Source: a virus. Taken from it: a DNA stretch of 64,000 bases. The notes under the pieces are model-generated. The model did no database searches and had not been told where the DNA came from. It worked only from the letters and a program-made list of their open reading frames with translations. The DNA is taken from IMG/VR virus record IMGVR_UViG_3300018080_000100, one strand, 5' to 3'. Both the position numbers and the translations under genes were made by a program. Of the stretch, positions 1-64,000 are shown one piece after another; the stretch's first letter is position 1; each line of letters begins with the position of its first letter.

Positions 1-1539
1 CGTCTCGTTGTCCGTGTACACGGCGAAGACATCCACTGGAATCTTCTTCTCCAGGGCGTACTTCATAGGCAACGCACAGTCGGTGCTACCCATCGTGTGC
101 GCGAACATCGTGTCAACGACGACATCCAAAGGCGTGTCCGCAGATAGCGGAGCAACCTTTCTATGGCGATCGCGACCGTACGCGTAGCGATTCGTAGCCG
201 TGCCGCCCTTGCACAGGTCGACAAACGTGTCGGCGAAGCCGTGGCAGTACCACCGCTGCTCCGTACGCATCGTCACCATGGCCATGGCGCCTGCCGCTTG
301 CGCGCAGGTGAGCAACGTGCCAGCGCATGAGCTACTCATCGACCCGCTGACGTCCAGTCCGAGAAGCCAACGCTTACCCGTCGGCTCCACGTTCTTGAAC
401 GACAGGTCAAACGCTTTGTCGAGCGCTGTCCCGACCTGAGGCACGGGGCTCCAGGTCAGTTTCCCTCTCACGCCGTGACCCGCCTTGTACGTGGTTAGGG
501 CCAGCAAGACCGAGACAGGATGGACGCGCGCCTTCTGGATGAGTTCCTGATTGAGCAAGCGTTCGCAGACAGTCTGCGCCGCGTTGCTCATCGGCCCGAT
601 GAGGCCGATGTTGGTCATCTTGCCGAGGTTGCGCACCATTGCGCCCATCGGCATCTTGTGCAGCAACGCCTCCCAGACCTTGGGAGAGTTCAGGAACTGG
701 GTCGGAATGCACTCGCGGACGAGATCGTACTCCTCGATGAGTTTGACGATCTCGTCTGGCGACGTGGCGCGCTTCGCATGCGTTACGGCCGCAAGCAGTT
801 GCCGGTGGGGTTTCTCGTCTGTCAGCCAGTTGCTGAACCCAGCGCCAGCGCGGACCGTCTCGTACAACCGCGTGCGATCACCGAGGTCGAAGTCTGCGGG
901 CTTGTCGTCCAGATTCACCAGCTTACCGATCGAGTACGAGATGACTTCACGAAGATCGGGATCGTTCGTGGTGGCGTGCGAGCGCCGGAGCGCATCAGCG
1001 TGCGTTTCGCCCTCGCGCTGCTGATACTTAGTCACCTGGTACGCAAGCGCGCGTGCGTCCTTCTGCAGGTACCACGCGGCCACGGCGTCTCGAAGCGTAC
1101 GCCCCCAGCCTCGAAACTCCTCCACGTCGGCAAGGAAGGCGAACAACTGCGTGCCCGTTCGGCATACCTTCGGTATGGCCGCTAGCGCACACTTGCGTAC
1201 TTCCTTGTCTTTGTGCCCGGACAGGTATGCCAGGCTGAACGTGATCGGCGCGATCTTTGGCGCAAGTCCCGATACGCTCATGGCGGTGATGATGCTGACC
1301 AGCTTTTCGTGGTCTTCGGCGGCGCATTCATCGATCACCTTGACGTTGTCTCGTGTGAGTTTCTGTTCCTTGATGTAGTACGTGCCGCCTTCGGCACCAA
1401 GAACCAGAAAACGGTCAAGCCGATCCCACTTGTCAGCCTGGAAGCTGAATCCACCAGCGGAATTCTTGACTTGTCTCTCGTCGGCCTGCACGGTTTGTGG
1501 TGTGTTCCGACGACTGGTGTGTTGAGCGTATTTGCTCAT
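1..1539 (-). CDS. rsr: Ro60/TROVE-domain protein with C-terminal vWA domain (Rsr-like); C-terminus runs off the window
   Basis: The supplied track missed it because there is no stop in the window. Reverse-complement translation from ATG at 1539 (RBS AAGGAGGG) gives MSKYAQHTSRRNTPQTVQADERQVKNSAGGFSFQADKWDRLDRFLVLGAEGGT, a typical TROVE N-terminus. YKAGHGVRGKLTWSPVP lies around 440-490. The vWA MIDAS motif GLDVSGSMSS lies around 330-360. Confidence 0.8.
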   Translation of the reverse strand, partial: MSKYAQHTSRRNTPQTVQADERQVKNSAGGFSFQADKWDRLDRFLVLGAEGGTYYIKEQKLTRDNVKVIDECAAEDHEKLVSIITAMSVSGLAPKIAPITFSLAYLSGHKDKEVRKCALAAIPKVCRTGTQLFAFLADVEEFRGWGRTLRDAVAAWYLQKDARALAYQVTKYQQREGETHADALRRSHATTNDPDLREVISYSIGKLVNLDDKPADFDLGDRTRLYETVRAGAGFSNWLTDEKPHRQLLAAVTHAKRATSPDEIVKLIEEYDLVRECIPTQFLNSPKVWEALLHKMPMGAMVRNLGKMTNIGLIGPMSNAAQTVCERLLNQELIQKARVHPVSVLLALTTYKAGHGVRGKLTWSPVPQVGTALDKAFDLSFKNVEPTGKRWLLGLDVSGSMSSSCAGTLLTCAQAAGAMAMVTMRTEQRWYCHGFADTFVDLCKGGTATNRYAYGRDRHRKVAPLSADTPLDVVVDTMFAHTMGSTDCALPMKYALEKKIPVDVFAVYTDNET

Positions 1540-1585
1540 ACTCTGACCCTCCTTGAGGATGTGTTTCAGCGCAGTCGTTGCGCCG

Positions 1586-1625
1586 TAAAGAAAAACAGGG
1601 CTCCTGGCGGGCGCCAGGAGCCCTG
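1586..1625 (-). terminator. rho-independent terminator downstream of the 1630..1833 gene
   Basis: Perfect 13-bp stem CAGGGCTCCTGGCG/CGCCAGGAGCCCTG at 1596-1625, followed on the minus strand by TTTTTCTTTAC. Confidence 0.6.
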
Positions 1626-1629
1626 TACG

Positions 1630-1833
1630 CTACTCCGAGATCATGCCAACGACGTCGGCGAGGCTGTTCGCAAAGAACAACTCCGCCTGTGTCGCGCACT
1701 CTCCTTTGCAGGTCCATTGCCCTTCGCGCGTCGCCACTGACTTGTTGTTATCTGCAGGAATAGGGGCCTGGCAGATGAAACAGCGGGTCATAAGCGTGCC
1801 GGCGGGCGTGATAGTCGCTTCAGTGATGGGCAT
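1630..1833 (-). CDS. small zinc-ribbon-like protein (CxxC...CxxxC); may instead start at the internal Met, 1630..1791
   Basis: The ORF has RCFICQ and CKGEC cysteine pairs. An ATGA overlap with the upstream gene stop at 1788-1791 suggests translational coupling from the internal Met. Confidence 0.35.
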   Translation of the reverse strand: MPITEATITPAGTLMTRCFICQAPIPADNNKSVATREGQWTCKGECATQAELFFANSLADVVGMISE

Positions 1834-2102
1834 TTCTCACTCCGCGGAAACGGACAGGTGAAAGAGGAAAATTCGTGCATTACCAACTCCAGGAATGCTG
1901 CGATGACAGCGAGCTGTTTACCTGGGACCTCAGCGAGGTCGGGGTGGTCTGGCCATACGCCATTGACGTGCATCGCATTACACATTGCGCAGTGTGCCTT
2001 GTCCGTCCGTTCTTCAAACGCAGCACACTCAAGAGTACAACTAGGGAACTCACCGCAATGCCACCCGTACATGGAGCCGATAAACCTGGTACGATCCGAC
2101 AT
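1788..2102 (-). CDS. small Cys/His-rich (zinc-finger-like) protein
   Basis: Start ATG at 2102 (MSDRTRF) is preceded by GGAGGT. Contains HCGEFPSCTLEC...HCAMC. Confidence 0.35.
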   Translation of the reverse strand: MSDRTRFIGSMYGWHCGEFPSCTLECAAFEERTDKAHCAMCNAMHVNGVWPDHPDLAEVPGKQLAVIAAFLELVMHEFSSFTCPFPRSEKCPSLKRLSRPPARL

Positions 2103-2210
2103 AGCTACCTCCATGCTTATCGGAATGATTGTCCCCGACCCGGAGGCCGGGAATGCCGCGGGTCTAAACGGCATCAAGTAATAATGCCAGGAAAGAAGGC
2201 GTTGTTCACA

Positions 2211-2543
2211 CTAGACAACGCGGCGCTGGACAGCCTTAGATTTGTCGCGCCATTGGATTTTCAGACCCGTGCAACCAAGACGCTCCTTGAGCGCAGCCTG
2301 TTGCTCCTCGGGCATTGCCATGATGGCCTGTTTGATCGCGGCGTAGTTGAGCGCACCCTGCGCACGCTTGCGTATCTTCGTACGCCGCCGACGGCTACCA
2401 CAGCCGCCGCAGCGCTTCGGCGGCTGCGATTTCACGGGCGCAGTCAGGCGCGGCGGGTTGGCGACGCACGGAAACTCCTTGAATGCCGGATCATCGACCA
2501 TGCGATCGATCAGCTGCTGAGATACCAAGAGTATGCGCGCCAT
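2211..2543 (-). CDS. hypothetical basic protein
   Basis: 110-aa ORF with a CGGCGSRRRR stretch. No recognisable domain. Confidence 0.35.
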   Translation of the reverse strand: MARILLVSQQLIDRMVDDPAFKEFPCVANPPRLTAPVKSQPPKRCGGCGSRRRRTKIRKRAQGALNYAAIKQAIMAMPEEQQAALKERLGCTGLKIQWRDKSKAVQRRVV

Positions 2544-2550
2544 GCTGAGC

Positions 2551-2982
2551 CTACGTGGATACCGCGACGTAAGGCGCTGCAGCCTGCAGCTCCTGTCCGT
2601 CTTTGACAGTTTGCACCAGTTCGTCGACCTGCGTCTTGATCAAGTCCCAGATCGCGTTCGCAATCGTCTCGCTGTCGACCACCAGGTCGATGTAATGCAA
2701 GCGGAAGCCTGCTGGACTGGTGTCGTCCTCGGGCTCGCCGATGGGTAGTTCTTCCAGGTCGGGCCAGGAACAGACTCCAGAGAAGAAACTCTCGAGCTGG
2801 CCCTGCAAATTGAGCGGTTTCTGGTAGTAGCGGAAGATCTCGCGGTCGATTCCGCACGGTTCGGAGGCCTCGATGCGGATACGAAAGCCCACATGCGTCC
2901 CGATGACGTAGTCAACCTGGAATTGAGGCGTGAGTGTGACCCGGATATTGGCGCCACAACTGCTTGAGCTTGAGTCTGCCAT
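2551..2982 (-). CDS. hypothetical protein
   Basis: 143-aa ORF. GGAGGT RBS 7 nt upstream of ATG. Confidence 0.45.
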   Translation of the reverse strand: MADSSSSSCGANIRVTLTPQFQVDYVIGTHVGFRIRIEASEPCGIDREIFRYYQKPLNLQGQLESFFSGVCSWPDLEELPIGEPEDDTSPAGFRLHYIDLVVDSETIANAIWDLIKTQVDELVQTVKDGQELQAAAPYVAVST

Positions 2983-3025
2983 CCTGACCTCCGTGTCAAA
3001 GCGCTATTACAGCAGGCTTCCAGCA

Positions 3026-5035
3026 TTATACAGCAACTCGTCTGCCTTTCGAAACTCCTCCTGGCTTCCATCCGGGCATGCCTGTATGCAGTTCATTCAG
3101 CCCTCTGCGGCCCACGCTCGACGTGTTCACGTGTGACTTACGGTGGTTCCACGCCGCGGTGCGGTAACCTTGCTGCCACAGCTGCAGTCCGACCGTGTAA
3201 TCGCCTCCGTTGTGCCCGATATCGGGGTCTGGGATCATAGCTTCGCGCATAGCGGCTGTTTCGAGCGCCCAGAAGCCACCTGCAGCGAAGAAAACGTGCT
3301 GCGCATTGGGCGCTTCGGTCTTCTGCTTCGTCTGGAGCTGCCGGCCACGCCACCACGGGCGCTTCTTGGCCCATGCCAATTGCGCTGGATTCATGGTCCA
3401 GAAGCGCAAATCGCCGACCATGCGCGCCTTTTTCACGTATTCGTTGATGATTTTGGACGCCAGATGCGGATACCAGTCCGCATCGCGGTTCGCGATCGAG
3501 TCATCGTCGAACCAGACGATCCATTTCGTGTCGATCGGGTTGTTTTCATCCCAGAACAGCTGGCGCATGGCCGGATATTTCTTCCGGTTGTCGTCGTTCA
3601 GGATCAGCGTGTGCAGTTGACCCTCGTCGCGGAGGTCTTCGAGCCACTTTCGCGTCGACATGCACACCTGATTCGTTGCAATACGGATGTCGCGGCGCGC
3701 TGGAGACGTCGTTTTGAGGATACTGCCCAGGCAAGCGCGGTGCATATCCGGATAATCGCCGTACATCAGGATGCAAATGGTCATTTTGCCGCCAATTATC
3801 ACGTGATCGAGCACATTATCGACCGCGCGCTTCCCTCTGCCCTTTTTCGCCTTCCGTTCGCCCTGAAAAGCGTGCAAGAGCGCCGGCACATCGGCTTTCG
3901 GCGGGATTGTGACCGTCTTGGCGGCCTTTTTGCTGATGATTTGGTCCGCTGGCGCGAACAAATCGACCGAATTGGGCACCAAGACGCGCTTCGGGGGCGC
4001 TTCTGCCTTCGGAAGCACCAATTCCTTCGGTTTTCCGATCGGCGGCAGCGTGCCATCGTCGTAATAGCTCATGACAGCCTCCAAAACGTGATCGACAGTG
4101 ACCATTTTCAAGCATTCTGGGATCTTTTGGCCGTAGCCATCGTCGACAGGGCGCTTGCAGTATGATCTATGCTTGTCCTTCTGCGTATGCAGGATCTTGT
4201 TTTTCCAGCAGCCGCGGTCCTTACAGCAGTCCAACAGGCCCTGCGTGTGCAAATATCGATGCGGAACCTTCACTGATTGCGAATACGGCCCGAAATTCTC
4301 CACGCCAGCCACGTTGACGTATGCTTCCCACCACCAATGCTCTCGTCCGCCGGCCAGAACCACGCAAGGCTTATCGAAAGCGGCCGCCATGTGCATGAAA
4401 CAGGTGACCGGGCACACGATTCCCTCTGCATGGTAGACCAGCCACAGCACGTCGCGAAGGTTCGTCTTACCGACGAGGTCCATGGCGCCGTCGACAGGCG
4501 GGTTGACGTTGCCCTTATGGTTAGCGCCACAACGGACCATATGCAGGTTTTGCGCGCGCATTGCGTCAGCAAGCTGCTGCCAGCGCTGCGCGGACCACGC
4601 TTTCGTCGTGAAGTCCGACTTGTTGCCCGGTACGAGCAGCCAATAGCGCCCAGACAGCGGCGGATTCTTGTAATGCCACTCATCGAGGTGCAGATCGCCC
4701 TTCGGATGCAGGCACGGCACCGGCTGTCCGCACCGTTTCTGGAAGTCTCGGTGGAACGCCGTGACGAAATGCAGCTTCTTCCTGTTCGCCTCGGAGATGT
4801 ACTTGCCGTAGTTCAGATGAACCTGCTGCATATCACGCGGTACGTGGCCATGGTTGCCCGCGATATGCGGATTGTGGTTCCACAGCGTCTTACAATGTGT
4901 CGCCACGTGTATCTCGTACTTGCCGGGGTAGGCCAGCGAGATATCGCGCACGAGACCGGTCAGGCAAGTGATGTCGCCGGGCGCGCAGCCGTGGGTGATG
5001 ACGATAGGTTGGGCTGATTTTGATCTCATGATCAA
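3026..5035 (-). CDS. two-domain glycosyltransferase (N-terminal GT9 heptosyltransferase-like, C-terminal GT2/GT-A-like)
   Basis: The N-terminal half looks like ADP-heptose:LPS heptosyltransferase, with a C-terminal G-rich nucleotide-sugar pocket (VVLAGGREHWWWEAY). The C-terminal half has GT-A hallmarks (ILMYGDY...WIVWFDDDS, DxD-like DDD). Annotated start is TTG; ATG at 5029 (MRSKS) lies inside the palindromic element. Confidence 0.6.
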   Translation of the reverse strand: MIMRSKSAQPIVITHGCAPGDITCLTGLVRDISLAYPGKYEIHVATHCKTLWNHNPHIAGNHGHVPRDMQQVHLNYGKYISEANRKKLHFVTAFHRDFQKRCGQPVPCLHPKGDLHLDEWHYKNPPLSGRYWLLVPGNKSDFTTKAWSAQRWQQLADAMRAQNLHMVRCGANHKGNVNPPVDGAMDLVGKTNLRDVLWLVYHAEGIVCPVTCFMHMAAAFDKPCVVLAGGREHWWWEAYVNVAGVENFGPYSQSVKVPHRYLHTQGLLDCCKDRGCWKNKILHTQKDKHRSYCKRPVDDGYGQKIPECLKMVTVDHVLEAVMSYYDDGTLPPIGKPKELVLPKAEAPPKRVLVPNSVDLFAPADQIISKKAAKTVTIPPKADVPALLHAFQGERKAKKGRGKRAVDNVLDHVIIGGKMTICILMYGDYPDMHRACLGSILKTTSPARRDIRIATNQVCMSTRKWLEDLRDEGQLHTLILNDDNRKKYPAMRQLFWDENNPIDTKWIVWFDDDSIANRDADWYPHLASKIINEYVKKARMVGDLRFWTMNPAQLAWAKKRPWWRGRQLQTKQKTEAPNAQHVFFAAGGFWALETAAMREAMIPDPDIGHNGGDYTVGLQLWQQGYRTAAWNHRKSHVNTSSVGRRGLNELHTGMPGWKPGGVSKGRRVAV

Positions 5036-5039
5036 ATTT
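5017..5039. promoter_or_regulatory. copy 1 of a 23-bp imperfect palindromic element (ATTTTGATCTCATGATCAAATTT)
   Basis: Arms ATTTGATC/GATCAAAT around ATGA. Overlaps the stop of the 5039 gene and the start of the glycosyltransferase gene. Confidence 0.5.
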
Positions 5040-6133
5040 TACCACTTCCATTTCGGACAGTGCTCTGTCGCTACGCGGATCTTGTTGCGAATCGGGTTGT
5101 CTGGCTCGTAGCCGTCGAGCAGCTCCTCCAGCCGTTCTTCGTCACCGCGTAGTCCGCTGCAGCACTCGGCCGTGCACCGGGCGTCTTTCAAGTGCTCGCA
5201 GCACATGCAGAGCTTGTCGTAGATCAGCTCCACGGTCGCCTGGTCGCGCACGGCGTTGTGCTTGTTGTGCCACTGCTGCAAGCCGCGCGCATACCTGTGT
5301 GACTGTCGCGGCGACGGGTCGCCCGCACGCTGCAGCCGTGCCGGGCCGTGCCTCGGGAACTCGATACGCGGCATGTAATACGGCAGCGGATCCGACAATT
5401 CGACGCTGGGGTCCCACATAGGCAGCCGTATATCCAAGATACGCGCAGCCTCTGACAATTTCCTCTGCGTGACCTCTTCGCTATCCACGGTCAGCTGGTT
5501 CAAATGCAGCCACACGGGCTCGCACCACTCAAAACCGTGCTCAGCTGGTTCCTGCAACAGCTCGAAGTACGGCACGCGTTGTGGCTTGAGCATGATGCTG
5601 TGGGCCTCGTATGCTTTGCAGCTGAGCCTCCCGCGAATCTTTGCGTTGTGAAGGTGCGCCTCCTGTATCTCCTCGGCCTCTGAGTCGTAGCACAGCCATG
5701 TTGGCCAGAACTGCAGTCCGCGCTCGTCAGTCCATCCACGCCCGGCGAACTGGTACCCGTCTAGGAGCGCAGGCGCATTGACGATGCGCGCTGGCATCAC
5801 GTCGCCCTGCAATACAATGACGAAACGCTCTGGTTGGGCCAGTGCGTGGCGGCGCGCCTCGTCGACAATGGCGTGCAGCCGCCGCACCAGCATCAGGCCG
5901 CCGAATGACTCATCTATCTCGAGCAGTTCGACGCCGAGCGCCTTTGCCTGGTCTTCCATCAGGCAGCGATTGCCGGCTGAGAATGCCGGATCTGCGCCAA
6001 ACGGTCCCTGTACGACGACGATTCTGGAAAGCTGGTCGACATTCCTCCGCAGGGCGTCTATTTGCGCTGGAAGCATACGGAAGTTGTGCGACACCAAAGT
6101 GTAAACGATAGTGCTCATGCTACGGCGTAACAA
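5039..6133 (-). CDS. hypothetical protein, possibly glycan-modification associated
   Basis: 364-aa ORF directly upstream of the glycosyltransferase. No clear motif. Confidence 0.45.
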   Translation of the reverse strand: MLRRSMSTIVYTLVSHNFRMLPAQIDALRRNVDQLSRIVVVQGPFGADPAFSAGNRCLMEDQAKALGVELLEIDESFGGLMLVRRLHAIVDEARRHALAQPERFVIVLQGDVMPARIVNAPALLDGYQFAGRGWTDERGLQFWPTWLCYDSEAEEIQEAHLHNAKIRGRLSCKAYEAHSIMLKPQRVPYFELLQEPAEHGFEWCEPVWLHLNQLTVDSEEVTQRKLSEAARILDIRLPMWDPSVELSDPLPYYMPRIEFPRHGPARLQRAGDPSPRQSHRYARGLQQWHNKHNAVRDQATVELIYDKLCMCCEHLKDARCTAECCSGLRGDEERLEELLDGYEPDNPIRNKIRVATEHCPKWKW

Positions 6134-8282
6134 TCGGTGTACATTGTGTCGTCACGGTCGGGATTTGTCCTGTCGGATCGCATCCCTCGTTGACGATGTT
6201 CATGGTCCATGTGATTTCTGGCGGACAATCAGTGCTCTCCACAGGATCACTGACCCACGTCGGGTTGTAGTAATACTGGTTGGGAAACGTTTTCTTACAG
6301 CTGATGCCGCCAACAGAAGCATACCATACTCCGCACCGACATTCGATGATGAGCCACGCCTGCAAGCAATCGCCGCTGCCAGGTACCCAGCTATGGTAGT
6401 AATAGCACGTCTCGCTATCCGGGTTGGTCAGCGCGACATTGGTGAACGTGCCGTTCACGGCTGCGCACCAGCCCGACAGCCCGCTGATAGTGACCGTCAG
6501 CGGGTCACAGCAGGATGCACAGCTGCATTCGTGGCAGCAGCTGAGCGTGAACGTGCCGGTTGCAGAACCGCGCGTGTTCCACGTCAAGGTCGGGTCGTCC
6601 GGCCAATACAGCGAGCTGCTTAGGTCGTCGGAGTGGAACCCGTCGGTCGAGTCTGAGCAGTCAGCGTTCTTCGTAAACGACCAGCGACCCCAGCCTGCCG
6701 CGTAGTCAGTGTAGCAGAGGTACCAATCGCCGTAGCACTGCTTGTAGCGCGGCATACCGTCGTGGAAGCCGTCGATTGTATAGTTGCCAGAGATGTCAGG
6801 ATCACAGCCAGGCGCATCGCACGTCAGCGCATACCCGCCAGCGCCGCAGCTACAGGACCGCGACGACACAGACGACGATGACGACTTCTCGCACTGGCAG
6901 AACCAGATAATCTCGCCGTAGAAGCGCCCAGTGATGCACGGAGGGCCATGATGATCGTCGCCACCGTAGTGGACCCACTCACCATCGCTGGCATCCACTT
7001 CGCCGGGAACGTACGGACACGTGTCGTCGCCCCACTCTTGCTCGCAGTTGGGTGGCTCCATGTCGCGCTCGCACTGGCACCATACCCACGCGCTGCAGCT
7101 GTCCGACATCATGCACGCCTCGCCGGTAGCTATGCCGCCGTCATCAAGATCCTGGTCGAGCACTTGGTTCCAAGGCGGATCGTCGTACAGTACCAAGTCC
7201 CACCAGTACAACGGCACGTTCGGCATCGAACAGCTGCTGTTGGAGATCTCACTGAACGACGACTCGGAGATGTCCGAGAAGCTGGAGTACGAGCCACAGC
7301 AATGCCCGGTCATGATGGTCTCGCCGTAGAAGCGCCCCTGGACAGGCGGCGGACCCAGCTCGATACAACCTCCACGGAAAACCCACTCACCGTCTCCAAT
7401 AGCGCCCTGCTGGCAGTTCGTACCGTCGTCCGGACAGCACGGCAACACCTCGACGACGCCCGATGCACCATTCAAGAGTATGGTGTACTCGCCGATCGGG
7501 CAGTCTGGGTACGCGTCGGCAAGTAACCATGCCTCAGCGGATGCGTCGCCCTTCGTGGATGAGATCAGCCACTCGTCGGGGTCGCCGTCTTCGCCTTCGG
7601 CAAACCAGATCCACCAACTACCGTTCGTGAATGCGGGTTTGTCGCCGTACGTGCCGCTCTCGTTGTACGTACCAAGCGCTGCTGCTGGTGTGGCACCTGG
7701 ACCGAATACGCGCACGCAGTCCTGCAAGCCCGGATACGACAGCGAACCGTCCGAGCACGGGCACCAGGTCCACACACCGCGCGCGCCCTCGCCACACGGT
7801 TCGTCAGGGAAGATGAGCTGCGGCACATAGCCACCCAGATCGAAGTCGCCGTACGGGATCTCCCATGGATGCGGTTGGCCCTCAGGAAAGTCATCGCCGC
7901 ATGAGCCTTCGCCTGGCTGTGGATTCAACGACCACGACGTGTCGCCGCCTTCGCTGCCGTACTCCTGTTCGTCAGGGCACCGGCAGATGATCGAGACCTC
8001 TCCGTAGAAGCGCCCCTCGAAGCACGGTGGGCCTAGGCAGCCGTCGCCGCAGCGCAGATACCAGCCACCTTCGCCAGCGCACGAAGGCTGACAGATGTCG
8101 TCCATCGAACAGGATAGCTCATCGCCTGTACGCTCGCAGTAGTCCCACTCCTGATAGGGCGAACAGCGACACCACACCCAGATAGAGCATTCCGCATTCG
8201 GCATGCTGGTGCTGAATCTTCCATCGGGCTGTTCGAGAATCCAATCAAACGTCGGCATCGAACACGATTTTGGCGCTGCCAT
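6120..8282 (-). CDS. cysteine-rich protein with threefold internal repeat (virion or secreted protein candidate)
   Basis: About 70 Cys in 720 aa. Module GPPC..GRFYGE(I/V)I..C.C occurs three times. The module CSMP...W(V/I)WC(R/Q)C occurs twice. The coding repeat CGCCGTAGAAGCGCCC occurs three times at DNA level (about 6905, 7325, 8005). Confidence 0.6.
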   Translation of the reverse strand: MAAPKSCSMPTFDWILEQPDGRFSTSMPNAECSIWVWCRCSPYQEWDYCERTGDELSCSMDDICQPSCAGEGGWYLRCGDGCLGPPCFEGRFYGEVSIICRCPDEQEYGSEGGDTSWSLNPQPGEGSCGDDFPEGQPHPWEIPYGDFDLGGYVPQLIFPDEPCGEGARGVWTWCPCSDGSLSYPGLQDCVRVFGPGATPAAALGTYNESGTYGDKPAFTNGSWWIWFAEGEDGDPDEWLISSTKGDASAEAWLLADAYPDCPIGEYTILLNGASGVVEVLPCCPDDGTNCQQGAIGDGEWVFRGGCIELGPPPVQGRFYGETIMTGHCCGSYSSFSDISESSFSEISNSSCSMPNVPLYWWDLVLYDDPPWNQVLDQDLDDGGIATGEACMMSDSCSAWVWCQCERDMEPPNCEQEWGDDTCPYVPGEVDASDGEWVHYGGDDHHGPPCITGRFYGEIIWFCQCEKSSSSSVSSRSCSCGAGGYALTCDAPGCDPDISGNYTIDGFHDGMPRYKQCYGDWYLCYTDYAAGWGRWSFTKNADCSDSTDGFHSDDLSSSLYWPDDPTLTWNTRGSATGTFTLSCCHECSCASCCDPLTVTISGLSGWCAAVNGTFTNVALTNPDSETCYYYHSWVPGSGDCLQAWLIIECRCGVWYASVGGISCKKTFPNQYYYNPTWVSDPVESTDCPPEITWTMNIVNEGCDPTGQIPTVTTQCTPIVTP

Positions 8283-8288
8283 CAGCCG

Positions 8289-8672
8289 CTACTCCTTGCG
8301 GACTTTCAGAAATTCCTTTAGCTGCCCGACGGACATACTTCCAACATGATACTTGTATTGCCACTTGCCGTCGACTTTCCAGAACAGAAACAGCTGAGGT
8401 ATCGAGCGCGTCTTTGCCAACTTGGCAGCCTTTGCTGCTGCTTTGGGCTGCTTGTCCACGTCAAATCGGATGTAGCGAACATGATTCAGTCCACCTGCCT
8501 TGCGCACCGCGGGGATGACCTCGTTCTTCATCTCCCTGCACGGCGGACAGCCCTCAGAACCCATTACGATGAATCGCGGCTTCTCTTCCTGCGGCGGATT
8601 GGCGACAGCCATCGCGATGTTGACTGCGTACAGCAAGCCGACGATCGCCAGCAGGTTGTAGATGGTGCGCAT
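8289..8672 (-). CDS. thioredoxin-fold thiol-disulfide oxidoreductase with N-terminal signal/anchor
   Basis: Hydrophobic N-terminus LLAIVGLLYAVNIAMAVA, then a CPPC active-site motif in thioredoxin-like context. Confidence 0.7.
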   Translation of the reverse strand: MRTIYNLLAIVGLLYAVNIAMAVANPPQEEKPRFIVMGSEGCPPCREMKNEVIPAVRKAGGLNHVRYIRFDVDKQPKAAAKAAKLAKTRSIPQLFLFWKVDGKWQYKYHVGSMSVGQLKEFLKVRKE

Positions 8673-8686
8673 AGTTCCCTCCTTGG

Positions 8687-9688
8687 TTACAGCGCTGCGA
8701 AGACTACCCCCGTCTGGGGTGGCAGCACGCGGCTGATCAGTCCGACTTCCGTGTCGGTGATTTTGGTCATGTCAGTCTGGATGAGGATGGCGCTATTCAT
8801 CGTCAGATCCCCCACAGGAACTGGAACGCTCAGGTCACCACCCATTCCGGCGGGTACGAACACTTCTGTGACTCCGGCCGGCAATGCGTTGGCCCGAAAC
8901 TCGCTGATTTTGAAGGCTTCCACAAGCGGTGTGCCAGCACGGGGCTGAGAGCCCTCAGGAGGCCCCAGAATCGCGTCCTGGGCGATGCGGTAAATGTTAC
9001 GCGTCGTCGCCAGGAAGCGCCCCCTGCGGTCTGTGGCGTCGCTGAGAACCGTCTCTAGGCCATCAGCCACGGGCACATCCAGGATTGCGGCCAAAAGCGC
9101 CTCCAGGCTAGCAATCGTGGTGCCCTGGACGTTGCAGTCCATGATAGCATTGATGGTGTCCTTGTAGCGCTGGCTGGTCTCGCCCTTGAGGCCGAGGATG
9201 TAGCCGAAGTGCTTGTAGACGTACTCTCGATCGAACTGGCCGCCAAAGCCCCATAGGAAGACTGTATCCCCCATCTGCGGGATCCGCGGATCCGAGAACG
9301 GATCCTCCTCGAACGTGATGGCGATGTCGCTGACCGTATAGTCGATACCTTCGTGGAGCACGCAGGTCGCCGCGGTCATCCTGTTAGAAAGCAGCGGCAA
9401 ACCTACCAATCCCTCCGGTTTCGGGAAGGAGAGTCCGGACTGGTCTTCTCGGGACAGCTCCAGCAGCGTCCAGCGCTCAGTATGGTAGAGCGGGACAGTG
9501 AGCCGGCTGACGCAGGCGACGACCTCGTGCAGGTTCTGGTGCTGCTGCCGCACCAGCTCGAGATTGGCCTGCGCCATGGCTGCGAGCGGAGCGCTTCCAC
9601 CGTAGTAGTCCGTCCACAAAGACCCTAGCAGCCCTAAAACTGCATCTGGAGTCGGTAGGTCGAGCGTGTTGGCTAGGTGGTGTGGCAT
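8687..9688 (-). CDS. hypothetical baseplate/tail-fibre-associated protein
   Basis: 333-aa ORF immediately downstream of the J-like baseplate gene, by position only. Confidence 0.4.
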   Translation of the reverse strand: MPHHLANTLDLPTPDAVLGLLGSLWTDYYGGSAPLAAMAQANLELVRQQHQNLHEVVACVSRLTVPLYHTERWTLLELSREDQSGLSFPKPEGLVGLPLLSNRMTAATCVLHEGIDYTVSDIAITFEEDPFSDPRIPQMGDTVFLWGFGGQFDREYVYKHFGYILGLKGETSQRYKDTINAIMDCNVQGTTIASLEALLAAILDVPVADGLETVLSDATDRRGRFLATTRNIYRIAQDAILGPPEGSQPRAGTPLVEAFKISEFRANALPAGVTEVFVPAGMGGDLSVPVPVGDLTMNSAILIQTDMTKITDTEVGLISRVLPPQTGVVFAAL

Positions 9689-9874
9689 GCTTATGTCACT
9701 TCTGCATTATTGTCACGGTGGGGGTAAAAATAGCATTAACTGTCCGGATTCGTCGCAAACCCTACGCCTATAGGGGTTTGCGTTAGTCACGATGCGCAAT
9801 TACTGTTTAGTAACGGGTTTGGCCGGGGTCCTTATGTCAGTCCTGGGTCATGCAAAAAGCGCGGTGACTCAACA
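9689..9874. promoter_or_regulatory. AT-richer 186-bp intergenic region with hairpin and GTGAC repeats
   Basis: Hairpin GCAAACCCTA-cgcc-TAGGGGTTTGC. GTGAC(A/T)A appears three times on the coding strand. A -10-like CAATAAT lies about 21 nt before the 9688 start. Confidence 0.3.
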
Positions 9875-11374
9875 TTATGCCGATACGATGTGCACATTGC
9901 GGAGTGCGATGAACGCCGCCATGGTCTTGTCGTCAACGGTGTCTCCCTGGATCAGCACGTTAGAGACAGCTGTGGAGTCTGGCAGCGCCCGCGCGAGCGC
10001 GAACTGCTTCGGCTGTACGCCGATCGGCAGCCCGTTTATGTACGCGACGGCCGCGCGCTTGAACTCGTCTTCGTCTACCTCGGCGGTCACGTTGATCCGC
10101 ACGGTGACCAAGGCTGGCTTCACAGCTTTGATCAGCACATCGAGGCCAGGTTGACGGACTGCCGGCTTATCGACTGCAGTCTGAATCGTATCGACGTCAG
10201 GCATGACAAGCACGGTCACGATGAAGGCCTTCTTGTCGCCGACACTGAGGCCGAGCGTCTCGATCTCCTCTTTGAACGTGATTGTGGCTTCCTGGTAAGC
10301 GCTGTACAGCCCTTCGTCTACCGTCTGGACGTCCGGCACAGCGCCTGCGGTATTCATGCTGCGGACATCGTCCAGGATCGTGCAGCCGTCGGCGGTGTGT
10401 GGCAGTCCAGGCGCACGGATGTCACGGACCAGATAGAAACCAGGCGCGTCGTCGCGCGCCAGCGTGACTTCCCAGGTAGCCTCCGTTGGCGTCTTGGACA
10501 GCAACGTGGCGTTCTTGGTGATGCCGCGGCTCTTCGGGAAAGCTCGCGTGCGCACGTAGACGTCCAGCTTGCCGCCGCCAGACACGGTACCACCGCGCCG
10601 GTCTCGTAGCATTTCAGGATCACTCGCACCGATTACGGCCACATCGAGCACGTTGAATGTCAGGCTTTTGATTAGCGCCTTGACGCTCTCAGGACTGCCG
10701 AAGCCAGGCATCGCGGCGCCGGTCTGCATCTGCTGCACTAGCTCCTCGTTCGACTGCGCTACGTTGCCGCCAGCGAAGTCTTCCGTGGCGTACGCCAGCA
10801 GAACACCCGGCGGGCTCGGTACTATGGTGAGCTTGTCGAACTGCGCCAGTACGGCGTTCTCGTGGATCTCGGCGGCCATGACAGGTACTTGCACGGCGAA
10901 GTTGCCGTTGTCCAGCTCCTCCGAGCGCACATCGTATGTGCCGAGGCTGCTAGTATCAGGCGCTTTCACGCTGACCGGCCGTGTGGCGTAGAACAGTTGC
11001 CCGTTGGCGCGGAACTTCGTGCTCGTGCCAAAGTTGATGCCACTGGCTCTGTCCATTACGACGGTGACGCTACCGGCCGCCTTGGTGGACACACGCCGGG
11101 TGATGCGATAGTTGGACGCCAACGCGTCGACAGCAGTCGGAACTGCTGCGTCGGGCTCTTGGGCCAGCTCCAGCGCCGACATAGACTTGCGCAGCCGTTC
11201 GATCGCCTCCATGCTTGCGCCCTGCAAGATGGCGTGCAGTTCTGTCACCAAGTCACCGAGGACACCCCTGCGGGCATTCAAGTCCGGACACTGCTCTTCG
11301 ACCATCTGGGCGATGATGGCGTAAGCCGCATCGACGCGGTCGTCGTCAATCTCATTCAGTTCGGGCCAGTACAT
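9875..11374 (-). CDS. baseplate J-like (gp47/gp6-like) wedge protein
   Basis: 499-aa ORF. Its size and its position next to the gp25-like gene fit a baseplate J-like protein. RBS AGGAG. No exact motif match is claimed. Confidence 0.4.
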   Translation of the reverse strand: MYWPELNEIDDDRVDAAYAIIAQMVEEQCPDLNARRGVLGDLVTELHAILQGASMEAIERLRKSMSALELAQEPDAAVPTAVDALASNYRITRRVSTKAAGSVTVVMDRASGINFGTSTKFRANGQLFYATRPVSVKAPDTSSLGTYDVRSEELDNGNFAVQVPVMAAEIHENAVLAQFDKLTIVPSPPGVLLAYATEDFAGGNVAQSNEELVQQMQTGAAMPGFGSPESVKALIKSLTFNVLDVAVIGASDPEMLRDRRGGTVSGGGKLDVYVRTRAFPKSRGITKNATLLSKTPTEATWEVTLARDDAPGFYLVRDIRAPGLPHTADGCTILDDVRSMNTAGAVPDVQTVDEGLYSAYQEATITFKEEIETLGLSVGDKKAFIVTVLVMPDVDTIQTAVDKPAVRQPGLDVLIKAVKPALVTVRINVTAEVDEDEFKRAAVAYINGLPIGVQPKQFALARALPDSTAVSNVLIQGDTVDDKTMAAFIALRNVHIVSA

Positions 11375-11383
11375 CAGTAACTC

Positions 11384-11809
11384 CTATGTTGGGAGCGGCA
11401 GAATGAACTGCATCGATTCAGCCTCTGTTGTCAGCGTGATCACGAGCTGCATGACGCCTGGTTGGACGATGATGTTGTTCAGCTGTAGGCGTTTGAAGCG
11501 CTGCTCAGGCGGGTCGTCCTCTGTCTCTTCCTCCTGCATTGCCGCAGCGATATGGCGCGCGGCCGATTGGAAGTGCGCCGCCACGTCGGACTCGGTGAAC
11601 ATGTGGCCCTGCTGCCACAGCGTCATGAATGGGCACGCACGCGGCACCTCGCGGCCGAACGTGTAGCGCTGACTGCCGGTCTCGGTCAGCAGCACGCACA
11701 ATACGCGTTGCAGCACGTTGTGGATGCCGGAGGAAACACCGCCGTCATCAAACTGCGAGAGGACGAAACCCTCCTCGTCGACGCTCCAGGCTGTTATGTC
11801 TTTGCTCAT
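11384..11809 (-). CDS. gp25/GPW-like baseplate wedge protein
   Basis: About 140 aa from MSKDITAWSVDEEG. Segment SGIHNVLQRVLCVLLTETGSQRYTFGREVPRACPFMTL resembles the gp25 family. ATGA overlap with the upstream gene. Confidence 0.45.
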   Translation of the reverse strand: MSKDITAWSVDEEGFVLSQFDDGGVSSGIHNVLQRVLCVLLTETGSQRYTFGREVPRACPFMTLWQQGHMFTESDVAAHFQSAARHIAAAMQEEETEDDPPEQRFKRLQLNNIIVQPGVMQLVITLTTEAESMQFILPLPT

Positions 11810-12240
11810 GTCGTCAACATCTCCTGGATGAATGCCTCCACAGAGCCCTTGTGTACGCCGTTGGCGGCGTCTCCGTGCGCCTTGCGCCGCCCCGACAGCA
11901 ACATGCACGCGCGTGTGGGTGTGCGGTGACGCTCGCGGAACGAGCGTTCCATCATGGCCATGTAGCCGATCTCGATACTGGTACCCGCTGCGATCCTACT
12001 CTTGTTCTCACCCGCGCCTGTGAACTCGTCGATGTAATCCTGGTTCACGTCCGTACGGTCGAACGGGTCGCCCATATCGGGGATGTCCGTAGGGTCGAAC
12101 GTCCAGCCGGGTGTCTTCCCACTTGGGATCATCCACGGCCGCTGCACGGCGTTACCTTCCAGGTACGATCCGATCGACAATGAGTCGGCCGATACGTCGT
12201 CCATCAGGCTCGTAAATTGTGCGTCAACGGCAAGGGTCAT
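11806..12240 (-). CDS. hypothetical baseplate-module protein
   Basis: 144-aa ORF translationally coupled to its neighbours. Confidence 0.4.
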   Translation of the reverse strand: MTLAVDAQFTSLMDDVSADSLSIGSYLEGNAVQRPWMIPSGKTPGWTFDPTDIPDMGDPFDRTDVNQDYIDEFTGAGENKSRIAAGTSIEIGYMAMMERSFRERHRTPTRACMLLSGRRKAHGDAANGVHKGSVEAFIQEMLTT

Positions 12241-12980
12241 TAGAGCATCTCCAGGGTATCGCGCTTATCGAGCTTCTGCTGGATTTGCGCCATCCTGTGG
12301 CTGACAGCAGCCGGGCTGATCTTCAGCTGCGCCGCCACCTGGCTGGGCTTGGTTTGCGGGTGCCCGTGCATGCCCAGCACCCGCTCCATGATGAACTGGT
12401 TGGTCTCGTCTAGGTCATCATAAACTAGTTCGAGCCATACGTCAGGGCGTTCTTGCAGCGAACGTACCCGAGGGTCGTAACCTCCGCTGCCTTCGTCGCC
12501 CGGCCGGGTGATCGTGCTCTCGGCCAGGGGCCTGCCGCTACCACGGATATACTGCAGCCGCTTGAGCGACAGCCCGGTGAAGTCCGACAGCTCCTGGTCC
12601 GACGGCGGCCGGCCCAGCTTGTCTTCCAGCTCGTTGACAGCACGCTCGGAGTGCATCTGGTCCAGCGCGACCTGCTCTGGCACGCGGATGATCTGGCGAT
12701 GACTGGACGCCGTACGCCGCAAGCGCTGCAGCCGGGACATCATGTGCGACTTGAGCGGACCACGGGCTGGATCGTACGAGTGCAGGGCTTCCGCGGCCAT
12801 ACGCTTAGCCTGGGACCTGATCGTCACACTCTTGGCCGACGGGCCGGCGTACGCGCGTACGGCCATGCTGATAACCGGATCGAGCGCCTTGAGCATCTGA
12901 CCTGTGTTTGCGCGGGACGGATCGGTAGCCCAAGCCTTGTATGGCTCCTGAAAATCGGGCTCTAGCAGGTTTTTCGACAT
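12240..12980 (-). CDS. sigma-70 family RNA polymerase sigma factor (regions 2, 3 and 4 present; FliA/group 3-4 size)
   Basis: Start ATG at 12980 with AGGAGGT RBS. YDPARG, RQIIRVPEQV (region 2.4/3), LGRPPSDQELSDFTGLSLKRLQYI (region 3) and NQFIMERVLGMHGHPQTKPSQVAAQLKISPAAVSHRMAQIQQKL (region 4 HTH) align with E. coli sigma70. Confidence 0.75.
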   Translation of the reverse strand: MSKNLLEPDFQEPYKAWATDPSRANTGQMLKALDPVISMAVRAYAGPSAKSVTIRSQAKRMAAEALHSYDPARGPLKSHMMSRLQRLRRTASSHRQIIRVPEQVALDQMHSERAVNELEDKLGRPPSDQELSDFTGLSLKRLQYIRGSGRPLAESTITRPGDEGSGGYDPRVRSLQERPDVWLELVYDDLDETNQFIMERVLGMHGHPQTKPSQVAAQLKISPAAVSHRMAQIQQKLDKRDTLEML

Positions 12981-12988
12981 GATACCTC

Positions 12989-14689
12989 CTACGGCGCCGG
13001 CGCCGGTGGCGCGCCGCCACACGAGTCGCTCAGTGTTGGACACGTCTGACCCGCAGTCAAGTTGTGCGAACCTATCCACGGCGTGGTATACAGCGGATGC
13101 GCCGTTACGGTGTAGTCGTCGCTCGCATGCTCGGTAGCCGTGCGGATATGCGACATGCGGAACGCGGTGTAGCACTTCTGATGCTGCGCATCGAAGAAGT
13201 GGCTGACGCGTACCACCGAGCCGTACCGCTTCTCTCCGGCGATCGGCGGCTGGTTGCTGCCCTCAGTGCCTTCGAACGAGATCGTGGAGCCTGGCGCGAT
13301 GTCAAAGCGGACCGGACCCACAATATCGCCCCAGCGGTTCTTGAGTATCTCGTTGACGTAGAAGGCGTGGGCCAACTCGTCCAGGATAGTCTTCTGATCG
13401 TCTTTGGAGTCTACCGGGTCTGGTAGAACGGCGTTCGGCGTACCGACGCCTGGGTGGTTATGGGCGTTGCCGCGTACGGTATTGGCGCCGGCGATGCCTA
13501 CGGAGTCGGCTGAGAACCCGGATGGTTGCACGTACTCAGACAGGTACGACGGCGCGCGTTTCAGGATAACGATGCCGTCCTCGCGTCCGACATACATACC
13601 GCCGATCGTATCCTCGACCGTGTCGTCCGGGCGCATGTTGCCGCCAGATCGCGAGCCGTAGCCAGCGAAGAACCCCACAGCCCGGGTTGCGCGCGGCAGG
13701 AAGGCGTTCATGTCCTGCTGCGACATGTCACGTGTGAGGATCGACGCGTTGGCGCCTCCCGGATTCCACTCAGCACGCAGGCCCGGAATGAACGGCACGA
13801 TCGCGGCATGCGTTGGGTATGGGATGAGCTTGAAGAAGAACTTGGCTGACAGCTCCCCGATAATCTTGTCCCAGAACGTGGTATGCGCCATCGCGTTGAG
13901 CGTATTGGACCGGTTGGCCGGCGTCAGCGAGCTGACCGCGATGTCGTTGGCGATCGCCATTGCTGCCACGTCGGCGTCGACGCCGCCAGGCACCTTGAAA
14001 TCCAGTACCTCGCCGCTGATATTGATCAACTTGAGCGCGGCAAGCGCCTCGTGGTTCTTGCTGTCGTTCTCTGCGTCGCCGTCAGGGAACAACTGAAACT
14101 GCGCTGAGCCGATGCGCGGCAAGCAGCACAGTTCCTCGAACCATGGCATGATGGCGTCACCCCACAGGTCGCTCTGGATATTGGCTGCCGTGACGACGGA
14201 CTGCGCAGTCGTCCGGCCCAGCCAGTGCGTCAGCGCGCCGCCCGACGCGTCGAAGTCGATCGCGCTGTTGAACGTGAAGTGCGAAGGGTTCTGCGGGTGC
14301 ATCATGGCGTTGAGCGTCGACGAGAAGCTGAGAGCTGACAGCCAATGAGTCATCTCGAGCGTCATGGCGTAGCCGTCGTAGGTTCGCCGATAACCGATGC
14401 CTGTCACCCAGCCACAGAAGATTCTGTACAAACCTGCCGGCCAGATACCAGGCCCGCCAGCCTTGAGTGTCGATGTGACGTAGACTTGAACCTGCAGCTG
14501 CAACGGAGAATTCAACCCGCCACCATGGGCGGTCGACGCTACGAGCGTATCGGCCCTGTAGCCGACCGGCAAAACCGCCGTGGCAGTCGGGATCTTGTTC
14601 ATTTCGTACGAACAGCCGAATTGCACCAGCTCGTAGAACGTGCCTCCGATCTGGGCGACTAGTTCGAATTCGATCGCAACGTAACTCAT
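12989..14689 (-). CDS. baseplate hub/central spike-like structural protein
   Basis: 566 aa from MSYVAIEFELVAQIGGTFYEL, assigned by position downstream of the tape-measure-like gene. No exact motif. ATGA-coupled to the upstream gene. Confidence 0.4.
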   Translation of the reverse strand: MSYVAIEFELVAQIGGTFYELVQFGCSYEMNKIPTATAVLPVGYRADTLVASTAHGGGLNSPLQLQVQVYVTSTLKAGGPGIWPAGLYRIFCGWVTGIGYRRTYDGYAMTLEMTHWLSALSFSSTLNAMMHPQNPSHFTFNSAIDFDASGGALTHWLGRTTAQSVVTAANIQSDLWGDAIMPWFEELCCLPRIGSAQFQLFPDGDAENDSKNHEALAALKLINISGEVLDFKVPGGVDADVAAMAIANDIAVSSLTPANRSNTLNAMAHTTFWDKIIGELSAKFFFKLIPYPTHAAIVPFIPGLRAEWNPGGANASILTRDMSQQDMNAFLPRATRAVGFFAGYGSRSGGNMRPDDTVEDTIGGMYVGREDGIVILKRAPSYLSEYVQPSGFSADSVGIAGANTVRGNAHNHPGVGTPNAVLPDPVDSKDDQKTILDELAHAFYVNEILKNRWGDIVGPVRFDIAPGSTISFEGTEGSNQPPIAGEKRYGSVVRVSHFFDAQHQKCYTAFRMSHIRTATEHASDDYTVTAHPLYTTPWIGSHNLTAGQTCPTLSDSCGGAPPAPAP

Positions 14690-15153
14690 GTGCGTGCGCG
14701 CTCCGTGCAGTCTGCGACGGCCAGCATCAGCCCGCCTAGCTTGTAGGGCAGCTGGTCGTGATTCTTCCACAATTCGAGGAAGGTCTTATTTGGCTCCTGC
14801 TCGCCGTCGCCGAACAGCTCAATATCGTCGTCCACAGTCAAAGTCGTGATTAGCGCTGGCAGCAGTTCTGGAAGGCCGCCATCGGCGGTGTTACCCAGGT
14901 GCGCAGCGTCAAACGGCAGGTACGTGATCCGTGGATCGTATGCCAGCACGTACTCCTCGAGTTCGGTGGCGTGCAGCATCTGCATCACTTGCTGCAGCCG
15001 CAGGCCTGTTACGGGCGGGTTACCGAACACGATGTCGCGCACTTTCTGGACGGCCGCAGGGATTGCCTGCGGGACAAAGTCCTGCGGCACCCACTCGTCG
15101 TCGGAGCCGGTGGCCGCCATGTTGTGCAGTAGGGTTCTTACGTGATTTATCAT
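14686..15153 (-). CDS. hypothetical tail protein
   Basis: Internal Met start at 15153 gives ATGA coupling with the 15150 stop. Confidence 0.35.
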   Translation of the reverse strand: MINHVRTLLHNMAATGSDDEWVPQDFVPQAIPAAVQKVRDIVFGNPPVTGLRLQQVMQMLHATELEEYVLAYDPRITYLPFDAAHLGNTADGGLPELLPALITTLTVDDDIELFGDGEQEPNKTFLELWKNHDQLPYKLGGLMLAVADCTERART

Positions 15154-15620
15154 GGTGGCACGATGGTCTTGAATATGAGCTGGAACTTGGCCAGCCGGGA
15201 CTTGGGGTTCATGTAGTCGAACTTGCCGCCGACTAGGAACGCGTCTGCGCTGTACCCGGCGAACACCAACGTAACCGGCGTACCCGTGATCGAGATAGCG
15301 TAGGTGTTGTAGTAGTCCATCGCCGCAGTCAGCCCGTGGCCCGACAGGAAGCATTCCATGCCGCCGATGCCGCTCACGACGACGTCGCCCATCTTCTCGC
15401 CGAAGACGTAGACGTAGGTGTAGTTTCGCAGCGTGAGCAAGAACTGGTAGTTGCCCTGCGTGCGCGCTGACACGCCTGACACCACAGCATGACCTGGTGA
15501 CGACGGGATAGCCGGGTTCAGTGTGAATGTCAACGGAACCGCCGTGCCGGTAGCCACCACGTTCATGATGCCGGTCAGCTCGCCGCTTTTGATGGCATTG
15601 GTCCCGAATATGTAGGCCAT
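15150..15620 (-). CDS. hypothetical tail protein
   Basis: 156-aa ORF abutting the tape-measure-like gene. Confidence 0.4.
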   Translation of the reverse strand: MAYIFGTNAIKSGELTGIMNVVATGTAVPLTFTLNPAIPSSPGHAVVSGVSARTQGNYQFLLTLRNYTYVYVFGEKMGDVVVSGIGGMECFLSGHGLTAAMDYYNTYAISITGTPVTLVFAGYSADAFLVGGKFDYMNPKSRLAKFQLIFKTIVPP

Positions 15621-17683
15621 TATGCGATTCCTCCTGTATCGCCAGGTTGCTCGCTCACACCGTTCATCATGCCTGCTATCGTCTGCGAGTCCCCGTCACC
15701 AAACGAGAAGGACAGCGCATCCGTGTCAACGGCTGTAGCGCCGGCACGCTCTCCTGGCAGGTCTTGTGCGGCATCCGTGCCCGATTCCTGCTCGTCTACC
15801 TGTCTTGCTGCGGCCCTGTCATTCGATACCTCCGTGGCACCCGCAGCAAACGCTGCGGCCTCCTCCGGCGTTTTGACGCCCGATTTGACGGCATGGGCAG
15901 CGCGTCCGACGAAGTTACGCTGCCCGTCCGCGGCATGCTCGATCTCGTCGTCCACACGTCCCTGGGCCTTGTCTTGCTCCTTATGCGTCTCCTCCAGGGC
16001 ACGCTTGCTGTGCATTGCAGCAGCATGGCCTGCGCCACCCCTATAGTTTAAGCTACGAGCCGCTCTTGAGGCAGCGCCAAGTGCCAGTTCTGCCGTGGCC
16101 TCGGCGTTTCTGCCGCCTAAACCCGCCTCTTCAAGGCGCTCAGCGATGGCCTCGATCACTTCCTCGCGGGACGCGCCGGCCATTTCGCGCACGGTGCTGG
16201 TCACGATCTCGCCGGCCTTCCACATCCGCCGGGCTGACGTCCGTTTGCCACGCTGGCGCAACACGCCCGACATCTGGTTAGCCACGGTCCTTCGCATGAG
16301 CGGTGCGATGTCGGCGTCCCACTGGGTTTCGCGGACAGCGCCGGCCACCTTGTCGCCGTACAGGTCTTTATTCTCGTCGCGCTGATGGATGATCCCGGTG
16401 GCCACGGTCATGTCGACGCCGCTCTTCTCCAGCGTCTTGCGGAAGGCCGCAGCGTCGTAGAGGTTGAACTCGCCCTCCTCTTTCAGCTTGATATACGCCT
16501 TGTGCGCTGGCGAGCCGTCTCGGAGCATGCCCTTGTCGCCCATCCGGAGTAGCGCTGCTGCGTTGTTGGCAGTCTCGCTGCGTCCGGCCTGCGCCATTAG
16601 CTGAGTATCCTGCTGCATCATCTCGTTAGCGCTGATACCGCCAGCCGCCTGGATGAACCCAGCGCCCTGGCTCTTGGCGTATGCGCCGAAAGCCATACCG
16701 TGCTGACCGGCCATGACGCCCGACATCGCGTCGCCGCCCTTGGCTACCGACGCGGCGCCGCCGAACTGCTGCAGGCCCGCAGCCTCGCCGTAGCTGATGT
16801 CGGCCTGACGGGACAGCTGCTTGAACATGCGTGTCTGCTGCTCCAGCTGTTCATTGTTGACGCCACGGGAGAACCCACCCATGTTGAGCTGATCGAGCGT
16901 CTGCGCCATCTGGTCGGCATTCATGGCAGAGTAACCGCCGCCGAGGTCGCGGATAGCGCTCATCGGCTTGGCGAGCCCAGCCTGCCAGTCAGTGAAGTCT
17001 TTGCGCCCAGCTTGGGTCTGGTAGTCGATGTTGCCGGGACCAAGTCCACGCTGCATAGCTGGGGCTACGAACGACGACAGCTGGCCCAGGCCGAAGCCGC
17101 GGGTGGCAGCTAGGCTGCCCTGCGGATGGCTGTACAGATTCTGCTGTGCCGCGCCAGTCAGTTGAGTCGCCGCGCCCGTCAGCTGCCCCGGCGTCATACC
17201 TGTGCCAGGCTGCCCAGGAGTCTGCATCTGGTTACGGAACAGCTCGGAGTAGTTGCCGGCCGCCTGGTTCGCCCCGAGGCCGAGCGCGTCCATCGTACCG
17301 CCGGGCATGAAATTACCAACCAGCGGCGTGATAGCGGCTACCGCCGCGCCGAACTTGTCGCTCTGCAACAGTTCGGACATCTTGTTGCCTTCTTCGGAAG
17401 ACAACAGCCCCATGCCGACCAGCCCACCACCCTGCGACCCAGCGTAGCCGTGAATCAGCTCCTGCAGGCTTTGCTGCGCAGCCGCCATGCCGATACCGCT
17501 GACGGCGCCCAGCTGGCCCTGCTCGAACTCGCGGGCGCGCTGGGTGTCCTGCAGGTTCTGCGTAGGCCAGAACTGTCCCAGTGTCATGCCAGACGGAACC
17601 ATCCCCTGCCCGAACGTCTGTAGAAACATGTTCAGGAGAGGATTGCTCGAAAAGGCTCCACTAGGGTGCGAAGCGCCTGACAT
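15620..17683 (-). CDS. tape-measure-like or internal virion protein (Gly/Gln/Met/Ala-rich)
   Basis: About 690 aa of low-complexity G/Q/A/M-rich sequence. Start ATG at 17683. Lies between chaperone-sized ORFs and the hub-like gene. Confidence 0.5.
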   Translation of the reverse strand: MSGASHPSGAFSSNPLLNMFLQTFGQGMVPSGMTLGQFWPTQNLQDTQRAREFEQGQLGAVSGIGMAAAQQSLQELIHGYAGSQGGGLVGMGLLSSEEGNKMSELLQSDKFGAAVAAITPLVGNFMPGGTMDALGLGANQAAGNYSELFRNQMQTPGQPGTGMTPGQLTGAATQLTGAAQQNLYSHPQGSLAATRGFGLGQLSSFVAPAMQRGLGPGNIDYQTQAGRKDFTDWQAGLAKPMSAIRDLGGGYSAMNADQMAQTLDQLNMGGFSRGVNNEQLEQQTRMFKQLSRQADISYGEAAGLQQFGGAASVAKGGDAMSGVMAGQHGMAFGAYAKSQGAGFIQAAGGISANEMMQQDTQLMAQAGRSETANNAAALLRMGDKGMLRDGSPAHKAYIKLKEEGEFNLYDAAAFRKTLEKSGVDMTVATGIIHQRDENKDLYGDKVAGAVRETQWDADIAPLMRRTVANQMSGVLRQRGKRTSARRMWKAGEIVTSTVREMAGASREEVIEAIAERLEEAGLGGRNAEATAELALGAASRAARSLNYRGGAGHAAAMHSKRALEETHKEQDKAQGRVDDEIEHAADGQRNFVGRAAHAVKSGVKTPEEAAAFAAGATEVSNDRAAARQVDEQESGTDAAQDLPGERAGATAVDTDALSFSFGDGDSQTIAGMMNGVSEQPGDTGGIA

Positions 17684-18152
17684 AACTCTTTCCCCATTTC
17701 GCGAGCTGTTTACGGATGGCTTCCTTGCCCTTCTCACTTCGAGGATCGCTGAAACGCTTCACATAGGTATTACGCATCTCTTCGTTCGCTATCAGCTGCG
17801 CCTGGCGTCCGGTCGGCACCCACGGCAGTAGCTCGCTGAGAAGCTGGTTGCGCAAAGACTCGGTCTGCTTATGGTGCAGATTGAACGCCATCTGGTCTGC
17901 GCCATAGTCTAGTAGCGCCAGATTGAACTGGTACTGATGCTCCCGCGCCTGAATACGCAGCTTCCGCGCGACATGCTCGACAACGAGGTTGGCTTTACGC
18001 CACCATCTTATGTCAAGTATATCACCGCCCAGGTCCAACAGCCCCTCGCAATGTGCGTGGAGCAGCAAGCATGTTAGGCGGTTCTGTCGAAAAAATCGGG
18101 GTCTTCCGCCTTCGCTTCCATGTACTGCAGCACCTGGTTGAACTGCACCCAC
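17661..18152 (-). CDS. hypothetical protein (start uncertain; may be only 17661..17891)
   Basis: The long form overlaps the upstream gene by 78 nt. An internal Met at 17891 gives a 76-aa product. Confidence 0.3.
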   Translation of the reverse strand: MGAVQPGAAVHGSEGGRPRFFRQNRLTCLLLHAHCEGLLDLGGDILDIRWWRKANLVVEHVARKLRIQAREHQYQFNLALLDYGADQMAFNLHHKQTESLRNQLLSELLPWVPTGRQAQLIANEEMRNTYVKRFSDPRSEKGKEAIRKQLAKWGKSYVRRFAP

Positions 18153-19270
18153 TGCGAGCTGATCGCGCGCCGTAGGCTATCGGTGGTGCAGATGTCGTTG
18201 TCGATGTACTCTTTCAGTGCCAGGATCGGCGACTCGCCCTCATCGACATCGATCGCGTCGACTTCTGGGAGCGTTACAGGGCCTTGACCAGCGCGCGTAA
18301 CGGACTCGACGCCCATGGCCATCTTGTACGTCTCTGCGATGCGCACGTACTGCATGATGTGCTGGATCTTGCCGTTAGCCATCTCCTGGTCGGCCAGCTG
18401 CAAAGCCATGTCGACCTCCCGCGGCAGCAGCCCGCGGAATACGACCTTGACGCGCCCGCCAAACAGGTTGATCTCCTTACGGAAACGCGCTTCGCCCATG
18501 ATCGCTGCCAGGTAGGCCGCGACATCCTCGTTCGTGGGCGTGACCAGTTCGCCGTTCAGGTCGTGGTTGCAGCGCGGGCAGTTGACGGTGGTGCCGGCCA
18601 GGTCGCCGCCAGCGCCTTCGATCGGACCTGCGTCAAACCCGTCCGTCTGCGGTGCTTCGGGTTCCTCGTCGACTGGGTCGGGTCCCTTCTCCTTCAACTT
18701 GAACGGTGGCGCAGGCGGCGCGTCTGCCGCAGCGGGCGGCGCGGGAACGTCGCGCTCGCGCTCGGCCTCAGCTGCGGCCGTGGCTACCGCCACCGCGGCG
18801 GCTGCGCCCGGCTTTGCCATCATGGCCCGCTTGGCGGCCATCCGCTTGTGCTTTGCGGCCTGGCGTTTGGCCGTCATGCTGTCCTGTAGTTCGTCCATTT
18901 CCTGGAACACGCGCAACGCTTCGGCGCGCTCAGCAGGCGGCAGCGTATCGACGTCCACCGGCTCGGGCGGATCGATAGCTGGCGTGCTAGGATCGATCGG
19001 GTTCAGGTGTGAATGGTCGGCGGCCTTGGCAACCACAGTGGCGACCTGATCCTGCAGGTCGTCGGTGATCTTCACGCTGCTTGGCGCTGCGTCCACAGGC
19101 GCTGCCATGGCCTCCCTAACCAGCACATGCTCCGTTTCGGTCAATTCCTCGGTGCCACGCACCGCATCCAGAGGCACTCTGCCGATTACAGTACCGGGCC
19201 GCATCGGGAGCCCTTGATGGCCCTCGTTGGCGGTCGGGACTGGGAAACGGCCACGTCTTGCCTTACTCAT
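18074..19270 (-). CDS. hypothetical tail-assembly protein with Ala/Pro-rich linker
   Basis: 398-aa ORF. Contains a CPRC motif and the AAAVAVATAAAEAERE linker. Confidence 0.45.
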   Translation of the reverse strand: MSKARRGRFPVPTANEGHQGLPMRPGTVIGRVPLDAVRGTEELTETEHVLVREAMAAPVDAAPSSVKITDDLQDQVATVVAKAADHSHLNPIDPSTPAIDPPEPVDVDTLPPAERAEALRVFQEMDELQDSMTAKRQAAKHKRMAAKRAMMAKPGAAAAVAVATAAAEAERERDVPAPPAAADAPPAPPFKLKEKGPDPVDEEPEAPQTDGFDAGPIEGAGGDLAGTTVNCPRCNHDLNGELVTPTNEDVAAYLAAIMGEARFRKEINLFGGRVKVVFRGLLPREVDMALQLADQEMANGKIQHIMQYVRIAETYKMAMGVESVTRAGQGPVTLPEVDAIDVDEGESPILALKEYIDNDICTTDSLRRAISSQWVQFNQVLQYMEAKAEDPDFFDRTA

Positions 19271-19282
19271 CTTCTTCTCCCT

Positions 19283-22096
19283 TTAGCTTGCGGGATTGTG
19301 ATAGTAGTTGCCATCGATCTCAACGAGATTCGGTGCATCTAGTGTAACAGTTGCCTCATAGGTAGCGCCACGGTCTTCTGCCGTGCCGGCTGATACGTCG
19401 TACAGCTTATTGTCCACGGTCCGGTACGCTGTGCCCGCTGTCAGGCGATCCTTACCCGGGAATGGATACGTATCTTCGCTGGAGTCGTTGCTTTCGACTG
19501 CGTTCTCGGACCATTTTGGTACTGCGTCGCCGTTCTCACGGACCATCTGCTGCCAGCGCGCCTCGTACATGGTGAAGTATTGGGCCTTCATGTCGGCGGT
19601 CAGCCGCATGTCAAACCACGCTGATTTCACGACGTCGATGTTGCCGGGGCGCCCGGTAGCGTACCACATCGTGTTGAGGTCGATGCCCCAGCGCGTGGTA
19701 CTCCACGTACGCAGTGTGGCTTCATAGGTATGCCCGCTGTTGATAGCAGTACAAGCAGCACTGGTGCCGGCCTTGGCGACCATGCCGCCCGCCGTGGAGT
19801 AATAATGCCCAGAGCACGAGACCACGTCGTTGCGGACCAGGTGCGAACCATAGTTCAACAGGTCACCGTCGATGAAGACGTCGTTGCACAGTGTTGCACC
19901 GTCCTCGGTGAAGAAGTTGACCTGCCGGGTCGTCGCGTCGTCTGGGAACGCATGCATCACTGCGCACTGGACCCAGTGCTTAACGAACTCGGACCGGGTG
20001 ATGATGTCGCCCTTGCCCTTGGTATCGAGGACGATGTCGCCCTCTTTCGGCTGTGACGGCGGCGTCGTGCTGACACCGTCCACCTTACCGAGGGCGTCGC
20101 CCATCTTCGTCATCAGGTAGACGTTTCGTCCCCAGCCGACGATCTCCGAGTTCTTGGCCTTCATCACGATGCCGGTATGATAAGCGTGCTCGCCAACAAC
20201 GTCCCAGGAATATAGCGAGTGGCCCTGTGTGCCGTTGACCGGGCTTTCGGATATATCTGAGCGCGACTCGATGAACACGCCGTACGCGCCGCCGCCGTTC
20301 GCGCCGAGCATGTTCAAGTTCTGCTCGGCTTTGAGCCGTACGTCCGCCTCACTGGCTGAGATGTCCACACTGTTGTGTGCGCGCAGACAGATGTCGCGGC
20401 CACCCCAGGCGATGACGTTACGGCCAGGAGCTAGGAACACATCGCCGGGGCACTCCAGGAAGATGCAGCCGCCGGCCATGCGGATCTCAGAGCCCCAGCC
20501 GTCGCCGATACAGACACCGCCCTCGTCGGTGATGGTGAAGTATGCAGTGTTCTTGTAGACCGTAGCGCTGGTCTCTGGTGTACGATGGTCGTACTGGATA
20601 GTTTCGGTGCCCGGGACGTCCAAATACCACTGGCTAGTGCTGTCGAGGTCGGCCCAGGTCGGAATATCCTGGTTGGAGTCGACGTGCGCGTAATCGCCCT
20701 CTTCTGGCAGGTAGAAGTCGTTCTCGTGGTAATGGAACGGGTGCGAGCCTTCCCAGTTGAACAGGTGCGCATGCAGGTCGGGCACCGAGGAGGCCATGAA
20801 CAGATGGCGCTCGTCCGCAAGCACACTGCCGCTGACGCCCGGCGTAGGCTGTACTTTGTGCGATGACCCGCCGCCGTAGTAGCCAGAGGCCATGTAGTTC
20901 GTGGAATTGTCGCCATCTTCGGCTGTGACGATCTGGTTGCGCTTTGGTACCGGGATGATCGGGCGCTTGGCCAGCGTGAATCCCAATGCAGAGCGCACGC
21001 CCCAGTGGCCGGACAGCGCAATCTGCTGTTCGTGCAATCCAACAGGCTCGTAGTACGTGTCGCTGTACAGCAACTCGTTCTCTGAGCTACTGTAGTCAGG
21101 CGCACACAGCAGCTTCTTCTGGCCTTGTCCGAGGTAACCGGCGTACGTGCGGAATCGGTGGAACGGCTGCAGATCGTCGTTGGTCGGTTCGATCCGGCCG
21201 TACCACGGATATGTGTTCTGAATGTTGTCCGCGGTAAGCTCAGCACTGGAGCCAGAATACGGGCTCTCCAGCATACCCTGGTGCTCCCACGGGTAGACTG
21301 AGATGCCGTGGTAGTAGACGGTCTCGCCTTCGTCGTCGTAGACTTCGCGCTCGGTAGGCCCGGCCCACTCCTGGAACTGTTGGCCGGCAACACGGCATAG
21401 GCCGTCCCAGTAGAAGACCCAGATGCCCGTGTACTCGTCGGCGCGCATGAACGACATGTACGAGTCCAGATGCAGCATCACGCCCAGCTCGGACGCTCTG
21501 TTGAACTCGCCGATCTCCATGCTGTCGATAGGCGTACGGCCGGACCAGTCGGTGATACCGCCGTTGAGATCAACGGAGCCGCTATAGGCAGTGCCGCCTA
21601 GGCTGAACGGATACTGCGGGCCGGATTCGACTTTCAGCCCGGTATTGGAGCCCTGGCTGATGATGTCGCCGTAGCACTTCGTGGGATCCCACATGTACAC
21701 GGGCTCGACACCGATGATGGTGCCGGATGTGCCGTTCGGAAGCCGCATGAAGCGCACATGCGTGCCTGGTACGAGCGTATCAGCATCGTACGCGCCGATC
21801 GGTGTGACGGACGCGCTCATACACTTCGAGCAGTCTATCGCCATATTGCCGCCGTCCGGCAACACTTTGTAGCAGCGAGCCAGCGGGATGCCGTCGATGA
21901 TGATGCCGAACTCTACGCGGCCGTCGGTAGCGAGGTCATGTTGATGACTTTGCCCCGCGCCCATGCTATCTTCGGCGGGACGCTGATCCCCGGCGTGTCC
22001 GGGTGAACTACGCGTATTCCAATCGTTCGCACGCGCGAGTCTGCCGAGATTCTCAGCAGCGAACGCGGCGCCATGGGCAAACAGTTGTCCAAACAT
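19283..22096 (-). CDS. large tail fibre/tailspike-like protein (possible beta-helix)
   Basis: 937-aa ORF. Repetitive G/N/V/I-rich stretches (NVIAWGGRDICLRAHNSVDISASEADVRLKAEQNLNMLGANGGGAYGVFIESRSDI) suggest a parallel beta-helix. Confidence 0.45.
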   Translation of the reverse strand: MFGQLFAHGAAFAAENLGRLARANDWNTRSSPGHAGDQRPAEDSMGAGQSHQHDLATDGRVEFGIIIDGIPLARCYKVLPDGGNMAIDCSKCMSASVTPIGAYDADTLVPGTHVRFMRLPNGTSGTIIGVEPVYMWDPTKCYGDIISQGSNTGLKVESGPQYPFSLGGTAYSGSVDLNGGITDWSGRTPIDSMEIGEFNRASELGVMLHLDSYMSFMRADEYTGIWVFYWDGLCRVAGQQFQEWAGPTEREVYDDEGETVYYHGISVYPWEHQGMLESPYSGSSAELTADNIQNTYPWYGRIEPTNDDLQPFHRFRTYAGYLGQGQKKLLCAPDYSSSENELLYSDTYYEPVGLHEQQIALSGHWGVRSALGFTLAKRPIIPVPKRNQIVTAEDGDNSTNYMASGYYGGGSSHKVQPTPGVSGSVLADERHLFMASSVPDLHAHLFNWEGSHPFHYHENDFYLPEEGDYAHVDSNQDIPTWADLDSTSQWYLDVPGTETIQYDHRTPETSATVYKNTAYFTITDEGGVCIGDGWGSEIRMAGGCIFLECPGDVFLAPGRNVIAWGGRDICLRAHNSVDISASEADVRLKAEQNLNMLGANGGGAYGVFIESRSDISESPVNGTQGHSLYSWDVVGEHAYHTGIVMKAKNSEIVGWGRNVYLMTKMGDALGKVDGVSTTPPSQPKEGDIVLDTKGKGDIITRSEFVKHWVQCAVMHAFPDDATTRQVNFFTEDGATLCNDVFIDGDLLNYGSHLVRNDVVSCSGHYYSTAGGMVAKAGTSAACTAINSGHTYEATLRTWSTTRWGIDLNTMWYATGRPGNIDVVKSAWFDMRLTADMKAQYFTMYEARWQQMVRENGDAVPKWSENAVESNDSSEDTYPFPGKDRLTAGTAYRTVDNKLYDVSAGTAEDRGATYEATVTLDAPNLVEIDGNYYHNPAS

Positions 22097-22149
22097 ATTC
22101 TCACCGACATGGTCCTATACCCTAGAGACAATTCTCCGAGCGGGCGACG

Positions 22150-22611
22150 TTACGAAACTGCGTATGTCATCCAGAGGAAGACGAAACCGAGTTGCTCGTT
22201 GACGACCATGTCCTGCGCTGCGACAGATCCGCCATAACTGTTGATGATCACGTGCTGCATGACCACCGTTACTGTGGCACCAGACGGACCGCCTTGGCAT
22301 TCCGCGTCCATGGCAACCGTCAACGAGTTTCCGTCGCTGTAGCAGACGTTTCCGTATTTCAGGAAGAACGCAGCTGCCAGTGCGGATGGGCCCATCACAC
22401 GCGACATGGAGCCTTGGCCCTGTGTACGGCCGCCGACCAGCACAATGTCCGTGGAGGTCACGTCGTAGAGCCGCGTGATGTTCTGGATGTAATTCCACAT
22501 CAAGTTCTGGACCAGGAGCCCAGTGTACTTCGAGTCGAACGTAATGGAGGCGCCGTCTGCGCTGAATGCGCCGCCGTACGTGACATCATTTGAAAACATG
22601 TCGGTAGCCAT
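22150..22611 (-). CDS. hypothetical structural protein
   Basis: 153-aa ORF with AGGAGGT RBS. Confidence 0.45.
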   Translation of the reverse strand: MATDMFSNDVTYGGAFSADGASITFDSKYTGLLVQNLMWNYIQNITRLYDVTSTDIVLVGGRTQGQGSMSRVMGPSALAAAFFLKYGNVCYSDGNSLTVAMDAECQGGPSGATVTVVMQHVIINSYGGSVAAQDMVVNEQLGFVFLWMTYAVS

Positions 22612-22696
22612 TAGGGCGACCTCCTATACGCAATGACTTGTTACTACTATCTATCCCCGCCACCAGCCGGACCTTCAAGCGCCGTCCGGCAGAGCG

Positions 22697-23350
22697 CTAA
22701 CACAAGCCCGCACCTCCGCAGTCCGGTATGTATGTCTCGAAGATCTGCGACAAACGTACGTCCGTAGGCGCATGCTCGCGGGTTTGCCATGCCTCGTTCC
22801 AGCCGTAAGCGACCGTGACCGGCACGACATAGCTCTTGGTCGTCTCCTCGATCTGGCTCAATGCGCCGACGTCAACCAGCTCGAACTGGAGCAGGTTGAA
22901 GCTGCTACGGAACACCTCGCCGAAATGCATCAGGAAGCGGTACGTCTCGGCTACCAGGATCTCCGCCTCGCCGCCCTCTGGCGATATGCAGAACAGCGTG
23001 TGGCTGCCGCGCCAGAGTTTGACGTACTGCGGATTGCCATCGACGGTACCTGTCTTGCCGCCGAGTGTCAGCCGCTTCATGTGTTTCCATCCGTTACGCT
23101 TGACCACGATGCCCGGACGATTCTGTGTGCGCGTTGGCGTCCACACATTGGCGTCCTCGATCAGGATGCCTGTCGTGTCCTCGTTGCCCGTAGTCTGCGT
23201 GAACAGGCGCTCCCGGAACACGCCCTGCTCAATGTTGTCCTCCGATGCAAAATGTTCACGTAGGAGCAGCAGGAACAGGCCCGTCATGATCTGCGGGCGC
23301 GGCCCTAGCGTGCACAGGTTGCTTTCGTGGTATGTCCTATCTTCCGGCAT
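22697..23350 (-). CDS. hypothetical protein
   Basis: 217-aa ORF. Confidence 0.45.
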   Translation of the reverse strand: MPEDRTYHESNLCTLGPRPQIMTGLFLLLLREHFASEDNIEQGVFRERLFTQTTGNEDTTGILIEDANVWTPTRTQNRPGIVVKRNGWKHMKRLTLGGKTGTVDGNPQYVKLWRGSHTLFCISPEGGEAEILVAETYRFLMHFGEVFRSSFNLLQFELVDVGALSQIEETTKSYVVPVTVAYGWNEAWQTREHAPTDVRLSQIFETYIPDCGGAGLC

Positions 23351-23503
23351 TCTTCGGGCCCTTTATCGGCAGGAAGGATGGCTCGCGCATCAGCTCCTGA
23401 TCGATCAATGAGATCGAATCGAGCGGCGGGACCCAGTTATTGATGCTGAGCGTCGGAAGGAGCGGATTGCGCTCCTTCTCCTCTGGTTCCTTAGGCTCAG
23501 TCA

Positions 23504-24313
23504 TCAGCTTCCCTCCTCTGGATCTACAGTGTAGATGATATCACCGAACTCAGCCAGCCGCAGCTCTGCACGCACGATTATGGGCACTCTGCCCAGCTCG
23601 GCAAGCGTCTGCACTTGGCCGATAACGTAGCGACGATCGCTATTGGCGTCGATCCACACGTCGTTCCGATGGAGCATCGGCACGCCGACGAACGAACCGG
23701 CCAATGTGACATCATTGACAGTACCCTTCTCCGAGCGCTTCGTGTCGTTGCCCTCGGGCGTCAGGTCGTACATCGTGTTCTCGGTGGCCTTCCAGTACCC
23801 GTCGACCTTGCCGGTGCCGTGGCAGACGGCGCAGTCGGAGTTCAGGATGCCGCCCGTGATCGGGTCGACGCAGCCGGTCTCAGTACAGGCCGTGCCGTAC
23901 AGCTTGCGCTTCATCAGGTAGCCAGGAAGCCGATCAAGGCCGCGTGGCGTAAGTAGTTGCCGGCGGATGATTGCACGCGCTTGAAGCCACTGGCGCTTAG
24001 ACAGGTTGCCGAGTACCTGTGCGTTCTCGCTCGTGTATGTCTCCCACGGCGTCGTGAGCACGACCCGGTACGCCGTACGCAGCGACTTGGCGTGCTGGCG
24101 CTGGCTGTCGTCGAGGGCGTAGTACGTGTTGCGCACCGACGAGCCGACGTTGGACCAGGTGCCGCCACCGTCCTGGTTGACCTGGAGCTGGAAGTCCCAA
24201 GGCAACGGATCGAGCAGATCTTCACGTACCTCCCACGTGATGCGGGCTCCGCCGGTCATGGCGTAGTCCACATAGATCCGCTTGATGCCGTCTTCGCTCT
24301 TGGTTAGTGGCAT
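23504..24313 (-). CDS. hypothetical structural protein
   Basis: 269-aa ORF. One copy of the palindromic element sits directly upstream of its start. Confidence 0.45.
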   Translation of the reverse strand: MPLTKSEDGIKRIYVDYAMTGGARITWEVREDLLDPLPWDFQLQVNQDGGGTWSNVGSSVRNTYYALDDSQRQHAKSLRTAYRVVLTTPWETYTSENAQVLGNLSKRQWLQARAIIRRQLLTPRGLDRLPGYLMKRKLYGTACTETGCVDPITGGILNSDCAVCHGTGKVDGYWKATENTMYDLTPEGNDTKRSEKGTVNDVTLAGSFVGVPMLHRNDVWIDANSDRRYVIGQVQTLAELGRVPIIVRAELRLAEFGDIIYTVDPEEGS

Positions 24314-24315
24314 TG

Positions 24316-24339
24316 AATTTTATTCATGAGATCAAAGTT
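24316..24339. promoter_or_regulatory. copy 4 of the palindromic element (AATTTTATTCATGAGATCAAAGTT), opposite orientation
   Basis: Lies in the 28-nt intergenic gap upstream of the 23504..24313 gene. Confidence 0.45.
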
Positions 24340-24341
24340 GA

Positions 24342-25325
24342 CTACCAGCGCCACATGCCGAAGCGCCCGTACCGGCCGCCGAAGGTACCGAAGCCGCGCT
24401 GCGCATTCATCTGCGCCTTCTGGTGCATGACCATCTTCTTGAACTGCGCGTACTCGTCCTTCCAGGCCGAGTTGTACTCCCGATGCCGGTTCTTGTCGTC
24501 GGTCGTGGTGCCGCCAGCGCTGTGCTTGAAATGGTTACGGCGGTAGTGCTCTTCGGCCATCTGGAACAGGAACAGCTTGGTGCCGGCCGTCCAGATCTCT
24601 CTGAACGGGAACGTGAACGTCGAGTAGTTCGCCGCGTTCATGATCGGCGGCTGCTCGTTCCAGAAGTTGACCGTCCGGATCGCCGCATGGCAGATCTCCA
24701 CGACACCGAAGTCGTAGTTCTCCAGCAGCTCGTTCTCGTACGGGCTGTTGTCACGGAGCGCCAGGCGCATGTCGTCGACCAGTGGTGGGCCGTTGTACGT
24801 GCTGTCGCCGCAGCAGGTCCACGCCGAATGCTCCATGTAGATGTAGACCTCGTCGGTGAACAGCAGCTCGCCGTCGGAGTTGATCGCCCCAGCTTCTGCA
24901 AACCAAATACCAGGCTGCGTCATGACCTGGGACGGTACGACACACATGATGATGCCGTCCGCGGCAGACAGCACCGCGGCCTGGATCTGGTACGTGGTCG
25001 GGATCTTCATCGACGCCTCGCGGAAGCGCACCATGACATGGCCATAGGTGGGGCTGGCGCTAGAGCTCGAGCTGGAGTCCAGCATCTCGAGCCCGGCGCT
25101 GCCTGAAATGCCATAGCTGGACAGATTGACGCCGTTGCCGTCGCGATCGCGCATGATCATGCGCAAATAGACGGTCGTACCCTCTCTGGCCTTGCACGCA
25201 CGCTTCTTGGTCAGCAGCTGCTCGTCGAACGCCTCGCTGATCTCCGGGATCAGGATGTCGAGGTCGTTGCACGTCTGCAGCTCGTAGGCTGTGCGCAGCC
25301 AAATCGGTGTAGCATTAACAGGCAT
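24342..25325 (-). CDS. hypothetical structural protein
   Basis: 327-aa ORF. Confidence 0.45.
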   Translation of the reverse strand: MPVNATPIWLRTAYELQTCNDLDILIPEISEAFDEQLLTKKRACKAREGTTVYLRMIMRDRDGNGVNLSSYGISGSAGLEMLDSSSSSSASPTYGHVMVRFREASMKIPTTYQIQAAVLSAADGIIMCVVPSQVMTQPGIWFAEAGAINSDGELLFTDEVYIYMEHSAWTCCGDSTYNGPPLVDDMRLALRDNSPYENELLENYDFGVVEICHAAIRTVNFWNEQPPIMNAANYSTFTFPFREIWTAGTKLFLFQMAEEHYRRNHFKHSAGGTTTDDKNRHREYNSAWKDEYAQFKKMVMHQKAQMNAQRGFGTFGGRYGRFGMWRW

Positions 25326-25336
25326 TGGCTAGCTCC

Positions 25337-27181
25337 TTACGAGGAGACGACGACATCTTGTGTATCCGGGCCGTACTCTCCCTGCTTGTAGTAAACGAAG
25401 GTGTACGTATCGGCGTTGAGTCGGAACTCGTTCTCAAAGCGGCCGTTGGCATCGGTACGCGTCTCAGCGCGCACGTAGTTGCGCGTGCGGTTGCCGGCGT
25501 CGTAGTCGGTCTTGAGGTACGCCTGGACGGTAGCGTCGTCGACGGCCTGACCGCCATCAACGATGTAGGCCAGGTTGTCCGTGCCGCCGTAGTCATGGTC
25601 GACCGAAATCGAGCCGACGCCACTGAAGCAGATCGATGCCCAGTTGGCGTCGCCGTGGGTAAGGATGTGCTCGTGCGCACAGCAGCAGGGCCACGTACGC
25701 GGCAAGCCACATGTGAGTGCGGCAGTTGTGCCGTACCAGCAGTTGACGTTGACGCACGGCATACCGATACCGCATGCGGCTGTGCAGTTCCACAGCGACA
25801 CATCCACTGCCGGAATACCAAATCCGGAGACCGGTCCCTGGTCCCAGCAGCAAACGTTGACGCTCGGGTATCCTCCGACGCCCTGGGCTGTCTGTGCGTA
25901 CCACTTACAAACATCAGTTTGAAGAAGGTAGCAGCCCGGCGTATCTGAGGCAGACGCGCGCACCAGATAGCCAGCACATTCCACGGCGTTCACTACGACA
26001 CACGGAAAGCCACCGAGGTCGCCCTCAGCGGTATTGCCGCGCCACTCTTCGACGTTGACGTTGGGCAGTCCTGAAACTGGATCGCCCGCAACGGCGACAC
26101 CGTCCCAGTAGCAGACGTCGACGACCGGGACGCCGTTCGTGTTCACGGCATGCAATATCTGGCCGTTCCAGAGGCAGACGTCGGTGCACGGGAAGCCGTT
26201 GGCGCCCTTGGCTGTCGTGCCTTTCCATTCCGCCACGTCGACCTTCGGGAATCCGTTGATATCGATCGTGCCGCATACTTGTGTCGTGCGCCACTCCTTG
26301 ACATTGACATCCACAGTGCCACCGCTGGAAGTCTGCGACATGCTATCGCACTCTTTCCACTTCCATACCTGCATCATCGGCAGGGTTTTACCTGCCGCTG
26401 CGCCCGTAGCGCCGACGCTGGAACAGACATCGCCGCCGAGCCACTCGCAGACGTTGACGTTCGGAATACCGTTTGTATCGGACGCGACGAGTTGGGTCAG
26501 CCACTCCCTGACATTGACATCCACCGTACCGCCGCTGGAAGTCTGCGACATGCTCTCGCAGTTCTTCCACTTGCAGACCTGGATCATCGGCAGCGACTTA
26601 CCGTTGCCAATACCCAGTGTGCCGCACGTAGAGCAGACATCGCGGCCATTCCAGCACTCGACGTTGACCGGGATGTTCGGATTGGCCGCGAGGTTGGAGT
26701 AGCACCAGCACGTGACGTTCACGCACGGACGGAAGCCGGTGACCAGGTTGTTGCTCTCCCACGCGCACACATTGACCATCGGCATCGCATCGCCGCCGAA
26801 TGTGTGCGGCGTCATGACGTCAACACCCTGCCATTGGCAGACATTACCGGCCGGGATTTCGCGCAGCGATGAGATAATACCTATGGCGGTATCGGCGCCG
26901 TTGTCCGACTGCAAGTGAACCTTGACATTGGTGCCACTTGGGACAGTGAATTGTTCACTGTGCATCTGGCCTTCTGCTGCGCCAAAGCTCGCCGTTGGCT
27001 CATGCAGATGTAGCGGAACGCCAGCGACGCACACATCCATGGTCATGACATCGCCAGCCGGCGCGAGCGCTAAACAAACGACGGCCTCGTAGATCCCGTC
27101 GTCAGTTGGTGTATAACTGAGCAACTGACACCACGACGAGATATCCTTCGTCCCAGAATTACTGCAGCGTTGGATATACAT
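25337..27181 (-). CDS. tandem-repeat (Trp-containing about 20-25 aa repeat) fibre-like protein with C-terminal CarboxypepD_reg-like domain
   Basis: At least 14 repeats with core G(I/F/L)P.V(N/D)V.(E/K/C)W. A DNA-level duplication of about 219 bp spans 26281-26370 and 26500-26590. C-terminus ...TDANGRFENEFRLNADTYTFVYY matches the carboxypeptidase-regulatory/transthyretin-like fold signature. Confidence 0.6.
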   Translation of the reverse strand: MYIQRCSNSGTKDISSWCQLLSYTPTDDGIYEAVVCLALAPAGDVMTMDVCVAGVPLHLHEPTASFGAAEGQMHSEQFTVPSGTNVKVHLQSDNGADTAIGIISSLREIPAGNVCQWQGVDVMTPHTFGGDAMPMVNVCAWESNNLVTGFRPCVNVTCWCYSNLAANPNIPVNVECWNGRDVCSTCGTLGIGNGKSLPMIQVCKWKNCESMSQTSSGGTVDVNVREWLTQLVASDTNGIPNVNVCEWLGGDVCSSVGATGAAAGKTLPMMQVWKWKECDSMSQTSSGGTVDVNVKEWRTTQVCGTIDINGFPKVDVAEWKGTTAKGANGFPCTDVCLWNGQILHAVNTNGVPVVDVCYWDGVAVAGDPVSGLPNVNVEEWRGNTAEGDLGGFPCVVVNAVECAGYLVRASASDTPGCYLLQTDVCKWYAQTAQGVGGYPSVNVCCWDQGPVSGFGIPAVDVSLWNCTAACGIGMPCVNVNCWYGTTAALTCGLPRTWPCCCAHEHILTHGDANWASICFSGVGSISVDHDYGGTDNLAYIVDGGQAVDDATVQAYLKTDYDAGNRTRNYVRAETRTDANGRFENEFRLNADTYTFVYYKQGEYGPDTQDVVVSS

Positions 27182-27213
27182 GGTCTGTCCATCCTTGGAC
27201 TAAAGTGCGTTAG

Positions 27214-28206
27214 CTATGGTCCGCCCGACGCTGCTACGCCCTGTGGAATCATGTGCCGATACTGCACCGGCCACATCAAACTCCACCGCTCGGGGCTGTT
27301 GTTTACCGGGAAGATAATGCACGTCTGCATGTGGCCGATGACTCCGACTTGTACAGGCGCAAAACCGGCTTGGCGTGCTGCACTATTGAAATAGGAGCAC
27401 TCACAATGCGTCCGCTCCGAACGCGTCGGATCTTTGCCCATGTTCCACCACACGCCACGTGTGACGTTGCCGATCTGCTGCAAGCAGCGTAGCGACACGC
27501 GGAAGCACGCGGCGGCGAAGTTGCCGGGACCACTATGGCCACGGCCGCCTTGCGCACCGACATGGCCGCAGTAAACCAAATCGCCTACGGCTGTCAGCAG
27601 GTTCTCAGTCTCTCCGCACGGTACCATATCTGCGTCGAGCATAATCAGGTACTGCTTGCCGCGCGGCACGTCGTGGGCCAGGAACTCTCGCGTGACTCTG
27701 TTCCTAGTTACGTCGACGTCGTACGAGTCGTGGGCACGTCGCCAAAGCAGGCCCTTCGTCGACAACCATTGCGCCAGGAACTCGTTTGGGTCGCCTAGGA
27801 CGACGACCTGCATCTCTTCCAGCTTAGGCGCTTCCGGCGCCGGCATATTGCACGGATACGGGGGCGCTTCCGGTACCTGCACTGCGCCTTGTGGTGGCTG
27901 CGGCTGCTGTGGCTGCGGCGCTTGGCCCATGGATTGCTCCAACTGCGGCTGCAGATACGGCGCCGGATTCAACGGACCGCGCTGCTGTTGCTGTTGGTTC
28001 ACCTGGCCGTAGCCAGGGATGGGTTGCTGCGCTACCATGCCTTGAGGTTGGCCTCCTGTTGCTGGCACCATTACAGGCTGTGGCTGCGCCGGCGCTTCAC
28101 TGTGAACAGGACTATCGGTTGCTGGCGTGGCTTTCACGCCGTTGGCTTCTTGCTCTTGCTTCGGACAAGGGCATCCGCCAGGGCTCTCCTGGGGGAGTCC
28201 AAGCAT
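27214..28206 (-). CDS. Pro/Gln-rich N-terminus fused to possible GT-A-like (DxD) domain
   Basis: The first 120 aa or so are Q/P low-complexity. The C-terminal domain carries QYLIMLDADMV. Confidence 0.35.
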   Translation of the reverse strand: MLGLPQESPGGCPCPKQEQEANGVKATPATDSPVHSEAPAQPQPVMVPATGGQPQGMVAQQPIPGYGQVNQQQQQRGPLNPAPYLQPQLEQSMGQAPQPQQPQPPQGAVQVPEAPPYPCNMPAPEAPKLEEMQVVVLGDPNEFLAQWLSTKGLLWRRAHDSYDVDVTRNRVTREFLAHDVPRGKQYLIMLDADMVPCGETENLLTAVGDLVYCGHVGAQGGRGHSGPGNFAAACFRVSLRCLQQIGNVTRGVWWNMGKDPTRSERTHCECSYFNSAARQAGFAPVQVGVIGHMQTCIIFPVNNSPERWSLMWPVQYRHMIPQGVAASGGP

Positions 28207-28228
28207 TCTTCACCTTCCTTTCAACAAG

Positions 28229-28498
28229 TTACTCGGGATCAGGCTCGGGGTCGGTCGCCATCTCTTCGACGTCGATGCCGCCGTATTTCAAGGCCATCGC
28301 CTTGATGTCGCCGTAGAAGTCGCGCAGGTCAGCCGCATCGTCGCCAAACTCAGCCAAAAGCGCAGCGCGCGTGTGCTGCTTGATGAGCCGGTTGATCTGG
28401 GCCAATGCGCCTGTGGCCTGACGGCTCACGCGCGTGACGATCTGGCGGATCTGGTTGGCGCCATCGGCAGCGGAATCTCGGGGGGCTACAAGTGTCAT
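28229..28498 (-). CDS. hypothetical small protein
   Basis: 89-aa ORF. Confidence 0.35.
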   Translation of the reverse strand: MTLVAPRDSAADGANQIRQIVTRVSRQATGALAQINRLIKQHTRAALLAEFGDDAADLRDFYGDIKAMALKYGGIDVEEMATDPEPDPE

Positions 28499-28549
28499 CG
28501 AAAGCTCCTTGTATGTATAGTCAAGCCGTTAGCTGGCTGCTTCCAGTCT

Positions 28550-28585
28550 ATCAAAAAATAAGGCGGCGGCACATGCCGCCGCCTT
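28550..28585 (-). terminator. rho-independent terminator
   Basis: AAGGCGGCGGC-ACAT-GCCGCCGCCTT, a perfect 11-bp stem, followed on the minus strand by ATTTTTTGA. Confidence 0.6.
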
Positions 28586-28614
28586 TGGTAACGACGCTAA
28601 GACTCGGAAAACAC

Positions 28615-29022
28615 TTACTGCGTGGCGAGGCCGGTGCCATCGTCCGTGCAGGCAATGCTTTCGGAGCTGTAAGATCCCCAGCACGGGTCGGCTTGGACAA
28701 AGTCGCCGTCGACCAGCGTGATGATCTTGGTTTCGTCCTGTGTGGCATCGTACAGGTGCACTGCCGGGGTGTTGACAAGTGCCAAGACCTGGGCATACGT
28801 GCTATCCCCTGCGAGCGCCACCTGGAGCGAACGACGAGCGCGGTCATTCGGCGTGAACCGAGTGAGCCAGTGCTGGATGTCGCCCCAGACGGTCATCTCT
28901 TCGCCACATGCCAGCCTGCGGCCGTGAGGCGGCAGGAAGCCGAAGAATTTCTCCGACGTCGACACGTTTCGGACGGTCGAGTAAAGGCACTCGACAGCCG
29001 TTGGGGTTGCAAGAAGTGCCAT
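28615..29022 (-). CDS. hypothetical protein
   Basis: 135-aa ORF. Confidence 0.4.
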   Translation of the reverse strand: MALLATPTAVECLYSTVRNVSTSEKFFGFLPPHGRRLACGEEMTVWGDIQHWLTRFTPNDRARRSLQVALAGDSTYAQVLALVNTPAVHLYDATQDETKIITLVDGDFVQADPCWGSYSSESIACTDDGTGLATQ

Positions 29023-29066
29023 CGTTTATTCCCCTATAAAGGGTTTGCTTGTTGGGTTCCGGCTGG

Positions 29067-29438
29067 CTACTCCGCCAGCTCGCCGCCAGTGTGCTTGTGG
29101 GCGTAAACCAACGCAGCAGTCTTGGCGAGATCACTCTGGCCGACCAGTTCGTCGGCGCTCTTCTTGATCATGGCATCCACATCGGGTTGCGGCTGCAAGC
29201 CAGCCAAGACATGCGTCAGGAAAGGATTGCTCCCGTCCTCGGCCTGCTTGATCTGACCGTCCGCTTCGGCATGCGCCAGAACAGCACCCAGCTGCAGGAA
29301 CTGCTGCGCTTCCGCTTTCGTCCGAGGCTGCAGCCCGTTAGCGGCTAGCTTCTCGAAGAACGCCGGGACGTGAATCTGATCAACCATGAAGGATTCGGAC
29401 TGTGCAGCCTGATCCTTTGTTGGAAGTGGGGTACTCAT
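29067..29438 (-). CDS. hypothetical protein
   Basis: 123-aa ORF. Confidence 0.4.
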   Translation of the reverse strand: MSTPLPTKDQAAQSESFMVDQIHVPAFFEKLAANGLQPRTKAEAQQFLQLGAVLAHAEADGQIKQAEDGSNPFLTHVLAGLQPQPDVDAMIKKSADELVGQSDLAKTAALVYAHKHTGGELAE

Positions 29439-29490
29439 TTGGGTTACCGTTCCGGTTGTTCAGGTGATTGGTTATGTGATCCACAAAGCC

Positions 29491-29520
29491 CCAGGCACCC
29501 GGGCGAACCCGGGTGCCAGG
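29491..29520 (-). terminator. stem-loop downstream of the major capsid gene (terminator or RNA-stabilising hairpin)
   Basis: 13-bp stem with one mismatch, CCAGGCACCCGGG/CCCGGGTGCCAGG. The loop reads UUCG on the minus strand and is followed by GGCUUUGUGG. Confidence 0.45.
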
Positions 29521-29535
29521 ACTGTGGATGACAGA

Positions 29536-30465
29536 CTACGCGAAGTCGGCGCGCGCCAGGCCGCCGGTGTGCCCGATCGAACCGCCAAGCGTCTCGTAGG
29601 CGAAGAATTCAATCATGAATGCCTCGCGCTTGATATGCATGGTGGTGTCTTCGAGCAAGTACGACTTGCCGATGAACCGAGGGTCGCCGAAGAAGTACAT
29701 CGAATCATCGGGGACCAAGTCGCGCTTGATCGTGATGATCCACTTGCAGCCCATCAGGTCGATCTCGGACCAACCGCTCTTCAGCATGTCGCCGGAGAGC
29801 GAGCCACCAGCCTCGTCGTAACCCCACTTGAGGATTTCGCGAATGGTGACGTTGTTGATCAGGACCGTGTTGACTTCGAGGTGACTCGGAGTCTTGGGCA
29901 TGATCTTCAGGGCTTCCTGCACGGTATCGCGCGAAATACCGCCCCAAACGGTCTCCCACTGGGCAACGCCAGAGGTCGGCACGATTGCATTGGCGGCGCC
30001 ACCGAGAGCTGTGTTGACGGCGGTGAGGAACTTGCTGTCCTCTTCCGCCAACATGTCCTTGATGGCATTGTCACTGAGCACTTGGCGGATGTCCATCTGC
30101 CAAGTGCGCAGCTCGTCGATGTCCTTGACGAAGCGCGGCGTCACGATCCGGTCGAACTGCACACGGTAGCGCGGGCCACGGATGTACACGTTGATCGGCA
30201 ACGTGGCGAACGGGATGGAGATGGCTGCCGGAGAACCAGGCTCCTTGTCCACAACGATGACCGGCTTGTCGGTGTCGACTTGGCGGTCAAGGTCGTCATT
30301 GCTGACCTGGACAGGCGGGATGATCTTCCGGTAGAAGCCGTCTTCACGCACACGGACACGGGTGAACTCGTTCACGGCGTCCAGAGCGTTTTTCTCCATC
30401 CCCGGCGTCTCGAGCTGGCTAAACAGCTCTTCGTTCAGGACTTGAACGCTTGAGGGGCTGGACAT
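29536..30465 (-). CDS. putative major capsid protein (HK97-fold-like)
   Basis: About 309 aa from ATG at 30465 with AAGGAGGT RBS. Its size and its position downstream of the scaffold-like and small genes fit a major capsid protein. A hairpin follows the gene. Its N-terminal segment is duplicated at 62.5 kb. Confidence 0.5.
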   Translation of the reverse strand: MSSPSSVQVLNEELFSQLETPGMEKNALDAVNEFTRVRVREDGFYRKIIPPVQVSNDDLDRQVDTDKPVIVVDKEPGSPAAISIPFATLPINVYIRGPRYRVQFDRIVTPRFVKDIDELRTWQMDIRQVLSDNAIKDMLAEEDSKFLTAVNTALGGAANAIVPTSGVAQWETVWGGISRDTVQEALKIMPKTPSHLEVNTVLINNVTIREILKWGYDEAGGSLSGDMLKSGWSEIDLMGCKWIITIKRDLVPDDSMYFFGDPRFIGKSYLLEDTTMHIKREAFMIEFFAYETLGGSIGHTGGLARADFA

Positions 30466-30545
30466 CTTCAACCTCCTTGATTGGTTTTCACTTCCTATCC
30501 GTGGAAGCGATCATTATCGGTTTATGCGACGCCTTCCTAACTGCC

Positions 30546-31157
30546 TTATGAGGACAGTGCAGGGAGGAAGTAGCTCCAGAACGTCAGTGTCTCGACTCCG
30601 TGGGCATTGTAGCCCCGTGGACTCGATGCAGCAGCCTGACCGCCGGACACGTCGGTGCCGTCAGCCACGCCTTGCACGTGCCACGATGCAACGCCGCAGA
30701 CCCACGTGGTGTAGGCCGTGACGTTAAGGTTGGTAAGGATACCGTCCGTGCCTGCGGTGAGCAGGTCGTTCGGCAGGTAGGTCCGATCGGCGAACTCGGT
30801 GGTCTGCAATTCGTAGCCACCGGTTGCGACGAGGCCGGACATAACACCGGTAGGCGAAATCGCGTACCAGTGTACAACGGAGCTGCTAGAGCTCGTGCCG
30901 TCGTTTTGCACGTCGGCGTGGTCAGAGCCGTTCCACAGGAAGATCGGCATCGCGGTGTCGGTATTGGTGATGCTCGTCCGGTCGAGGACGAATTCGCCAA
31001 CGTCGTTGATCACCGCCACGCGGCCTGCCGGAATAACGGTAGACTGACCGAGTAGAGCGCTGGACAGCTTGGCAGAGTGGTCCAAAGCAGCCAGGTGGAA
31101 CCATCCCTTGACGGCGTCCAAGGCTTGCTCGAACATCTGAGCGACTTGACCAGGCAT
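30546..31157 (-). CDS. hypothetical head protein (decoration/auxiliary candidate)
   Basis: Start ATG at 31157 with GGAGGT RBS. Lies immediately upstream of the capsid gene. Confidence 0.4.
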   Translation of the reverse strand: MPGQVAQMFEQALDAVKGWFHLAALDHSAKLSSALLGQSTVIPAGRVAVINDVGEFVLDRTSITNTDTAMPIFLWNGSDHADVQNDGTSSSSSVVHWYAISPTGVMSGLVATGGYELQTTEFADRTYLPNDLLTAGTDGILTNLNVTAYTTWVCGVASWHVQGVADGTDVSGGQAAASSPRGYNAHGVETLTFWSYFLPALSS

Positions 31158-31227
31158 CGTTGACCTCCATGTCAAGATTTCAAGGTTATGCTGCAGTTAC
31201 CCGCAGCGAACATTTCGTGTGAGCGCG

Positions 31228-31638
31228 TTATGCGCCCAAAAGGGTGTTGCGAAAGTTTTGGCCGGACTCAGTCGCGTCCCAGTCAGCGACGCCTGCGCCG
31301 GTGATTGGGCTGGCCGCAGCTTTCTTTTCTTGCCCGACCGGACTGCCGATAGCGTCAAGCTCAGCGGCATTCCGATGCTTGGCCAGATCACGGATCAGTT
31401 CGATGCAAGCAGCGTGGCTGGATGCAATCTTCTCCGCGACTGCCTCTTTCTGATGCCCGAAGATGCGCTCGTTGGCTTCCAAAGCTTCGATCGCTTCGGG
31501 AACCAGCGCGTCCACGGCCTCCTTGACCGCAGCGTCCTTCTCCAGGCGATCCTGGAAACGCTTTGAGGTCTCGTTGGCCATGCGAAGTTGCGCAAGTACC
31601 TTCGGTGCCAGTACGTCGGTGGTCATGGTAACCTCCAT
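31228..31638 (-). CDS. hypothetical helical protein (scaffold-associated candidate)
   Basis: 136-aa ORF, alpha-helical and rich in A/E/K. Confidence 0.4.
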   Translation of the reverse strand: MEVTMTTDVLAPKVLAQLRMANETSKRFQDRLEKDAAVKEAVDALVPEAIEALEANERIFGHQKEAVAEKIASSHAACIELIRDLAKHRNAAELDAIGSPVGQEKKAAASPITGAGVADWDATESGQNFRNTLLGA

Positions 31639-31692
31639 GTTCCCTAGATTAACCTATTTCACCACAAAGTGAGAACAGGGTTTTTGGTGAAA

Positions 31693-33024
31693 CTACTTGC
31701 GGCTCCGGTTGTACAGCTCCAGGACGAATCCCTTCATGTAGTCGCGGACCTTACGATCGGCACTGCCTTCCTTCGCTTCGGTGAAGGCAGCCTTGCCCGT
31801 ACGCTGGAAATCCTGGACAGCGGATGCGATCTTCTGGCCTTCCGGTTGCGCCATGGCAGCCAGCTGGGCCGGATCGATACCGAGTTCTTGCAGCGCCATG
31901 AACAGCTGCTGTAGCGCAGCCTCGTCGCCCATGCCGCCCATCTCAGGCGGAGGACCGCCCATTTCGCCGCCCATTTCCGGCGCAGGAGCGCCCATCATTT
32001 CCGGCGCGGGCGCGCCCATCTCAGGCGGAGGACCGCCCATTTCGCCGCCCATCTCAGGGGCCATCTCGGGACCTGCGCCTGCTCCCTCAGGGCCGCCGCC
32101 ACCCATGGCAGCCAGAAGCTCTTCAGCGCCTGCCGGCGGCTCTTCGCCGCCTACAACGTCTCCTTCTCCTTCGCCTTCTGCGGGTGGCTCGCTACTAGGG
32201 TCCGAGCCACCGCCTTCCTCGGTTCCGTGATCCTCGCCCTCACCAGCGCCGCTGGTGGGGTCCTCGGCCTCGCCCTCTGCCTGCTTCTTCATGGCGGAGA
32301 GTTCCTTGGCCAAGTGATCAGTGACGAGGTCGGCCTCGTGGTAGGCCTGCTTCACGACCTGCTGAATGACACCAGAAGCGATGTCGTTGAGCTTGTCGCC
32401 CAGTTCACCTGCCTCCTCGGCGGTCTTCTCACCGGCCTCGGCGGCTTCCTTGGTGTTAGGCGCTTCCGCAGGCTTCTCAGCCGGCGCGGAGAAGTGGCCG
32501 TTGGCGATGGCAGCAGTGAGTTCGTTGCCAACGTCGGCCGCACTCTTGAGCAGAGTGTCGTCGTCCATGGCCGCAACGGCGTCGGCGGAATACTTCTCGC
32601 CATAGTCGCCAGTGGCCGGGTGGGTTGTCCCACCTTGGTCGCCCTGCTTCTTGTCTCCTTCGAGCTTACCCTTGTAGTCCTCCTCGGTGGAAGGATCTTC
32701 GCCGGTAGGCTTGGCTTCGTCGACGCCTTGACCCTGCTGGGTGTCCGTGGCCTTGGGCGCGTTGCCCTCGGTGGCCTCGGGCTTCTCGTCGACGGAATCG
32801 GGGATCATGTCCTTGACACGCTTCTCGTTGTCAGCGGACTGTTCTCCCTCGCTCTTGGGCTGCAAATCGTCATCCGTCTTCTTTGACGGGTGCGAAGTGG
32901 GGCCCTCCGCACCGCCAGGATCCGGAATGCCGGTCTCGGCACTCTTCTCCTGAGCAGCGGCTTGCTTCTCGGCACCGATCTCTTCGACGAGACCAGATAC
33001 GCGATCAAAAAGGCTGGTAGGCAT
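31693..33024 (-). CDS. acidic scaffolding-like protein with Met/Gly/Pro repeats
   Basis: 443-aa ORF, very rich in E/D/G. Repeats GGPPPEMGAPAPEMMGAPAPEMGGEMGGPPPEMGG. Positioned upstream of the capsid gene. Confidence 0.5.
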   Translation of the reverse strand: MPTSLFDRVSGLVEEIGAEKQAAAQEKSAETGIPDPGGAEGPTSHPSKKTDDDLQPKSEGEQSADNEKRVKDMIPDSVDEKPEATEGNAPKATDTQQGQGVDEAKPTGEDPSTEEDYKGKLEGDKKQGDQGGTTHPATGDYGEKYSADAVAAMDDDTLLKSAADVGNELTAAIANGHFSAPAEKPAEAPNTKEAAEAGEKTAEEAGELGDKLNDIASGVIQQVVKQAYHEADLVTDHLAKELSAMKKQAEGEAEDPTSGAGEGEDHGTEEGGGSDPSSEPPAEGEGEGDVVGGEEPPAGAEELLAAMGGGGPEGAGAGPEMAPEMGGEMGGPPPEMGAPAPEMMGAPAPEMGGEMGGPPPEMGGMGDEAALQQLFMALQELGIDPAQLAAMAQPEGQKIASAVQDFQRTGKAAFTEAKEGSADRKVRDYMKGFVLELYNRSRK

Positions 33025-33127
33025 TGGATTCCTCCATGAACTTCGGGTTGCTTTTACACCCGTCGTGGTTCATTGTGAGCCAAATGCAGGTATGGCGTCA
33101 ACACCTAGTTAGCGCCACCCCGCTACT

Positions 33128-34630
33128 TTACCGAACAAAATTGGACCGTACGACCAAATCCTGCATGAATTTCGCATCAGGATCGGCCGCATGTGCTTGT
33201 AGGAAACCGAGCTGGTAGAGCGCGTAATGCTTTGCCAACTCGTCTACATTACCGGCTACAGCCACCTTGGTCATAGGCCGGCGACTGCCCAGCGGCGTCG
33301 GGTGCCGCAGCGTCGAAAGCTGCAAGCGCTGGACTACGCTCGGGCGGTCTAGCGACCATTCGGCCGCGTGTTTCAGCACCCAATGGCGCACCCGGCGTGG
33401 CGTAGGCCCGCCCGGGACGTATGGGCTGTTTCTGAGCTCCTCTTCCAGCCGCGGGTCCGTTGCCAGACGATTGTAAACGCCTGGCAGCCGGTCGGCAACT
33501 CGATCCGCGGCGGTCTTGATGCCGATGTCGTTGCCCGTCAGAAGCACTAGGAAGCTGTCTAACGGCAGCAGGCACTTCTCGTCCGACAGCGCGGTGACGA
33601 CGTGCGCAAGCTTGAACGGGCCTGTGCGGACGTCTGGGGCGTCTGTACGGAGCGGCTGGACATCCGGCATGAATGACCGGTCCAGCGGCGACGGAACCTC
33701 CTCGGCGGAGATCTCGTCCTCCAGGCTGATCAGATCGCTGGCGACCTTGAGCTGGCCCACGATCTTGGGATCGGCCCAGGGGCCGTCCGCCATCAGCCAC
33801 AGCGGCGGCGTCACGCCTAGCTTCTCGGCCAGATAGCCGGAGCTGCGCGTCTCGCCATACGTATCCGCAGCTGCTTTCAGCATGCCTTCGTAGTCGGCAG
33901 CGGCCTTGGCCATGCCGATCGTGTAGGCGATGCGGTCCGCCGGGCGGAAAACGTTCGAGATATCGAAGTACGACGGATTCGGGTTGAACACGCCCAGCGT
34001 CGTGCCATCGTCGAAGGTCTTGGCCAGGTTGTCCTTACAGCCGCCGTACTTGCACATCTCAGGACCGCAGTATTCTGCGCGGCTCTGCGCCTTGTTTCCG
34101 CAGCCAGAGCATTCGTCGTACGCCACACGGCATGCCATCGAAACAGGGATGTCTTCGCCGCGCGCGAGCTTCTCCATCTCTTCGTCGGCGACCAGGCCGC
34201 CGTTGCGGTCAGCAGCTTCTTTCGTACTGTTGAGCGCCACGATCAGCTCGATACGGCGCATGTCGCCGTTGTAGGCCGACGCTTTGACGATGCCACGACC
34301 CTTCTTCGGATCCTTGTTGTCGTGGTTGCGATACCAGCGCGCGTACTTCTTGAAGGTCGGATGACACTTCTGGCACTCGGCCTCCTTGAAGCCGTCGCCG
34401 TTACGGTTGAAGCCGTAATACTCGTGCGCGCCCACGGCGATCAAATGCACCGGAACTTCACCGGGATTCAGCCGCATCGACGCCACCTTGTCGATGAATT
34501 GCACCGAAGCGCGTTTCACGAAGGCGTCCATATCGGACCCACGCAGCCCGTTACGGGCCAGCTTGATCCGCTGCGCGATCGGCTCGTGGAAGTTTTGGGA
34601 GCCGGGCGTAATGAGTTTGACGTGCGCCAT
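33128..34630 (-). CDS. hypothetical head-morphogenesis protein with Cys cluster (prohead protease candidate)
   Basis: 500-aa ORF. Cys cluster CRVAYDECSGCGNKAQSRAEYCGPEMCKYGGC. Assigned by position between the portal candidate and the scaffold-like gene. Confidence 0.3.
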   Translation of the reverse strand: MAHVKLITPGSQNFHEPIAQRIKLARNGLRGSDMDAFVKRASVQFIDKVASMRLNPGEVPVHLIAVGAHEYYGFNRNGDGFKEAECQKCHPTFKKYARWYRNHDNKDPKKGRGIVKASAYNGDMRRIELIVALNSTKEAADRNGGLVADEEMEKLARGEDIPVSMACRVAYDECSGCGNKAQSRAEYCGPEMCKYGGCKDNLAKTFDDGTTLGVFNPNPSYFDISNVFRPADRIAYTIGMAKAAADYEGMLKAAADTYGETRSSGYLAEKLGVTPPLWLMADGPWADPKIVGQLKVASDLISLEDEISAEEVPSPLDRSFMPDVQPLRTDAPDVRTGPFKLAHVVTALSDEKCLLPLDSFLVLLTGNDIGIKTAADRVADRLPGVYNRLATDPRLEEELRNSPYVPGGPTPRRVRHWVLKHAAEWSLDRPSVVQRLQLSTLRHPTPLGSRRPMTKVAVAGNVDELAKHYALYQLGFLQAHAADPDAKFMQDLVVRSNFVR

Positions 34631-34632
34631 GG

Positions 34633-35892
34633 TTAAGGTCCCAGTTTGTTTTGCTGCGCCCGAACACTATCGAGCTGTTTGAGCAAGTCCTGCGTCTGTG
34701 CGTTGTAGTCGTAGTGCGCGTTGCCGCCGGTTTGGTCGATCATCGAGCGCGTCAGCAGGTCTGCCGCGAGCCCGACCAGTCCAGCACGCCCGAGCTGGCG
34801 TGTGCGGTGTAACGGACGTGTTCCGCCGCCAGGGGCCTGACTACGCGCCCAGTTGCGCCCAGCCTGCCAAGACGATGTCCGTGCGCCGGTCGTGTCGGGC
34901 ATCAGCTTGCGGTACTGCGGCGGCTGTGGCTGCGGTGCAGGCAGGATCGGCGGCTTTCCACCGCCCTTCGGAGGCTTGCCAACCGAAGGTTTGGGCGTCG
35001 ACTGCGGCAAAGGCTCGCCGACATTTACGCCCTGCGCCGGAATCGGTTTCGCGTTTTGTCCCTTCAACACCTGTGCCTCTACAGGCCCGTGCCGCAATGA
35101 CCACTTGGCGCCAAGCTTCTTCTGTGCTTCGATTGTGTCCTTCAGCGATTGCTTAGCGTCTGCGCTCAGCGGGTTGCCGGGCGCATCGCTCAGCATCGAC
35201 TGGACGTGTGCCTTGGCCTTGCCCGTGCCGCGATGGCCCTTCTGGAGCGCCCGGTCGGCCAGTGCCGCTACTACGGCGTTGGCTTCTGGCTGCCCATAGT
35301 TTAGCGGAACATGCTCGCCACTTGTAACACCGCTGATGTCCTCCTTGAGCGAACCCAGGCCAGGAATCAGCGTCTGCAACAAGTCTAGTCGTGATACTGG
35401 CACCGTTTGCGTCTTGCCTGCAGGGTCAGTGTACTCGCGCTCGCCGCCGGTGATTGTCTTCGCCAGCCGTTCGAACCAGTTCATGTCTTCGTAGCCCGCG
35501 CCGGCACCTTCGCCGCGTGCGCCGATCGAGCTTTCGAGGTCTCGCCGCTGGTCAGCAAGGTTACCGCGCTCAGTGTCAGCTTGCGCTTCTGCGAGGCCGC
35601 CACTCAGCGCGTTGTACAGCCCGCCACCAAGGCCGCCGAGCATACCGCCCGTCAGCGTGCGGCCAAGCGCATTGCGCCGATTCTTTGGCTGCCACAGCGA
35701 CGACAGCGCACCAAGACCGGCACCACCAGCAGCGCCGAGACCAATGTCCCAGTACGGCTTGTGCTCGGGGTTAGCCCAGCTGGCTTGCGCTTGCTCGCCC
35801 ATGTTGGCAAGCCAGTTCTGCACATCCTCCTGCCAACCGGCAGTCTTGATGGCCAACTTGGCTTCCGCATAGGTCATGTTGTCGTAGTCCAT
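34633..35892 (-). CDS. hypothetical Gly-rich protein
   Basis: 419-aa ORF with GLGGGLYNALSGGL-type Gly-rich segments. Confidence 0.4.
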   Translation of the reverse strand: MDYDNMTYAEAKLAIKTAGWQEDVQNWLANMGEQAQASWANPEHKPYWDIGLGAAGGAGLGALSSLWQPKNRRNALGRTLTGGMLGGLGGGLYNALSGGLAEAQADTERGNLADQRRDLESSIGARGEGAGAGYEDMNWFERLAKTITGGEREYTDPAGKTQTVPVSRLDLLQTLIPGLGSLKEDISGVTSGEHVPLNYGQPEANAVVAALADRALQKGHRGTGKAKAHVQSMLSDAPGNPLSADAKQSLKDTIEAQKKLGAKWSLRHGPVEAQVLKGQNAKPIPAQGVNVGEPLPQSTPKPSVGKPPKGGGKPPILPAPQPQPPQYRKLMPDTTGARTSSWQAGRNWARSQAPGGGTRPLHRTRQLGRAGLVGLAADLLTRSMIDQTGGNAHYDYNAQTQDLLKQLDSVRAQQNKLGP

Positions 35893-35909
35893 TTGTACTT
35901 CCCTGTACG

Positions 35910-37376
35910 CTAGGCTGACGGCTTCAGGGCATCATCGACAATGTTCTGCTTATCGGGCTTGCTCTCAGAGATACCGCGCGGCTTGCTCATCGGCGGGCCC
36001 AGCTCTCTGGCCGGGCCAGGCGCCGCGTTTGCCATCAGCTGTTGCGGCATGTCGCGATTGGTCAGCTTGCCCTCGACGTCGAGCATTTGGTCAACGTCGA
36101 ACGGATCGATCGCGGACGCTTGCTCCAGGTACTTCCGCAGCAACGCCTGCGCCATTACGCGCTGCTGCATAGCCTTGGGCGCCACTTCGGAGAGGTGGTT
36201 GTATGCTTCCATGACGGCGGCTGGGTCGTAGCCGCTGATGACCGGGTCACTGGCCATCATTTCGTGCATCATGGTCTGCATACGGATTGCGCGCAACCGA
36301 TCCTCATGATCTGGTGCGCCAAGCTCCTGCAGCTTCTCCTGGATCAGATCCTCTTTGGTCTTCGGCGCCATCTTGTTTGCGAGGCCCCGTGCAGACCCAC
36401 CAACGGCGCCAGCCAAACCCAGGCCGAGCAAGCTAACCGCCTGCTTAGTCTGCGATTGATTGTCCCATACTGAGCCGGTGATCACGTCTGTCTCGGGGCT
36501 GAGGCCAAAAGGGGCGAGGGTCTCCGCGCGCTTCTCGGGCAGCTCTTTCTCGAATGCGTCGAGTTCGGCGCGGCGCTTGGCGAAGTCGGCCATGGAGTGG
36601 AGCGCTGTTTTGATCAGGCTGTAGGGCGCTTCGTCCCAGCTGACCGCGTGCGGACCCCGGGCTGGCGGGTACTTGACCGACTTGTTCATGTCGGCGGCGT
36701 GCTTAACGAGCCTACCCGCGCTCGCACCTAGCACCAGCTCGGCGTTCTTGCCAACCTCGTCCGGGTGCTGAGCGTCCGGGCGCCGGAAGTAGTCTCCGAC
36801 GGCGTTGACGTCCTCGGCGACCTTGTAACAGGCGTGCATGGCTGCATCCTTGACCCGCTGATGCTCTCTGCGGAGGTCGTGGAGCTTGGACATGGCTTGC
36901 TTGCCGGCGCGGTGTGGCTCCTCCGGATAACTCGGCATATCTTGCGAGTTATCGGCTGAGGCGACCTTTTCTCGCAACGTAGTACGAGTTATGGCCTCGG
37001 CACGGCGGCGCAGCCAGCCTCGTGGCGACAGCTTGTAATCGTCGGCGATCGCTGCCGCGGCCTTCTGCTGCGCGGGCGTTTCGATCTCAGACGGGAACAT
37101 GCGCTCGAGAATCTCGCTGGCGTCAGCCAGTTCGAACGCTGCTGCCTTCTCGGCGAGCGTGTCGTGAGTACGCAGATGGCCGATGCTGCGGCCGTTGTTG
37201 AACGCGCGCACCATGAGCCGGACCTGGCCAGCAGGGACTTTCCGCGTCGAGGCTACCTTGACGATAGCGTCGTTCGGGGCGTAGCCCTTATTGGTGAGTG
37301 CAGCAACCTCGGAAAGCGCGGCGCTGATCCGCTCCTCGCTCTCTTTGGTTAGTCTAGGAATTTTCGTCATGATCAC
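35910..37376 (-). CDS. hypothetical helical protein
   Basis: 488-aa ORF. Confidence 0.4.
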   Translation of the reverse strand: MIMTKIPRLTKESEERISAALSEVAALTNKGYAPNDAIVKVASTRKVPAGQVRLMVRAFNNGRSIGHLRTHDTLAEKAAAFELADASEILERMFPSEIETPAQQKAAAAIADDYKLSPRGWLRRRAEAITRTTLREKVASADNSQDMPSYPEEPHRAGKQAMSKLHDLRREHQRVKDAAMHACYKVAEDVNAVGDYFRRPDAQHPDEVGKNAELVLGASAGRLVKHAADMNKSVKYPPARGPHAVSWDEAPYSLIKTALHSMADFAKRRAELDAFEKELPEKRAETLAPFGLSPETDVITGSVWDNQSQTKQAVSLLGLGLAGAVGGSARGLANKMAPKTKEDLIQEKLQELGAPDHEDRLRAIRMQTMMHEMMASDPVISGYDPAAVMEAYNHLSEVAPKAMQQRVMAQALLRKYLEQASAIDPFDVDQMLDVEGKLTNRDMPQQLMANAAPGPARELGPPMSKPRGISESKPDKQNIVDDALKPSA

Positions 37377-38313
37377 CTCGCTCTGGGAACGTGGCTGTGC
37401 TCATCAATTGACCGAGACCAGCGGGGAACTCACCCACGCCGATACCAACAAGCTCTGCAGCGCGTAATCGTACGCCCTGGGCCTCCAACTGTGCGATCTG
37501 GCCCGTAAGGCGCGTATCGCCGTCTTCGCGTGTCTTGACCAGCAGACCTTGGAAGGTGTCCACCAGTTGCTGCACGTTCTGCGTGTACGTTTCTGTGCCG
37601 ATGCCAGCCTGTCCAGCCTGTGCCTCCAGCGCCAGCATGTCTTTCCATAGCGTAAGGATAAGCTCGCGTGTCTGCCAGTCGGACTTCATCGTGATCATCG
37701 TAATCGCGGCTTTGATGTCGATGGCGTCCTTCGACAAGTCCCGCATCGCGGCCCGTAGGCCGTCATGACCCTCAGTATGCCGCGGGTTGTTGAACTTGTA
37801 AGCAAGCGCGTCCAGGACGGACGGCCCGAGCCAATACCCGAACAGTTTCCACAGACAGTCGTATTCGCGCTCCGCAAGGCCTGTCTGAACCGATTTTCCG
37901 ATCACCGTGTGGGTGATCAATCCGGGGGCATCGAGTCGGTCCATCACGTCGAAGAATATCCGCTCGTACAGCATGATGGCATCGATATCAATTCCTAGCT
38001 TATCGGAGATAGCAGGAAGTGACTCTCTTGCTAGCAAGCGTGCTTCCAACTCCCACTTGTTATTGGTGTGGTCGTCGGTCGCGTCGTACAGCGAATATGC
38101 CTCGTACAGTGCTGGGTGGGCGTCAAGGGCAGCCAGCTTGTCCATATCAGTTTCGCAGCGCTGAATCAGCCGGCGGAACTTACAGGCAGCTCGAACTACC
38201 TCGTCATCCCTACCGCGGACCGGGCGCGCACCTTCGGCCAGTTCGCAGGCACGCTGCCACCGCCAGTCCGGCGGACGTCGCTTGTTATCGGGTCTGTTGA
38301 CCAGGATACTCAT
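37354..38313 (-). CDS. hypothetical protein
   Basis: Likely start is ATG at 38313 (MSILVNR), directly after the palindromic element and a mini-uORF (MRSKSK) with ATGA overlap. Confidence 0.4.
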   Translation of the reverse strand: MSILVNRPDNKRRPPDWRWQRACELAEGARPVRGRDDEVVRAACKFRRLIQRCETDMDKLAALDAHPALYEAYSLYDATDDHTNNKWELEARLLARESLPAISDKLGIDIDAIMLYERIFFDVMDRLDAPGLITHTVIGKSVQTGLAEREYDCLWKLFGYWLGPSVLDALAYKFNNPRHTEGHDGLRAAMRDLSKDAIDIKAAITMITMKSDWQTRELILTLWKDMLALEAQAGQAGIGTETYTQNVQQLVDTFQGLLVKTREDGDTRLTGQIAQLEAQGVRLRAAELVGIGVGEFPAGLGQLMSTATFPERGDHDENS

Positions 38314-38317
38314 TTGG

Positions 38318-38340
38318 ATTTTGATCTCATGAACAAAATT
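38318..38340. promoter_or_regulatory. copy 2 of the palindromic element (ATTTTGATCTCATGAACAAAATT)
   Basis: Lies in the 29-nt gap between the 38343 stop and the 38313 start. The ATG inside the element opens a 6-codon uORF, MRSKSK. Confidence 0.5.
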
Positions 38341-38342
38341 GG

Positions 38343-38795
38343 CTAGTTCCGCTCGTTGCCGACCTCGCATTCGAGGGCGAGCTCGAACTCCAGCCCGTTG
38401 TCGTTAGTGGGCACGGTAATGTGCAGGTACACAGCGCGTACAGGCACCGTGAATGTACCCTCGCGATTGCGGTAGGACCACGGGCCGTCGTTCTCGAACA
38501 GCTCCAGCACCACCCCCGCATTGACATTCTGGGTGGGGATGATCTTGGCTAGCGCCTGCGTCATCGGGTCCACGTCTTCAAGCGACGTCGACGAGCCGCT
38601 ACCTACGTCGCAGACCTGCCGGTCAAACAGGTTGACCACCAAGGCCACAGCCGGTCCGCTGGACTGCCGCAGCAGCATGCGGGTGATGCGTCCCTCTTGC
38701 GGGAAGCCGATCTCGAAGCACTGGCTCAACTCTCCGCCAGGCAGGTACAGCTGTGTCCCCTGGGACTCAACAAATTCACGCTTGTAGATATGCAT
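38343..38795 (-). CDS. hypothetical protein
   Basis: 150-aa ORF. Confidence 0.4.
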   Translation of the reverse strand: MHIYKREFVESQGTQLYLPGGELSQCFEIGFPQEGRITRMLLRQSSGPAVALVVNLFDRQVCDVGSGSSTSLEDVDPMTQALAKIIPTQNVNAGVVLELFENDGPWSYRNREGTFTVPVRAVYLHITVPTNDNGLEFELALECEVGNERN

Positions 38796-38804
38796 GGTTT
38801 ACCT

Positions 38805-41213
38805 CTACATTTCGCCTTCGCCGAGATCCATATCCACACCTTCGTCTGGGTACGGCTCGACAGTCTTTTGCTTGAGCTCCAGAGTCACGTCGCCCAGGCC
38901 CTCGAAGGCGTTTCGCATGGCGTCGGTCAAGTCCGGAAGGTTATTGCCACCGTACCGGTCCTCGAACTTGTCGTGGTGCCAGTACATGTTGAACAGCAGG
39001 CGGCCAAGGCTGTCGAGACCCTTCATCAGGTTCGACAGGTGCTTGTCGATTAGGGTTTCGTTCTGTGTGCCCTTGAGCAAGTTGGACAGCAAGGACGTGT
39101 CCAAGACCTCTTTCTGGCCGGTCTGGGACGCTTCCATGATCTGCTGCGCCATCATCGGCTCAGGCGGCGGAGACATCAACGGATGCTCTCGCGTCGCGCG
39201 CAGGCCATCGACTGGGACCTCTTGGATGTCCTCGCCGTACGTTGTCGGAACGCCGGAGCCCATGAAATGGTCAGAGCCCATCTCCGGTTCCGGGAACGTC
39301 GGAGCCGTCGGCGGGTAGCCGAGCGCCTCGTACGGCTGCGCCAGCTTGATTCGGCACTTGATACCGCGCTTGAGCGACGCTTCCTTGAGCAGTTCGCGTG
39401 CAGCCTTCTCGCGCAGTCCGTAATCGCGGACCAAGCTGACCATAGCGCCTACTGGCGACATGCGCTTACCGTCGACTACGGCCTCGGTGCCGTTGTTGAA
39501 GATCCGCAGTTCCTCGGAGGTCTTGTAGATTCCGAGCTGCAGGTCGACGTGGCTACCAGGACGCAGCGCAGGCGGATCGCTGGAGTCTTCCATGTCGCAG
39601 CACGTTACCGGGACTGGGCAGCAGCAATCGCCTTCGCAGCCGCAATCGGGCTTCGGGGGATCTTTGATCTTCACGGCTTTGGCGCCGTCCGGCACGTACA
39701 AGCAGCACAGCCGGGAGACGAACCGCGGACCCTTGATCCGATTCAGCATCACTGAGTCTGCCCCCTCGCAATCACTGTCGTACTCATACCGCCGTTCGGC
39801 AACAGGGGGCAGATGGTCAGGACGTCGGCTGCCGTAGCGATTACGCCAGCGGACCTCGTAACATTTTTCGTCGCCCTCGGCCGGCAGAGTATTCTTGACC
39901 TTGAAGACGCTGGTGCCCTGCCCGTTCGGCGCCAGGAGGACGTACATTGCGCCCTCTTCAAGGCTCGTGGTCTCCGGCAGTCCATCAAAGTAGTCGCGGA
40001 AGGACTCGCCGTTGTAGTCGTTAGAGACAAAGATTGCTCCGGGGTGTGTTTCCGTCCATGCCTTCTCGCCATCACCAATCCGGATCAACACGCCGTTGGG
40101 CTTTGTGCCGCGCGCATTGAACGGGGAGTGAATGTAGAGACACTTCTCGAATGAGTCTGGCTTGCACAGCACTTCGTAGATGCCCGTGTCGTCCGGGTTC
40201 ATCAGTTCGAGCGGCTCCTGCACGCGGTATGCGTGGGAGACTTCGTCATCGGTACGCTCGTCAGCGATGAATACGCCGTCGCGCTTGAGCTCTTGGGCCT
40301 GTTTCTCCGTGAGGCCATTGCTGCAATTGCGCGCACGCACATCAGTGCTATCATCGTAGCGCCAGATCTTGACTTTTCCTGCAAGCTGCTCTCGAGCCTG
40401 TGCAGCTGCAGACTTCTCGGGGAATAGACTCCCGGTCTTGTAGGTCTTCCCCTTCTTTTTCTTGTGCTTCTGGCCGGTTGGGATGGCCGACTCGGTGGTC
40501 TTGGCGCAGTCGATTGCTTCCTTGACTACGTCCGCGCCGTACATGTCCGTAAGCGGCCGGACCAGCTGTGGATAGGCGTCCAGCAGCGTGATGAACTGCA
40601 TGGCGGCGTCGGCGTTCTCCTTGACCAGACCAGGCACCTGGACCTGCAGCTCGACGTGCCGGCCAAGCGCGTGCATCAAGCCGGGCAGCGCGGGTGCAAG
40701 CCAGTCCGGGTAGGCTGACGCGTACTTGTTCCGCGGAGAGTCACGGAAGACGTCCATGTTCGGACGATCGACTCCGAGCGCAGCCAGGTTCGGCTTGGCT
40801 TCCTCGCCGATGACGTTGGGCTTCCGGTTCAACACGTAGTTGATCCAGTTCTCCTTCATCGGGACGAACGTGTCCGAGTCCTTGAGGTAGAGTAGCTCGT
40901 GGCCTTTCAGCTCACCGTTCAGGAAGAACACGGGAGCGTACAACAGCTGCGACCCGACACGGAAACCGAAGATGCCGACGGCGCGGTCGTTGTCCTCGTT
41001 CTTTTCCAGCAACTGGAAGCCCAGTTCGTGGTCGAGAAGTTGGGGTGCGCGGTCCTTGAGGTACGCGTGGGCCAGGTTTGAAAGGGCCTGCTCGAACGGA
41101 ACAGATTGGCCATCACCCCCCAAATCAGCACGCTTGATGTGCTGTGTACGGGCGTGGGACTGACAAACCTGTCTCCAATGTGCAGCGGGCCTCGAGAGCG
41201 GCTTGGTGCTCAT
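38805..41213 (-). CDS. large morphogenesis protein (portal candidate) with Cys cluster
   Basis: 802-aa ORF at the head of the capsid module. Carries CGCEGDCCCPVPVTCC. Confidence 0.3.
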   Translation of the reverse strand: MSTKPLSRPAAHWRQVCQSHARTQHIKRADLGGDGQSVPFEQALSNLAHAYLKDRAPQLLDHELGFQLLEKNEDNDRAVGIFGFRVGSQLLYAPVFFLNGELKGHELLYLKDSDTFVPMKENWINYVLNRKPNVIGEEAKPNLAALGVDRPNMDVFRDSPRNKYASAYPDWLAPALPGLMHALGRHVELQVQVPGLVKENADAAMQFITLLDAYPQLVRPLTDMYGADVVKEAIDCAKTTESAIPTGQKHKKKKGKTYKTGSLFPEKSAAAQAREQLAGKVKIWRYDDSTDVRARNCSNGLTEKQAQELKRDGVFIADERTDDEVSHAYRVQEPLELMNPDDTGIYEVLCKPDSFEKCLYIHSPFNARGTKPNGVLIRIGDGEKAWTETHPGAIFVSNDYNGESFRDYFDGLPETTSLEEGAMYVLLAPNGQGTSVFKVKNTLPAEGDEKCYEVRWRNRYGSRRPDHLPPVAERRYEYDSDCEGADSVMLNRIKGPRFVSRLCCLYVPDGAKAVKIKDPPKPDCGCEGDCCCPVPVTCCDMEDSSDPPALRPGSHVDLQLGIYKTSEELRIFNNGTEAVVDGKRMSPVGAMVSLVRDYGLREKAARELLKEASLKRGIKCRIKLAQPYEALGYPPTAPTFPEPEMGSDHFMGSGVPTTYGEDIQEVPVDGLRATREHPLMSPPPEPMMAQQIMEASQTGQKEVLDTSLLSNLLKGTQNETLIDKHLSNLMKGLDSLGRLLFNMYWHHDKFEDRYGGNNLPDLTDAMRNAFEGLGDVTLELKQKTVEPYPDEGVDMDLGEGEM

Positions 41214-41302
41214 AGTACCCTCATCCTGTGGGAAATTTGGCGTCCTGCCTGATCAAGAGCATGCTACCTATCGTAGCAGATACGTGGAGATCAGGGCAAC
41301 GT

Positions 41303-43192
41303 CTAGGTTTTAGGCGGCCTCAACACGTCCTTCGGCCAATTCCGACCAAACTCAGTGCCCTCGGCCATAGCCGGGACAAAGCTCGTACCCTTGGTGTCGG
41401 ACACAGCGCCACGATGCGTCGCGCTGAGTAGGCTTTTCTTCTGATTCGAACCCAGGAATCTGGTCATCCAGTCAGGATCATGACCGATCGAGGCCATGGC
41501 CCTGACCATGTGCGGGCGAAACGCCGGCTCGGTGTCGTGCGCCTCGACCGACTTCACGCCGAATTCTTCGAATACTGGCAGCATTGATGGCGTTATCCGG
41601 GTGCCGATCGTGTAGTGGAGCACCGGACGCTCCAGATACTTGCCTACAGCGTACTGCGGCTCAAACTGGGCCGAACCGTCGCGTGGCTGGTATCCGCGCT
41701 CAAATTGCTGGTACGGGATGACATCGCCTGGAACGTGGCCGTCATCCTCGTCCACCATCTCTACGTGATCGATCAGTCCTCGGGCGAGCAGCTCGATGTT
41801 CCGGCGGTTGGCGTACATGCCTCCGGCTCTGTACGCGTCTGCGAAGGTGTCGACGAAGTATCTTCGTCCTTCGCCGATTCCCTTATGCTTGACAATCTCT
41901 GAAGGATTCGGGATGCCGTCGCTGATGACGTCACCGGCCTCGACTGTATCTCCTCTCTCAACTTGGAGATCAAACCCCGGGAGCACGAAGTGTCTCTGTC
42001 CGCTAATGGTAACGTACCGACCACCTGCCGGCGCATCTTCGACGGCCGTCACCTTCCCGTCGAGCTGGGCATGGGCTGCGCCTCCTTTGAAGGTTTTTGG
42101 CACTTGCACGAGCTGGTTGACGTGTTGGAAGCCGGTGACGGACTGCGCTTCTCCTTTGACTCCACCTGAATGCTTTGAGGATAGCTGACCTTGCGTAAGC
42201 TTCTCGCTGAGTGCTTGTGCCGCCGCGACGCCAACCATGTCGCCAACCGGTGATAGGCCACCACGCTCACGTATACCAACATCACGAGAATACACCCCAG
42301 AGGCAGGCCCTCCCACCATTGGACTACGGACAAGAATACGCTTAACACCTTGATTCTCCAGGTCCTTCAAGATCTTCGGGGTAAGGACGGTGTTCCGCTC
42401 ATAATCACCAGCTGGGGACGCCAACAGTGCTCCTTCACTGTCAACGTCGGTCACGTCGACTGGCAGGCCCCGTATCGGCGCTCCTTCGCCCGGTTCCTCA
42501 TCGTCATCAGAAGCCGTGACGAGTAGTCGGTGTGCCAGCTGGTTAAGTTGCTTCGAGAAGAAGCCCGCATCTTGGGTCGCAAATTTCACGTCGATCAGAC
42601 CCTTGCGCGCGCCATACGTAGCGGCCCAGAACTCCGCAGGCCGCAGACCCTCGGCGAAGCTTGTCTGTACTGGAAACGGAATGACGTTCTCGTGGTGATC
42701 GACATACAGCATGTCGCCGCCGATCAGGCGCTTTAGTCCGGTGATACCCTTGCCACCGCCTACAAAGCCGGACACCACCTGGTCAGCCAGCGGGTTCTTG
42801 GCCTTCTTGGCGTCGGCAAGAATCTCCTTCTGTAGCCGTTCGTGCTCGACCGCAGTCGCTTCGACGACCTTCTCTTCCTTCTTCTCCTCACTCCACTTAT
42901 CGTTGGACAGGATGTCCCGGATGCGCCTGTTCAGACGCTGGCGAGACATGTGGACAGAAGGCGTTGGGCGCATATGACGCAGGCCAAAAGAACTCCCACC
43001 GGTTGTGAACGCAACGTCTCGGCCCACGTCAGACAGGCGTTTGGAAACTTCACGGTACTTCTCCGGATGTTCCTCGGCGACTTGGCGAAGCAGCGCGCTG
43101 ATGCCCTTCTTGTCCAAGACACGCGTGTAGTCACGCATATCCGACGGTAGCGCCTCGTTCACCATGAGTTGTCCGATGGTCGTACGAATCAC
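41303..43192 (-). CDS. multisubunit RNA polymerase beta' subunit, C-terminal half (rpoC2/gamma-beta' split-like)
   Basis: [13 protein letters not shown] resembles E. coli beta' TTVGRAILWMIVP. The bridge-helix region [35 protein letters not shown] resembles [64 protein letters not shown] resembles the trigger-loop region [28 protein letters not shown]. Confidence 0.85.
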   Translation of the reverse strand: [629 protein letters not shown]

Positions 43193-43452
43193 GGGTTATC
43201 CCCTGGCTTCCATAACGTGCCTGGAGGCGTCGGCATATCCAGCATATTGCTCATGACCGTCTCGTCGAGACCGACGCCACGCAGCGCACGCTGCATGGCC
43301 TCATCACCGTCACCGCGATGGACGATGAAATAGTTGTCCGGCCCGACCTGCATCGCTACGCATAGCGCCTGTCCGTCAGCTGATCGCAGCACCAATCTGG
43401 TAGCCTCGATCTGCTCGGGGCTGCCGAGTTTGTTATGCAGCTCGACGATCAT
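43189..43452 (-). CDS. small protein encoded between the RNAP subunit genes
   Basis: 87-aa ORF, ATGA-coupled to the beta'-C gene. Confidence 0.4.
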   Translation of the reverse strand: MIVELHNKLGSPEQIEATRLVLRSADGQALCVAMQVGPDNYFIVHRGDGDEAMQRALRGVGLDETVMSNMLDMPTPPGTLWKPGDNP

Positions 43453-43453
43453 G

Positions 43454-44146
43454 CTACGCTCCGGTCAGGCCACGAGACAGCGCGGAAAGTGCGTCGATCC
43501 GGCGTGCGCTGTCGTCGAAATCGGGGGCCTCTTCGGGCGCGGCGGGCGCACGGAACAGCGACATAACGCCGTCCGCATCGGCAGCGGGCTTCTCTGTACC
43601 GCCAGCGGGTTCGATCGGGCTGACTGGCGCTTGGCCGCCGATCGCGGGCAGTTGTCCCGCCTGCTCGGACTCACCGCCCTGGCCGATCGGTGCGCTTTGT
43701 GGCGGCTGCCCTTGGGAGAGCATTGCCACAGTACCGTCGTCCAGAATATCCGGAGGCATCTCGATCCCGGTGTGCTTCATCATGTGGGTCAGGAGCTTGC
43801 GAACGCGGCTCAGCTCTTGGTAGATGAAGGTTGGGTCGATCTTGGGCTTTCCGCCTGCAGCGGGGGCGCCTGCCGCGGGCGCTGCCGGAGGAGCTGCAGC
43901 TGCAGCCATTGGGTCCATTGGAGGCGCCCCACCTGGCGGCATTCCTGCCATCGCCGGATCCATCGGCGGTGCGCCGCCCATTGCTGCGGGGTCCATTGGC
44001 GGCGCGCCGCCTGGCGGCATGCCTCCGCCCATCGCTGCGGCCGGGTCCGTGGCGCCCTGCGGCACAAAGGCTTGCTTTTCTGCCTCACCGCGAAGCCTCC
44101 AGTCGGCTACGTCGAAGAGCGTCTCGTTCATTTCGTGTCTGGTCAT
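43454..44146 (-). CDS. Met/Pro/Gly-repeat protein encoded between the RNAP subunit genes
   Basis: 230-aa ORF with repeats GG(A/M)PP(G/M)(D/G)P...PPMDP. Confidence 0.45.
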   Translation of the reverse strand: MTRHEMNETLFDVADWRLRGEAEKQAFVPQGATDPAAAMGGGMPPGGAPPMDPAAMGGAPPMDPAMAGMPPGGAPPMDPMAAAAAPPAAPAAGAPAAGGKPKIDPTFIYQELSRVRKLLTHMMKHTGIEMPPDILDDGTVAMLSQGQPPQSAPIGQGGESEQAGQLPAIGGQAPVSPIEPAGGTEKPAADADGVMSLFRAPAAPEEAPDFDDSARRIDALSALSRGLTGA

Positions 44147-44226
44147 GGCAAAGCGAACTCCAGTGAGGGTTCATGATATCTTACCAGCTTATCGGGGACG
44201 CGGTGTTTATACAATCCGACTGTCCG

Positions 44227-47200
44227 CTATTCTAGGATCTCCACGCGCTGGCCGGAGCCTATTTCGCCGCGATGGTAAGCGGCAATTGCATCTTTCTTGG
44301 TCTTGAACACGCGTGCTGGCGTGGGGTCGGCCTTCGCTGTAGCCGCCCACAGCCCGCCGACGTATTCCTTGCTCGGCGTGTAATGGACATCGAAATCGCC
44401 GACAGCCAGCAGGTTCTTGGACGGCATCAGCTTCTCTTTGGCCTCGTCCACGGCGTCGTCACTGGACGGCACGTGGAACTGCATGGCGTCACCATCGAAG
44501 TCAGCGCCGAAGCCGCCAACGGTCAGCGGCGGAATCTCCAGCGTGGATGACGATGTGAGCTGCGGCCAGAACGCCATCACGCCGAACCTGTGCAACACAG
44601 GTGCGCGGTTGATGACCACCGGCCGGGTCTGCATTTCGCTCTGTAGCTCACGCAGCGCCAGCGGGGTGCGCTCCTTAGCCTCCTCCATGGCCTTGATCTT
44701 GCCCATGCCACGCCGTACGAGGCGGCGCACGATGAACGGCTGGTACAACGTCCACGCCTCGTCGATCGGCAGCCCGACCTGGTCCATGTCGAGGTTCGGG
44801 TTAGGCGTGATCGTAGCGCGTCCAACGAGGTCGACGGTGCTGCCGAGCAGCTTCCGTTGTACGGTACCGAACTTCGGGCTACTGCCAAAGACATGCTTGA
44901 GGATGCCCTTGATGTCCTGCTCTTGGAACTCCGGCGAGATCGGGTTACCGAGGCCGGTCACGCCCTTGAACGCCTTGTACACGGCCAGGCGCTCGTCAGT
45001 GATGTCGTCGGTGAGCTTAGACAGGTCTTTCAGGTTCTTCGTGGCCTCGAAGACCTCTTTGTACAGGTAGTTTGCGTCGTTCACGAGCTGCGTGTTGGTA
45101 TCGGCGAACAGCGAGACCGGGCGGAACGTAGGCGGCAGCACGGGCACGCGGTCCATCATCCAGTCACCTGGGTGCTGGCCGTTCTCCTTCGCTGACTTGA
45201 GATACTGCAAGCGTCGGATCGCCTTGTCGCGGTAGGTCTTCTTACCGCTGTTCATCTCTGCACGTGCGCGCTCGATCTCCTTGTTGAGGTTGATATCCTC
45301 AAGCGCAGACTTGATGCCCGCAGGTCCAGTTAGCTGCTCACGCCCAGGCAAGCCTTCGCGGCCAGCCAAGACCGATTCGAACTGCTTCTGCGTCAGCCCT
45401 AGGATGCGCCGGATAGGTTCTTCCATAACCGGGTTTGGCAGCGGCTCGTGCAGCTTGATATGGCTCCAACGGTTACCACCGTGGCCGCCGGTAAGCGACT
45501 CGTCGAACAGGCCGCCCTTGATCGGCGTCAGCTTGCTGATACGCCAGTCGACTGTCTGTGCGTTCTGGATTTCGCGATCGCCGGTGAGATCAACAGCGTC
45601 CGGACCGGTCATGGCCATGACTTGCAGCTGCGTGCCGGTCTTGACTGGGTTGATGCCTGCGCCCTTCAACTGCGCAACGAACTTCTCGAACATGAACGGG
45701 ACCTTCGGCTCGGGCGGCGTATAGCCGGACATGAGCATGCGCCAGTAGTCCTCGTTCCGCTGGCCTCGGACGATGCTGGCGTCACGGATGGTCTTGTACG
45801 CACCGTGTGACAGCAATGCATTCAGTTCGAGCATACCGACGCGCTTCGAGCCTGATGGTCCGCCCTTGGCAGGCTGACCCTCAGCGGTGTAGCCGCCACC
45901 GGCCGCGCGGCCTTGCAGCTTGGCCTCGGCTGTGTGGTGCAGCTTCATGATGAAGCGGTTGCCGGCATCGATGTCCTTGAGCGTGCGCCCGGTCTTCGGG
46001 TCGGTCAGGTCTTCGGTGTCCGGCAACCCGTGCTTGCGCAGTTCGCGTTCGGCGAACTCGCGGAGGTCTTTCAGGCTGCCGAAGTCTTGCAGCTTGTACG
46101 GCTTACCAGTCAGCGCGGCAATCTTACCTAGCTGGGCCTCGATGATCTGCGAGGGATTGCCCCGACCCATGATGCCGCCTGGGTTGAGTAGCACTTCGTA
46201 TGGCACTTTGTCGGGACCGTGCGGCATGTCTTCGTCCGGGACGATGGCGGCCACAACGCCCTTATCGCCGTAACGTCCGGCGAACTTGTCACCAACTTGC
46301 GTGGGATGTAGGGACTTAACGACAACGGAGATACCCTTCTTTCCTTTGTGAACGTCGGTTACGGTTCCTGGCGAGTGGTGATCCCACATGATCGATGCGT
46401 TCGACCACGACGCCTTGCGACGACCAAGCCGCGGACCCGTCTTACGCTCTTTCACGGCCAAAATCAACGGCTCGTCCATGTTCACCGTCTCGCCGACGCG
46501 CACTACGCCGTCGTCATCGTACTTCTCCAGCAGCTTCCGGTCGTATTCGCCCGGATAGATCGACATGAATGTGTTCTTGGACGCCTTGGTGCCTTCGGCA
46601 ATATCAAGCTCGTGCTGGTACATGTGTTCCGAGCTAGCGCGCTTAGCGAACGACTCCGAGATTACGATGGCGTCTTCGAAGTTGTAGCCTTTGTACGGGA
46701 GGTACGCGACGCGTGCATTTTTGCCAAGGGCAGTTGTCCCGCCTTGATCAGTGAAGTTTGAGGAGGCAAGAAGCTGGCCGGAGCGAACTTTGTCACCAGG
46801 TCGGACCACAGGGCGATTGTGGACGAAGGTCTTTCTGTTGTAGGGGTGGTTGTCATAGAGCTCCTCGTAATGAACCTTCCGGTCCTTACCCCTGATCTTG
46901 ATAGCGCTCGGCGTGACTTCCAGCACCGTACCGTCGACCTGGCTCTTCACCGCGCCCATGTCACTGCCGAGCAAGTCCTCGAACGATGTGCCTTCCATGC
47001 CCGGGACACCAGACTGTACCAATGGCGCCTCTGCGTCCGCCATCGGCAGCGCTTGCGAAAGCATGCGGCTGCCCATAGAAACGCGCTGTGGGAACGCAGC
47101 GCCTTTCAACGGGACCATGGATGCCAACGGGCCGAACGCCTCGGTCATGTCGGCTAGCTGGTAGTCGACGTCCTTGGCGGCGACGTACTTGAGCTTGCCT

Positions 47201-48597
47201 TTGTGCTGTGCGCGGACGTGCGGCTGCCCCGATTCAAGCTCTCCTGGAAAAGCGACGACAGCATCTGCAACATCCTGTGGTGACTTCCAGACGGTCTTGC
47301 CTGTCTTCGGATGAAGGAATCGCGAGTATATGCGTCCGTCAGGGCCTTTAAGCGTTCGGATTGATAGGCGGGAATCGATACCGATCTTGCCCGACTCTGG
47401 GGTGTGGACAGGATCAATGAATCCAAGGTGGCTAGGTTGAACATTACGCGCCTCGTCGGGAACCGAATCGGACGACGGGATGCCGCCCTCGCCCATACGC
47501 GTTACGCGCACGCGCTGGTCGTACAGTTCCGCTGGGTTGATTTCTTCTAGTGGATTGCCAAGCCCGGTCTCGAGGATAGCGCCTCGCACCATCTTTTGGA
47601 AGATGTTGGGCTGCAATCTGCTGAGATTACCGGGCAGCGTGGCCTTCCACAGCGCCTTACGCGCTTCGATCGCAGCCTTGTTGATGCGCTCGGCGAATAG
47701 ATCCTCCGGCCCGACAGTGCGCTGGAACGCCATGGCGTCGCGGTCGTCGGCATCTTCCTCGCCCTTGTGTACGCGCAGTAGCTTCTGTGTCGACGACAGG
47801 ATGACCTCGGGATCAACCTTAGCATAAGGTTTGCCGAGCGTACGCTTAGTGACCTCTGGGTCCAGTTCCATCTCGTCGAAAGCTGCACGGATAGCCTCGA
47901 ACATCTCCTGGTCGTCGCCAGCAGTGCCTCTGCGGACCAGTTTCTTGTACAGCTTCTTGATCGTGCCTGGGTCGCTCTTCTGCGCATTCGCAACGAACAA
48001 CTCGTTACCCCAGGCATCGCGTATCTGTCTGTCCGTGGCACCCAATGCTTTAAGCACCGGCATCAACGGCATGCGAGCTTGTCCGAACTGAATTCGAAAG
48101 ATACCTGTCTCTGGGTCCAGGAAGTAGCGGTGACCAAATCCCCGTGCAACATTGACATGGGACTCTAACTCGCCGGACTCCTTGATACGAGTGAAGATCC
48201 CAGGTCGTAACCGCATCTGGTGAGACAAGCTGTACTCGTTGCCGTTGAGGATGAACGTACCACGGGGAGTCATGTGCGGAATGCTGGCCAAGGTGACCCG
48301 CTTCTCGTCCACGACTTGCTGGGCGTCATCGTTTGTGCGCAGCTGGTATGTACCGCGCAAACGGCGGCCGAGCGAGCGGCCCTCTAGGACAGCGCGCTTC
48401 TCATCGGCCTTTGTGTATGTTTCTGGTCCGTCGTAGCCAACATTAGACAGGCCCAGTATGTATTTCTGGTTGGAGACGGGCGCCTGGTTCTGCGCCGCCG
48501 TAAGCGCATTCTGGTAGACAGCGGCACGCGTGGCATTCACGTCACCGAATGCGCGGGCCTCTGGTGGCCCGCCTTGCATATCCAGCAGAGGATTCAT
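44227..48597 (-). CDS. fused RNA polymerase beta subunit plus beta' N-terminal segment (contains the NADFDGD-type catalytic motif)
   Basis: The N-terminal part resembles beta: RGTFILNGNEYSLSHQMRLRPGIFT, LGKNARVAYLPYKGYNFEDAIVISE, GRYGDKGVVAAIVPDEDMPHGPDKVPYEVLLNPGGIMGRGNPSQIIEAQLG. The C-terminal part resembles beta': INRAPVLHRFG and GGFGADFDGDAMQFHVP. The beta' zinc-finger cysteines are absent. Confidence 0.9.
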   Translation of the reverse strand: MNPLLDMQGGPPEARAFGDVNATRAAVYQNALTAAQNQAPVSNQKYILGLSNVGYDGPETYTKADEKRAVLEGRSLGRRLRGTYQLRTNDDAQQVVDEKRVTLASIPHMTPRGTFILNGNEYSLSHQMRLRPGIFTRIKESGELESHVNVARGFGHRYFLDPETGIFRIQFGQARMPLMPVLKALGATDRQIRDAWGNELFVANAQKSDPGTIKKLYKKLVRRGTAGDDQEMFEAIRAAFDEMELDPEVTKRTLGKPYAKVDPEVILSSTQKLLRVHKGEEDADDRDAMAFQRTVGPEDLFAERINKAAIEARKALWKATLPGNLSRLQPNIFQKMVRGAILETGLGNPLEEINPAELYDQRVRVTRMGEGGIPSSDSVPDEARNVQPSHLGFIDPVHTPESGKIGIDSRLSIRTLKGPDGRIYSRFLHPKTGKTVWKSPQDVADAVVAFPGELESGQPHVRAQHKGKLKYVAAKDVDYQLADMTEAFGPLASMVPLKGAAFPQRVSMGSRMLSQALPMADAEAPLVQSGVPGMEGTSFEDLLGSDMGAVKSQVDGTVLEVTPSAIKIRGKDRKVHYEELYDNHPYNRKTFVHNRPVVRPGDKVRSGQLLASSNFTDQGGTTALGKNARVAYLPYKGYNFEDAIVISESFAKRASSEHMYQHELDIAEGTKASKNTFMSIYPGEYDRKLLEKYDDDGVVRVGETVNMDEPLILAVKERKTGPRLGRRKASWSNASIMWDHHSPGTVTDVHKGKKGISVVVKSLHPTQVGDKFAGRYGDKGVVAAIVPDEDMPHGPDKVPYEVLLNPGGIMGRGNPSQIIEAQLGKIAALTGKPYKLQDFGSLKDLREFAERELRKHGLPDTEDLTDPKTGRTLKDIDAGNRFIMKLHHTAEAKLQGRAAGGGYTAEGQPAKGGPSGSKRVGMLELNALLSHGAYKTIRDASIVRGQRNEDYWRMLMSGYTPPEPKVPFMFEKFVAQLKGAGINPVKTGTQLQVMAMTGPDAVDLTGDREIQNAQTVDWRISKLTPIKGGLFDESLTGGHGGNRWSHIKLHEPLPNPVMEEPIRRILGLTQKQFESVLAGREGLPGREQLTGPAGIKSALEDINLNKEIERARAEMNSGKKTYRDKAIRRLQYLKSAKENGQHPGDWMMDRVPVLPPTFRPVSLFADTNTQLVNDANYLYKEVFEATKNLKDLSKLTDDITDERLAVYKAFKGVTGLGNPISPEFQEQDIKGILKHVFGSSPKFGTVQRKLLGSTVDLVGRATITPNPNLDMDQVGLPIDEAWTLYQPFIVRRLVRRGMGKIKAMEEAKERTPLALRELQSEMQTRPVVINRAPVLHRFGVMAFWPQLTSSSTLEIPPLTVGGFGADFDGDAMQFHVPSSDDAVDEAKEKLMPSKNLLAVGDFDVHYTPSKEYVGGLWAATAKADPTPARVFKTKKDAIAAYHRGEIGSGQRVEILE

Positions 48598-49469
48598 TAG
48601 GCAAGCTCAGTAGAAGGCTTCAATTGGATGGGGGTCGTTCCGCCAAAGCGCTCCTTGGCGCGCCGCTTCAACGCTTCCTCGGCGATGAGGCGCTCGTTGC
48701 GCTTCTTGAAGTAGTCGTAGCTGAGTTTGCCGCTGGCAAGCGCGGACAGCATGGCGTAGCTCAACAGCATGCCGAGGCCTTGGCTCGGTATATCGCTGAT
48801 CGCAGCCTGCTTCTCGACGGGCTCTGTGACAATCTCAGCCAGGTCGTCGAGCTCTTGCTCGATGGAGGTGTCGTCGGCGCTCTGCTTAGCCAGCGTGGCG
48901 TTCAACAGCTGTTCGTATTCGTCCTTGGCACCCTCAAGCTCGCTGTCCAGCTCCTGTCGGCGGCGCCAGTCCAGGATCTTGTCGACTAGCTTCCAGCCGC
49001 CGTAACCGCTGACCATGGCCGCCGGCAGTCCGAGTGTCCACAGCGCAGGGTTCGAGTACGGCGACGAGGCTTGCCGGCCCCAGAACGTGGACTCGCCCCA
49101 CGGCAGGTCCTCAGTCGCGCCCTTGAGCTTGTCATAGAGCCATGCGCCTGGGTTCGGTACCGCTTCTTTGTCCATGCCCGTTTTCTCTGCCTCTTCCTCT
49201 TCCTCCGGCATCATAATGCCGATCGACTGGAAACTGGGCGTAGGTGAGAAGCCGGACTCTTGACGACCTAGACGCAATGCACCAAGACCGGTACGGCCAA
49301 GCGCGCCCAGCCCCGCGGCAGCAAGAATCCACTTCCACATCTCAGCATTAGCGCGCTGCCCCGCCGATGCAGCGTCGGCTGGGCTAGGTTGCAAGATGTT
49401 GTCCCAGATCGACGGATCGGCGCTAAGCTTAACTAGGTCGTCGTAGCGCGAATTGGGTTGAGCTTCCAT
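48597..49469 (-). CDS. membrane protein (about 3 TM segments)
   Basis: Start ATG at 49469 with GGAGGGAG RBS. Hydrophobic segments MWKWILAAAGLGALG, LWTLGLPAAMVSGYGGW, GLGMLLSYAMLSALAS. Confidence 0.4.
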   Translation of the reverse strand: MEAQPNSRYDDLVKLSADPSIWDNILQPSPADAASAGQRANAEMWKWILAAAGLGALGRTGLGALRLGRQESGFSPTPSFQSIGIMMPEEEEEAEKTGMDKEAVPNPGAWLYDKLKGATEDLPWGESTFWGRQASSPYSNPALWTLGLPAAMVSGYGGWKLVDKILDWRRRQELDSELEGAKDEYEQLLNATLAKQSADDTSIEQELDDLAEIVTEPVEKQAAISDIPSQGLGMLLSYAMLSALASGKLSYDYFKKRNERLIAEEALKRRAKERFGGTTPIQLKPSTELA

Positions 49470-49824
49470 GCCCTGTACTCCCTCCGGATGGTTGGCTTGG
49501 TGACAGTACGTAACACTGTGTCCATTCGAGGTAGATGATCGGCCACTCTTTGTCTTCCGGCCAGTTACGCGACTCGTGGTCTCTGATGAACAGGCCGTTG
49601 CGGATACGATCACGCACCCAGTTGTAGTATTCTCGGTCCTCCTGCTTGTTGAGGTCGAACACGTGCTCGTGCGCCTGGCCGACAACAGGCAGCGCTTCGA
49701 CCTCCTTCTGTTTCAGTGACGGCGCCGTCTCCCCTTGGAAAGGAAAGCCGTTGGCACCTGGCCACTGCAACGCTCCGTCGTATCGGTCGTCTTGTTCGCC
49801 GTGATACTTACTCTGCGTGTGCAT
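49429..49824 (-). CDS. hypothetical small protein
   Basis: 131-aa ORF. Its 3' end overlaps the next gene in another frame. Confidence 0.3.
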   Translation of the reverse strand: MHTQSKYHGEQDDRYDGALQWPGANGFPFQGETAPSLKQKEVEALPVVGQAHEHVFDLNKQEDREYYNWVRDRIRNGLFIRDHESRNWPEDKEWPIIYLEWTQCYVLSPSQPSGGSTGHGSSTQFALRRPS

Positions 49825-49827
49825 CCT

Positions 49828-50181
49828 TTAACCCGCTCCCATGCCAGCCTGCTGACGTGCCTGCAGCCGCTGTAGCTGCTCGACGGCCCGCTGGTACTCG
49901 CTGATCTCTTCGCGCTTGTACGCCTCGTTCTTGTCGAACGTGTCGTTCTGCGCCTTGGCGAGCATAGCGCCGCCACCAACGCCGACAAGTGGCGGAGCCA
50001 GCAGGGCTAGTGGCCAAGCCGCGCCGAACATGGAACGGAGAGTATCCCAAGCGCCACGGGCAATACCGGACTTGAGCATGAACTTTGCCTGGCGGATACG
50101 CAGGAGCGTTTCGTCCTCTGACAAACCGTCTTTGGCGCACTTCTCCAGGAATCCGATCTTGAATGCTTCCTTGGGGGTCAT
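49828..50181 (-). CDS. small membrane protein
   Basis: Hydrophobic core AAWPLALLAPPLVGVGGGAMLA. Confidence 0.35.
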   Translation of the reverse strand: MTPKEAFKIGFLEKCAKDGLSEDETLLRIRQAKFMLKSGIARGAWDTLRSMFGAAWPLALLAPPLVGVGGGAMLAKAQNDTFDKNEAYKREEISEYQRAVEQLQRLQARQQAGMGAG

Positions 50182-50184
50182 TTC

Positions 50185-50700
50185 CTACCTCCGGTTAGCA
50201 CGTGCGCGCTGTATCGCGGTGGCGCGCTGTGGTGTGATCATGTTCGACGCCCCGAGCGTCAGGTCGGGCGTTACGGTGACTCCGGCCGAGAGCGTATCGG
50301 CTGGCGTACGTCCTTTTCCCTTTATCTTGAGCGGCGCTTGGCCAGGCATCGCCGGAAGCTCGTGCGGCATCACGATTGTGCGCTTACGCTGATGCCTGAC
50401 GACATGGTCCAGAACCGACGGATCGGTAGGATCGCCCTGCATCTTCGCCAGCTTGCACGCCTCCTTGGCATCGTTGACCATTTTGCGCAGTTCAGCCGCT
50501 TTGCTGGCATACAGCTCGGGGTCCTGCATGAGCGCAGCAATTGCGCGCTTCATGAACTCGCCCGGCGGTATACGCCAATGACTCTGCTTGGTACTAGCGC
50601 TATCCGCAGCGATTTCTGTGTCGACAAGGCTGATCATGCCTGTCTCGGCCCAGAACTCGAGATGCTGGAAACGGTAGTGTCGGCCCTCTCCTCGTGACAT
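50185..50700 (-). CDS. hypothetical protein
   Basis: 171-aa ORF. Confidence 0.35.
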   Translation of the reverse strand: MSRGEGRHYRFQHLEFWAETGMISLVDTEIAADSASTKQSHWRIPPGEFMKRAIAALMQDPELYASKAAELRKMVNDAKEACKLAKMQGDPTDPSVLDHVVRHQRKRTIVMPHELPAMPGQAPLKIKGKGRTPADTLSAGVTVTPDLTLGASNMITPQRATAIQRARANRR

Positions 50701-50752
50701 TTTTGGTCCTCCAAACTGCGCTTACTCATAATAACTGATCCTGGCACAGCTG

Positions 50753-51274
50753 TCATGGCAGATACAGTCCTGCATGGCCAGCAGTAACCATCAGCTTGTT
50801 CAAATTGACTCGTTGCACCATCTGGCGTGTGGGGCCGTCAGCCTCGGAGCCGATCAGCTCCACCAGCCAACGGCCGAACTTTCCGCGGCAGGCGCGCGGC
50901 CGGTAGTCGTTCTTCGGCCGCAGCTTCTTATGGGTGCGTACGCCGATCCACCAGCCGTTGCCGGGCCAATCGCCCGCTTCAGCGCGATAACTGTAGTAGC
51001 GCTGGATCAACTCCCGCAGGTAGTCTCTGGCAGCAGTGCCAGCTTTACGCGTGGACAGCGGCCTAATCTCCGGCGCCTGGATGCCGTAAAGGCGGTAGTG
51101 CAGCGGACCAACCCACTGCTCCATGCCCAGATCGATAATCAGCGTGACGGTATCTCCGTCGTAGATCGCGGGTTCGCCATCCTCATTCTCGGGGATCAGT
51201 CCGAAGTACGTGTAGTCCTGCAGGCTGAGCGGGGCATCTTCGGATAGTGTTTCGATAGGGCGGGCCATTGACAA
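50753..51274 (-). CDS. staphylococcal-nuclease (SNase/thermonuclease)-like nuclease
   Basis: YDGDTVTLIIDLG...YRLYGIQAPE matches the SNase DGDT...R(L)xGIDAPE signature. Confidence 0.6.
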   Translation of the reverse strand: MSMARPIETLSEDAPLSLQDYTYFGLIPENEDGEPAIYDGDTVTLIIDLGMEQWVGPLHYRLYGIQAPEIRPLSTRKAGTAARDYLRELIQRYYSYRAEAGDWPGNGWWIGVRTHKKLRPKNDYRPRACRGKFGRWLVELIGSEADGPTRQMVQRVNLNKLMVTAGHAGLYLP

Positions 51275-51276
51275 CC

Positions 51277-51840
51277 TCAGTTAGCAAGCATGACAGCAAA
51301 AGCAGAATCACCTGCACGGGACAGTACGTGCATCTCACGATTATTGTCGTCTGCCCAGGTGTAAAAGTCCACTAGCAAGCTGTCAACTACTATGACGGTT
51401 GTCCCGCACACCAGTCGGTGGGCCAGCCGATCGAGCAGGTCGGGCACCTCGTCCTGCAGGTAGAGCAACGAGATGTGGCTGCCCTGCTTACGACGGAACG
51501 TCGTGACCTCGTCGGCGTTGGTCAGGCAGAAGATGTGCTGCTGCGGCATCGTATCGTTGAGGACGCGGCGTACAACCGCCTCCTCGTCCAACGCGCCCGC
51601 AAAGACTACCAGGCCATCCGTGGTCGCCTGGGTGCCCATCAGCGCTACAAACCGCTCGTGTACAGCGAAATGCTCCTTTGCAGCACGGAGGTCGTCGATC
51701 GACGTGGCTGTGTCTGTAGGCAGATCGAACTTCACAGTGGACGCTTGGCGCGCTGCATGGCTTTTTCGTCTACGGTTACGCGCTGGCCCCGTAGGCCGAC
51801 GACGCCCCTTCTTACGTAATCGCTTACGCCGCATTGGCAA
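51277..51840 (-). CDS. hypothetical protein with Arg-rich N-terminus
   Basis: Opens with RRKRLRKKGRRRPTGPARNRRRK. Confidence 0.35.
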   Translation of the reverse strand: MPMRRKRLRKKGRRRPTGPARNRRRKSHAARQASTVKFDLPTDTATSIDDLRAAKEHFAVHERFVALMGTQATTDGLVVFAGALDEEAVVRRVLNDTMPQQHIFCLTNADEVTTFRRKQGSHISLLYLQDEVPDLLDRLAHRLVCGTTVIVVDSLLVDFYTWADDNNREMHVLSRAGDSAFAVMLAN

Positions 51841-51852
51841 TACCTCCGCATG

Positions 51853-52512
51853 CTACGAAGGTACGCCCAACGTAAACATGTAGTGCAGCAACGGCGAGCG
51901 TGCGAGCGCGCCTGGTGATGTGTAATGGTCGGGCATGTTGCGCACGACGTCCGTGAATGCGCGGCGCAGCGCACAAGATACTGCCTCGCTGCAATACGGC
52001 GGCCGTCCGCGGTCTTCGAGATCGTCGTCCGTCGGCGGCCGGAAGAAGAAACGCACGCCAGGAAGGTGGATCAGCGATGTCCACAGGATGTGCATCTTGC
52101 CGTACTCGCCGGGGCGACAGAAGTCACGTGCAGTCATCACGGCCTTCTTGCGATCCAGCACCTTCGTCTCGCCTTGCTGCGACTGCGTACCGTCGTCCCA
52201 CCAGTATTCAGTGTGCGTGTCAGCGCAGCGATAGACGTCGATCATGCCGGGCCACTTCTCAACATGCGCCGCTAGCGTTGTACTCTGTCCGCCGCGCCAA
52301 AGCATCTCGTAGGCCATCAGGCGGTTGTACTCACTGTCGGGATCGCCGTTGGTCCAGCCGGCCATACCCACGTGCGAATAGATCGACAGCCCGGCGATGG
52401 CAACGCACTTCGGGATGAATCCGCGCCGACGATATAGCAACACATCAGCGTCGAGGATGTGCTGACGTGCCTCATCGTACGGGAGGAAAACTTTTTCTGA
52501 ATCGGATGGCAT
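51853..52512 (-). CDS. possible permuted NlpC/P60 (LRAT-like) thiol hydrolase/acyltransferase
   Basis: His-containing segment HILWTSLIH precedes the C-terminal YCSEAVSC, which resembles the LRAT NCEHF box. Confidence 0.3.
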   Translation of the reverse strand: MPSDSEKVFLPYDEARQHILDADVLLYRRRGFIPKCVAIAGLSIYSHVGMAGWTNGDPDSEYNRLMAYEMLWRGGQSTTLAAHVEKWPGMIDVYRCADTHTEYWWDDGTQSQQGETKVLDRKKAVMTARDFCRPGEYGKMHILWTSLIHLPGVRFFFRPPTDDDLEDRGRPPYCSEAVSCALRRAFTDVVRNMPDHYTSPGALARSPLLHYMFTLGVPS

Positions 52513-53023
52513 TCTCTTGCTCCTTGGTCAGCTTATGCGCCGTGAATTTCCCCATCACGTCCAGTTGTGGTTCGTATGCCGGCGTCATACGTGCGCGGTG
52601 ACCCTCCAGTGTTGGATACGTCCCGGTGTCTTGCACTTCGCGGAATACCTCGGTTGCGCTGTGATGCCCGGGCACGTACTCCGGGGCGCAGCGTGCGCGT
52701 GTTGGTAAGTGATGTACGCCGGTAATTACAATGTCCGGCTCGCCAGGGTGGTATGTCTGCTCCGAGCGCTCGAACACCGCTGGGATCTTACCGGCCGCGG
52801 CCTTGTAGTCGAGCACGATCCGGTCAGCTTCTAGCGCACCGGGCTTTACACGCCGCTGAAACTCTGCCAAGAATTCTTCCATTGAGATCCTCGCTGCAGA
52901 TGCTTCCAGTTGACGATAGTTACCGAGCACGGCGCGCTCGCGCTCCAGCTCGTCCTGTTTCTTTGTCAGCTCTGCAGAACGCCGCAGGTATTCTTCTGCC
53001 GACATACTTCCACCATCGCTCAT
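52472..53023 (-). CDS. hypothetical protein
   Basis: 183-aa ORF. Confidence 0.35.
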   Translation of the reverse strand: MSDGGSMSAEEYLRRSAELTKKQDELERERAVLGNYRQLEASAARISMEEFLAEFQRRVKPGALEADRIVLDYKAAAGKIPAVFERSEQTYHPGEPDIVITGVHHLPTRARCAPEYVPGHHSATEVFREVQDTGTYPTLEGHRARMTPAYEPQLDVMGKFTAHKLTKEQENAIRFRKSFPPVR

Positions 53024-53033
53024 CGGTCATCCT

Positions 53034-54179
53034 TTACAACATGCCGGTGATACCACGAATGGCTCCGGCGAGCAGACCAGCCCGTTGAATGCCCTTCTGC
53101 ACTGGCGGGGTCAGTCCAAGGAACTTGCCGGCCAACGATCCAAGGTAACCGTAACCGTAGCCAAGGCCGGCATTGACGGCGACGGACGCTACGTCACGCG
53201 GCGACACCAAGTTTGAGCCGCGCATAGCGCCTGCTGCAGCAGGAACGCCAGCAGCAATCGCCTTCTCTGGATTGTCTAGGAACGGGTCGCGCATTACAAC
53301 CTCTCCCCACTCATTCGTGCTGAATTTCGGCAGCATGCCGCCGGAGAGGTCCGCACACTTCGTGAATGCGTCTTCGTCGATCGTGACGTTGAGTTCGCTC
53401 GTCAGCCTGTCTAGCACGTCGGCGAGTACGCTCGATGCGCCCTTCACGCGCTCGTAGTGCTGTGGGTCTGGGATCGGCCCGTACTGACCTGTGCGCACAT
53501 CGTTGGCGCCGAACTCGTAACCAGCGGCGCCCGGCTTGGGCAGGTTCTCTGTGCCACGCGGATAGGCCCACTGCTTAGTCTTGCCGTCCCACTTGCCGCC
53601 AGCAGTCAACCGGGCGACATTGGCACCAGGAGCCATGTCAGCGGCAGGGACGTTGGGTGCGTTGGCATACGCAGGGCCACCCTGTAGCGGCTGCTGTGTC
53701 CACAGGCCACTAATACCCTGATTGCGCAACGCAGGCAGACCATGGATGAACCCAGGCACAGCTGCGCCGCCGAGCGCCCCGATCGCGCCGAACGCGGTTG
53801 GCGTGCGCTTGTTGAACCACTGCGGGAACAGCTTGTTGAGAATCCACCCGCTGCCATAGCCTAGTCCGCCAGTCAGCGCGCCGGTCAGCAGCATCGACGT
53901 GAGCGGATTGGGTCCACCGATGTACTCCTGCACCTTGCCGTGCGCATCGCCCATCTGCTTGAAACTGGGAATCATCCCGCGGAGCTTGTCCATCCAGGTA
54001 GGATCCGGAGCAGCGGCCCACTTCACCATGACCGGCCCGACCTCTTCGGTGTCGAGCACCCAGCCAGCGTCGTGATTCTGCTCGCCCTGCGTCAGCTCGT
54101 ACGCTGCGCCAGCGTATTTCACGTACAGATCCTTCACGCGGAAGGGTACAGACGCCCAGTTTTGGTTGCTGTCAGTCAT
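53034..54179 (-). CDS. Gly-rich hydrophobic protein
   Basis: 381-aa ORF with GLGYGYGYLGSLAGKFLG-type segments. A copy of the palindromic element lies 4 nt upstream of the ATG. Confidence 0.4.
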   Translation of the reverse strand: MTDSNQNWASVPFRVKDLYVKYAGAAYELTQGEQNHDAGWVLDTEEVGPVMVKWAAAPDPTWMDKLRGMIPSFKQMGDAHGKVQEYIGGPNPLTSMLLTGALTGGLGYGSGWILNKLFPQWFNKRTPTAFGAIGALGGAAVPGFIHGLPALRNQGISGLWTQQPLQGGPAYANAPNVPAADMAPGANVARLTAGGKWDGKTKQWAYPRGTENLPKPGAAGYEFGANDVRTGQYGPIPDPQHYERVKGASSVLADVLDRLTSELNVTIDEDAFTKCADLSGGMLPKFSTNEWGEVVMRDPFLDNPEKAIAAGVPAAAGAMRGSNLVSPRDVASVAVNAGLGYGYGYLGSLAGKFLGLTPPVQKGIQRAGLLAGAIRGITGML

Positions 54180-54183
54180 AGCA

Positions 54184-54206
54184 TTTTGATCTCATGAACA
54201 AGATTC
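54184..54206. promoter_or_regulatory. copy 3 of the palindromic element (ATTTTGATCTCATGAACAAGATT)
   Basis: Lies in the intergenic 54180-54233, 4 nt upstream of the 53034..54179 start. The ATG inside the element opens the uORF MRSKCYD. Confidence 0.5.
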
Positions 54207-54233
54207 AACGGTTCTGATAGCTAAAAAACGGGT

Positions 54234-54908
54234 CTATGTAGGCGTTCGGCGCTTCAACCACCGCTCATAATCTCGAGGACGGTCGAAGTCCTCTGTCTCG
54301 TCGACAATCTCCGTGAAGCATGCAGGTGTAGGTGCCGGCGATCTACGGTACTGAAATGGCAGTCCGTGCAGTTGGCAATATGTCTCCCACGCCTTGCATT
54401 TCCGCAGCCGCCCTTCGTCGAGCAGTCTCTTCACAGCCATCGCCGCGTGCATAAGCTCCGGACACCGGCTCGCTGGAAACGTCAGCCCAAATATCTCACC
54501 GCAGTGTTTACCTGTTACGGCATTGGCGCCGGCGTGGCCAAACCACTCTATCTCATTCGAGTTTATTCCTAGGATGGTTTCCACAGCTGCGTCGGTGCAG
54601 CATACGTCGCCAAACACTATGATCGTTCTATCTTCAACGTCCCAAATCGGCAAGGACGACAACAGCTTCGTGCTGTCGTCGTAGTCTGCGTCGGCCGGTA
54701 ATACGTACAACTCTGCGCCCGGCACGGCCATATGTTGGCACTCCTGGCGCACTACAACGTAAGGCTGACAGCCCGGCGCACGCGCCAAAAACTGCCGCAC
54801 CGTTCTGTGCACAAGCGGCTCGCCGTTCACCGGCACCCATTGCTTCTGTATACCCAGATACCCTCTCCAGCGAATTTGCGTCCCGGCACATGGTAATATC
54901 AGTCGCAT
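54234..54908 (-). CDS. sugar/nucleotide nucleotidyltransferase-like (IspD/GlmU N-terminal-like)
   Basis: N-terminus MRLILPCAGTQIRWRG...KQWVPVNGEPLVHRTV resembles the (I/L)xPAAGxGxR...K(Q)(Y/W)..(L/V)xGxP(L/V) motif. Confidence 0.45.
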   Translation of the reverse strand: MRLILPCAGTQIRWRGYLGIQKQWVPVNGEPLVHRTVRQFLARAPGCQPYVVVRQECQHMAVPGAELYVLPADADYDDSTKLLSSLPIWDVEDRTIIVFGDVCCTDAAVETILGINSNEIEWFGHAGANAVTGKHCGEIFGLTFPASRCPELMHAAMAVKRLLDEGRLRKCKAWETYCQLHGLPFQYRRSPAPTPACFTEIVDETEDFDRPRDYERWLKRRTPT

Positions 54909-54912
54909 GGCA

Positions 54913-57900
54913 CTAGTAGTCCTCGTGCATCGCGATCAACGCTGGTGCTCTCCAGGCCCCTGAGGGGTACTGTTCTTGCGAGCGGATTCTTGCAACGCGG
55001 CCAATATATGCTGCAGGGTCCGCGAGCAGCTGCGCGCGCAGCTCGTCTGACAGGCCCGTGCCGACTTCACCAGCGCGCGGACCTCCCGGCGCAAGCGCGT
55101 AGCCGAAACCTCCAGCACCTGTTCCTTGGTATTTGCCTCCTCCTGGGAAGACGTCGGTGATGTGGACATCGGATTCCTCCAGTCGCTTTGCCTTGGTGGG
55201 TTTGCCTACAGGTGGTTGGAATACGATACCTTCACGCGTTAATGGGTGCTTGCCTGCGATAATGCTGTGCCACAGTTGCTTAGCCTCTTCGGGGTCGGTT
55301 GTCTCCTCTGCTAGCTGAAACTTGTCTGGCGGCAGATACGGTAGGATTTCCTCGATCATCTTGCGTCGTTCTGCATAAGGCGTCACGTTTGGATCTATCG
55401 GCGTCTTACCCAGCTGCTGGATATCGAAGAGCATGTTCTTTATGTCGAGCCCTTGCTCGCGCTGTTTGTCTCTGGAGTGTTCGACGGTTGCGTGGAGGAG
55501 CCCGCCAAGACGTTGCGGCTCCACAGCTCGAAGGACTTGCGCAGCTTCGTCAGCCTGAGCTGCCACGCCTGCTCCTTCTTCCACTCCTGCATCGTCACTG
55601 GTAGGCCTGGAAACGTCGTCAGGCCGTATCTTTTCGGCATAGAGTTCTCCTTTCAGAACTGACCCCTCGTACTTCTTCGGAATATCCAGTTGTGGCCGCC
55701 CGCCGAACATGCGCTCGGTATGGACGATAGGATGCCCAGTCCGCTTGGCAGTCCTGTAGCTAAGCACTTCTGCGCCACCGCGCATCAACTTGACGAGCGA
55801 TGACGCGCCATCCAACTTGGCCGACACTGACGTGCCTTCCTTCATCTGTTCAATGTAAGGCTCCACGTCTTCTGGCGCCAGTTTCTTATAGCGCACTTTG
55901 TCGTAAGGCACTGCTTTCTTCGGCGTGACGTTGATCATCAGCCAGTCACGATCGCCCCATTTCTCGGGCTTCATCAGCACGTAGCGTTCTGGCGTGCCAG
56001 TTGTGGCTACCGTGTACTCGATCTTTGTGGGCGTGGCCTTGGTGATCATCACCTTTCCGCGCCGCTCCTGCCGAACCTCACCCTTGCCGTAGCCGGAGCC
56101 GATACTGCCCTGAAACGCGCCATACTGGTGCGAATGCACAGGTTGCTGCTTCATGAACTTCTTCTCGCCCGGAGCGGGGATGTGTGTCGGCTTCGTCGCC
56201 CAGGAGAGCAAGCCGGTCTCCGGCGTGCCGAGCCTGTAGTCGAAGTGCTCGCCGGCGCGCTGTGCGCGGTGTCGCTGCACGAATAGATCAACAAGCTCAT
56301 CGGTATCGAGCTTCGACGGGTCGCCGAAGTCGGTTCGATCTGGAATGCCACGCGCGGCCGTCTTATCCATGGCCATCTTGGAGATGTCGTCCACACCCTT
56401 GGACGTGATGCCGACGATCTGCATGAGCTGGCGCAGCAGCACATCCTTCTCTCTAGGATTCTCCATCAACGGCTTGTGAACTGCGTCAAGGATTTGCTCA
56501 TGCTCACCCTTGTGCTGCCGGAAGAACCAGTTGAGCGCCTTCTCCGCCTCCTGCGGTGTAGACACATGCTTTCCAGTAGCCTGGACGTATTCGCGCTTGA
56601 CCGTCGCCAGATAGGCTTTCAGCTCCTCTGGCGTCGTCGCGTACTCCCATGTCTTCCGTGGAACCGTGCGCGTCTTCCGGCTGCCCCAGAAGGTCTTGCC
56701 CATGTCTTGAACACGCGGCCGATCATCGTAGTGCAACACCCGCGGATGGCGGGTGCCCGGATTCTGCGCCGGACCAGGCGCACGCAGCCGTGCGTGTGTC
56801 AGCTCGTGCTCAATATTGCTTGTGACGTCATCGGTCATCGCGTGGCCTGGCGCTGCTGCCCACAAAGTCTCGTCGTTGGGGTCGTATACGCCCTTCACGC
56901 CGAAATTGGCAGCCTGGCCCGGCAACGGCGGCAGATACTCTCTGTCGACCGTGGACACGGTTGTCTCTGTGTCCAGCTCTGCCGGATCCCAGCGGTGGAT
57001 CCCGTACGGGTCATTGTCGTTGGCCATCGACTCTTGGGCGCGCCGCACGGCCTCGTCCAGCCCGCCAGGCGCGTCCTTGTAATACTTGTCCAACTGGTCG
57101 CGCAGCGTCAGCTTGTGCTCTTTGACGTCAGCGCCGCCCGTCGGATCGTACGGGCCGAAATTGCTGCGCCTGCGTTCCATCTCCTGACGCACGGCGTCCC
57201 AGTAGACTTTGCCGGCCAACCCGAGCGCGCCACCGACGCCTGCGCCCATCAAGCCGCTCTCCAAGACACGCCGCCAAGTGGGGCGCTCATCGTCCGGATA
57301 CGGGTCGTCTACGAATTCGGAAAGTGCGCTTATCCCCCCGCCGAGGGCTGCGCCTCCTAAGCCCCATTTTGCCCAGCTATTCAACGCGGTCTTCTCAAAC
57401 CATTCACGAAAACCTACATGTTTTCGTGAATCGTCAGCGGCCATTTTCAGTGGGCCTGGCAGCTTCGCGGGCGTACGGACGCCACCGAGGACGCCAGCAG
57501 CGAATTCTGCTGGGCCCTGCGTGCCGCGCTGGACCTCATGTACGAATCGACGGACTGGCCCTTTCTGCCCTAAATGCGCCATCTGCTGCTCGACACGGGC
57601 CTGGTTCTCCGCCTGGGAGTAGACGTTACCGATCTGTGCAGCAGCGCCGCCTTGTAGCTGATCGTAGTGTTGCCGGTTCCGGTAGCCCCACTGCTTAGCC
57701 AGGCGCGACTTCTCGCCTTGCATCAGCATGTCACGGCCAGGGCCTTGCCCAAAACGGCGACCAGCGAGCGCTAGCTGGCGATTGTGATCGAACGCCGGCT
57801 GTGTCATCCGTACGGTACGGATGAGGTTCTTGTAATTGGGATTCTGCGCCAGGAACAGCTGATTCTCGGCAGACTGCCCGGCCAGCATCGCAGCCATGGC

Positions 57901-58965
57901 CGGGCTTGCGCCAGAGCGCGCCATCATCTGCCGCCACTGGCTTGGGTCGATGTACGACAATTCGCCGGCCTGGATCTTGTCGAGCCAGCGCTTGGCTTCT
58001 GAGTTCTCGTTGATAGCCCCCGACTGTGCAGCACGCGCCGTAGCGAGCACCAGGTTGCCTGTGTGGCTCTTGGCTGCCTGCTGTGTCAGGATCTCGTTCT
58101 GGGCGTTCAACTCTGCCAGACTGGCACCGCCCTCTGGGATAGTCTCTCCGGCGGCGTCCATCGCAGCGCCCATGATGCCGCCGCGCTGCTGGAAATAGCG
58201 CCCGACCCGGATGTTCTTGTCGGCCTGATCGAAGTTGTAATGCGCATTTGGTGCGATCTTATCGAGCGCCTGGAACATGCCGGCCATGTCGCTGGTGTCG
58301 TACCCTTCCGGGCCGAGCGCGTCACGGACGGCGGACGTGGCGCCGAGAATCGGCGTTAGGTCTTTGATCTGGGTCTCAGTATCTGTACCTGTGCCGACCC
58401 AGCCACGCTTGGTGGCTTCCCTGTACGCGCCGCCGATTTCCTGCAGAGACATACCACGATGCTTCATCGGGTCGCTGAGGATGTCCTCGGCCATCTCCTC
58501 GGCCATCTGGACAGCCTTCTCCGCGGTCATGTCGTCATCGTACTTGTGCGCATCAGCGATAGCCGAAGCCAACGAGGCCACCGAACCCTCGCCGCCGTGC
58601 ATGGCATCCCACCAGTTGGGTGCCCAGCGCATCAGATACGGCGAGATCTCGCTCAGATTGTCCCGGATGGTCTCAGCCTGCTGCTGCTTGCCCTCGTCCC
58701 AGTCTTGGCCCAGCATCGTGCTGTAGCCTTTGAGGATCTTGATGGGCGCCTTGTCGCGAGACGTGGCAGACCGCATGATCTCGGTCTGCATATCACGCAT
58801 CTCCTGCTCACGCAGGTGATCCATGATATTGCCACCGGGCTTCCACGGACCCAGCTCGAAGTCAGGGTTGACGCTCTTGACCCACTGACGGAGCTTGGGT
58901 TCGCCCAGTGTGTCCCAGATGGACTGGATGAAGCCTTGAGAGTCAGCTAGCGCGTATTTGTCCAT
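54913..58965 (-). CDS. giant multi-domain protein with C-terminal ATP-dependent DNA ligase (adenylation + OB domains)
   Basis: Motif I SAKLDG, motif III LKGELYAE, motif IV EGIVFQ, motif V TKAKR, and OB-domain signatures GGGKYQGTGAGGFGYAL and VGTGLSDELRAQL. An HExxH (HELTH) motif sits in the unassigned N-terminal 950 aa. Confidence 0.7.
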   Translation of the reverse strand: MDKYALADSQGFIQSIWDTLGEPKLRQWVKSVNPDFELGPWKPGGNIMDHLREQEMRDMQTEIMRSATSRDKAPIKILKGYSTMLGQDWDEGKQQQAETIRDNLSEISPYLMRWAPNWWDAMHGGEGSVASLASAIADAHKYDDDMTAEKAVQMAEEMAEDILSDPMKHRGMSLQEIGGAYREATKRGWVGTGTDTETQIKDLTPILGATSAVRDALGPEGYDTSDMAGMFQALDKIAPNAHYNFDQADKNIRVGRYFQQRGGIMGAAMDAAGETIPEGGASLAELNAQNEILTQQAAKSHTGNLVLATARAAQSGAINENSEAKRWLDKIQAGELSYIDPSQWRQMMARSGASPAMAAMLAGQSAENQLFLAQNPNYKNLIRTVRMTQPAFDHNRQLALAGRRFGQGPGRDMLMQGEKSRLAKQWGYRNRQHYDQLQGGAAAQIGNVYSQAENQARVEQQMAHLGQKGPVRRFVHEVQRGTQGPAEFAAGVLGGVRTPAKLPGPLKMAADDSRKHVGFREWFEKTALNSWAKWGLGGAALGGGISALSEFVDDPYPDDERPTWRRVLESGLMGAGVGGALGLAGKVYWDAVRQEMERRRSNFGPYDPTGGADVKEHKLTLRDQLDKYYKDAPGGLDEAVRRAQESMANDNDPYGIHRWDPAELDTETTVSTVDREYLPPLPGQAANFGVKGVYDPNDETLWAAAPGHAMTDDVTSNIEHELTHARLRAPGPAQNPGTRHPRVLHYDDRPRVQDMGKTFWGSRKTRTVPRKTWEYATTPEELKAYLATVKREYVQATGKHVSTPQEAEKALNWFFRQHKGEHEQILDAVHKPLMENPREKDVLLRQLMQIVGITSKGVDDISKMAMDKTAARGIPDRTDFGDPSKLDTDELVDLFVQRHRAQRAGEHFDYRLGTPETGLLSWATKPTHIPAPGEKKFMKQQPVHSHQYGAFQGSIGSGYGKGEVRQERRGKVMITKATPTKIEYTVATTGTPERYVLMKPEKWGDRDWLMINVTPKKAVPYDKVRYKKLAPEDVEPYIEQMKEGTSVSAKLDGASSLVKLMRGGAEVLSYRTAKRTGHPIVHTERMFGGRPQLDIPKKYEGSVLKGELYAEKIRPDDVSRPTSDDAGVEEGAGVAAQADEAAQVLRAVEPQRLGGLLHATVEHSRDKQREQGLDIKNMLFDIQQLGKTPIDPNVTPYAERRKMIEEILPYLPPDKFQLAEETTDPEEAKQLWHSIIAGKHPLTREGIVFQPPVGKPTKAKRLEESDVHITDVFPGGGKYQGTGAGGFGYALAPGGPRAGEVGTGLSDELRAQLLADPAAYIGRVARIRSQEQYPSGAWRAPALIAMHEDY

Positions 58966-59117
58966 TTCGATCCCGCTTACGTCAATTAGTCACAACGGGC
59001 CATTCCGAAATGGAATGGCCGTAACTCCAAGGCTGACAATGGCTTCCTATTTAAGCGCAAACCTGCAGGCCTGCAAACACGCCGCGCTTACGTCAAATGT
59101 GAGGACCTCGCTGCGAG
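58966..59117. promoter_or_regulatory. repeat- and palindrome-rich control region upstream of the ligase-domain gene
   Basis: Direct repeat CGCTTACGTCAA at 58974-58985 and 59085-59096. Perfect hairpin GGCCATTCC-gaaat-GGAATGGCC at 58998-59020. Perfect palindrome TGCAGGCCTGCA at 59064-59075. Confidence 0.4.
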
Positions 59118-59786
59118 TTACTTCGTGTACTCCTCATCGCTGCCCAGCCCGTCGATCTGGTAGTGGAAGTCGATGTACTTGGCTAGCACGTCCTCCTGCG
59201 GGCCTTCGGCTGACGCGTTGCGGTAGAACCGCAGATCGAGGTTGCTGGATATTGTCTCATTGGCCGGCGGGGCAATCTCTGCGAAGGTGGCGATCTGTAG
59301 CATATCGCCCGACGTGTATGTGAAGACGCCCTGATTACCTTGTAGGGTGGCAATGGTTGTCCAGCTGCCCGGTACTGCTGCGCCGTTGTTGTACCACCGA
59401 TAGTCCGCCTTCCAGATCGGTTTGACCACGTCCGACTGGATGTAGTGGACATGCAGCCTGATCGCAGTATCCAGCTTCTTCTGGTGCTGCATCTGCATGG
59501 TCAGGTAGACTATTTCCGCCTCGTCGTCATACGGGAACAGCAGACCGTTATTGGTGAAGTCGTAGTCGGGCTTGCTGTTCTGGCCCTGCTTGTCGCGTGT
59601 AAGCGGAACGGAGAAGTCATCCCAGGCAACACCGTCATCGCCGCCGCCGAGTGTATGCAGACGGTCGGCGATGTAGCGCCAGTTCAGGTGACTGTGGTGA
59701 CCGCCGATCATATCGGGGCTCGTCCACAGTCCCTTATATAGGCTAGGCGGAATGTACTTTCCCATTTGCCTCCTCCTTGAGGTCAA
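59118..59786 (-). CDS. hypothetical protein
   Basis: 222-aa ORF. Its 3' end overlaps the 2H-PPase gene by 44 nt. Confidence 0.4.
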   Translation of the reverse strand: MTSRRRQMGKYIPPSLYKGLWTSPDMIGGHHSHLNWRYIADRLHTLGGGDDGVAWDDFSVPLTRDKQGQNSKPDYDFTNNGLLFPYDDEAEIVYLTMQMQHQKKLDTAIRLHVHYIQSDVVKPIWKADYRWYNNGAAVPGSWTTIATLQGNQGVFTYTSGDMLQIATFAEIAPPANETISSNLDLRFYRNASAEGPQEDVLAKYIDFHYQIDGLGSDEEYTK

Positions 59787-61116
59787 ACTGCTCCAGTAGC
59801 TTCTCGAACTCGTCCTCCATCGACTTCAAGGTCTCCTCGCGCTCGTCCTCGTTCTTGACCTCCGGCGGCACAAAGCGGATGGTCGTCGAGCGCTGTAGCA
59901 CGAGAATACCTGGCGCATCGTCGCTGTCGTCCTGCTTCTCAGCCGCAGCCTTCTTCATCTTAAAGGTTTGCGTGGAGACCGGTCTAGTCTGGCTGCCGTC
60001 CTTCAACCACTCCTTGAACTGCTGCATGGTCAACGGGGTTATTTTTCCTAGGCCTTTCCAGCCTTTTTCGTAATTGGCAAGGTAGGCGTCTTTTGCTTCG
60101 CGCAGGCTCGAAAAGCCGAGCATGACCTTGTGCTCGTCGAACCGCTTGGTCTCGGGGTCAATCTGATCGACGACAAAAGCCAGTTCGGTATCCGGGGATC
60201 CGCCAAGGAATACGTCGACGGAATCGCCGTCAGCGTCGGTTGTGCGTCTGATGTAACCATAGTGGTGCTGCAACGCCGGCCAGGCCGGATCGCGCTTGTC
60301 TCCCTTCTTCGTCTCGATCGAGATGTCTAGGCCGTGCATACGGACATGGCCCTTACGGTAGTTGCCAGCCTCGGCCTGGGCGGGCGATGGCTGCGCAGCC
60401 TTGCGCGCTGCGCGGGCAATCGACTGTCCGAGCGTGACTGTGTCGGCGGCTTCCTTCGGCTTGCCGTATCGCTCACAGATCTCACACATAGTGACGTCGG
60501 GGTACGGCTCGTCCTTCTTGAACTTCCTGCCGCAGCCCGGGCACTTGTCGGCGGCCACCTTCAAGCTCTGGACGCCGGGCTTGTCCCACGGTAGCTGCGC
60601 CTTTTGGGCCTTTCTTGCGCCATTTGTGCCATTAGCCTTGCTGGTCTCATTGGCGCCCAGCACGCCGCTCTTACGCACGGCGAAGGTCACATGGAACTCC
60701 ATCGCCTTGTCGGTCTTCGGGTGCACTGGCAGCGGCGTGAGCCCGTAGGTCTGCCGCAGCTTCTTGAGTTCTGGGCTCTTGACCTCGAACACCCAGCAGC
60801 GGTTCATCTCTTCCCAACCGGCCGGGTTGAAGTCCTTGATCTTGCCCAGGGAGTAGCCGAACTCGTGTCCGCGTTCGGTAATTTTGTCAGGGCCGCCAAA
60901 CGACTCGATTTCCTCGGGCCGCATGACGGAGACGTGCGCGTTGTAGCGCAGTTCCGATTCGGACATCGGCAGTTCGGTGCCGGGCTCGTTCAGCGCATCG
61001 AACGCACCGCGGCCAATAGCATTAGGTACGGACATCAAGAGCCAGCCCGACTGTGAGAGGTAGAGCTTGCCCTTGAGTGGCGCAGCCGCCGTCTTGAACA
61101 ATTCGAGTACGGACAT
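59743..61116 (-). CDS. 2H phosphoesterase (LigT/CPDase-like) fused to zinc ribbon and inorganic-pyrophosphatase-like domain
   Basis: Two HxT/S motifs (NAHVSV and EFHVTF). Then CPGCGRKFKK...CEIC. The C-terminal HYGYIRRTTDADGDSVDVFLGG matches PPase [20 protein letters not shown]. Confidence 0.65.
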   Translation of the reverse strand: MSVLELFKTAAAPLKGKLYLSQSGWLLMSVPNAIGRGAFDALNEPGTELPMSESELRYNAHVSVMRPEEIESFGGPDKITERGHEFGYSLGKIKDFNPAGWEEMNRCWVFEVKSPELKKLRQTYGLTPLPVHPKTDKAMEFHVTFAVRKSGVLGANETSKANGTNGARKAQKAQLPWDKPGVQSLKVAADKCPGCGRKFKKDEPYPDVTMCEICERYGKPKEAADTVTLGQSIARAARKAAQPSPAQAEAGNYRKGHVRMHGLDISIETKKGDKRDPAWPALQHHYGYIRRTTDADGDSVDVFLGGSPDTELAFVVDQIDPETKRFDEHKVMLGFSSLREAKDAYLANYEKGWKGLGKITPLTMQQFKEWLKDGSQTRPVSTQTFKMKKAAAEKQDDSDDAPGILVLQRSTTIRFVPPEVKNEDEREETLKSMEDEFEKLLEQFDLKEEANGKVHSA

Positions 61117-61118
61117 AA

Positions 61119-62036
61119 CTATCGCTCTGTATGGTTTGCGCCGGTCCCGTGATCGCGGATGAACGTCTCAAGTGCCTGGATGCGCTCCTCGTGTGCTTTC
61201 CCCTGATTTCCGGTAAAGCGGTCAGCAGACTTGGCATCGATGGTGCTAAGCAGCGTGTCGTATGATTTACGCAGGCTGCCGACCATTTGCTCTAGCTTTC
61301 CGCGCGCTTCGGCCCCCGCGATGAATTGTGGCCAACGGCGATCCTGCTGCTTCTCCGAAGCGCGCATGCGCGCAGAGAGTTGCGCACGGTCTGCGCGGCA
61401 ATCGGCAATATCTTCGATTAACGCGTCCGTTGTCCTATGCAGCTTCTCGATCTCGAAGTGGTGGTCGGCCAGGCGGTCTTCTTGTCGATTGTGCCGTTCC
61501 GCGCTGACGTCGTCCAGCATACGCATCTCGCGCTGTAGCTGTGTATCGAGCCCGGCAATCTCCATCTTGCGCGTGTCGTCAATCAGGCGCATCTCGCGTT
61601 GCAGCATAGTATCGAGCTGCACGATCTCGCCCTCCATGAATTCGGCTTTCACCTGGGCGACAGCCACCTGCGTGGCCTGGGACATGCCCCAGGTGACGAC
61701 GGCGATGACAACCACCCAGATCAGTGAACAGAGTGCGACAGCGACGCCCCAGTTGATCTTTCCGCGCTCAGAAGATTTCTCGGCCTGTCTGTCGAGTCGC
61801 TGGTGTAGTTCAGAAGTGCGCTCGTCCTGGCGCCGAGCCGCTGACGCCATCATTTCGCGCGTCTCGGCGAAGCCTGTCTTGACCGTGTCAGTCAATGACG
61901 CAACTGCCTGGGACATGTTTTGCATGTCCCGTTCCAGCCCAGTGACGCGTCCTTCGAGCTTCTGCTGTTGCTGCTGTTGCTGCTCTAGCTCCGTGGTCAT
62001 CGCTGCGCCTCCGTGCTGTTGATCCATGATTCTCAC
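61119..62036 (-). CDS. coiled-coil membrane protein with poly-Gln tract and internal tandem repeat
   Basis: QQQQQQQ run. TM segment WGVAVALCSLIWVVVIAVVTWG. Repeat LDTMLQREMRLIDD/LDTQLQREMRMLDD is encoded by a tandem DNA repeat of about 64 bp at 61507-61640. Confidence 0.5.
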   Translation of the reverse strand: MRIMDQQHGGAAMTTELEQQQQQQQKLEGRVTGLERDMQNMSQAVASLTDTVKTGFAETREMMASAARRQDERTSELHQRLDRQAEKSSERGKINWGVAVALCSLIWVVVIAVVTWGMSQATQVAVAQVKAEFMEGEIVQLDTMLQREMRLIDDTRKMEIAGLDTQLQREMRMLDDVSAERHNRQEDRLADHHFEIEKLHRTTDALIEDIADCRADRAQLSARMRASEKQQDRRWPQFIAGAEARGKLEQMVGSLRKSYDTLLSTIDAKSADRFTGNQGKAHEERIQALETFIRDHGTGANHTER

Positions 62037-62356
62037 CTACTTACTTCCGGATCCCCTACCCGGAAGCACCGACGGACACGCAAGTGCCGTTTCGCAGTAG
62101 ACCGAAGGCCACGTCTAACTGCTCCTCCCCCACACCTCAGTAAATCTATGGCATGGTTCCGGATTCCGCTGCGCCGTCCATGACGAATTGGAATCTCCTA
62201 ACCGATCAGTGGCTTGACCTGGGGCGCTACGCCGCGCCCTAAGCGGTGAGAATATGGCGGCATCGTGCCGAACTGGTGCGTCCATGCAAACCTCTGACAC
62301 CAGTGTACCAAAGCGACAGCAAAGATGGGAATGTCTTTCAATGACAGCAACGGTAG

Positions 62357-62827
62357 CTAGTCCCTGAGCCGGACACGCCGCGGGCGCCGATTGTCGTTAG
62401 ATTTGATGCGCTCTCCGCACAATTTTTCTGGCGTCAATTCGGCCTCGCCGGAAAGTCCATGGACGAGATGGGACGTGATTCGCGTCTCGGGCGCCTCAAC
62501 CGTAGGCGGCGCCACCTGCGGAATAATGCTGCGGTAGAAGCCATCCTCGCGCACACGCGTACGTGTGAACTCGTTCACAGCGTCGACGGCCTGCTGGGTC
62601 ATCTCCGGCCTGTTCAGCAGCGACCGCAGATTCGCAGCGATTACATCGGTATCGACGTCAGCTGAAGGCATATCGGTATCGATGTCAGCTGGAGGCATTG
62701 CGGATTCGGACCTTTCGTGGGCGGCGGGATTCGACGGCTGTGAGTGGGCCGAGGTGGCCCAATGATCCCAGATTTGCCGCGCGTTTGAGTTTCTCATAGG
62801 TCTTGACCGGGATCGTGATCTGGTCAC
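62357..62827 (-). CDS. ORF carrying a duplicated major-capsid N-terminal segment (possibly a pseudogene or recombination relic)
   Basis: AVDAVNEFTRTRVREDGFYRSIIP here matches ALDAVNEFTRVRVREDGFYRKIIP in the capsid gene. DNA identity is about 80% over about 70 nt (62520-62600 versus 30330-30410). Confidence 0.3.
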   Translation of the reverse strand: MTRSRSRSRPMRNSNARQIWDHWATSAHSQPSNPAAHERSESAMPPADIDTDMPSADVDTDVIAANLRSLLNRPEMTQQAVDAVNEFTRTRVREDGFYRSIIPQVAPPTVEAPETRITSHLVHGLSGEAELTPEKLCGERIKSNDNRRPRRVRLRD

Positions 62828-62925
62828 CAGCGGCCGCTTCCGCGGCTAACCGCTTCTCTCGGTCCAGCTGCTCGCGACAGCAGTTGGCCATCACCACGTC
62901 TAGTCGATCTTCGTACGGCATATCG

Positions 62926-63150
62926 TCACTTAGCGCCAGCAGCGACGACCTTGTCCAGGATCTCGCTCTTGATTGCCAGCTTGGCGACCGCGAGCTTGTT
63001 GGCTGACGTCTTCCGTGTCCGGGCCTCGTCCTTGAGCGCCTCGTGCAGCTTGGCCGGCATGCGTACGGTCATAACCCGAATGTCCTCGGGCTTGCCGTTT
63101 GAGCTCTCGCCAGGCAATTCGTGGATGATTTCTTTCAGTATGTCCTGCAT
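62926..63150 (-). CDS. ribbon-helix-helix (CopG/Arc-like) DNA-binding protein
   Basis: VMTVRMPAKLHEALKDEARTRKTSANKLAVAKLAI fits the RHH beta-strand/helix pattern. Confidence 0.55.
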   Translation of the reverse strand: MQDILKEIIHELPGESSNGKPEDIRVMTVRMPAKLHEALKDEARTRKTSANKLAVAKLAIKSEILDKVVAAGAK

Positions 63151-63171
63151 CGTCCCCTCCTTTAGGGCAAC

Positions 63172-63828
63172 TTATGCGCTGGCAACCTGCGCTGCGCGAG
63201 CCTCTTCGATGACCTGGTAGATCTCGTCGTGCAGGTGTTCTCTTGTCTTGTCATAGCCTTCATCGTCCACACAGTCTACCACATGCCAGCGGCGGTAGGT
63301 ACGGGCCTGTTCCAGGTAAACGTCCCGGACGCGTGCCATATAGGATAGAGAGTCTTGATGAAGGTCTTTCGTGTCGTCGCGGGTATGGGTACGCCGATAC
63401 GACGCCTCAGCAGTCAGATCCAGCAGAATGACCAGATCCGGCCTGGGCAGGCCAAATATCTCGTACTCGGTCTGCTCGATACGGTAGATCAGCGCAGCGC
63501 GGCTGTCCACGGGCTCGTTGGCAGCCTGATGCGCGATGTTGGACGGCACGTAGCGGTCGCAAATGACCGTAAGGCCGCCGGCCAGCGCAGCTTGCAGGTC
63601 GGGCAAAGCCTCGTAGCGATTGATCGCGTACAGCATCGCGACCAAGAACGGGTCGTTCTGGCCTAGTTCGCCAAACTCTCCACGGAGGTAGCGCCGCACG
63701 TGCGGCCCGAAGACCGACGTGTCATAGGTTGGAAAGCTGAACAACTCAGATCCGTTCAGCCTTTGGTGTAGCATCCGTGCCTGTGTCGCTTTACCGCTTC
63801 CATCAATTCCTTCAAACGCAATCAGCAT
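63172..63828 (-). CDS. tmk: thymidylate kinase
   Basis: Start MLIAFEGIDGSGKATQ carries the dTMP-kinase P-loop. DRY-like motif VICDRY. Lid region present. Confidence 0.8.
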   Translation of the reverse strand: MLIAFEGIDGSGKATQARMLHQRLNGSELFSFPTYDTSVFGPHVRRYLRGEFGELGQNDPFLVAMLYAINRYEALPDLQAALAGGLTVICDRYVPSNIAHQAANEPVDSRAALIYRIEQTEYEIFGLPRPDLVILLDLTAEASYRRTHTRDDTKDLHQDSLSYMARVRDVYLEQARTYRRWHVVDCVDDEGYDKTREHLHDEIYQVIEEARAAQVASA

Positions 63829-64000
63829 GCTCTGGCTCCAAACGAATAGCGGCAAGCGGCACATCCAGGATGACCGTACCGTCCTTCAATTCAAAATCTT
63901 GGTGCGTGCGCGCTTCCAGCGTCAGGCAGCCCATGTTGATAGGCTCGATGACTTCGTTAGCGCCAAACACCATGGTGGTCATGTCGCCATCCGGCATGAC

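What the first reader, a model, noticed from the sequence alone, without database searches (positions are those of the whole stretch)
1..1539. Ro60/TROVE-vWA (Rsr-like) protein gene at the window edge; partner Y-RNA should be sought
A clean TROVE N-terminus, the YKxGHGxRGKLxW segment and a vWA MIDAS motif (DVSGSM) are present. The gene runs off the left edge of the window. In bacteria, and in some mycobacteriophages, Ro orthologues partner with adjacent structured Y RNAs, often alongside RNA ligases. This window also encodes a ligase-domain protein and a 2H phosphoesterase. Any Y-RNA gene would most likely lie just outside the window or in the 62.0-62.4 kb non-coding region.
Basis: partly seen in the sequence, partly recalled or inferred. 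Interest (0 to 1): 0.6.

Follow-up and report, generated by a model that had tools for sequence, protein, structure and literature searches.

The report
Phage Ro60 gene, tRNA-shaped Y RNAs
The left edge of the window holds most of a large phage's gene for Ro60, a ring-shaped RNA-binding protein; just beyond the edge the same genome carries a cluster of small RNA genes that look like Ro60's partner Y RNAs, two of them laid out like ordinary tRNA genes, which I did not find described for this RNA family.

Summary
Confirmed. Window 1-1539 (minus strand) encodes residues 1-513 of an intact 580-residue Ro60 orthologue (TROVE plus vWA/MIDAS; E about 1e-97 to human Ro60). The window matches public contigs of an approximately 226.5 kb phage-like genome without a mismatch. 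Ro60 in phages, including jumbo phages, is already known.

The predicted partner RNAs exist, but outside the window. A 1.27 kb gene-free stretch starts right after the Ro60 stop codon. It holds three simple Y-like hairpins and two tRNA-shaped chimeras, plus two less clear elements. The units carry GGGCCGRA (like the known Ro-binding motifs GGUCCGA and GNCGAA) and GUUAUCG (the YrlA "YUAY" motif), with helices that covary.

The chimeras are homologous to YrlA but in the opposite circular permutation. Their acceptor stem is open, as in a real tRNA, and the Ro-binding stem is closed by a loop. The same chimeras sit next to Ro60 genes in five related phage contigs, in other phage lineages and in two cyanobacterial contigs. 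Rfam's YrlA model misses them.

The 62.0-62.4 kb region holds nothing of the kind. The "ligase-domain" protein has only a sub-threshold LigD phosphoesterase-like domain. Ro binding, RNA processing and function are inferred, not shown.

The parts
1..1539 (-). Ro60/Rsr orthologue, codons 1-513 of 580. The last 67 codons and the stop lie beyond window base 1.
   Evidence: full-length ORF on identical contigs.
496..1470 (-). TROVE (HEAT-repeat ring) domain, aa 24-348.
   Evidence: Pfam PF05731, E 7.1e-40.
1..372 (-). vWA_Ro60 domain, aa 390-513, truncated by the window edge. Carries MIDAS DVSGSM (nt 337-354), GSTDCALP (nt 67-90) and TDNET (nt 1-15).
   Evidence: Pfam PF25045, E 3.4e-26, profile positions 1-103 of 165; motif coordinates.
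451..489 (-). YKAGHGVRGKLTW segment, in the block best conserved with human and Xenopus Ro60.
1547..1554 (-). Shine-Dalgarno-like AAGGAGGG, 7 nt before the ATG.
   Evidence: Direct reading.
1589..1663 (-). GC-rich hairpin plus U run (terminator-like) after the upstream 67-aa gene, about 50 nt before the Ro60 start.
   Evidence: Sequence. A weak Rfam BjrC68 similarity (E 0.009) covers only the terminator hairpin.

Best explanation
The gene encodes a phage Ro60 ring protein. It most likely works as a ribonucleoprotein with small RNAs encoded directly downstream, outside the window. That array (L001 12072-13090) holds two clear classes of RNA.

(a) Three simple Y-like hairpins, units B, C and E. 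Each has a terminal helix N-GGGC/GCCC-N' with a bulged C inside GGGCCGRA, then an upper helix, then GUUAUYG and a small apical hairpin.

(b) Two tRNA-shaped chimeras, T1 and T2. Each has a 7-bp acceptor stem with open ends, a D arm and a T arm. The Y module sits where the anticodon arm would be, closed by a 5-nt loop.

Two less clear elements, unit A and a tRNA-like without a D arm, lie upstream of these in the array.

Shown here: the protein's identity; the RNA motifs and helices and their covariation; the homology of the chimeras to YrlA in permuted order; and their recurrence next to Ro60 genes.

Inferred: (1) transcription runs from sigma-70-like promoters to a strong terminator; (2) RNase P and RNase Z-type cleavage at the tRNA-like ends matures T1 and T2 and thereby also releases unit E, which lies between them; (3) Ro60 binds the GGGCCGRA helix on its outer surface, as in known Ro-Y RNA complexes; (4) the tRNA-like elbow or the loops recruit a second protein, either a tRNA-binding factor or host PNPase as in the RYPER complex, to reshape RNA decay or repair during infection.
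For: Protein identity.

Location: a gene-free stretch of 1.27-1.95 kb follows the Ro60 gene in this genome and in five relatives with 62-88% Ro60 identity.

Motif enrichment: GGGCCGRR occurs 6 times on the sense strand of the 1270-nt gap, against 0.14 expected from the window's own frequency (P about 9e-9), and 0 times in the other 37.9 kb of L001.

Similarity to known motifs: GGGCCGRA resembles the Ro-contacted GGUCCGA of vertebrate Y RNAs and the bacterial GNCGAA. GUUAUCG contains the conserved YrlA YUAY (PMC4201824).

Simple units: the closing pair N:N' is paired in 16 of 16 units with four pair types (AU 7, UA 4, CG 3, GC 2). The upper-helix strands match their own partner better than partners from other units: summed helix length 100, against 72.3 +/- 4.7 and a maximum of 95 in 20,000 permutations.

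Chimeras: on 14 sequences, 95.9% of cells are paired, against 67.9% in shuffles (0 of 500 reach it) and 35-53% when partners are slid. All 7 acceptor pairs show compensatory changes. The Rfam tRNA model matches four of the related chimeras end to end across 130-145 nt at 37.7-51.6 bits.

Homology to YrlA: the chimeras align to a circularly permuted mycobacteriophage ET08 YrlA with z = 4.2-12.4, and much better than to its native order (scores 70-120 against 52-66).

Association with Ro60: a model built from the chimeras finds 17 long matches (113-160 nt) at 47-94 bits, in nine loci. Eight of these carry a Ro60 gene and the ninth is a 1.9 kb fragment. The same model finds nothing in the 64 kb window or in about 45 kb more of the same genome.

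Precedents: Thermus phage phiLo Ro60 binds two phage-encoded Y-like RNAs and host PNPase (PMC12135203). M. smegmatis YrlA is cut by RNase P and receives CCA (PMC4201824).
Against: There are no expression, processing or binding data. The RNA genes are not in the window itself.

In this genome the motif is GCCGGA, not the consensus GNCGAA; relatives do have GCCGAA. The Ro-binding helix is short, 5 bp plus one bulge.

Rfam's Y_RNA model gives no match, and the best YrlA match is 15.9 bits (E 4.8).

Per-unit helix statistics are weak when taken singly (p 0.002-0.9). The upper-helix alignments were guided by the structure.

Unit A lacks a recognisable 3' strand. The second promoter is poor in this genome and good only in relatives. 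No PNPase, RtcB or RNA ligase was seen near the locus.
Confidence: 0.72

Rival explanations
1. T1 and T2 are real tRNA genes interrupted by a removable, intron-like insertion of about 55 nt. The insert is excised, the halves are joined, and the products decode codons for the phage. On this view the Y-like module is only the intron, or an intron that doubles as a Y RNA.
For: After in-silico removal of the module, ARAGORN-77 nt tRNAs. The anticodons stay stable whatever the exact cut: UGA, UCG, CAU, CAC, GUU and UUU across copies. With its intron option ARAGORN calls T2 and its relatives as intron-bearing tRNAs. The small stem-loop has a 7-nt loop of anticodon-loop form, YU-NNN-AA. No canonical tRNA was found in about 110 kb of this genome. 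The genome encodes a 2H/InPase RNA end-healing protein.
Against: The same small arm with a 7-nt loop (AUUGAAA) exists in ET08 YrlA, where it is the V arm of a non-decoding RNA. After excision the 'anticodon stems' are only 3-4 bp. No bulge-helix-bulge or group I features are present, and no splicing endonuclease or RNA ligase was detected. The insert carries the conserved Ro-type motifs and always lies beside a Ro60 gene. T2 of this genome would read UUA, a stop-codon anticodon.
Confidence: 0.13
2. The phage Ro60 acts on host or phage misfolded RNAs without dedicated partner RNAs. On this view the downstream array is a set of decaying tRNA genes, processing signals and terminators that merely sits next to the gene.
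For: Ro60 proteins also bind misfolded RNAs through the central hole (established knowledge; background in PMC12135203). Cultured Ro60 phages place the gene inside ordinary tRNA arrays. Binding was not tested here.
Against: Decaying genes would not keep covarying helices or motifs shared with experimentally Ro-bound RNAs across lineages whose Ro60 proteins are only 30-67% identical.
Confidence: 0.1
3. The repeated motifs and tRNA-like shapes are chance features of a GC-rich non-coding stretch.
For: Single short helices are not individually significant. Loose motif scans of large databases return mostly chance matches.
Against: Motif enrichment has P about 9e-9. None of 500 shuffles reaches the observed pairing or covariation. 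The layout is syntenic in six related genomes. The covariance model matches elements in independent Ro60 loci at E 1e-10 to 1e-22.
Confidence: 0.02

Closest known systems
YrlA (Rfam RF02553): tRNA-like Y RNA of Salmonella, M. smegmatis and mycobacteriophages such as ET08
   Same: YrlA is encoded within a few hundred nt of Ro60 on the same strand. It has a GNCGAA-type motif, the YUAY motif, a small V stem-loop with a 7-nt loop, then about 5 nt, then the T arm. Its D arm is of the GUAGCUCA...GAGC type, followed by N-YUAAAAC. All these segments align with the chimeras.
   Different: The order of the parts differs. YrlA runs 5' Y strand, V arm, T arm, closed acceptor-like hairpin, D arm, 3' Y strand. 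T1 and T2 run acceptor 5' strand, D arm, 3' Y strand, 5-nt loop, 5' Y strand, V arm, T arm, acceptor 3' strand. That is normal tRNA order, with an open 7-bp acceptor stem and a closed Ro-binding stem. Rfam YrlA scores ET08 at 37.4 bits. In this locus it scores 15.9 bits, and only by bridging two different chimeras.
YrlB of Salmonella and M. smegmatis; Yrl1 and Yrl2 of Thermus phage phiLo (simple Y-like RNAs)
   Same: These are short hairpins with a terminal stem, a CGAA-type motif in a bulged region and a variable loop. Several copies lie beside the Ro60 gene. Units B, C and E have this plan. ET08 and Gordonia phage Sixama carry similar GCCGA...GGTTAYC units (PMC12135203).
   Different: There are more copies here, and they are interleaved with tRNA-shaped elements so that unit E is bracketed by two predicted tRNA-processing sites. 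Binding is shown for phiLo, not here.
Metazoan Ro60 and Y RNA (human 9nen, Xenopus 1yvp)
   Same: The protein resembles animal Ro60 more than Deinococcus Rsr (E 1e-97 against 3e-76). The RNA motif GG(G)CCGRA with a bulged C in a helix formed with a 3' strand, followed by a pyrimidine/U run, resembles GGUCCGA plus the 3' U tail.
   Different: Animal Y RNAs have no tRNA-like domain. No La-type partner is implied here. Rfam Y_RNA gives no match.
D. radiodurans Yrn1 and the RYPER complex (Ro, Y RNA, PNPase)
   Same: This is the working model for function: the Y RNA tethers Ro60 to an exoribonuclease. Yrn1 also has a T arm.
   Different: In Yrn1 the Y stem occupies the acceptor position (PMC4201824). 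One element of that kind occurs in a relative (L019, about 8970-9110), but not in this genome. No PNPase link was tested.
Circularly permuted tRNA genes of Cyanidioschyzon and some archaea
   Same: They show that tRNA-shaped RNAs can exist in two circular permutations. They are cited in the YrlA literature as an analogy (bioRxiv 10.1101/312249).
   Different: Those are true tRNAs matured through a circular intermediate. Here the permuted member is the known one (YrlA), and the new elements are in the unpermuted order.

Membership tests
Ro60 / Rsr (TROVE-vWA ring protein) | TROVE HEAT-repeat domain followed by a Ro60-type vWA domain | tested here: met
   PF05731 E 7.1e-40 and PF25045 E 3.4e-26; the full-length 580-aa protein carries both domains.
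Ro60 / Rsr (TROVE-vWA ring protein) | MIDAS motif DxSxS plus downstream T and D | tested here: met
   DVSGS at aa 396-400, GSTDC at aa 484-488, TDNET at aa 509-513, aligned to the human and Xenopus motifs.
Ro60 / Rsr (TROVE-vWA ring protein) | Close sequence similarity to Ro60 proteins of solved structure | tested here: met
   9nen E 2.7e-97, 1yvp E 1.1e-96, 2nvo E 2.6e-76.
Ro60 / Rsr (TROVE-vWA ring protein) | NCBIfam equivalog RNA-bind_Rsr cut-off (900 bits) | tested here: not met
   349 bits for the 513-aa fragment. It is a Ro60 family member, but not within the curated bacterial Rsr equivalog.
Y RNA (functional definition) | Physically bound by Ro60 | not testable with these tools
   Needs immunoprecipitation or a gel-shift assay.
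Y RNA (functional definition) | Encoded within about 4 kb of Ro60 on the same strand | tested here: met
   The array starts 35 nt after the stop codon, on the same strand.
Y RNA (functional definition) | Ro-binding motif (GGUCCGA or GNCGAAN0-1G) near the base of a stem formed with a distal strand | tested here: met
   GGGCCGRA pairs with (A)CNCGCCC with one bulged C. The closing pair covaries in 16 of 16 units. In this genome position 5 is G (GCCGGA); relatives have GCCGAA.
YrlA (RF02553) | tRNA-like domain with conserved T and D arms and the YUAY motif | tested here: met
YrlA (RF02553) | T arm lies 5' of the D arm, with a closed acceptor-like hairpin between them and the RNA ends in the Ro-binding stem | tested here: not met
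   The D arm lies 5' of the T arm, and the acceptor strands sit at the two ends, about 120 nt apart. They are 7/7 complementary and covary. The Y stem is closed by UUUUA (T1) or UUACA (T2).
YrlA (RF02553) | Rfam gathering score (69 bits) | tested here: not met
   15.9 bits, E 4.8. The accepted phage YrlA of ET08 also fails the cut-off, but reaches 37.4 bits, E 1.6e-5.
tRNA (RF00005 / ARAGORN) | Cloverleaf of 70-90 nt with a 5-bp anticodon stem and a 7-nt loop | tested here: not met
   ARAGORN in default mode finds none in the window or L001. T1 and T2 are 123-126 nt. They are called only with the intron option or after in-silico excision. The best Rfam tRNA match in this locus is 17.3 bits, below the 29-bit cut-off.

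The most novel reading that the evidence does not exclude
The chimeras may represent a widespread, so far undescribed class of Ro60 partner RNAs. They would be YrlA-type tRNA mimics in the native tRNA gene order, with a free 7-bp acceptor end and the Ro-binding helix as a closed hairpin in place of the anticodon arm. Such RNAs would be matured like tRNAs by RNase P, RNase Z and CCA addition, and could perhaps be aminoacylated. They occur in tandem with simple Y RNAs next to Ro60 in several phage lineages and in cyanobacteria. They would be the unpermuted form implied by the proposal that YrlA arose from dimeric tRNA transcripts. In this locus the T arm of T1 and the D arm of T2 already lie in YrlA order.
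Probability: 0.4. Interest if true: 0.75.

Novelty: new variant of a known kind. Interest (0 to 1): 0.6.

Why it matters
Ro60 and Y RNAs are conserved from bacteria to humans, and Ro60 is a major autoantigen. What the tRNA-like domain of bacterial Y RNAs does, and where it came from, are both open questions. YrlA has been described as a circularly permuted tRNA and proposed to derive from dimeric tRNA transcripts. This locus and its relatives supply the missing counterpart: Ro-motif-bearing RNAs in true tRNA order, arranged in tandem. That makes the origin model testable by comparative analysis. It also predicts Ro60 RNPs whose RNA has a real tRNA acceptor end, which could be a substrate for RNase P, the CCA-adding enzyme, synthetases or anticodon-nuclease defence systems. 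Practically, Rfam's YrlA model and default tRNA finders miss these genes, so Ro60 loci in phage and metagenome annotations are probably left without their RNA partners.

Tried and rejected
- Rfam on the whole window at gathering thresholds, and ARAGORN: nothing.
- Rfam at E<=1 on the 20 kb parent locus: only a terminator look-alike and a chance miRNA match.
- Rfam at E<=10 on the array: tRNA at 17.3 bits and YrlA at 15.9 bits, both sub-threshold. The YrlA match was rejected because it joins the T arm of T1 to the D arm of T2, whose acceptor strands are not complementary.
- Scans of viral and genome collections with GGGCCGRA-N6-16-GGTTATYG were too unspecific. They did by luck bring in 14 Ro60 loci that proved useful.
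- Helix statistics for single units were too weak and were replaced by a test of own partners against partners from other units.
- MAFFT/RNAalifold on the simple units recovered only the terminal helix, because the upper helix is misaligned by one column between subtypes.
- The alignment of the D-armless tRNA-like element was too ragged to count pairs.
- A model match in the cultured Streptomyces phage Stigma looked like a chimera. On reading it is a simple unit followed by an ordinary permuted YrlA.
- The conserved promoter motif of the array (TTGAAA-N17-CATTATAG) does not recur in the window.
- Megablast of the first 6 kb of the window against cultured phages: no match.
Full report
THE OBSERVATION

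The minus strand of window 1-1539 is an open frame of 513 codons. It starts at ATG 1537-1539, 7 nt after AAGGAGGG, and runs off the left edge. It matches Pfam TROVE (E 7.1e-40, aa 24-348) and the Ro60-specific vWA domain (E 3.4e-26, aa 390-513, cut at profile position 103 of 165). Among solved structures it is closest to human RO60 (9nen, E 2.7e-97) and Xenopus Ro (1yvp, E 1.1e-96), ahead of Deinococcus Rsr (2nvo, E 2.6e-76). It stays below NCBI's bacterial Rsr equivalog cut-off (349 against 900 bits).

WHERE THE WINDOW COMES FROM

A neighbouring 67-aa protein and a 143-aa protein are encoded on public metagenome contigs of up to 226.5 kb. Locus L001 from one of them is the exact reverse complement of window 1-11833, with 0 mismatches. 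The conversion is window position = 11834 minus L001 position. On these contigs the Ro60 ORF is intact at 580 aa.

Coordinates of two window genes on the same contig differ by 226,509, for a contig of 226,517 bp. This fits a circular or terminally redundant genome of about 226.5 kb. The window also encodes a cellular-type RNA polymerase beta/beta' pair. Its best cultured relative is Salmonella phage Arash, at 33% identity. Almost nothing else is recognisable. This is a large uncultivated phage.

Ro60 genes are already annotated in 361 cultured phage genomes, the best at about 41-43% identity. The literature records them in jumbo phages "with a tRNA-like partner" (PMC7824862). The gene itself is therefore a new member of a known kind.

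THE PARTNER RNAs

The Ro60 stop codon is at L001 12035-12037. It is followed by 1270 nt without a called gene, and five relatives with 62-88% Ro60 identity have gaps of 1.4-1.95 kb at the same place.

Reading the gap shows repeated GGGCCGRA, GGUUAUYG and (A)CNCGCCC-U-rich elements, and tRNA-like arms. GGGCCGRR occurs six times on the sense strand, against 0.14 expected (P about 9e-9), and nowhere else in L001.

These motifs correspond to published ones. GGGCCGRA corresponds to the Ro-contacted GGUCCGA of vertebrate Y RNAs and to GNCGAAN0-1G of bacterial Y RNAs. GUUAUCG contains the conserved YUAY of YrlA (PMC4201824).

LAYOUT OF THE ARRAY (L001 coordinates)

- 12072-12100: a sigma-70-like promoter, TTGAAA-17-CATTAT. 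Its -10 region GCATTATAGAGTG is conserved in relatives.
- 12239 to about 12350: unit A, followed by a tRNA-like element without a D arm (12359-12424).
- 12434-12463: a second promoter-like site, which is good in relatives.
- 12508-12581, 12604-12668 and 12823-12890: the simple units B, C and E.
- 12694-12817 and 12897-13023: the chimeras T1 and T2.
- 13052-13084: a 14-bp terminator followed by a U run.

EVIDENCE THAT THE STRUCTURES ARE REAL

Simple units. In 16 units from six genomes, the pair that closes the terminal helix is always formed, with four pair types (AU 7, UA 4, CG 3, GC 2). The helix that ends at the YUAY motif has at least ten different sequences, each with its complement downstream. 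Each strand pairs better with its own partner than with partners from other units: summed helix length 100, against 72.3 +/- 4.7 and a maximum of 95 in 20,000 permutations.

Chimeras. RNAalifold on 14 chimeras from two phage lineages returns acceptor, D and T stems and a small stem-loop, with compensatory changes in 17 of 23 pairs. Overall 95.9% of cells are paired, against 67.9% in shuffles (0 of 500 reach it) and 35-53% with slid partners. All seven acceptor pairs covary. The Rfam tRNA model spans four related chimeras end to end across 130-145 nt at 37.7-51.6 bits.

WHAT THE CHIMERAS ARE

As a positive control, mycobacteriophage ET08 carries a YrlA about 190 nt upstream of its Ro60 gene. 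Rfam scores it at 37.4 bits (E 1.6e-5), in the published order T arm, closed acceptor-like hairpin, D arm.

Segment by segment, T1 and T2 and their relatives match it. The shared segments are the 5' motif, the upper helix, GUUAYC, a small arm with a 7-nt loop, about 5 nt and the T arm on one side; on the other side the D arm followed by N-YUAAAAC. The segments are joined the other way round. The chimeras align to a circularly permuted ET08 YrlA with z = 4.2-12.4, and clearly worse to the native order.

The chimeras are therefore YrlA homologues in tRNA gene order, with an open acceptor stem and a closed Ro-binding stem. The only YrlA-model match in this locus (15.9 bits) bridges the T arm of T1 and the D arm of T2 across unit E. 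That is the dimeric arrangement from which YrlA has been proposed to derive (bioRxiv 10.1101/312249).

The literature describes two other topologies: YrlA as a circularly permuted tRNA, and Yrn1 with the Y stem at the acceptor position. I found no description of the tRNA-order form in five literature searches. Two key reviews were not available to me, so the claim of novelty rests partly on my own knowledge.

DISTRIBUTION

A structural scan and a covariance model built from the chimeras find 17 long matches (113-160 nt, 47-94 bits, E 1e-10 to 1e-22). They lie in other viral contigs (L011, L012, L013, L044, L051, L111, L119) and in two cyanobacterial metagenome-assembled genome contigs: L187 (Leptolyngbyaceae, four in tandem) and L209 (Cyanothece, two). 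Each of these loci has a Ro60 gene on the same strand beside them, except L119, a 1.9 kb fragment.

The model finds nothing in the window or in about 45 kb more of the same genome. Five cultured Ro60 phages that I sampled (ET08, Phosso, Atu_ph07, Sixama, Stigma) have simple units or ordinary YrlA but no chimera.

HOW IT LIKELY WORKS

Shown: the protein's identity, the conserved and covarying RNA architecture, its homology to RNAs that are known to bind Ro60, and its strict neighbourhood with Ro60 genes.

Inferred:
- The array is transcribed from host-type promoters.
- T1 and T2 are matured at their acceptor ends by RNase P and RNase Z-type activities, as shown for M. smegmatis YrlA (PMC4201824). 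These cuts also release unit E, which lies between them.
- Ro60 binds the GGGCCGRA helix.
- The tRNA-like elbow or the loops bring in a second protein. Precedents are the Ro-Y RNA-PNPase complex of Deinococcus and the Ro60-Yrl-PNPase assemblies of Thermus phage phiLo (PMC12135203).

Speculative: a role in RNA decay, RNA repair or counter-defence. The only repair-type genes seen are a Swiss-army-knife 2H/InPase protein and a sub-threshold LigD phosphoesterase-like domain, both about 55-60 kb away.

RIVALS

The main rival is that the chimeras are tRNA genes with a removable insert. In its favour, ARAGORN calls normal tRNAs with varied anticodons after in-silico excision. Against it, the "anticodon arm" is the V arm shared with non-decoding YrlA, the stems are 3-4 bp, no splicing machinery was seen, and the insert carries the Ro-type motifs. 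I give it about 0.13. Ro60 acting without these RNAs gets about 0.1. Chance gets about 0.02.

VERDICT

The gene is an ordinary member of a known phage protein family. The RNAs beside it form an unusually rich array, and the array includes a new topological variant of the YrlA class.

Noticed in passing
window 41303-43192 and 44227-48597 (minus strand): Two large proteins carry cellular-type RNA polymerase domains: 1456 aa with Rpb2_3, Rpb2_6 and Rpb1_2, and about 620 aa with Rpb1_5. The best cultured relatives are Salmonella phage Arash (33% identity over 97%) and 187-kb Vibrio phages.
   Followed up: partly
window 59743-61116 (minus strand): A 457-aa protein with a Swiss-army-knife 2H phosphoesterase domain (E 5e-9) and an InPase domain (E 2e-47). 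It is an RNA end-healing type protein, about 58 kb from the Ro60 gene.
   Followed up: partly
window 54913-58965 (minus strand): A 1350-aa protein whose only recognisable part is a LigD 3'-phosphoesterase-like stretch (aa 897-982, 30.4 bits, just under Pfam's cut-off of 31.1). No ligase domain was detected.
   Followed up: partly
window as a whole; contig k141_2629452: Positions of window genes on the 226,517-bp contig differ by 226,509 between the two ends of the window. The window therefore wraps around the contig ends, which fits a circular or terminally redundant genome of about 226.5 kb. Nearly all long ORFs, and every gene called on the matching contigs, are on the minus strand, and very few have Pfam matches.
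   Followed up: partly
L001 12239-12424 (outside the window, 3' of the Ro60 gene): Unit A starts like a Y unit (GGGCCGGA...GGTTATCG). It then has a stem holding a conserved Shine-Dalgarno-like GGAGGAGGG plus AUG, but the ORF is not conserved (a relative reads ATG CTT TGA). A GC hairpin with a U run follows, then a tRNA-like element without a D arm. The acceptor helix of that element is complementary in all six relatives, and the element is duplicated in L016.
   Followed up: partly
L001 12632-12648 and 12675-12691: The apical loop of unit C is 94% complementary over 17 nt to the spacer just before chimera T1. A core of at least 12 nt of each arm is conserved, with one G-U-compatible change, in three relatives. 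This could be an alternative long-range pairing or a protein-binding site.
   Followed up: no
L187 3999-4531 and L209 4369-4669 (cyanobacterial metagenome-assembled genome contigs): Four and two tandem tRNA-order chimeras lie directly upstream of a bacterial Ro60 gene (30% identity to the phage protein). In L187 two subtypes alternate.
   Followed up: partly
L267 (Gordonia phage Sixama) 6692 and 7110: Simple GCCGAA...GGTTATC units sit immediately after annotated tRNA genes, inside a tRNA array of more than 20 genes that follows the Ro60 gene. This suggests that tRNA processing sites delimit Y RNAs in cultured phages too.
   Followed up: no
L019 about 8970-9110: A Y-type stem (GAUCGGGU...ACCCGAUC) encloses a whole tRNA-like body that ARAGORN calls tRNA-Thr. 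The Y stem is therefore at the acceptor position, as proposed for Deinococcus Yrn1.
   Followed up: no
window about 160-222 (aa 441-462 of Ro60): The phage Ro60 has an insertion of about 22 residues (DLCKGGTATNRYAYGRDRHRKV) in the vWA domain relative to human and Xenopus Ro60, where the alignments break.
   Followed up: no
window 62037-62356: This 320-nt non-coding stretch has no Rfam match and folds no better than shuffles. It contains TTGAAA and TACACT hexamers with an overlong spacer. It is probably a promoter and leader region.
   Followed up: yes

Follow-up and report, generated by a model that had tools for sequence, protein, structure and literature searches.

The 64,000-nt stretch of viral DNA analysed here (the window) belongs to a phage genome of 226.5 kb that encodes its own multisubunit RNA polymerase (RNAP). 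It carries four copies of a 22-bp palindrome with conserved arms, a variable centre and no orientation, which recurs in a clade of related giant phages and is evenly spaced along the genome. We propose that the copies are dispersed double-stranded DNA sites for a lineage-specific homodimeric phage protein that acts genome-wide. Binding of such a protein, and an effect of it on transcription, are suggested by the pattern of the sites, and we give this reading a probability of about 0.4.

Anatomy of the palindrome and its position relative to genes

Using the flanking DNA and the related phages, we redefined the palindrome as ATTTTGWTC-N4-GAWCAAAAT. All four copies of the window match ATTTTGATCTCATGAACAAAAT with at most two mismatches, and 100 dinucleotide-preserving shuffles gave no match. 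The four copies noted in the initial annotation are thus real and non-random; the loci given there were right, with ends off by 1–2 nt (Table 1). That annotation also described an 8-4-8 dyad suited to a dimeric DNA-binding protein. The dyad symmetry held and a dimer site is still the best reading, but the arms are 9-4-9. The half-site cores lie 10 bp apart, centre to centre, a geometry typical of dimers. Scoring of 78.5 kb of this genome with a half-site matrix yielded six sites at 19–35 bits, and the next-best position reached 7.8 bits.

Table 1. Positions of the palindromic sites and of the genes and elements discussed with them
Feature	Position	Strand	Description
Site c1	5017..5038	.	Gene-sense AATTTGATC-ATGA-GATCAAAAT; abuts the stop TAA (5041-5039) of a 364-aa gene
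Site c2	24317..24338	.	Gene-sense ACTTTGATC-TCAT-GAATAAAAT; 3 nt after the stop of gene 24342-25325 and 3 nt before the ATG of gene 23504-24313
Site c3	38318..38339	.	Gene-sense ATTTTGTTC-ATGA-GATCAAAAT, the consensus copy; 3 nt after the stop of gene 38343-38795 and 4 nt before the ATG (38313) of a 319-aa gene
Site c4	54183..54204	.	Gene-sense ATCTTGTTC-ATGA-GATCAAAAT; 3 nt before the ATG (54179) of a Gly-rich 381-aa gene
Further site, same genome, just outside the window	L157 20339-20360
Weak site c6 (19 bits), same genome, just outside the window	L155 4368-4389
Conserved element just upstream of c4	54214..54229	-	T-run + TAGCTATCAG; from sequence comparison
Glycosyltransferase	3026..5029	-	Glyco_transf_9 (GT9) + GT2-like; start codon is the c1 centre
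Phage multisubunit RNAP	41303..48597	-	β-β'N fusion (44227-48597) + β'C (41303-43192)
74-aa RHH-like protein	62926..63150	-	Sub-threshold matches only: HicB (E = 0.025), also TprA and MetJ
133-aa MerR-like protein	L155 4361-4762		Sub-threshold MerR_1 match

The arms are conserved, and the 4-bp centre varies between copies and orthologues (ATGA, ATAT, AGCA, AGCT, ACCT, ACAG and CTAG). At arm position 7, A and T occurred 12 times each over 24 half-sites, and all four arm combinations were present. The copy once described as inverted is only a variant at this position, and since the site has no orientation, it ceases to be evidence for orientation independence. A link to Dam methylation was dismissed because the TTGTTC/GAACAA sites do not contain GATC.

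Every gene of the window is on the minus strand, and the four copies fill stop-to-start gaps of about 0, 28, 29 and 54 nt; of the six sites in the 78.5 kb, five lie in gaps of at most 54 nt. As originally proposed, the ATG in the centre of c1 (5029-5027) is the start codon of the glycosyltransferase, for which the public gene call gives 667 aa. The same holds in phage B, where the orthologous site reads ATTTTGTTC-ATGG-GATCAAATT. Mini-uORFs of 6–7 codons opened by the central ATG can be read from the sequence, but they are not conserved because the centre differs in other copies and orthologous sites (the ATG is lost in copy 5 and in the centres ACCT, ACAG, AGCT, AGCA and CTAG).

The window copies do lie in small gaps between stop and start codons, as first noted, but location at a gene start is not obligatory: the next start is -9 to +110 nt away from the site, and a relative has some of its copies mid-gene. 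The site abuts the start codon and displaces the Shine–Dalgarno sequence (SD) in 7 of 12 orthologous copies, with the A-rich arm 1–4 nt before the ATG. No SD precedes the genes that follow c2, c3 and c4 in the window, and most other genes have SDs of the GGAG type; one copy is followed by a normal SD. The weak copy c6 covers codons 3–10 of the gene for the 133-aa protein. Phage B has one site within the RNAP β gene (KLKFVPRNKVDYQL versus KLKYVAAKDVDYQL in the window), a further one in a coding linker and one with a stop codon at its centre. Relative to the window, its intragenic sites differ by codon and amino acid replacements without any change in length. An analysis of k-mer enrichment in intergenic DNA was uninformative, the longest-ORF gene calls having swallowed the sites.

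Conservation in related phages and the element upstream of c4

The cultured relatives of the clade are distant ones only (Arash, Vibrio D69-like), and megablast of the window against GenBank phages gave no match. Strict pattern scans of IMG/VR recovered phage B alone; every other hit either arose by chance or belonged to a coding motif in low-GC phages that are not related. Related-locus searches with single proteins repeatedly missed phage B, which called for alignments or exact look-ups.

The arms are kept in phages whose flanking proteins share just 56–72% identity, whereas the centre varies. At the c2 junction, the site is present in L161/162, L163 and L164, with differing centres and 1–48 nt to the start. 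This junction has no site in L160 (76% amino acid identity) or in a clade at 55–61%, and has one in relatives at 69–71%. Orthologues of c3 were found in L243, L244/245, L246/247, phage B (a perfect palindrome, TTGTTCAGCTGAACAA) and contig D, and a degenerate one in a clade at 51% (L249, position 9967); a more distant clade carries a drifted version of the arms, TTATTC/GAATAA. For c4, orthologues occur in L111/D, L262 and L279. In L279, identity to the window is 100% over the site and the 26 nt that follow it, and the DNA upstream has diverged. The L164 site is identical to window c4 at 22 of 22 positions. Among the loci of distant relatives (1.06 Mb), six positions reach 14 bits, three of them at orthologous positions, and relatives that carry the same RNAP have no copy of the site in about 1 Mb.

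Just upstream of c4 lies the conserved T-run element listed in Table 1. In three relatives it continues as a bipartite sequence, TAGCTA-N22-TATACT, located 9–18 nt before the site; in the window, a 33-nt deletion has removed the TATACT. From its sequence, we regard the bipartite element as promoter-like and presumably a promoter. The c4 site would then occupy an operator-like position downstream of it in three lineages. No other instance of TAGCTA-N22-TATACT was found in G, phage B or contig D, and the copies of the site other than c4 have no promoter-like context. A search at c4 for a promoter of the sigma-70 type (-35/-10 hexamers, 16–18 nt spacing) found none: the motif is symmetric and its hexamer spacing does not fit.

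Spacing of the sites and alternative explanations

Over the parts covered, which give five gaps per phage (about 78 of 226 kb here and 58 of 153 kb in phage B), the sites are about 15 kb apart in this genome (12.5, 15.9, 14.0, 19.3 and 12.4 kb; CV 0.19, giving P = 0.002; the smallest gap gives P of about 1e-4), and in phage B they follow at about 9.5 kb (8.9, 9.5, 10.1, 7.7 and 11.3 kb; CV 0.14; P = 5e-4). With the five strong sites of this genome alone, the weakest (c6, 19 bits) being left out, P was about 0.007. The two sites that phage B has in addition lie close to halfway between the shared sites c3, c2 and c1. In about 210 kb of motif-bearing DNA, the minimum distance between any two sites is 7.7 kb if both arms are to score at least about 8.7 bits, a threshold chosen after inspection. 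This count leaves out a one-armed match in contig D (20.8 bits; arms 5.2 + 15.7) located 3.2 kb from the c4 site of that contig, and including it breaks the 7.7-kb minimum.

We read the palindrome as a high-affinity site for a homodimeric sequence-specific protein of the phage lineage. The sites are tied to no particular genes and recur at nearly regular distances along a long genome that is transcribed in one direction, most of them exactly between a stop codon and the next start. Gene junctions would be the easiest place for them, because coding sequence of 60% GC does not easily accommodate an AT-rich palindrome of 22 bp; where no junction is available, the site would be placed within a part of a gene that tolerates it. 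Such coding constraint on its own explains the abutment of start codons in 7 of the 12 copies only partly. Bound dimers could form a distributed silencer or roadblock across the genome and be operator-like where a promoter adjoins, as may be the case at c4. Alternatively, they could be boundary or loading points for a protein that spreads or loops. Roadblock, silencing and spreading are suggested here by analogy with other systems.

An extension of this proposal, which we consider rather unlikely, is a 'genomic ruler': one site per 8–19 kb would be maintained by selection, even if codons of the RNA polymerase gene have to be rewritten, and a protein of limited range that loads, bridges or blocks at the sites would set up equal topological, transcriptional or protective domains. 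We know of no description of evenly spaced organiser sites in any phage. Doubtful as well is an architectural, partition-like or clamp-loading function (parS/OB-like), in which a ParB/KorB-like or other protein would coat, condense, insulate or segregate the chromosome and the location at gene junctions would be incidental. Even spacing in two phages, the extra sites near midpoints and the tolerance of intragenic sites argue for it, as does the likeness of these dispersed palindromes to KorB OB or to the four centromere sites of the plasmid-prophage N15 (PMC7205306 for IR1-4). Against it, no ParBc or other partition protein was found among the 68 proteins of 78.5 kb (genome ~226 kb), known parS sites do not resemble this AT-rich 22-bp sequence, many copies lie tight against start codons and one lies close to the promoter-like element.

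The initial annotation had offered a translational-coupling RNA element and a phage-RNAP promoter as alternatives, and neither fared well. At the mRNA level, the palindrome might be an A/U-rich leader, a hairpin, a leaderless mini-uORF for control or coupling of translation, or an RNase site between cistrons. Three genes, those after c2, c3 and c4, are without an SD, unlike most others, the A-rich arm precedes the ATG closely in the 7 copies described above, and the glycosyltransferase does start at the central ATG. We nevertheless hold this explanation to be quite improbable, as neither the centre nor its ATG is conserved, some copies are 25–110 nt from the start and are then followed by a normal SD, others are mid-gene, and even spacing has no rationale at the RNA level. 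Hairpins predicted for the RNA were weak (0 to -3 kcal/mol in 8 of 9 copies), changes between copies break pairs without compensation, and Rfam gave no match at the gathering threshold in the window, L155 or L157; on these grounds an RNA or cruciform hairpin was rejected.

A role as promoter, or as the core of a promoter, recognised by the phage multisubunit RNAP together with a phage sigma-like factor, appears very unlikely. The phage does encode the β-β'N fusion, β'C and a sigma70-like protein, whose counterparts in the distant relative Arash are virion-associated (PMC10585845), and the site, AT-rich where the genome is GC-rich, precedes genes. Yet it is symmetric and without orientation although the genes all run one way, the start codon is often inside it or 1–4 nt past it, leaving no room for a -10 to +1 interval, a separate promoter-like element lies upstream of c4, and the relatives that lack the site over about 1 Mb have the same RNAP.

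Gain and loss at a single junction (absent from L160, present in the more diverged relatives at 69–71%) and insertion exactly between stop and start, with three-nucleotide direct repeats flanking c2 (TCA) and c3 (CCA), would fit a selfish element or its footprint: a miniature palindromic insertion made of two abutted terminal repeats, or a site of recombination, nicking or endonuclease action, in either case devoid of a regulatory role and perhaps spaced by target immunity. This, too, is very unlikely, since orthologous sites persist with intact arms across 56–72% protein divergence, most copies have no flanking repeats, the sites in coding sequence differ by codon replacements and not in length, and no transposase or endonuclease partner was seen.

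The half-site TTGAT/ATCAA is that of FNR, which would suit a host transcription factor site co-opted by the phage (CRP/FNR-like or another global regulator). The consensus is TTGAT-N4-ATCAA for FNR and TGTGA-N6-TCACA for CRP; the arrangement here is TTGAT-N6-ATCAA with an equally frequent TTGTT (TTGTTC) arm, and a site of the FNR/CRP type was rejected. Phages do borrow host regulators, for example through CtrA sites (PMC9437464). Still, we judge a host factor quite unlikely: the drifted TTATTC/GAATAA arms of the distant clade suggest co-evolution with a phage-borne protein, and a scan of genome contigs for a host or prophage found none.

Comparison with known sites and candidate binding proteins

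Our preferred reading, a dispersed site for a phage-borne dimer, has partial parallels. The KorB OB operators of plasmid RK2 and the IR centromere sites of N15 are short perfect palindromes scattered over the replicon at promoter-adjacent, distant or intragenic positions, and in both systems a bound dimer acts at a distance and genome-wide. The site described here is similarly a short perfect palindrome that is dispersed whatever the gene context, but the KorB and N15 sites are 13–16 bp, GC-rich and bound by ParB-family proteins, and no ParB-like gene was seen in the 78.5 kb. We know of no report of near-even spacing for either. The conserved inverted repeats (CIRs) of phiC31, copies of a highly conserved sequence of ~17 bp, are bound by the phage repressor as its operators and occupy numerous intergenic regions of a genome that is also GC-rich; they differ in being tied to early promoters of a temperate Streptomyces phage, and to our knowledge they have neither even spacing nor intragenic copies.

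Stoperators, the sites of L5 gp71-type immunity repressors in cluster A mycobacteriophages (PMC9283540), share with the present site the use of one short lineage-specific sequence in many copies across the whole phage genome, mostly in tiny intergenic gaps separating co-transcribed genes and at promoters, and the proposed block of initiation and elongation is common to stoperators and to the reading preferred here. However, they are asymmetric (13–14 bp), strictly orientation-dependent and bound by a monomer with two DNA-binding domains, whereas the 22-bp palindrome has no orientation; they recur every ~2 kb, the palindrome every 8–19 kb and evenly. No homolog of the L5 gp71-type repressor (HTH + stoperator domain) was found in the 68 proteins scanned, about one third of the genome. 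The SAS/ESAS repeats of cluster K mycobacteriophages, conserved near starts and of unknown function (PMC3203893), also lie a few nucleotides upstream of the starts of unrelated genes and are sometimes linked to inverted repeats. SAS is 13 bp, asymmetric, built on the SD core AGGAG and placed 3–7 bp from the start in one orientation; the present site is palindromic, has no AGGAG, lies at variable distance and is intragenic in some copies.

Outside the phiKZ group, hardly any work exists on giant phages that encode a multisubunit RNA polymerase and a sigma factor of their own. A regular palindrome that is kept even in essential genes points to a genome-wide layer of control or organisation made of one cis site and one protein, and from the spacing about 15 sites per genome would be expected at regular intervals. 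If the spacing holds, it would amount to a new principle in the design of phage chromosomes; if not, the palindrome still adds a clear new case of a dispersed set of operators, in the manner of stoperators or KorB sites.

None of the 68 proteins in the 78.5 kb has a DNA-binding domain by Pfam at E ≤ 0.01. The RHH-like protein near the end of the window, initially named as a candidate binder, lost ground: its matches are sub-threshold, no site lies near its own gene, and although it is 80% identical in motif-bearing L262, a 46% homolog exists in motif-less L273. The 133-aa protein that carries c6 within its gene matches MerR_1 over the whole HTH at E = 0.017, which is sub-threshold, and structures of GlnR/TnrA at E = 0.03; NCBIfam gave no match and a homolog was not found in the phage database. 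The MerR family, with its winged HTH, binds dyads as dimers, as would suit the palindrome, but classical MerR sites lie inside a 19–20-bp -35/-10 spacer, whereas the c4 site is downstream of the -10-like TATACT, and the TnrA/GlnR consensus (TGTNA-N7-TNACA) does not match in spacing or location. The gene for this protein is missing from the syntenic slot in motif-less L273, and as a candidate binder the MerR/GlnR-like protein fits better than the RHH protein.

Anatomy of the palindrome and its gene junctions

The window has a GC content of about 60%, and its minus strand carries all real genes. Four copies of a palindrome were present, as the initial annotation had described, at 5017-5038, 24317-24338, 38318-38339 and 54183-54204 (c1 to c4). 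Each had at most two mismatches to ATTTTGATCTCATGAACAAAAT; no match turned up in 100 dinucleotide-preserving shuffles. Read in gene sense, all four occupy the space that separates a stop codon from the following start codon. The ATG in the centre of c1 is indeed the start codon of the glycosyltransferase gene (Glyco_transf_9 plus GT2-like); the public gene call (667 aa) concurs.

Using exact-protein look-ups, we found that a 226,517-bp contig (ENA ERZ27256796 k141_2629452) contains the window; megablast of the window against GenBank phages gave no match. The same genome could be followed for a further 7.1 kb on the right (L155) and a further 7.4 kb on the left (L157), and joining these loci to the window in gene sense gave a stretch of 78,566 bp, here called G. 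It holds a strong fifth copy, after which come an ordinary AGGAG SD and then, 11 nt on, an ATG, as well as a weaker sixth copy (table).

The 24 half-sites gave the arm consensus A-[T/A/C]-[T/C]-T-T-G-W-T-C. Since position 7 is split evenly between A (12/24) and T (12/24), and all four arm combinations were found, the element is a true palindrome, ATTTTGWTC-N4-GAWCAAAAT, in which 10 bp separate the half-site cores. Its 4-bp centre may be ATGA, ATAT, AGCA, AGCT, ACCT, ACAG, CTAG or ATGT. Copy c2, initially taken to be inverted, is simply a W and centre variant, and the embedded ATG and mini-uORFs arise as a side effect of the centre that occurs most often and vanish with the others. The half-site equals that of FNR; an FNR-type site was rejected, the spacing being N6 here versus N4 in FNR sites.

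Orthologous sites were found at the c2 junction of relatives (table); that of L160 (76% amino acid identity) and of a 55-61% clade lacked the site. The c3 junction carries it in L243, L246/247 and contig D, a further relative in which the site shares its final 2 nt with the ATG. In L244/245 it lies 110 nt ahead of the start, and in phage B (Ga0208299_1000027, a relative with a contig of 153,465 bp) it is the perfect palindrome TTGTTCAGCTGAACAA. The c4 junction has orthologous sites in L111/D, L262 and L279, and at the c1 junction of phage B the centre ATG is once more the glycosyltransferase start. Over all copies, the distance from site to next start ranged from -9 to +110 nt and that from previous stop to site from -1 to about 100 nt.

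Palindrome copies outside the window, and genes and other features of the genome
Feature	Sequence or product	Position	Strand	Next start
Fifth copy, strong	ATCTTGTTC-ACCT-GATCAAAAT	L157 20339-20360		
Sixth copy, weaker	AAGTTGATC-ATGT-GATCAAAAA	L155, over codons 3-10 of the 133-aa gene		
c2 ortholog	ATTTTGATC-ATAT-GAACAAATT	L161/162		48 nt after site
c2 ortholog	AATTTGATC-TGCT-GAACAAAAT	L163		25 nt after site, with SD
c2 ortholog	ATCTTGTTC-ATGA-GATCAAAAT	L164 (phage B)		1 nt after site
RNAP fusion	beta + N-terminal part of beta', 1456 aa	44227-48597	minus	
RNAP beta'	remainder of beta', 629 aa	41303-43192	minus	
Sigma	sigma70-like protein, 246 aa, structural module	12240-12980	minus	
RHH candidate	74 aa	62926-63150	minus	
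MerR-like protein	133 aa	L155 4361-4762		
Ro60/TROVE + vWA protein	580 aa, left window edge	1-1539 (L157 11444-13186)	minus	
Ligase-like protein	1350 aa	54913-58965		
2H-SAK/InPase protein		59743-61116		
Strong terminator	AAAGGCGGCGGCATGTGCCGCCGCCTT + T-run	28559-28586	minus	
Second repeat	TGAC(A/G)TAAG	9690-9698, 9831-9839, 18007-18015, 58976-58984, 59087-59095	minus	

Spacing of the sites

Scoring of G with a symmetric half-site matrix gave six sites (4368, 16913, 32778, 46779, 66079 and 78473); apart from these, the highest score was 7.8 bits. The gaps of 12.5, 15.9, 14.0, 19.3 and 12.4 kb have a CV of 0.19 over these 78,566 bp of the 226,517-bp contig. Compared with random sampling, P was 0.002 when judged by CV and about 1e-4 when judged by the smallest gap, and about 0.007 for the five strong sites alone. 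For phage B (IMGVR_UViG_3300025133_006513), positions 1-58,390 were assembled from L248, L164 and L260. Sites lay at 946, 9859, 19384, 29443, 37127 and 48453, giving gaps of 8.9, 9.5, 10.1, 7.7 and 11.3 kb (CV 0.14, P=5e-4). Three are the shared c3, c2 and c1 junctions; two additional ones, 19384 and 37127, are close to the midpoints between these. No two sites in the other loci (L163, L244, L243, L111/D and L262) were less than 7.7 kb apart when both arms had to score at least about 8.7 bits, a threshold chosen after inspection. It leaves uncounted a one-armed match of 20.8 bits in contig D (5.2 bits from one arm, 15.7 from the other) at a distance of 3.2 kb from that contig's c4 site; counting this match would break the 7.7-kb minimum.

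Some sites are written into coding sequence. Phage B site 946 (L248 946-967) falls within that of RNAP beta, reading AAA TTT GTT CCT AGG AAC AAA GTT (KFVPRNKV); the equivalent in the window is AAG TAC GTC GCC GCC AAG GAC GTC (KYVAAKDV). At 19384 the stop codon of the upstream gene is the site centre. The homolog of window gene 18074-19270 has site 37127 in a low-complexity linker (PEISSPEQ) of variable sequence. This site is kept in three lineages (L164 17662, L163 17757 and, in degenerate form, L108 17697 of a 59% clade); the window lacks it. We infer that genomic position itself is under selection, and that the main reason for the use of gene junctions is the cost of a 22-bp AT-rich palindrome within GC-rich coding sequence.

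Function of the sites and candidate binders

The best supported reading, to which we assign a probability of about 0.4, is that a lineage-specific homodimer acts on these dispersed double-stranded DNA sites across the whole genome, as a silencer, roadblock or boundary. The sequences show the anatomy, conservation, symmetry and spacing of the sites; a protein would bind at them and thereby influence transcription. Such behaviour is closest to that of cluster A stoperators (PMC9283540), the phiC31 CIRs, the KorB OB sites and the dispersed N15 IR centromeres (PMC7205306). Stoperators are asymmetric, orientation-dependent and monomer-bound, defining features that the element lacks. Nor does it share those of cluster K SAS (PMC3203893), which have an internal SD and a distance of 3-7 bp to the start. 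For none of the compared systems did our literature search turn up near-even spacing or sites embedded in essential genes. The sites might instead be purely architectural, or loading sites of the ParB/KorB kind, which we consider unlikely but the most probable of the alternatives.

An element acting on mRNA, in translation or processing, is improbable: hairpins were weak (0 to -3 kcal/mol in 8/9 copies), substitutions broke pairs and were not compensatory, and Rfam had no match in the window, L155 or L157. We rate equally low the idea that a co-opted host factor uses the site. Marginally lower still stands a selfish insertion or nuclease site: c2 and c3 are flanked by 3-nt direct repeats resembling target-site duplications (TCA...TCA, 24314-24341; CCA...CCA, 38314-38342), but such repeats are missing from most other copies and are probably due to chance. 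Least probable of all is the phage-RNAP promoter, an alternative offered initially; the symmetry of the site is hard to square with a directional promoter, as are start codons inside it or 1-4 nt beyond its end, and no such site was seen in loci totalling about 1 Mb from relatives that share the RNAP (48-55% identity).

A promoter-like context was seen at c4. In L111/D, L262 and L279 a terminator T-run is followed by TAGCTA, an unconserved N22, TATACT, 9-18 nt, the site, 1-4 nt and ATG, which gives the site the position expected of an operator that overlaps the transcription start. In the window (54205-54233), a 33-nt deletion takes out the spacer and TATACT, and the terminator stem is degenerate. 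The TAGCTA-N22-TATACT pattern did not recur elsewhere in G, phage B or contig D, which leaves the other copies with no evident promoter. They sit within long co-directional units, and strong intrinsic terminators number only four in 78.5 kb. Where a promoter adjoins, as at c4 and perhaps also next to the gene for the MerR-like protein, the homodimer site would be operator-like.

Pfam at E<=0.01 detected no DNA-binding domain among 68 proteins of G. The RHH protein initially put forward as binder had only sub-threshold RHH-type matches (HicB, E=0.025; TprA; MetJ) and no site near its gene, and its homologs occur in motif-bearing L262 (80% identical) and also in motif-less L273 (46%). The 133-aa protein, encoded 2.4-2.8 kb past the right end of the window, matched the whole winged HTH of MerR_1 (E=0.017) and GlnR/TnrA structures (7tea, E=0.03). 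Its gene is missing from the syntenic slot of L273, and the weak sixth site over its own codons suggests autoregulation. Because the RHH and MerR-like matches both fall below curated thresholds, the binder assignment is a lead, not a result. A more distant clade has drifted TTATTC/GAATAA sites (L249 9967, L108 17697), as would be expected of sites co-evolving with a phage-borne binder.

RNA polymerase genes and other observations

Among cultured phages, Salmonella phage Arash and Vibrio phages D69/D148/D181 come closest, with an RNAP identity of about 32%. Arash virions contain beta, beta' and sigma (PMC10585845). The beta-beta' fusion is common to about 44 IMG/VR contigs of 90-220 kb. In contig D the fusion gene encodes 1800 aa, and the match is about 1 kb longer in L111, which suggests an insertion or intein.

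One of the four strong terminators (table) is followed by TTGACTATACATACAAGGAG, similar to the CTATACAT-SD arrangement of L244. A second intergenic repeat, TGAC(A/G)TAAG, occurs five times (0.42 expected). Two pairs bracket gaps of 100-130 nt with GC hairpins, the proximal copy being 1 nt (TGACATAAGcATG) or 11 nt ahead of the next start, and L161 has a related ACATAAGCGGGG after a hairpin. The repeat may serve as a promoter or processing signal, or it may reflect a duplication on either side of a small insert.

The Ro60/TROVE gene is followed by 1.27 kb without a called gene (L157 13187-14456), which could hold a Y-RNA-like partner; Rfam at the gathering threshold gave nothing. The ligase-like protein combines a LigD 3'-phosphoesterase-like domain with the C-terminal part of an ATP-dependent DNA ligase, and genes for the 2H-SAK/InPase protein, a thymidylate kinase and a histidine phosphatase lie nearby.

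Follow-up and report, generated by a model that had tools for sequence, protein, structure and literature searches.

A sigma-70-family factor encoded in the tail and baseplate gene chain of a phage with its own multisubunit RNA polymerase

Why should a phage keep a sigma factor gene among the genes of its baseplate, and which RNA polymerase does the product serve? The question is raised by the gene at 12240..12980 of a 64,000-nucleotide stretch (the window) of the IMG/VR virus record IMGVR_UViG_3300018080_000100, a jumbo phage of ~226.5 kb with a GC content of 60%. The window has no DNA similarity to known phages, and its context was therefore built from proteins.

The sigma gene and its product

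The gene runs from an ATG at 12980 to a TAA stop at 12240-12242 and carries a strong ribosome-binding site that shares bases with the TAG stop (12989-12991) of the preceding ORF. The original prediction of a 246-residue gene separated by 8 nt from its upstream neighbor (12981-12988) and overlapping the next gene by 1 nt is borne out by the ORF coordinates, the sigma stop and the next ATG (12240) sharing one base (TAATG). ATGA overlaps couple further genes of the chain (11806-12240 to 11384-11809, and 14686-15120 to 12989-14689). The GC3 of the sigma gene (0.78) is similar to that of the adjoining genes, and its composition is therefore native.

12240..12980, minus strand: sigma-70-family gene, 246 aa (gene calls, profiles, AF2 model)
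12985..12990, minus strand: AGGAGG ribosome-binding site of the sigma gene, 4 nt before the ATG
12693-12959, minus strand: sigma2 domain, residues ~8-96 (AF2 model and profile alignments)
12540-12677, minus strand: sigma3 domain, residues 102-147 (same evidence)
12447-12533, minus strand: disordered 3.2-type linker, residues 150-178 (same evidence)
12252-12440, minus strand: sigma4 domain with a helix-turn-helix, residues 181-243 (same evidence)

The product is a divergent sigma-70-family protein, with a match far beyond chance. Pfam reports Sigma70_r3 (PF04539) for residues 113-143 (25.9 bits against a cutoff of 25.3, E 1e-5), and scores are higher in the orthologues of phage Arash (35.7 bits) and Vibrio phage D181 (33.2 bits). 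Regions 2, 3 and 4 had been described as recognizable from the sequence; this holds for region 3 by Pfam, whereas the Pfam region 2 and region 4 models return no match to the window protein, and both regions emerge from profile and structure comparisons. The family profile, compared with PDB sequences, hits sigma factors only (best E 1.9e-7), collinearly from region 2 to region 4. For sigma2, it is collinear with RpoS 92-314 and SigB 144-332, and phmmer aligns residues 24-192 of the window protein to RpoS 98-266. For sigma4, the alignments extend through region 4 of SigB and SigA; weak helix-turn-helix Pfam matches fall at residues 208-238, PHROG 351 (sigma factor) covers residues 180-239, and the motif ISPAAVSHRM is kept across the family. 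The original prediction had named sigma70 profiles and the protein fold as the checks on its reading: the former gave the significant Sigma70_r3 match, and the AF2 model (pLDDT 80.9) shows a sigma fold and no baseplate fold, the top 50 Foldseek matches all being sigma-factor entries.

The region 2.3 residues Y..WW (Y430, W433 and W434 in E. coli numbering) are absent from the window sigma. In the alignment with RpoS, TYATwwIRQ stands opposite SHMMS--RLQ, a family-invariant His79 replacing the Tyr, and there is no W-dyad. These aromatics are typical of groups 1 and 2, and membership of the sigma-70 family is possible without them; FliA, presumably, has no W-dyad either. The architecture is group-3-like, with the same size and sigma2-sigma3-sigma4 plan as FliA/sigma-28, SigF and SigB, a 3.2 linker and no region 1.1, and it belongs to no curated subfamily. 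The top NCBIfam and PDB similarities include SigB/F/G, FliA/WhiG and RpoS; the NCBIfam group-3 subfamilies SigB/F/G and FliA/WhiG score 16.7-19 bits against cutoffs of 189.6-234, far below membership. The protein thus differs from bacterial group-3 sigmas in its score (19 bits against subfamily cutoffs of 190-385) and in its lack of Pfam region 2 and region 4 matches, and also in being phage-encoded, in having no close cellular relative (none among 185,579 species-representative cellular genomes) and in its presumed partner, a fused beta-beta' phage polymerase. In 39 homologues, every functional region is kept, the 3.2 linker motifs and the 4.2 helix-turn-helix among them.

A fixed place in the tail and baseplate chain

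The genes and signals around the sigma gene are as follows, in the direction of transcription.

15620..17737, minus strand: Gln/Gly/Ala-rich protein of ~660-705 aa, putative tape measure by position
12989..14689, minus strand: 566-aa protein in the baseplate-hub position, after the tape-measure-like gene and two small genes (assigned by position)
11806..12240, minus strand: 144-aa protein, 1-nt overlap with the sigma stop; adjoins sigma in 48 of 53 loci
11384..11809, minus strand: 141-aa putative gp25/gpW-like baseplate wedge protein (weak evidence)
9875..11374, minus strand: 499-aa gp6/J-like baseplate wedge protein, orthologue of Arash Gp13 (PHROG 6, E 1.5e-8)
9754..9782, minus strand: hairpin with a 9-bp stem (CGCAAACCC...GGGTTTGCG), in the 186-nt gap after the wedge gene

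The putative tape measure gene heads a tightly packed chain that runs to the sigma gene, and the hairpin may lie where the transcription unit to which sigma belongs ends or is processed. The labels first given to the neighbors fared unequally. The "hub-like" 566-residue protein owes this name to its gene position; it returns no Pfam, PHROG, PDB-profile or P2 gpD match. The gp6/J-like label is upheld by PHROG 6, and the Arash orthologue of this protein is detected in virions, whereas the gp25-like label depends on weak, collinear matches of the 141-residue protein with a baseplate wedge protein (9euf_L, E 0.013), Afp9 (E 0.9) and P2 gpW (hhalign E 0.009 over 63 columns). The 144-residue protein has no known relatives and is predicted to be all-alpha-helical at low confidence (AF2 pLDDT 64, a poor model); its reading as an anti-sigma factor or a spike gained no support, with no fold, PDB, Pfam or P2 gpV match. 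Neither Rfam nor ARAGORN finds a Y RNA beside the Ro60 gene.

The sigma family comprises 719 clusters at E<=1e-30, and its gene lies within the tail/baseplate module in all 53 loci examined, a placement shared by 49 viral contigs and by two cultured phages, Arash and D181. It directly follows the hub-position gene in ~48 of the 53, and most loci share the order hub-position gene, sigma, 144-residue protein gene, gp25-like gene and gp6-like gene, with short gaps or overlaps; Arash and D181 have sigma ahead of the wedge genes with another upstream neighbor. This placement is kept down to ~25% protein identity. The location inside a structural operon had been called atypical, which is true of sigma genes in general, but within this phage lineage it is the rule. 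Packaging into the virion, which the original prediction had not considered, is the best explanation of why sigma stays in the tail/baseplate module, although its position could also owe something to the way in which structural modules generally keep their gene order. Longer family members were inspected for a hub-sigma fusion, which was discarded: their N-terminal extensions are of low complexity or 2H-phosphoesterase-like (P0159), and none is hub-like.

The closest comparison with a cultured phage is offered by Arash Gp10, annotated as "RNA polymerase sigma factor RpoS" and listed among the virion-detected proteins with no mechanism attached (Yousefi et al. 2023, PMC10585845). Gp10 and the unannotated orthologues of the Vibrio phages D69, D148 and D181 belong to the same family and match Sigma70_r3; the window sigma is 25% identical to Gp10 (tblastn, E 2e-8). 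As in the window, Gp10 is encoded in the tail/baseplate block ahead of gp25-like and gp6-like genes, while Arash, a smaller phage of 181 kb, encodes a large "cell wall hydrolase" and, in addition, the small gp9 where the window has the 566-residue protein.

Such a strictly structural and translationally coupled neighborhood, together with the loss of the canonical melting residues, would also suit a sigma-fold protein exapted as a structural or assembly part of the baseplate or tail, with no role in transcription. We give this reading hardly any credence: conservation peaks in the core-binding 2.2-like helix, in region 3.0/3.1, in the 3.2 linker motifs and in the 4.2 recognition helix, and conserved sigma elements with no obvious baseplate role count against it. 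The abundance of Gp10 in Arash virions (see below) would fit exaptation too, but the polymerase subunits are equally abundant there and their genes lie outside the baseplate cluster.

The phage polymerase and its promoters

The phage RNA polymerase invoked by the original prediction is real, as judged from the Pfam domains of its two genes (Rpb2_6, E 1e-56; Rpb1_2, E 3e-23; Rpb1_5, E 2e-20).

44227..48597, minus strand: large subunit of the RNA polymerase (1456 aa), a fusion of beta with N-terminal beta'
41303..43192, minus strand: C-terminal beta' subunit (Rpb1 domain 5), orthologue of Arash Gp216
29536..30471, minus strand: major capsid protein, 30% identical to Arash Gp226

The large subunit ends just past the catalytic GADFDGD motif. 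It lacks the Zn-binding domain and keeps the beta' clamp helices, the docking site of sigma2, including the equivalents of E295 and A302. It is 33% identical to its Arash counterpart over 97% of its length, and the polymerase is much closer to the bacterial enzyme than the phiKZ type is. No alpha or omega homologue is found among the window proteins scanned, and no second sigma in the window or in the 10 kb flanking it on each side. The polymerase genes sit in a late block that is collinear with Arash from Gp206 to Gp226, and the position and strand of the capsid gene place the polymerase, capsid, tail, sigma and baseplate genes in one co-directional late block, on the minus strand. RNAP-encoding tailed phages (mReC) were described by Weinheimer and Aylward in 2020. 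With beta and beta' present, and with capsid and wedge proteins orthologous to those of Arash, the window phage appears from its genes to be of this mReC or Arash-like type, and the sigma gene is a fixed-position core gene of the lineage, whose members have their own bacterial-type RNA polymerase. At least 260 related fused beta-beta' genes occur in IMG/VR. The "Moraphages" (PMC12619734) are a separate lineage without a polymerase.

Does sigma serve this enzyme, or does it redirect the host core polymerase to phage promoters, late or on delivery, while the phage polymerase works without sigma? The latter is the documented role of phage-encoded sigma-70 relatives, the characterized phage multisubunit polymerases (phiKZ, AR9) have no sigma-70 homologue (PMC7824862, PMC13282480), and the weak similarity to cellular RpoS, SigB and FliA points to a core-binding region of cellular type. 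However, the fused polymerase accompanies sigma in every complete or sufficiently long genome checked, namely the window, Arash, D69, D148, D181 and two IMG/VR contigs; retrieval in IMG/VR used short peptide patterns that sample different subsets, so the two shared contigs recovered give no rate over all contigs. Besides this pairing, the phage enzyme is far nearer to bacterial polymerase than the phiKZ type is and retains the clamp helices, and the sigma family is conserved across apparently very different hosts (Salmonella and Vibrio isolates, and the GC-rich window phage), which fits co-evolution with a phage-borne partner better. Moreover, the sigma gene belongs to the last temporal class, and the annotation of D181 includes an Srd-type anti-sigma factor, pointing to a host holoenzyme that is shut off and not used. 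Redirection of the host polymerase is thus improbable, and the comparison of sequences favors a holoenzyme of sigma with the phage polymerase, the first of the two alternatives in the original prediction.

The promoters of Arash suggest how such a holoenzyme might be used. All 39 occurrences of class A (TCAATAA-N15-TGGTATAAGTAAAGTGTAA) lie on the early strand and none on the late one, whereas class B (CTAAAATA or TTAAACTA) precedes the late operons, including those with the polymerase and sigma genes. The -10 element of class A has a T at -7 in at most 1 of ~40 sites, and Arash encodes a second sigma, Gp196, that keeps YAGWW, while the Gp10 family has no canonical Y..WW; for these reasons, service of class A by the Gp10-type sigma and of class B by Gp196 would fit the sequences. 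The search for a shared promoter motif, suggested as a check in the original prediction, found none for the window phage: in the 81 kb available for it, no promoter motif is repeated and no word of >=10 nt recurs. The Arash class-A weight matrix finds nothing on the window gene strand, and sigma-70-type promoter and terminator scans of the window remain at chance, none above chance interrupting the chain that contains sigma. Intergenic k-mers of the window and close relatives yield ATAGG, ACGTAAG and words related to ribosome-binding sites, and no two-block motif with conserved context. In D181, the over-represented CTGTAGTA was dismissed as a promoter for its lack of conserved context.

Virion content and a possible role in early transcription

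Proteomics of Arash virions found the orthologous sigma, beta and beta' at the level of structural proteins, with 24 unique peptides and 467 spectra for Gp10, and beta and beta' among the most detected proteins (PMC10585845). From these data, the unique peptides per 100 residues amount to 10.3 for Gp10, 8.4 for beta and 6.6 for the C-terminal part of beta', as compared with 9.8 for the capsid and 5.5 for the portal protein, and with 1.4 for ribonucleotide reductase, 0.2 for primase and 0.6 for ligase. The second sigma, Gp196, is not in the virion protein list, which, in a preparation purified on a sucrose gradient, holds 116 of 252 proteins, including obvious cytoplasmic enzymes, the authors allowing for carry-over (PMC10585845). 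Presence in the virion is a finding on the Arash orthologue, which is 25% identical to the window sigma.

We propose that the phage polymerase has its cognate sigma in this protein, which would be produced late, enter the particle with the enzyme as a holoenzyme and be injected to start early transcription, a second sigma acting later; we hold this reading with belief and doubt about evenly balanced. Sigma would be transcribed and translated late together with the baseplate proteins, and a factor expressed with the last temporal class can serve the next infection only, a principle established for the virion polymerases of N4 and phiKZ. Docking on the beta' clamp helices that the phage polymerase has kept, it would enter the virion together with the enzyme as a holoenzyme that, once injected, may start early transcription without the host polymerase. 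Later, a second sigma that is not part of the virion (Gp196 in Arash) would steer this polymerase to late promoters, and a single enzyme with two sigmas would thereby take the place of the two-polymerase strategy of phiKZ. The literature searched holds no data for this lineage on early transcription that is independent of the host polymerase or of new protein synthesis. The fuller claim of a virion-borne sigma-70 factor, with a complete late-made holoenzyme injected and the same enzyme reprogrammed for late genes by a second phage sigma, is made tentatively, at a little below an even chance. That sigma is loaded through the tail or baseplate, and not through the head, and has its fixed position between hub and wedge genes for this reason, seems to us very improbable.

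T4 gp55 and SPO1 gp33/34 are divergent phage sigmas for late genes. The window protein might likewise be a late sigma of the phage polymerase with no packaged role, expressed from the middle phase onward by way of an internal or a read-through promoter, sending the polymerase to late promoters (class B in Arash), including that of its own operon in a positive feedback, and detected in virions through carry-over of an abundant late holoenzyme. Besides the precedent of these cascades and the clear contaminants of the Arash proteome, such a reading can draw on the best plus-strand class-A-like site of the Arash genome (9.5 bits, at 11,588), 10 nt upstream of gp9-gp10, and on CTAAAATA upstream of the D181 sigma gene; with these candidate internal promoters, it is possible that sigma expression is not strictly coupled to that of the baseplate genes. 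However, each of the 39 bona fide sites outscores the Arash site, which D181 does not conserve, and the peptide density of sigma, beta and beta' matches that of the capsid, at 5 to 50 times the density of metabolic enzymes. The conserved sigma4 helix-turn-helix and sigma3 also fit bipartite promoters better than the single-element class B. Lastly, the polymerase genes themselves lie behind late-class promoters, which, without delivery in the virion, another enzyme would have to read first. Overall, we consider a purely late role unlikely.

The packaged holoenzyme would resemble several known systems, each in part. Like the N4 vRNAP, the phiKZ virion RNAP, the crAss-like virion polymerase and the tape-measure-fused RNAP of P23-45, the window phage encodes transcription machinery among late structural genes. 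The logic is also shared, in that an injected polymerase makes early transcription host-independent, and the Arash homologue is found in particles, but none of these virion polymerases has a sigma-70-family subunit. Furthermore, phiKZ-type phages need two polymerases, whereas one bacterial-like enzyme and two sigmas are proposed here. The initiation subunits phiKZ gp68 and AR9 gp226 are, like the proposed sigma, dedicated to phage multisubunit polymerases, but they have no detectable sigma-70 sequence similarity, while the window protein is a recognizable member of the family. Conversely, T4 gp55, SPO1 gp28 and gp33/34 and the sigmas of polymerase-less jumbo phages share with the window sigma the status of divergent phage sigma-70 relatives. 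These sigmas serve to switch temporal gene classes; their partner is the host core, their expression falls in the class before that of their targets, and they are encoded outside baseplate operons, in phages with no polymerase of their own, whereas the window phage has beta-beta' genes.

Current reviews describe phage multisubunit RNA polymerases as lacking sigma homologues and phage sigmas as a means to hijack the host polymerase (PMC7824862, PMC13282480), and the paper defining the RNAP-encoding phage lineage makes no mention of sigma. Here, a large and widespread lineage combines a bacterial-type phage polymerase with a conserved sigma-70 factor of its own, whose gene is kept in the baseplate operon; the lineage spans hundreds of clusters at 50% identity, its genomes measure ~180-226 kb, and at least four members have been cultured. 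With Arash and the Vibrio phages at hand, the question is directly testable. If the proposal is true, two polymerase polypeptides and a sigma would provide a compact and tractable model for sigma-dependent initiation on a minimal polymerase without alpha or omega, and would make it possible to test concretely whether these deep-branching enzymes have retained the ancestral sigma interface. If injected together with the polymerase, the factor would be the first virion-delivered sigma, and the solution of one polymerase with two sigmas would be unlike every characterized virion-polymerase system.

The sigma protein and its place in the baseplate gene chain

The 246-residue protein encoded at 12240-12980 is a member of the sigma-70 family, as the original prediction had it, comprising sigma2, sigma3, a 3.2-type linker and sigma4. 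It is devoid of region 1.1, a domain plan like that of bacterial group-3 sigmas. Of the Sigma70_r2, r3 and r4 HMMs proposed as a check, Pfam returns only Sigma70_r3, narrowly passing (25.9 bits for a threshold of 25.3), with no other Pfam sigma model detected, and the NCBIfam models RpoD, SigB/F/G and FliA give weak matches well under their cutoffs. A search of 5.8 billion proteins yielded 70 homologues, nearly all of ~246 residues, and the family profile built from 39 of them matches only sigma factors among PDB sequences, with SigB (E 1.9e-7) and RpoS at the top, the RpoS alignment spanning query residues 18-229 collinearly from region 2 to region 4. The AlphaFold model (mean pLDDT 80.9) exhibits helices at residues 8-96, 102-147 and 181-243, with disordered residues 150-178 between helical segments, and the 50 top Foldseek matches of this model in the PDB are all sigma-factor entries.

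The protein reads SHMMS--RLQ where RpoS has the canonical TYATWWIRQ; a family-invariant His79 replaces the Tyr, and the Trp dyad is absent. Every other functional segment shows good conservation within the family, the linker motifs RPxAESTI and GGYDP and the 4.2 helix ISPAAVSHRM among them, and this argues for a functional initiation factor whose promoter specificity would be kept across the lineage. With these sigma-specific elements conserved, it is highly improbable that the fold has been exapted as a baseplate part. Some family members bear N-terminal extensions, which are of low complexity in P0103, P0108 and P0135, while P0159 (518 residues) has a 2H-phosphoesterase-like domain with two H-x-S/T motifs ahead of its sigma part.

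The gene and its surroundings, all on the minus strand, are as follows.

9754-9782 (-), hairpin with a 9-bp stem, after the wedge gene
9875-11374 (-), gp6/J-like wedge protein (PHROG 6, E 1.5e-8)
11384-11809 (-), gp25-like protein (baseplate-wedge chain, E 0.013; Afp9, E 0.9)
11806-12240 (-), 144-residue protein, overlapping the sigma stop codon and conserved beside sigma
12240-12980 (-), sigma-70-family gene, 246 residues (ORF call), ATG at 12980 and stop TAA at 12240-12242
12985-12990 (-), AGGAGG ribosome-binding site of the sigma gene, 4 nt before its ATG
12989-14689 (-), "hub-like" protein, 566 residues, named from its position alone

The sigma ORF is genuine. Its AGGAGG site shares bases with the TAG stop of the gene upstream, leaving an intergenic gap of 8 nt, and its stop shares one base with the next ATG (TAATG), so that both the gap and the 1-nt overlap originally proposed are borne out. 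ATGA overlaps also couple neighbouring genes, and a consensus scan across 8-24 kb detected neither promoter nor terminator signals beyond chance level. The packing, the overlaps and the absence of such signals place the sigma gene within a tight and probably polycistronic chain, and its GC3 of 0.78, similar to that of its neighbours, indicates that it is not a recent import. As for the neighbours themselves, the gp6/J-like assignment stands through PHROG 6, while the gp25-like one is weakly supported, hhalign aligning this protein with P2 gpW (E 0.009) over 63 columns, among them the characteristic ...Q..L.T..GS....G... stretch. Among the baseplate and fibre genes also lies a 127-residue thioredoxin-like protein (8289-8672, minus strand; weak match to Pfam Thioredoxin_2).

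Fifty-three sigma loci were compared using iterated profiles of each window protein, with sigma identity ranging from 73% down to ~27%. In most of them, the large tail, 398-residue, tape-measure-like, 156-residue, 144-residue and hub-position proteins precede sigma in that order, and the second 144-residue, gp25-like, gp6-like and 333-residue proteins follow it, likewise in order. The hub-position protein was recovered in 48 of the 53 loci, as was the downstream 144-residue protein, and for three distant contigs the gene calls again put gaps of -4 to 17 nt around sigma. In Salmonella phage Arash, the orthologue Gp10 is encoded between the structural genes gp4-gp8 and gp12-gp17, and sigma also lies ahead of the wedge genes in the Vibrio phages D69, D148 and D181, where it is unannotated (10,995-11,684 in D181); the upstream neighbours in these four phages are unlike those of the window. 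The location, originally called atypical, is so with respect to sigma genes generally, but it is the rule within this lineage.

The existence of the family is already known, since Arash and the JGI gene calls both contain members annotated as sigma. Searched exhaustively with a profile, 1.84 billion representatives yielded 719 clusters (50% identity) at E<=1e-30 and 1500 at E<=1e-10. From IMG/VR, 49 sigma loci were recovered, on contigs reaching 226 kb in length, and a search of 185,579 species-representative genomes of bacteria and archaea, which reaches close relatives only, found none. The window matches the 226,517-bp ENA metagenome contig ena:ERZ27256796:k141_2629452, its ends mapping to ~186 kb and ~21 kb. 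It thus spans both contig ends and the assembly closes on itself, which implies a complete genome of ~226.5 kb, circular or circularly permuted.

The phage RNA polymerase and the late block

Nearly the whole window, together with 10 kb past each end, forms one co-directional block, and the sigma and polymerase genes both lie within this late structural block.

29536-30471 (-), major capsid protein (Arash orthologue, 30% identity, E 2e-39)
41303-43192 (-), C-terminal beta' subunit (Rpb1 domain 5)
44227-48597 (-), fused polymerase subunit of 1456 residues, beta (Rpb2 domains 3 and 6) and N-terminal beta' (Rpb1 domains 1 and 2)

The fused subunit ends just past the catalytic GADFDGD. The Zn-binding domain of the phage beta' is deleted, and its clamp helices, the docking site for sigma region 2, are kept, with equivalents of E295 and A302 present in the alignment with E. 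coli beta'. The sigma hence co-occurs with a phage polymerase retaining the sigma docking site. No alpha or omega homologue was found among the window proteins scanned. This fused architecture is unusual for a polymerase but lineage-wide, with at least 260 matching IMG/VR stretches. In the closest cultured relative, Arash (181 kb), the fused subunit matches Gp206 with 33% identity over 97% of its length, and the orthologues are collinear with the window from polymerase to major capsid, tail protein, sigma (Gp10) and wedge proteins Gp13 and Gp14.

The paper defining polymerase-encoding phages (mReC; PMC7481178) nowhere mentions a sigma, and reviews (PMC7824862, PMC13282480) describe phage multisubunit polymerases as lacking sigma homologues and phage sigmas as functioning to capture the host polymerase. 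Redirection of the host polymerase, this textbook role, is nevertheless improbable here, since the sigma is constantly associated with the phage polymerase and is conserved among phages of apparently different hosts.

Several other genes of this phage were noted. A 1350-residue protein (54913-58965, minus strand), sharing the block with structural genes, carries a LigD-type 3'-phosphoesterase (residues 897-982) and an ATP-dependent DNA ligase region (1009-1349). InPase and 2H-SAK domains are present in a 457-residue protein (59743-61116, minus strand), with DarB-like antirestriction, minor head and virion proteins among its PHROG matches; such domains occur in injected "polyvalent" proteins, which fits a phage shipping many enzymes in its particle. 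A Ro60 orthologue (580 residues, TROVE and vWA_Ro60) runs off the window start (~1-1538, minus strand) and is complete in the adjoining DNA (L138 11444-13186). Rfam and ARAGORN reported no Y RNA or tRNA-like RNA in the window or flanking loci; an as yet undescribed partner RNA might lie in the 1.27-kb ORF-free gap after the Ro60 gene (L138 13187-14456). A two-domain glycosyltransferase (GT9 heptosyltransferase and GT2; 3026-5029, minus strand) closes the tail-fibre region, and a glycosyltransferase cluster with a cytidylyltransferase and two sulfotransferases lies upstream, past the window end (L137 1-5400); these genes could serve virion or host-surface glycan modification. Lastly, a scan of 8-24 kb and of 27-46 kb showed its strongest intrinsic-terminator-like structure within the capsid-to-tail block (28560-28585, minus strand), with an 11-bp stem, 9 G-C pairs and a T-run, and a short AT-rich stretch precedes the next gene.

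Promoter classes in relatives and the motif search in the window

The evidence on promoters comes from relatives, outside the window, the Arash genome having been assembled from fetched pieces for the motif search. Class A is a very strong motif, TCAATAA-N15-cTGGTATAAGTAAaGTGTAA (also noted as TCAATAA-N15-TGGTATAAGTAAAGTGTAA), with 39 sites at >=12 bits, all on the early/middle-gene strand, the late strand having none; GGTATAAG is found 30 times on one strand and once on the other. Class A is conserved in D181, where a related motif has a similar strand bias of 15 to 2. Class B, CTAAAATA or TTAAACTA, lies 25-35 nt before the start codon of Arash late operons, TTAAACTA occurring six times on their strand and never on the other. 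In front of gp212 and gp216, promoters of the two classes diverge and overlap back-to-back. We did not see a description of these two strand-specific classes in the Arash paper (PMC10585845).

Arash encodes a second sigma, Gp196 (L005 656-1693, plus strand; 345 residues, Sigma70_r2 E 6e-10), outside the structural block. It is unrelated to the Gp10-type sigma, has close homologues on IMG/VR contigs of 172-183 kb, and has no counterpart in the window or within 10 kb either side. The class A -10-like hexamer ends with G at 80% of sites and almost never with T (at most one site of ~40), while the class B hexamers TAAAAT and TAAACT retain both canonical bases, A at -11 and T at -7; the canonical YAGWW motif is present in Gp196 and absent from the Gp10 family. 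From this correspondence, the Gp10-type sigma may tentatively be matched to class A, and Gp196 to class B.

The originally suggested search for a shared promoter motif found no repeated motif comparable to those of Arash in the window and its 81-kb extension, a result consistent with a late region with few promoters. Two copies of TTGACGTAAGCG ~110 nt apart, flanking a hairpin GGCCATTCC...GGAATGGCC, lie in the intergenic region upstream of the 1350-residue gene (58966-59117, minus strand), possibly as a regulatory site. ACGTAAG occurs four times on the minus strand of the window, each time in a region counted as intergenic.

Proposed virion delivery of the sigma factor

In Arash, Gp10 is annotated as a sigma and was detected with the polymerase subunits in sucrose-gradient-purified particles, the authors suggesting for those proteins a role at infection start or carry-over (PMC10585845). 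The table of that paper was re-read with GenBank gene lengths.

Unique peptides per 100 residues of proteins in the Arash particle preparation
Sigma Gp10: 10.3
Major capsid protein: 9.8
Beta: 8.4
"Helicase" Gp217: 8.1
Beta' C-terminal subunit: 6.6
Portal: 5.5
Ribonucleotide reductase: 1.4
DNA ligase: 0.6
Primase: 0.2

Spectra per residue are 2.0, 2.3 and 2.0 for sigma, beta and beta', respectively. The three thus resemble particle components that are abundant and occur in comparable quantities, unlike the contaminating enzymes. Gp196 is not in the particle protein list of PMC10585845. With 38 unique peptides and 1148 spectra, the "DNA helicase" Gp217, encoded directly after the beta' C-terminal gene (L005 21261-22679), equals the polymerase subunits in abundance in the virion proteome and may be a polymerase-associated factor.

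The preparation does contain contaminants, and possible internal promoters lie directly upstream of the sigma gene: Arash has its best plus-strand class-A-like site there, though with no more than 9.5 bits, and D181 has CTAAAATA instead. Both points favour a late sigma that is not functionally packaged, a reading we consider rather unlikely.

In known temporal cascades, the factor for each stage is produced in the preceding one. A sigma made with the last gene class would therefore serve the next infection, which needs packaging; the same logic explains the late expression of the virion polymerases of N4 and phiKZ. The Arash polymerase genes sit behind late-type promoters, and virion delivery would remove the question of what first transcribes them. 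Considering this cascade logic, these promoters and the Arash proteomics, the most economical model for the phage in the window, to which we give an even chance, is that the sigma would be produced with the late genes and packaged with the phage polymerase as a holoenzyme, which would start early transcription in the next infection before a later switch to a second sigma for late genes. This mechanism is inferred from a distant orthologue.

The whole pattern of a lineage-wide sigma, a phage polymerase, a baseplate operon and probable virion delivery was not found in the literature searched, and it should surprise phage-transcription specialists given current review statements. It is that of a large family of sigma-70-type factors, present across the lineage and most likely dedicated to the bacterial-type polymerase that these phages encode; the sigma gene keeps a fixed place within the baseplate operon, and the protein probably travels in the virion, a proposal that the cultured relatives make directly testable.
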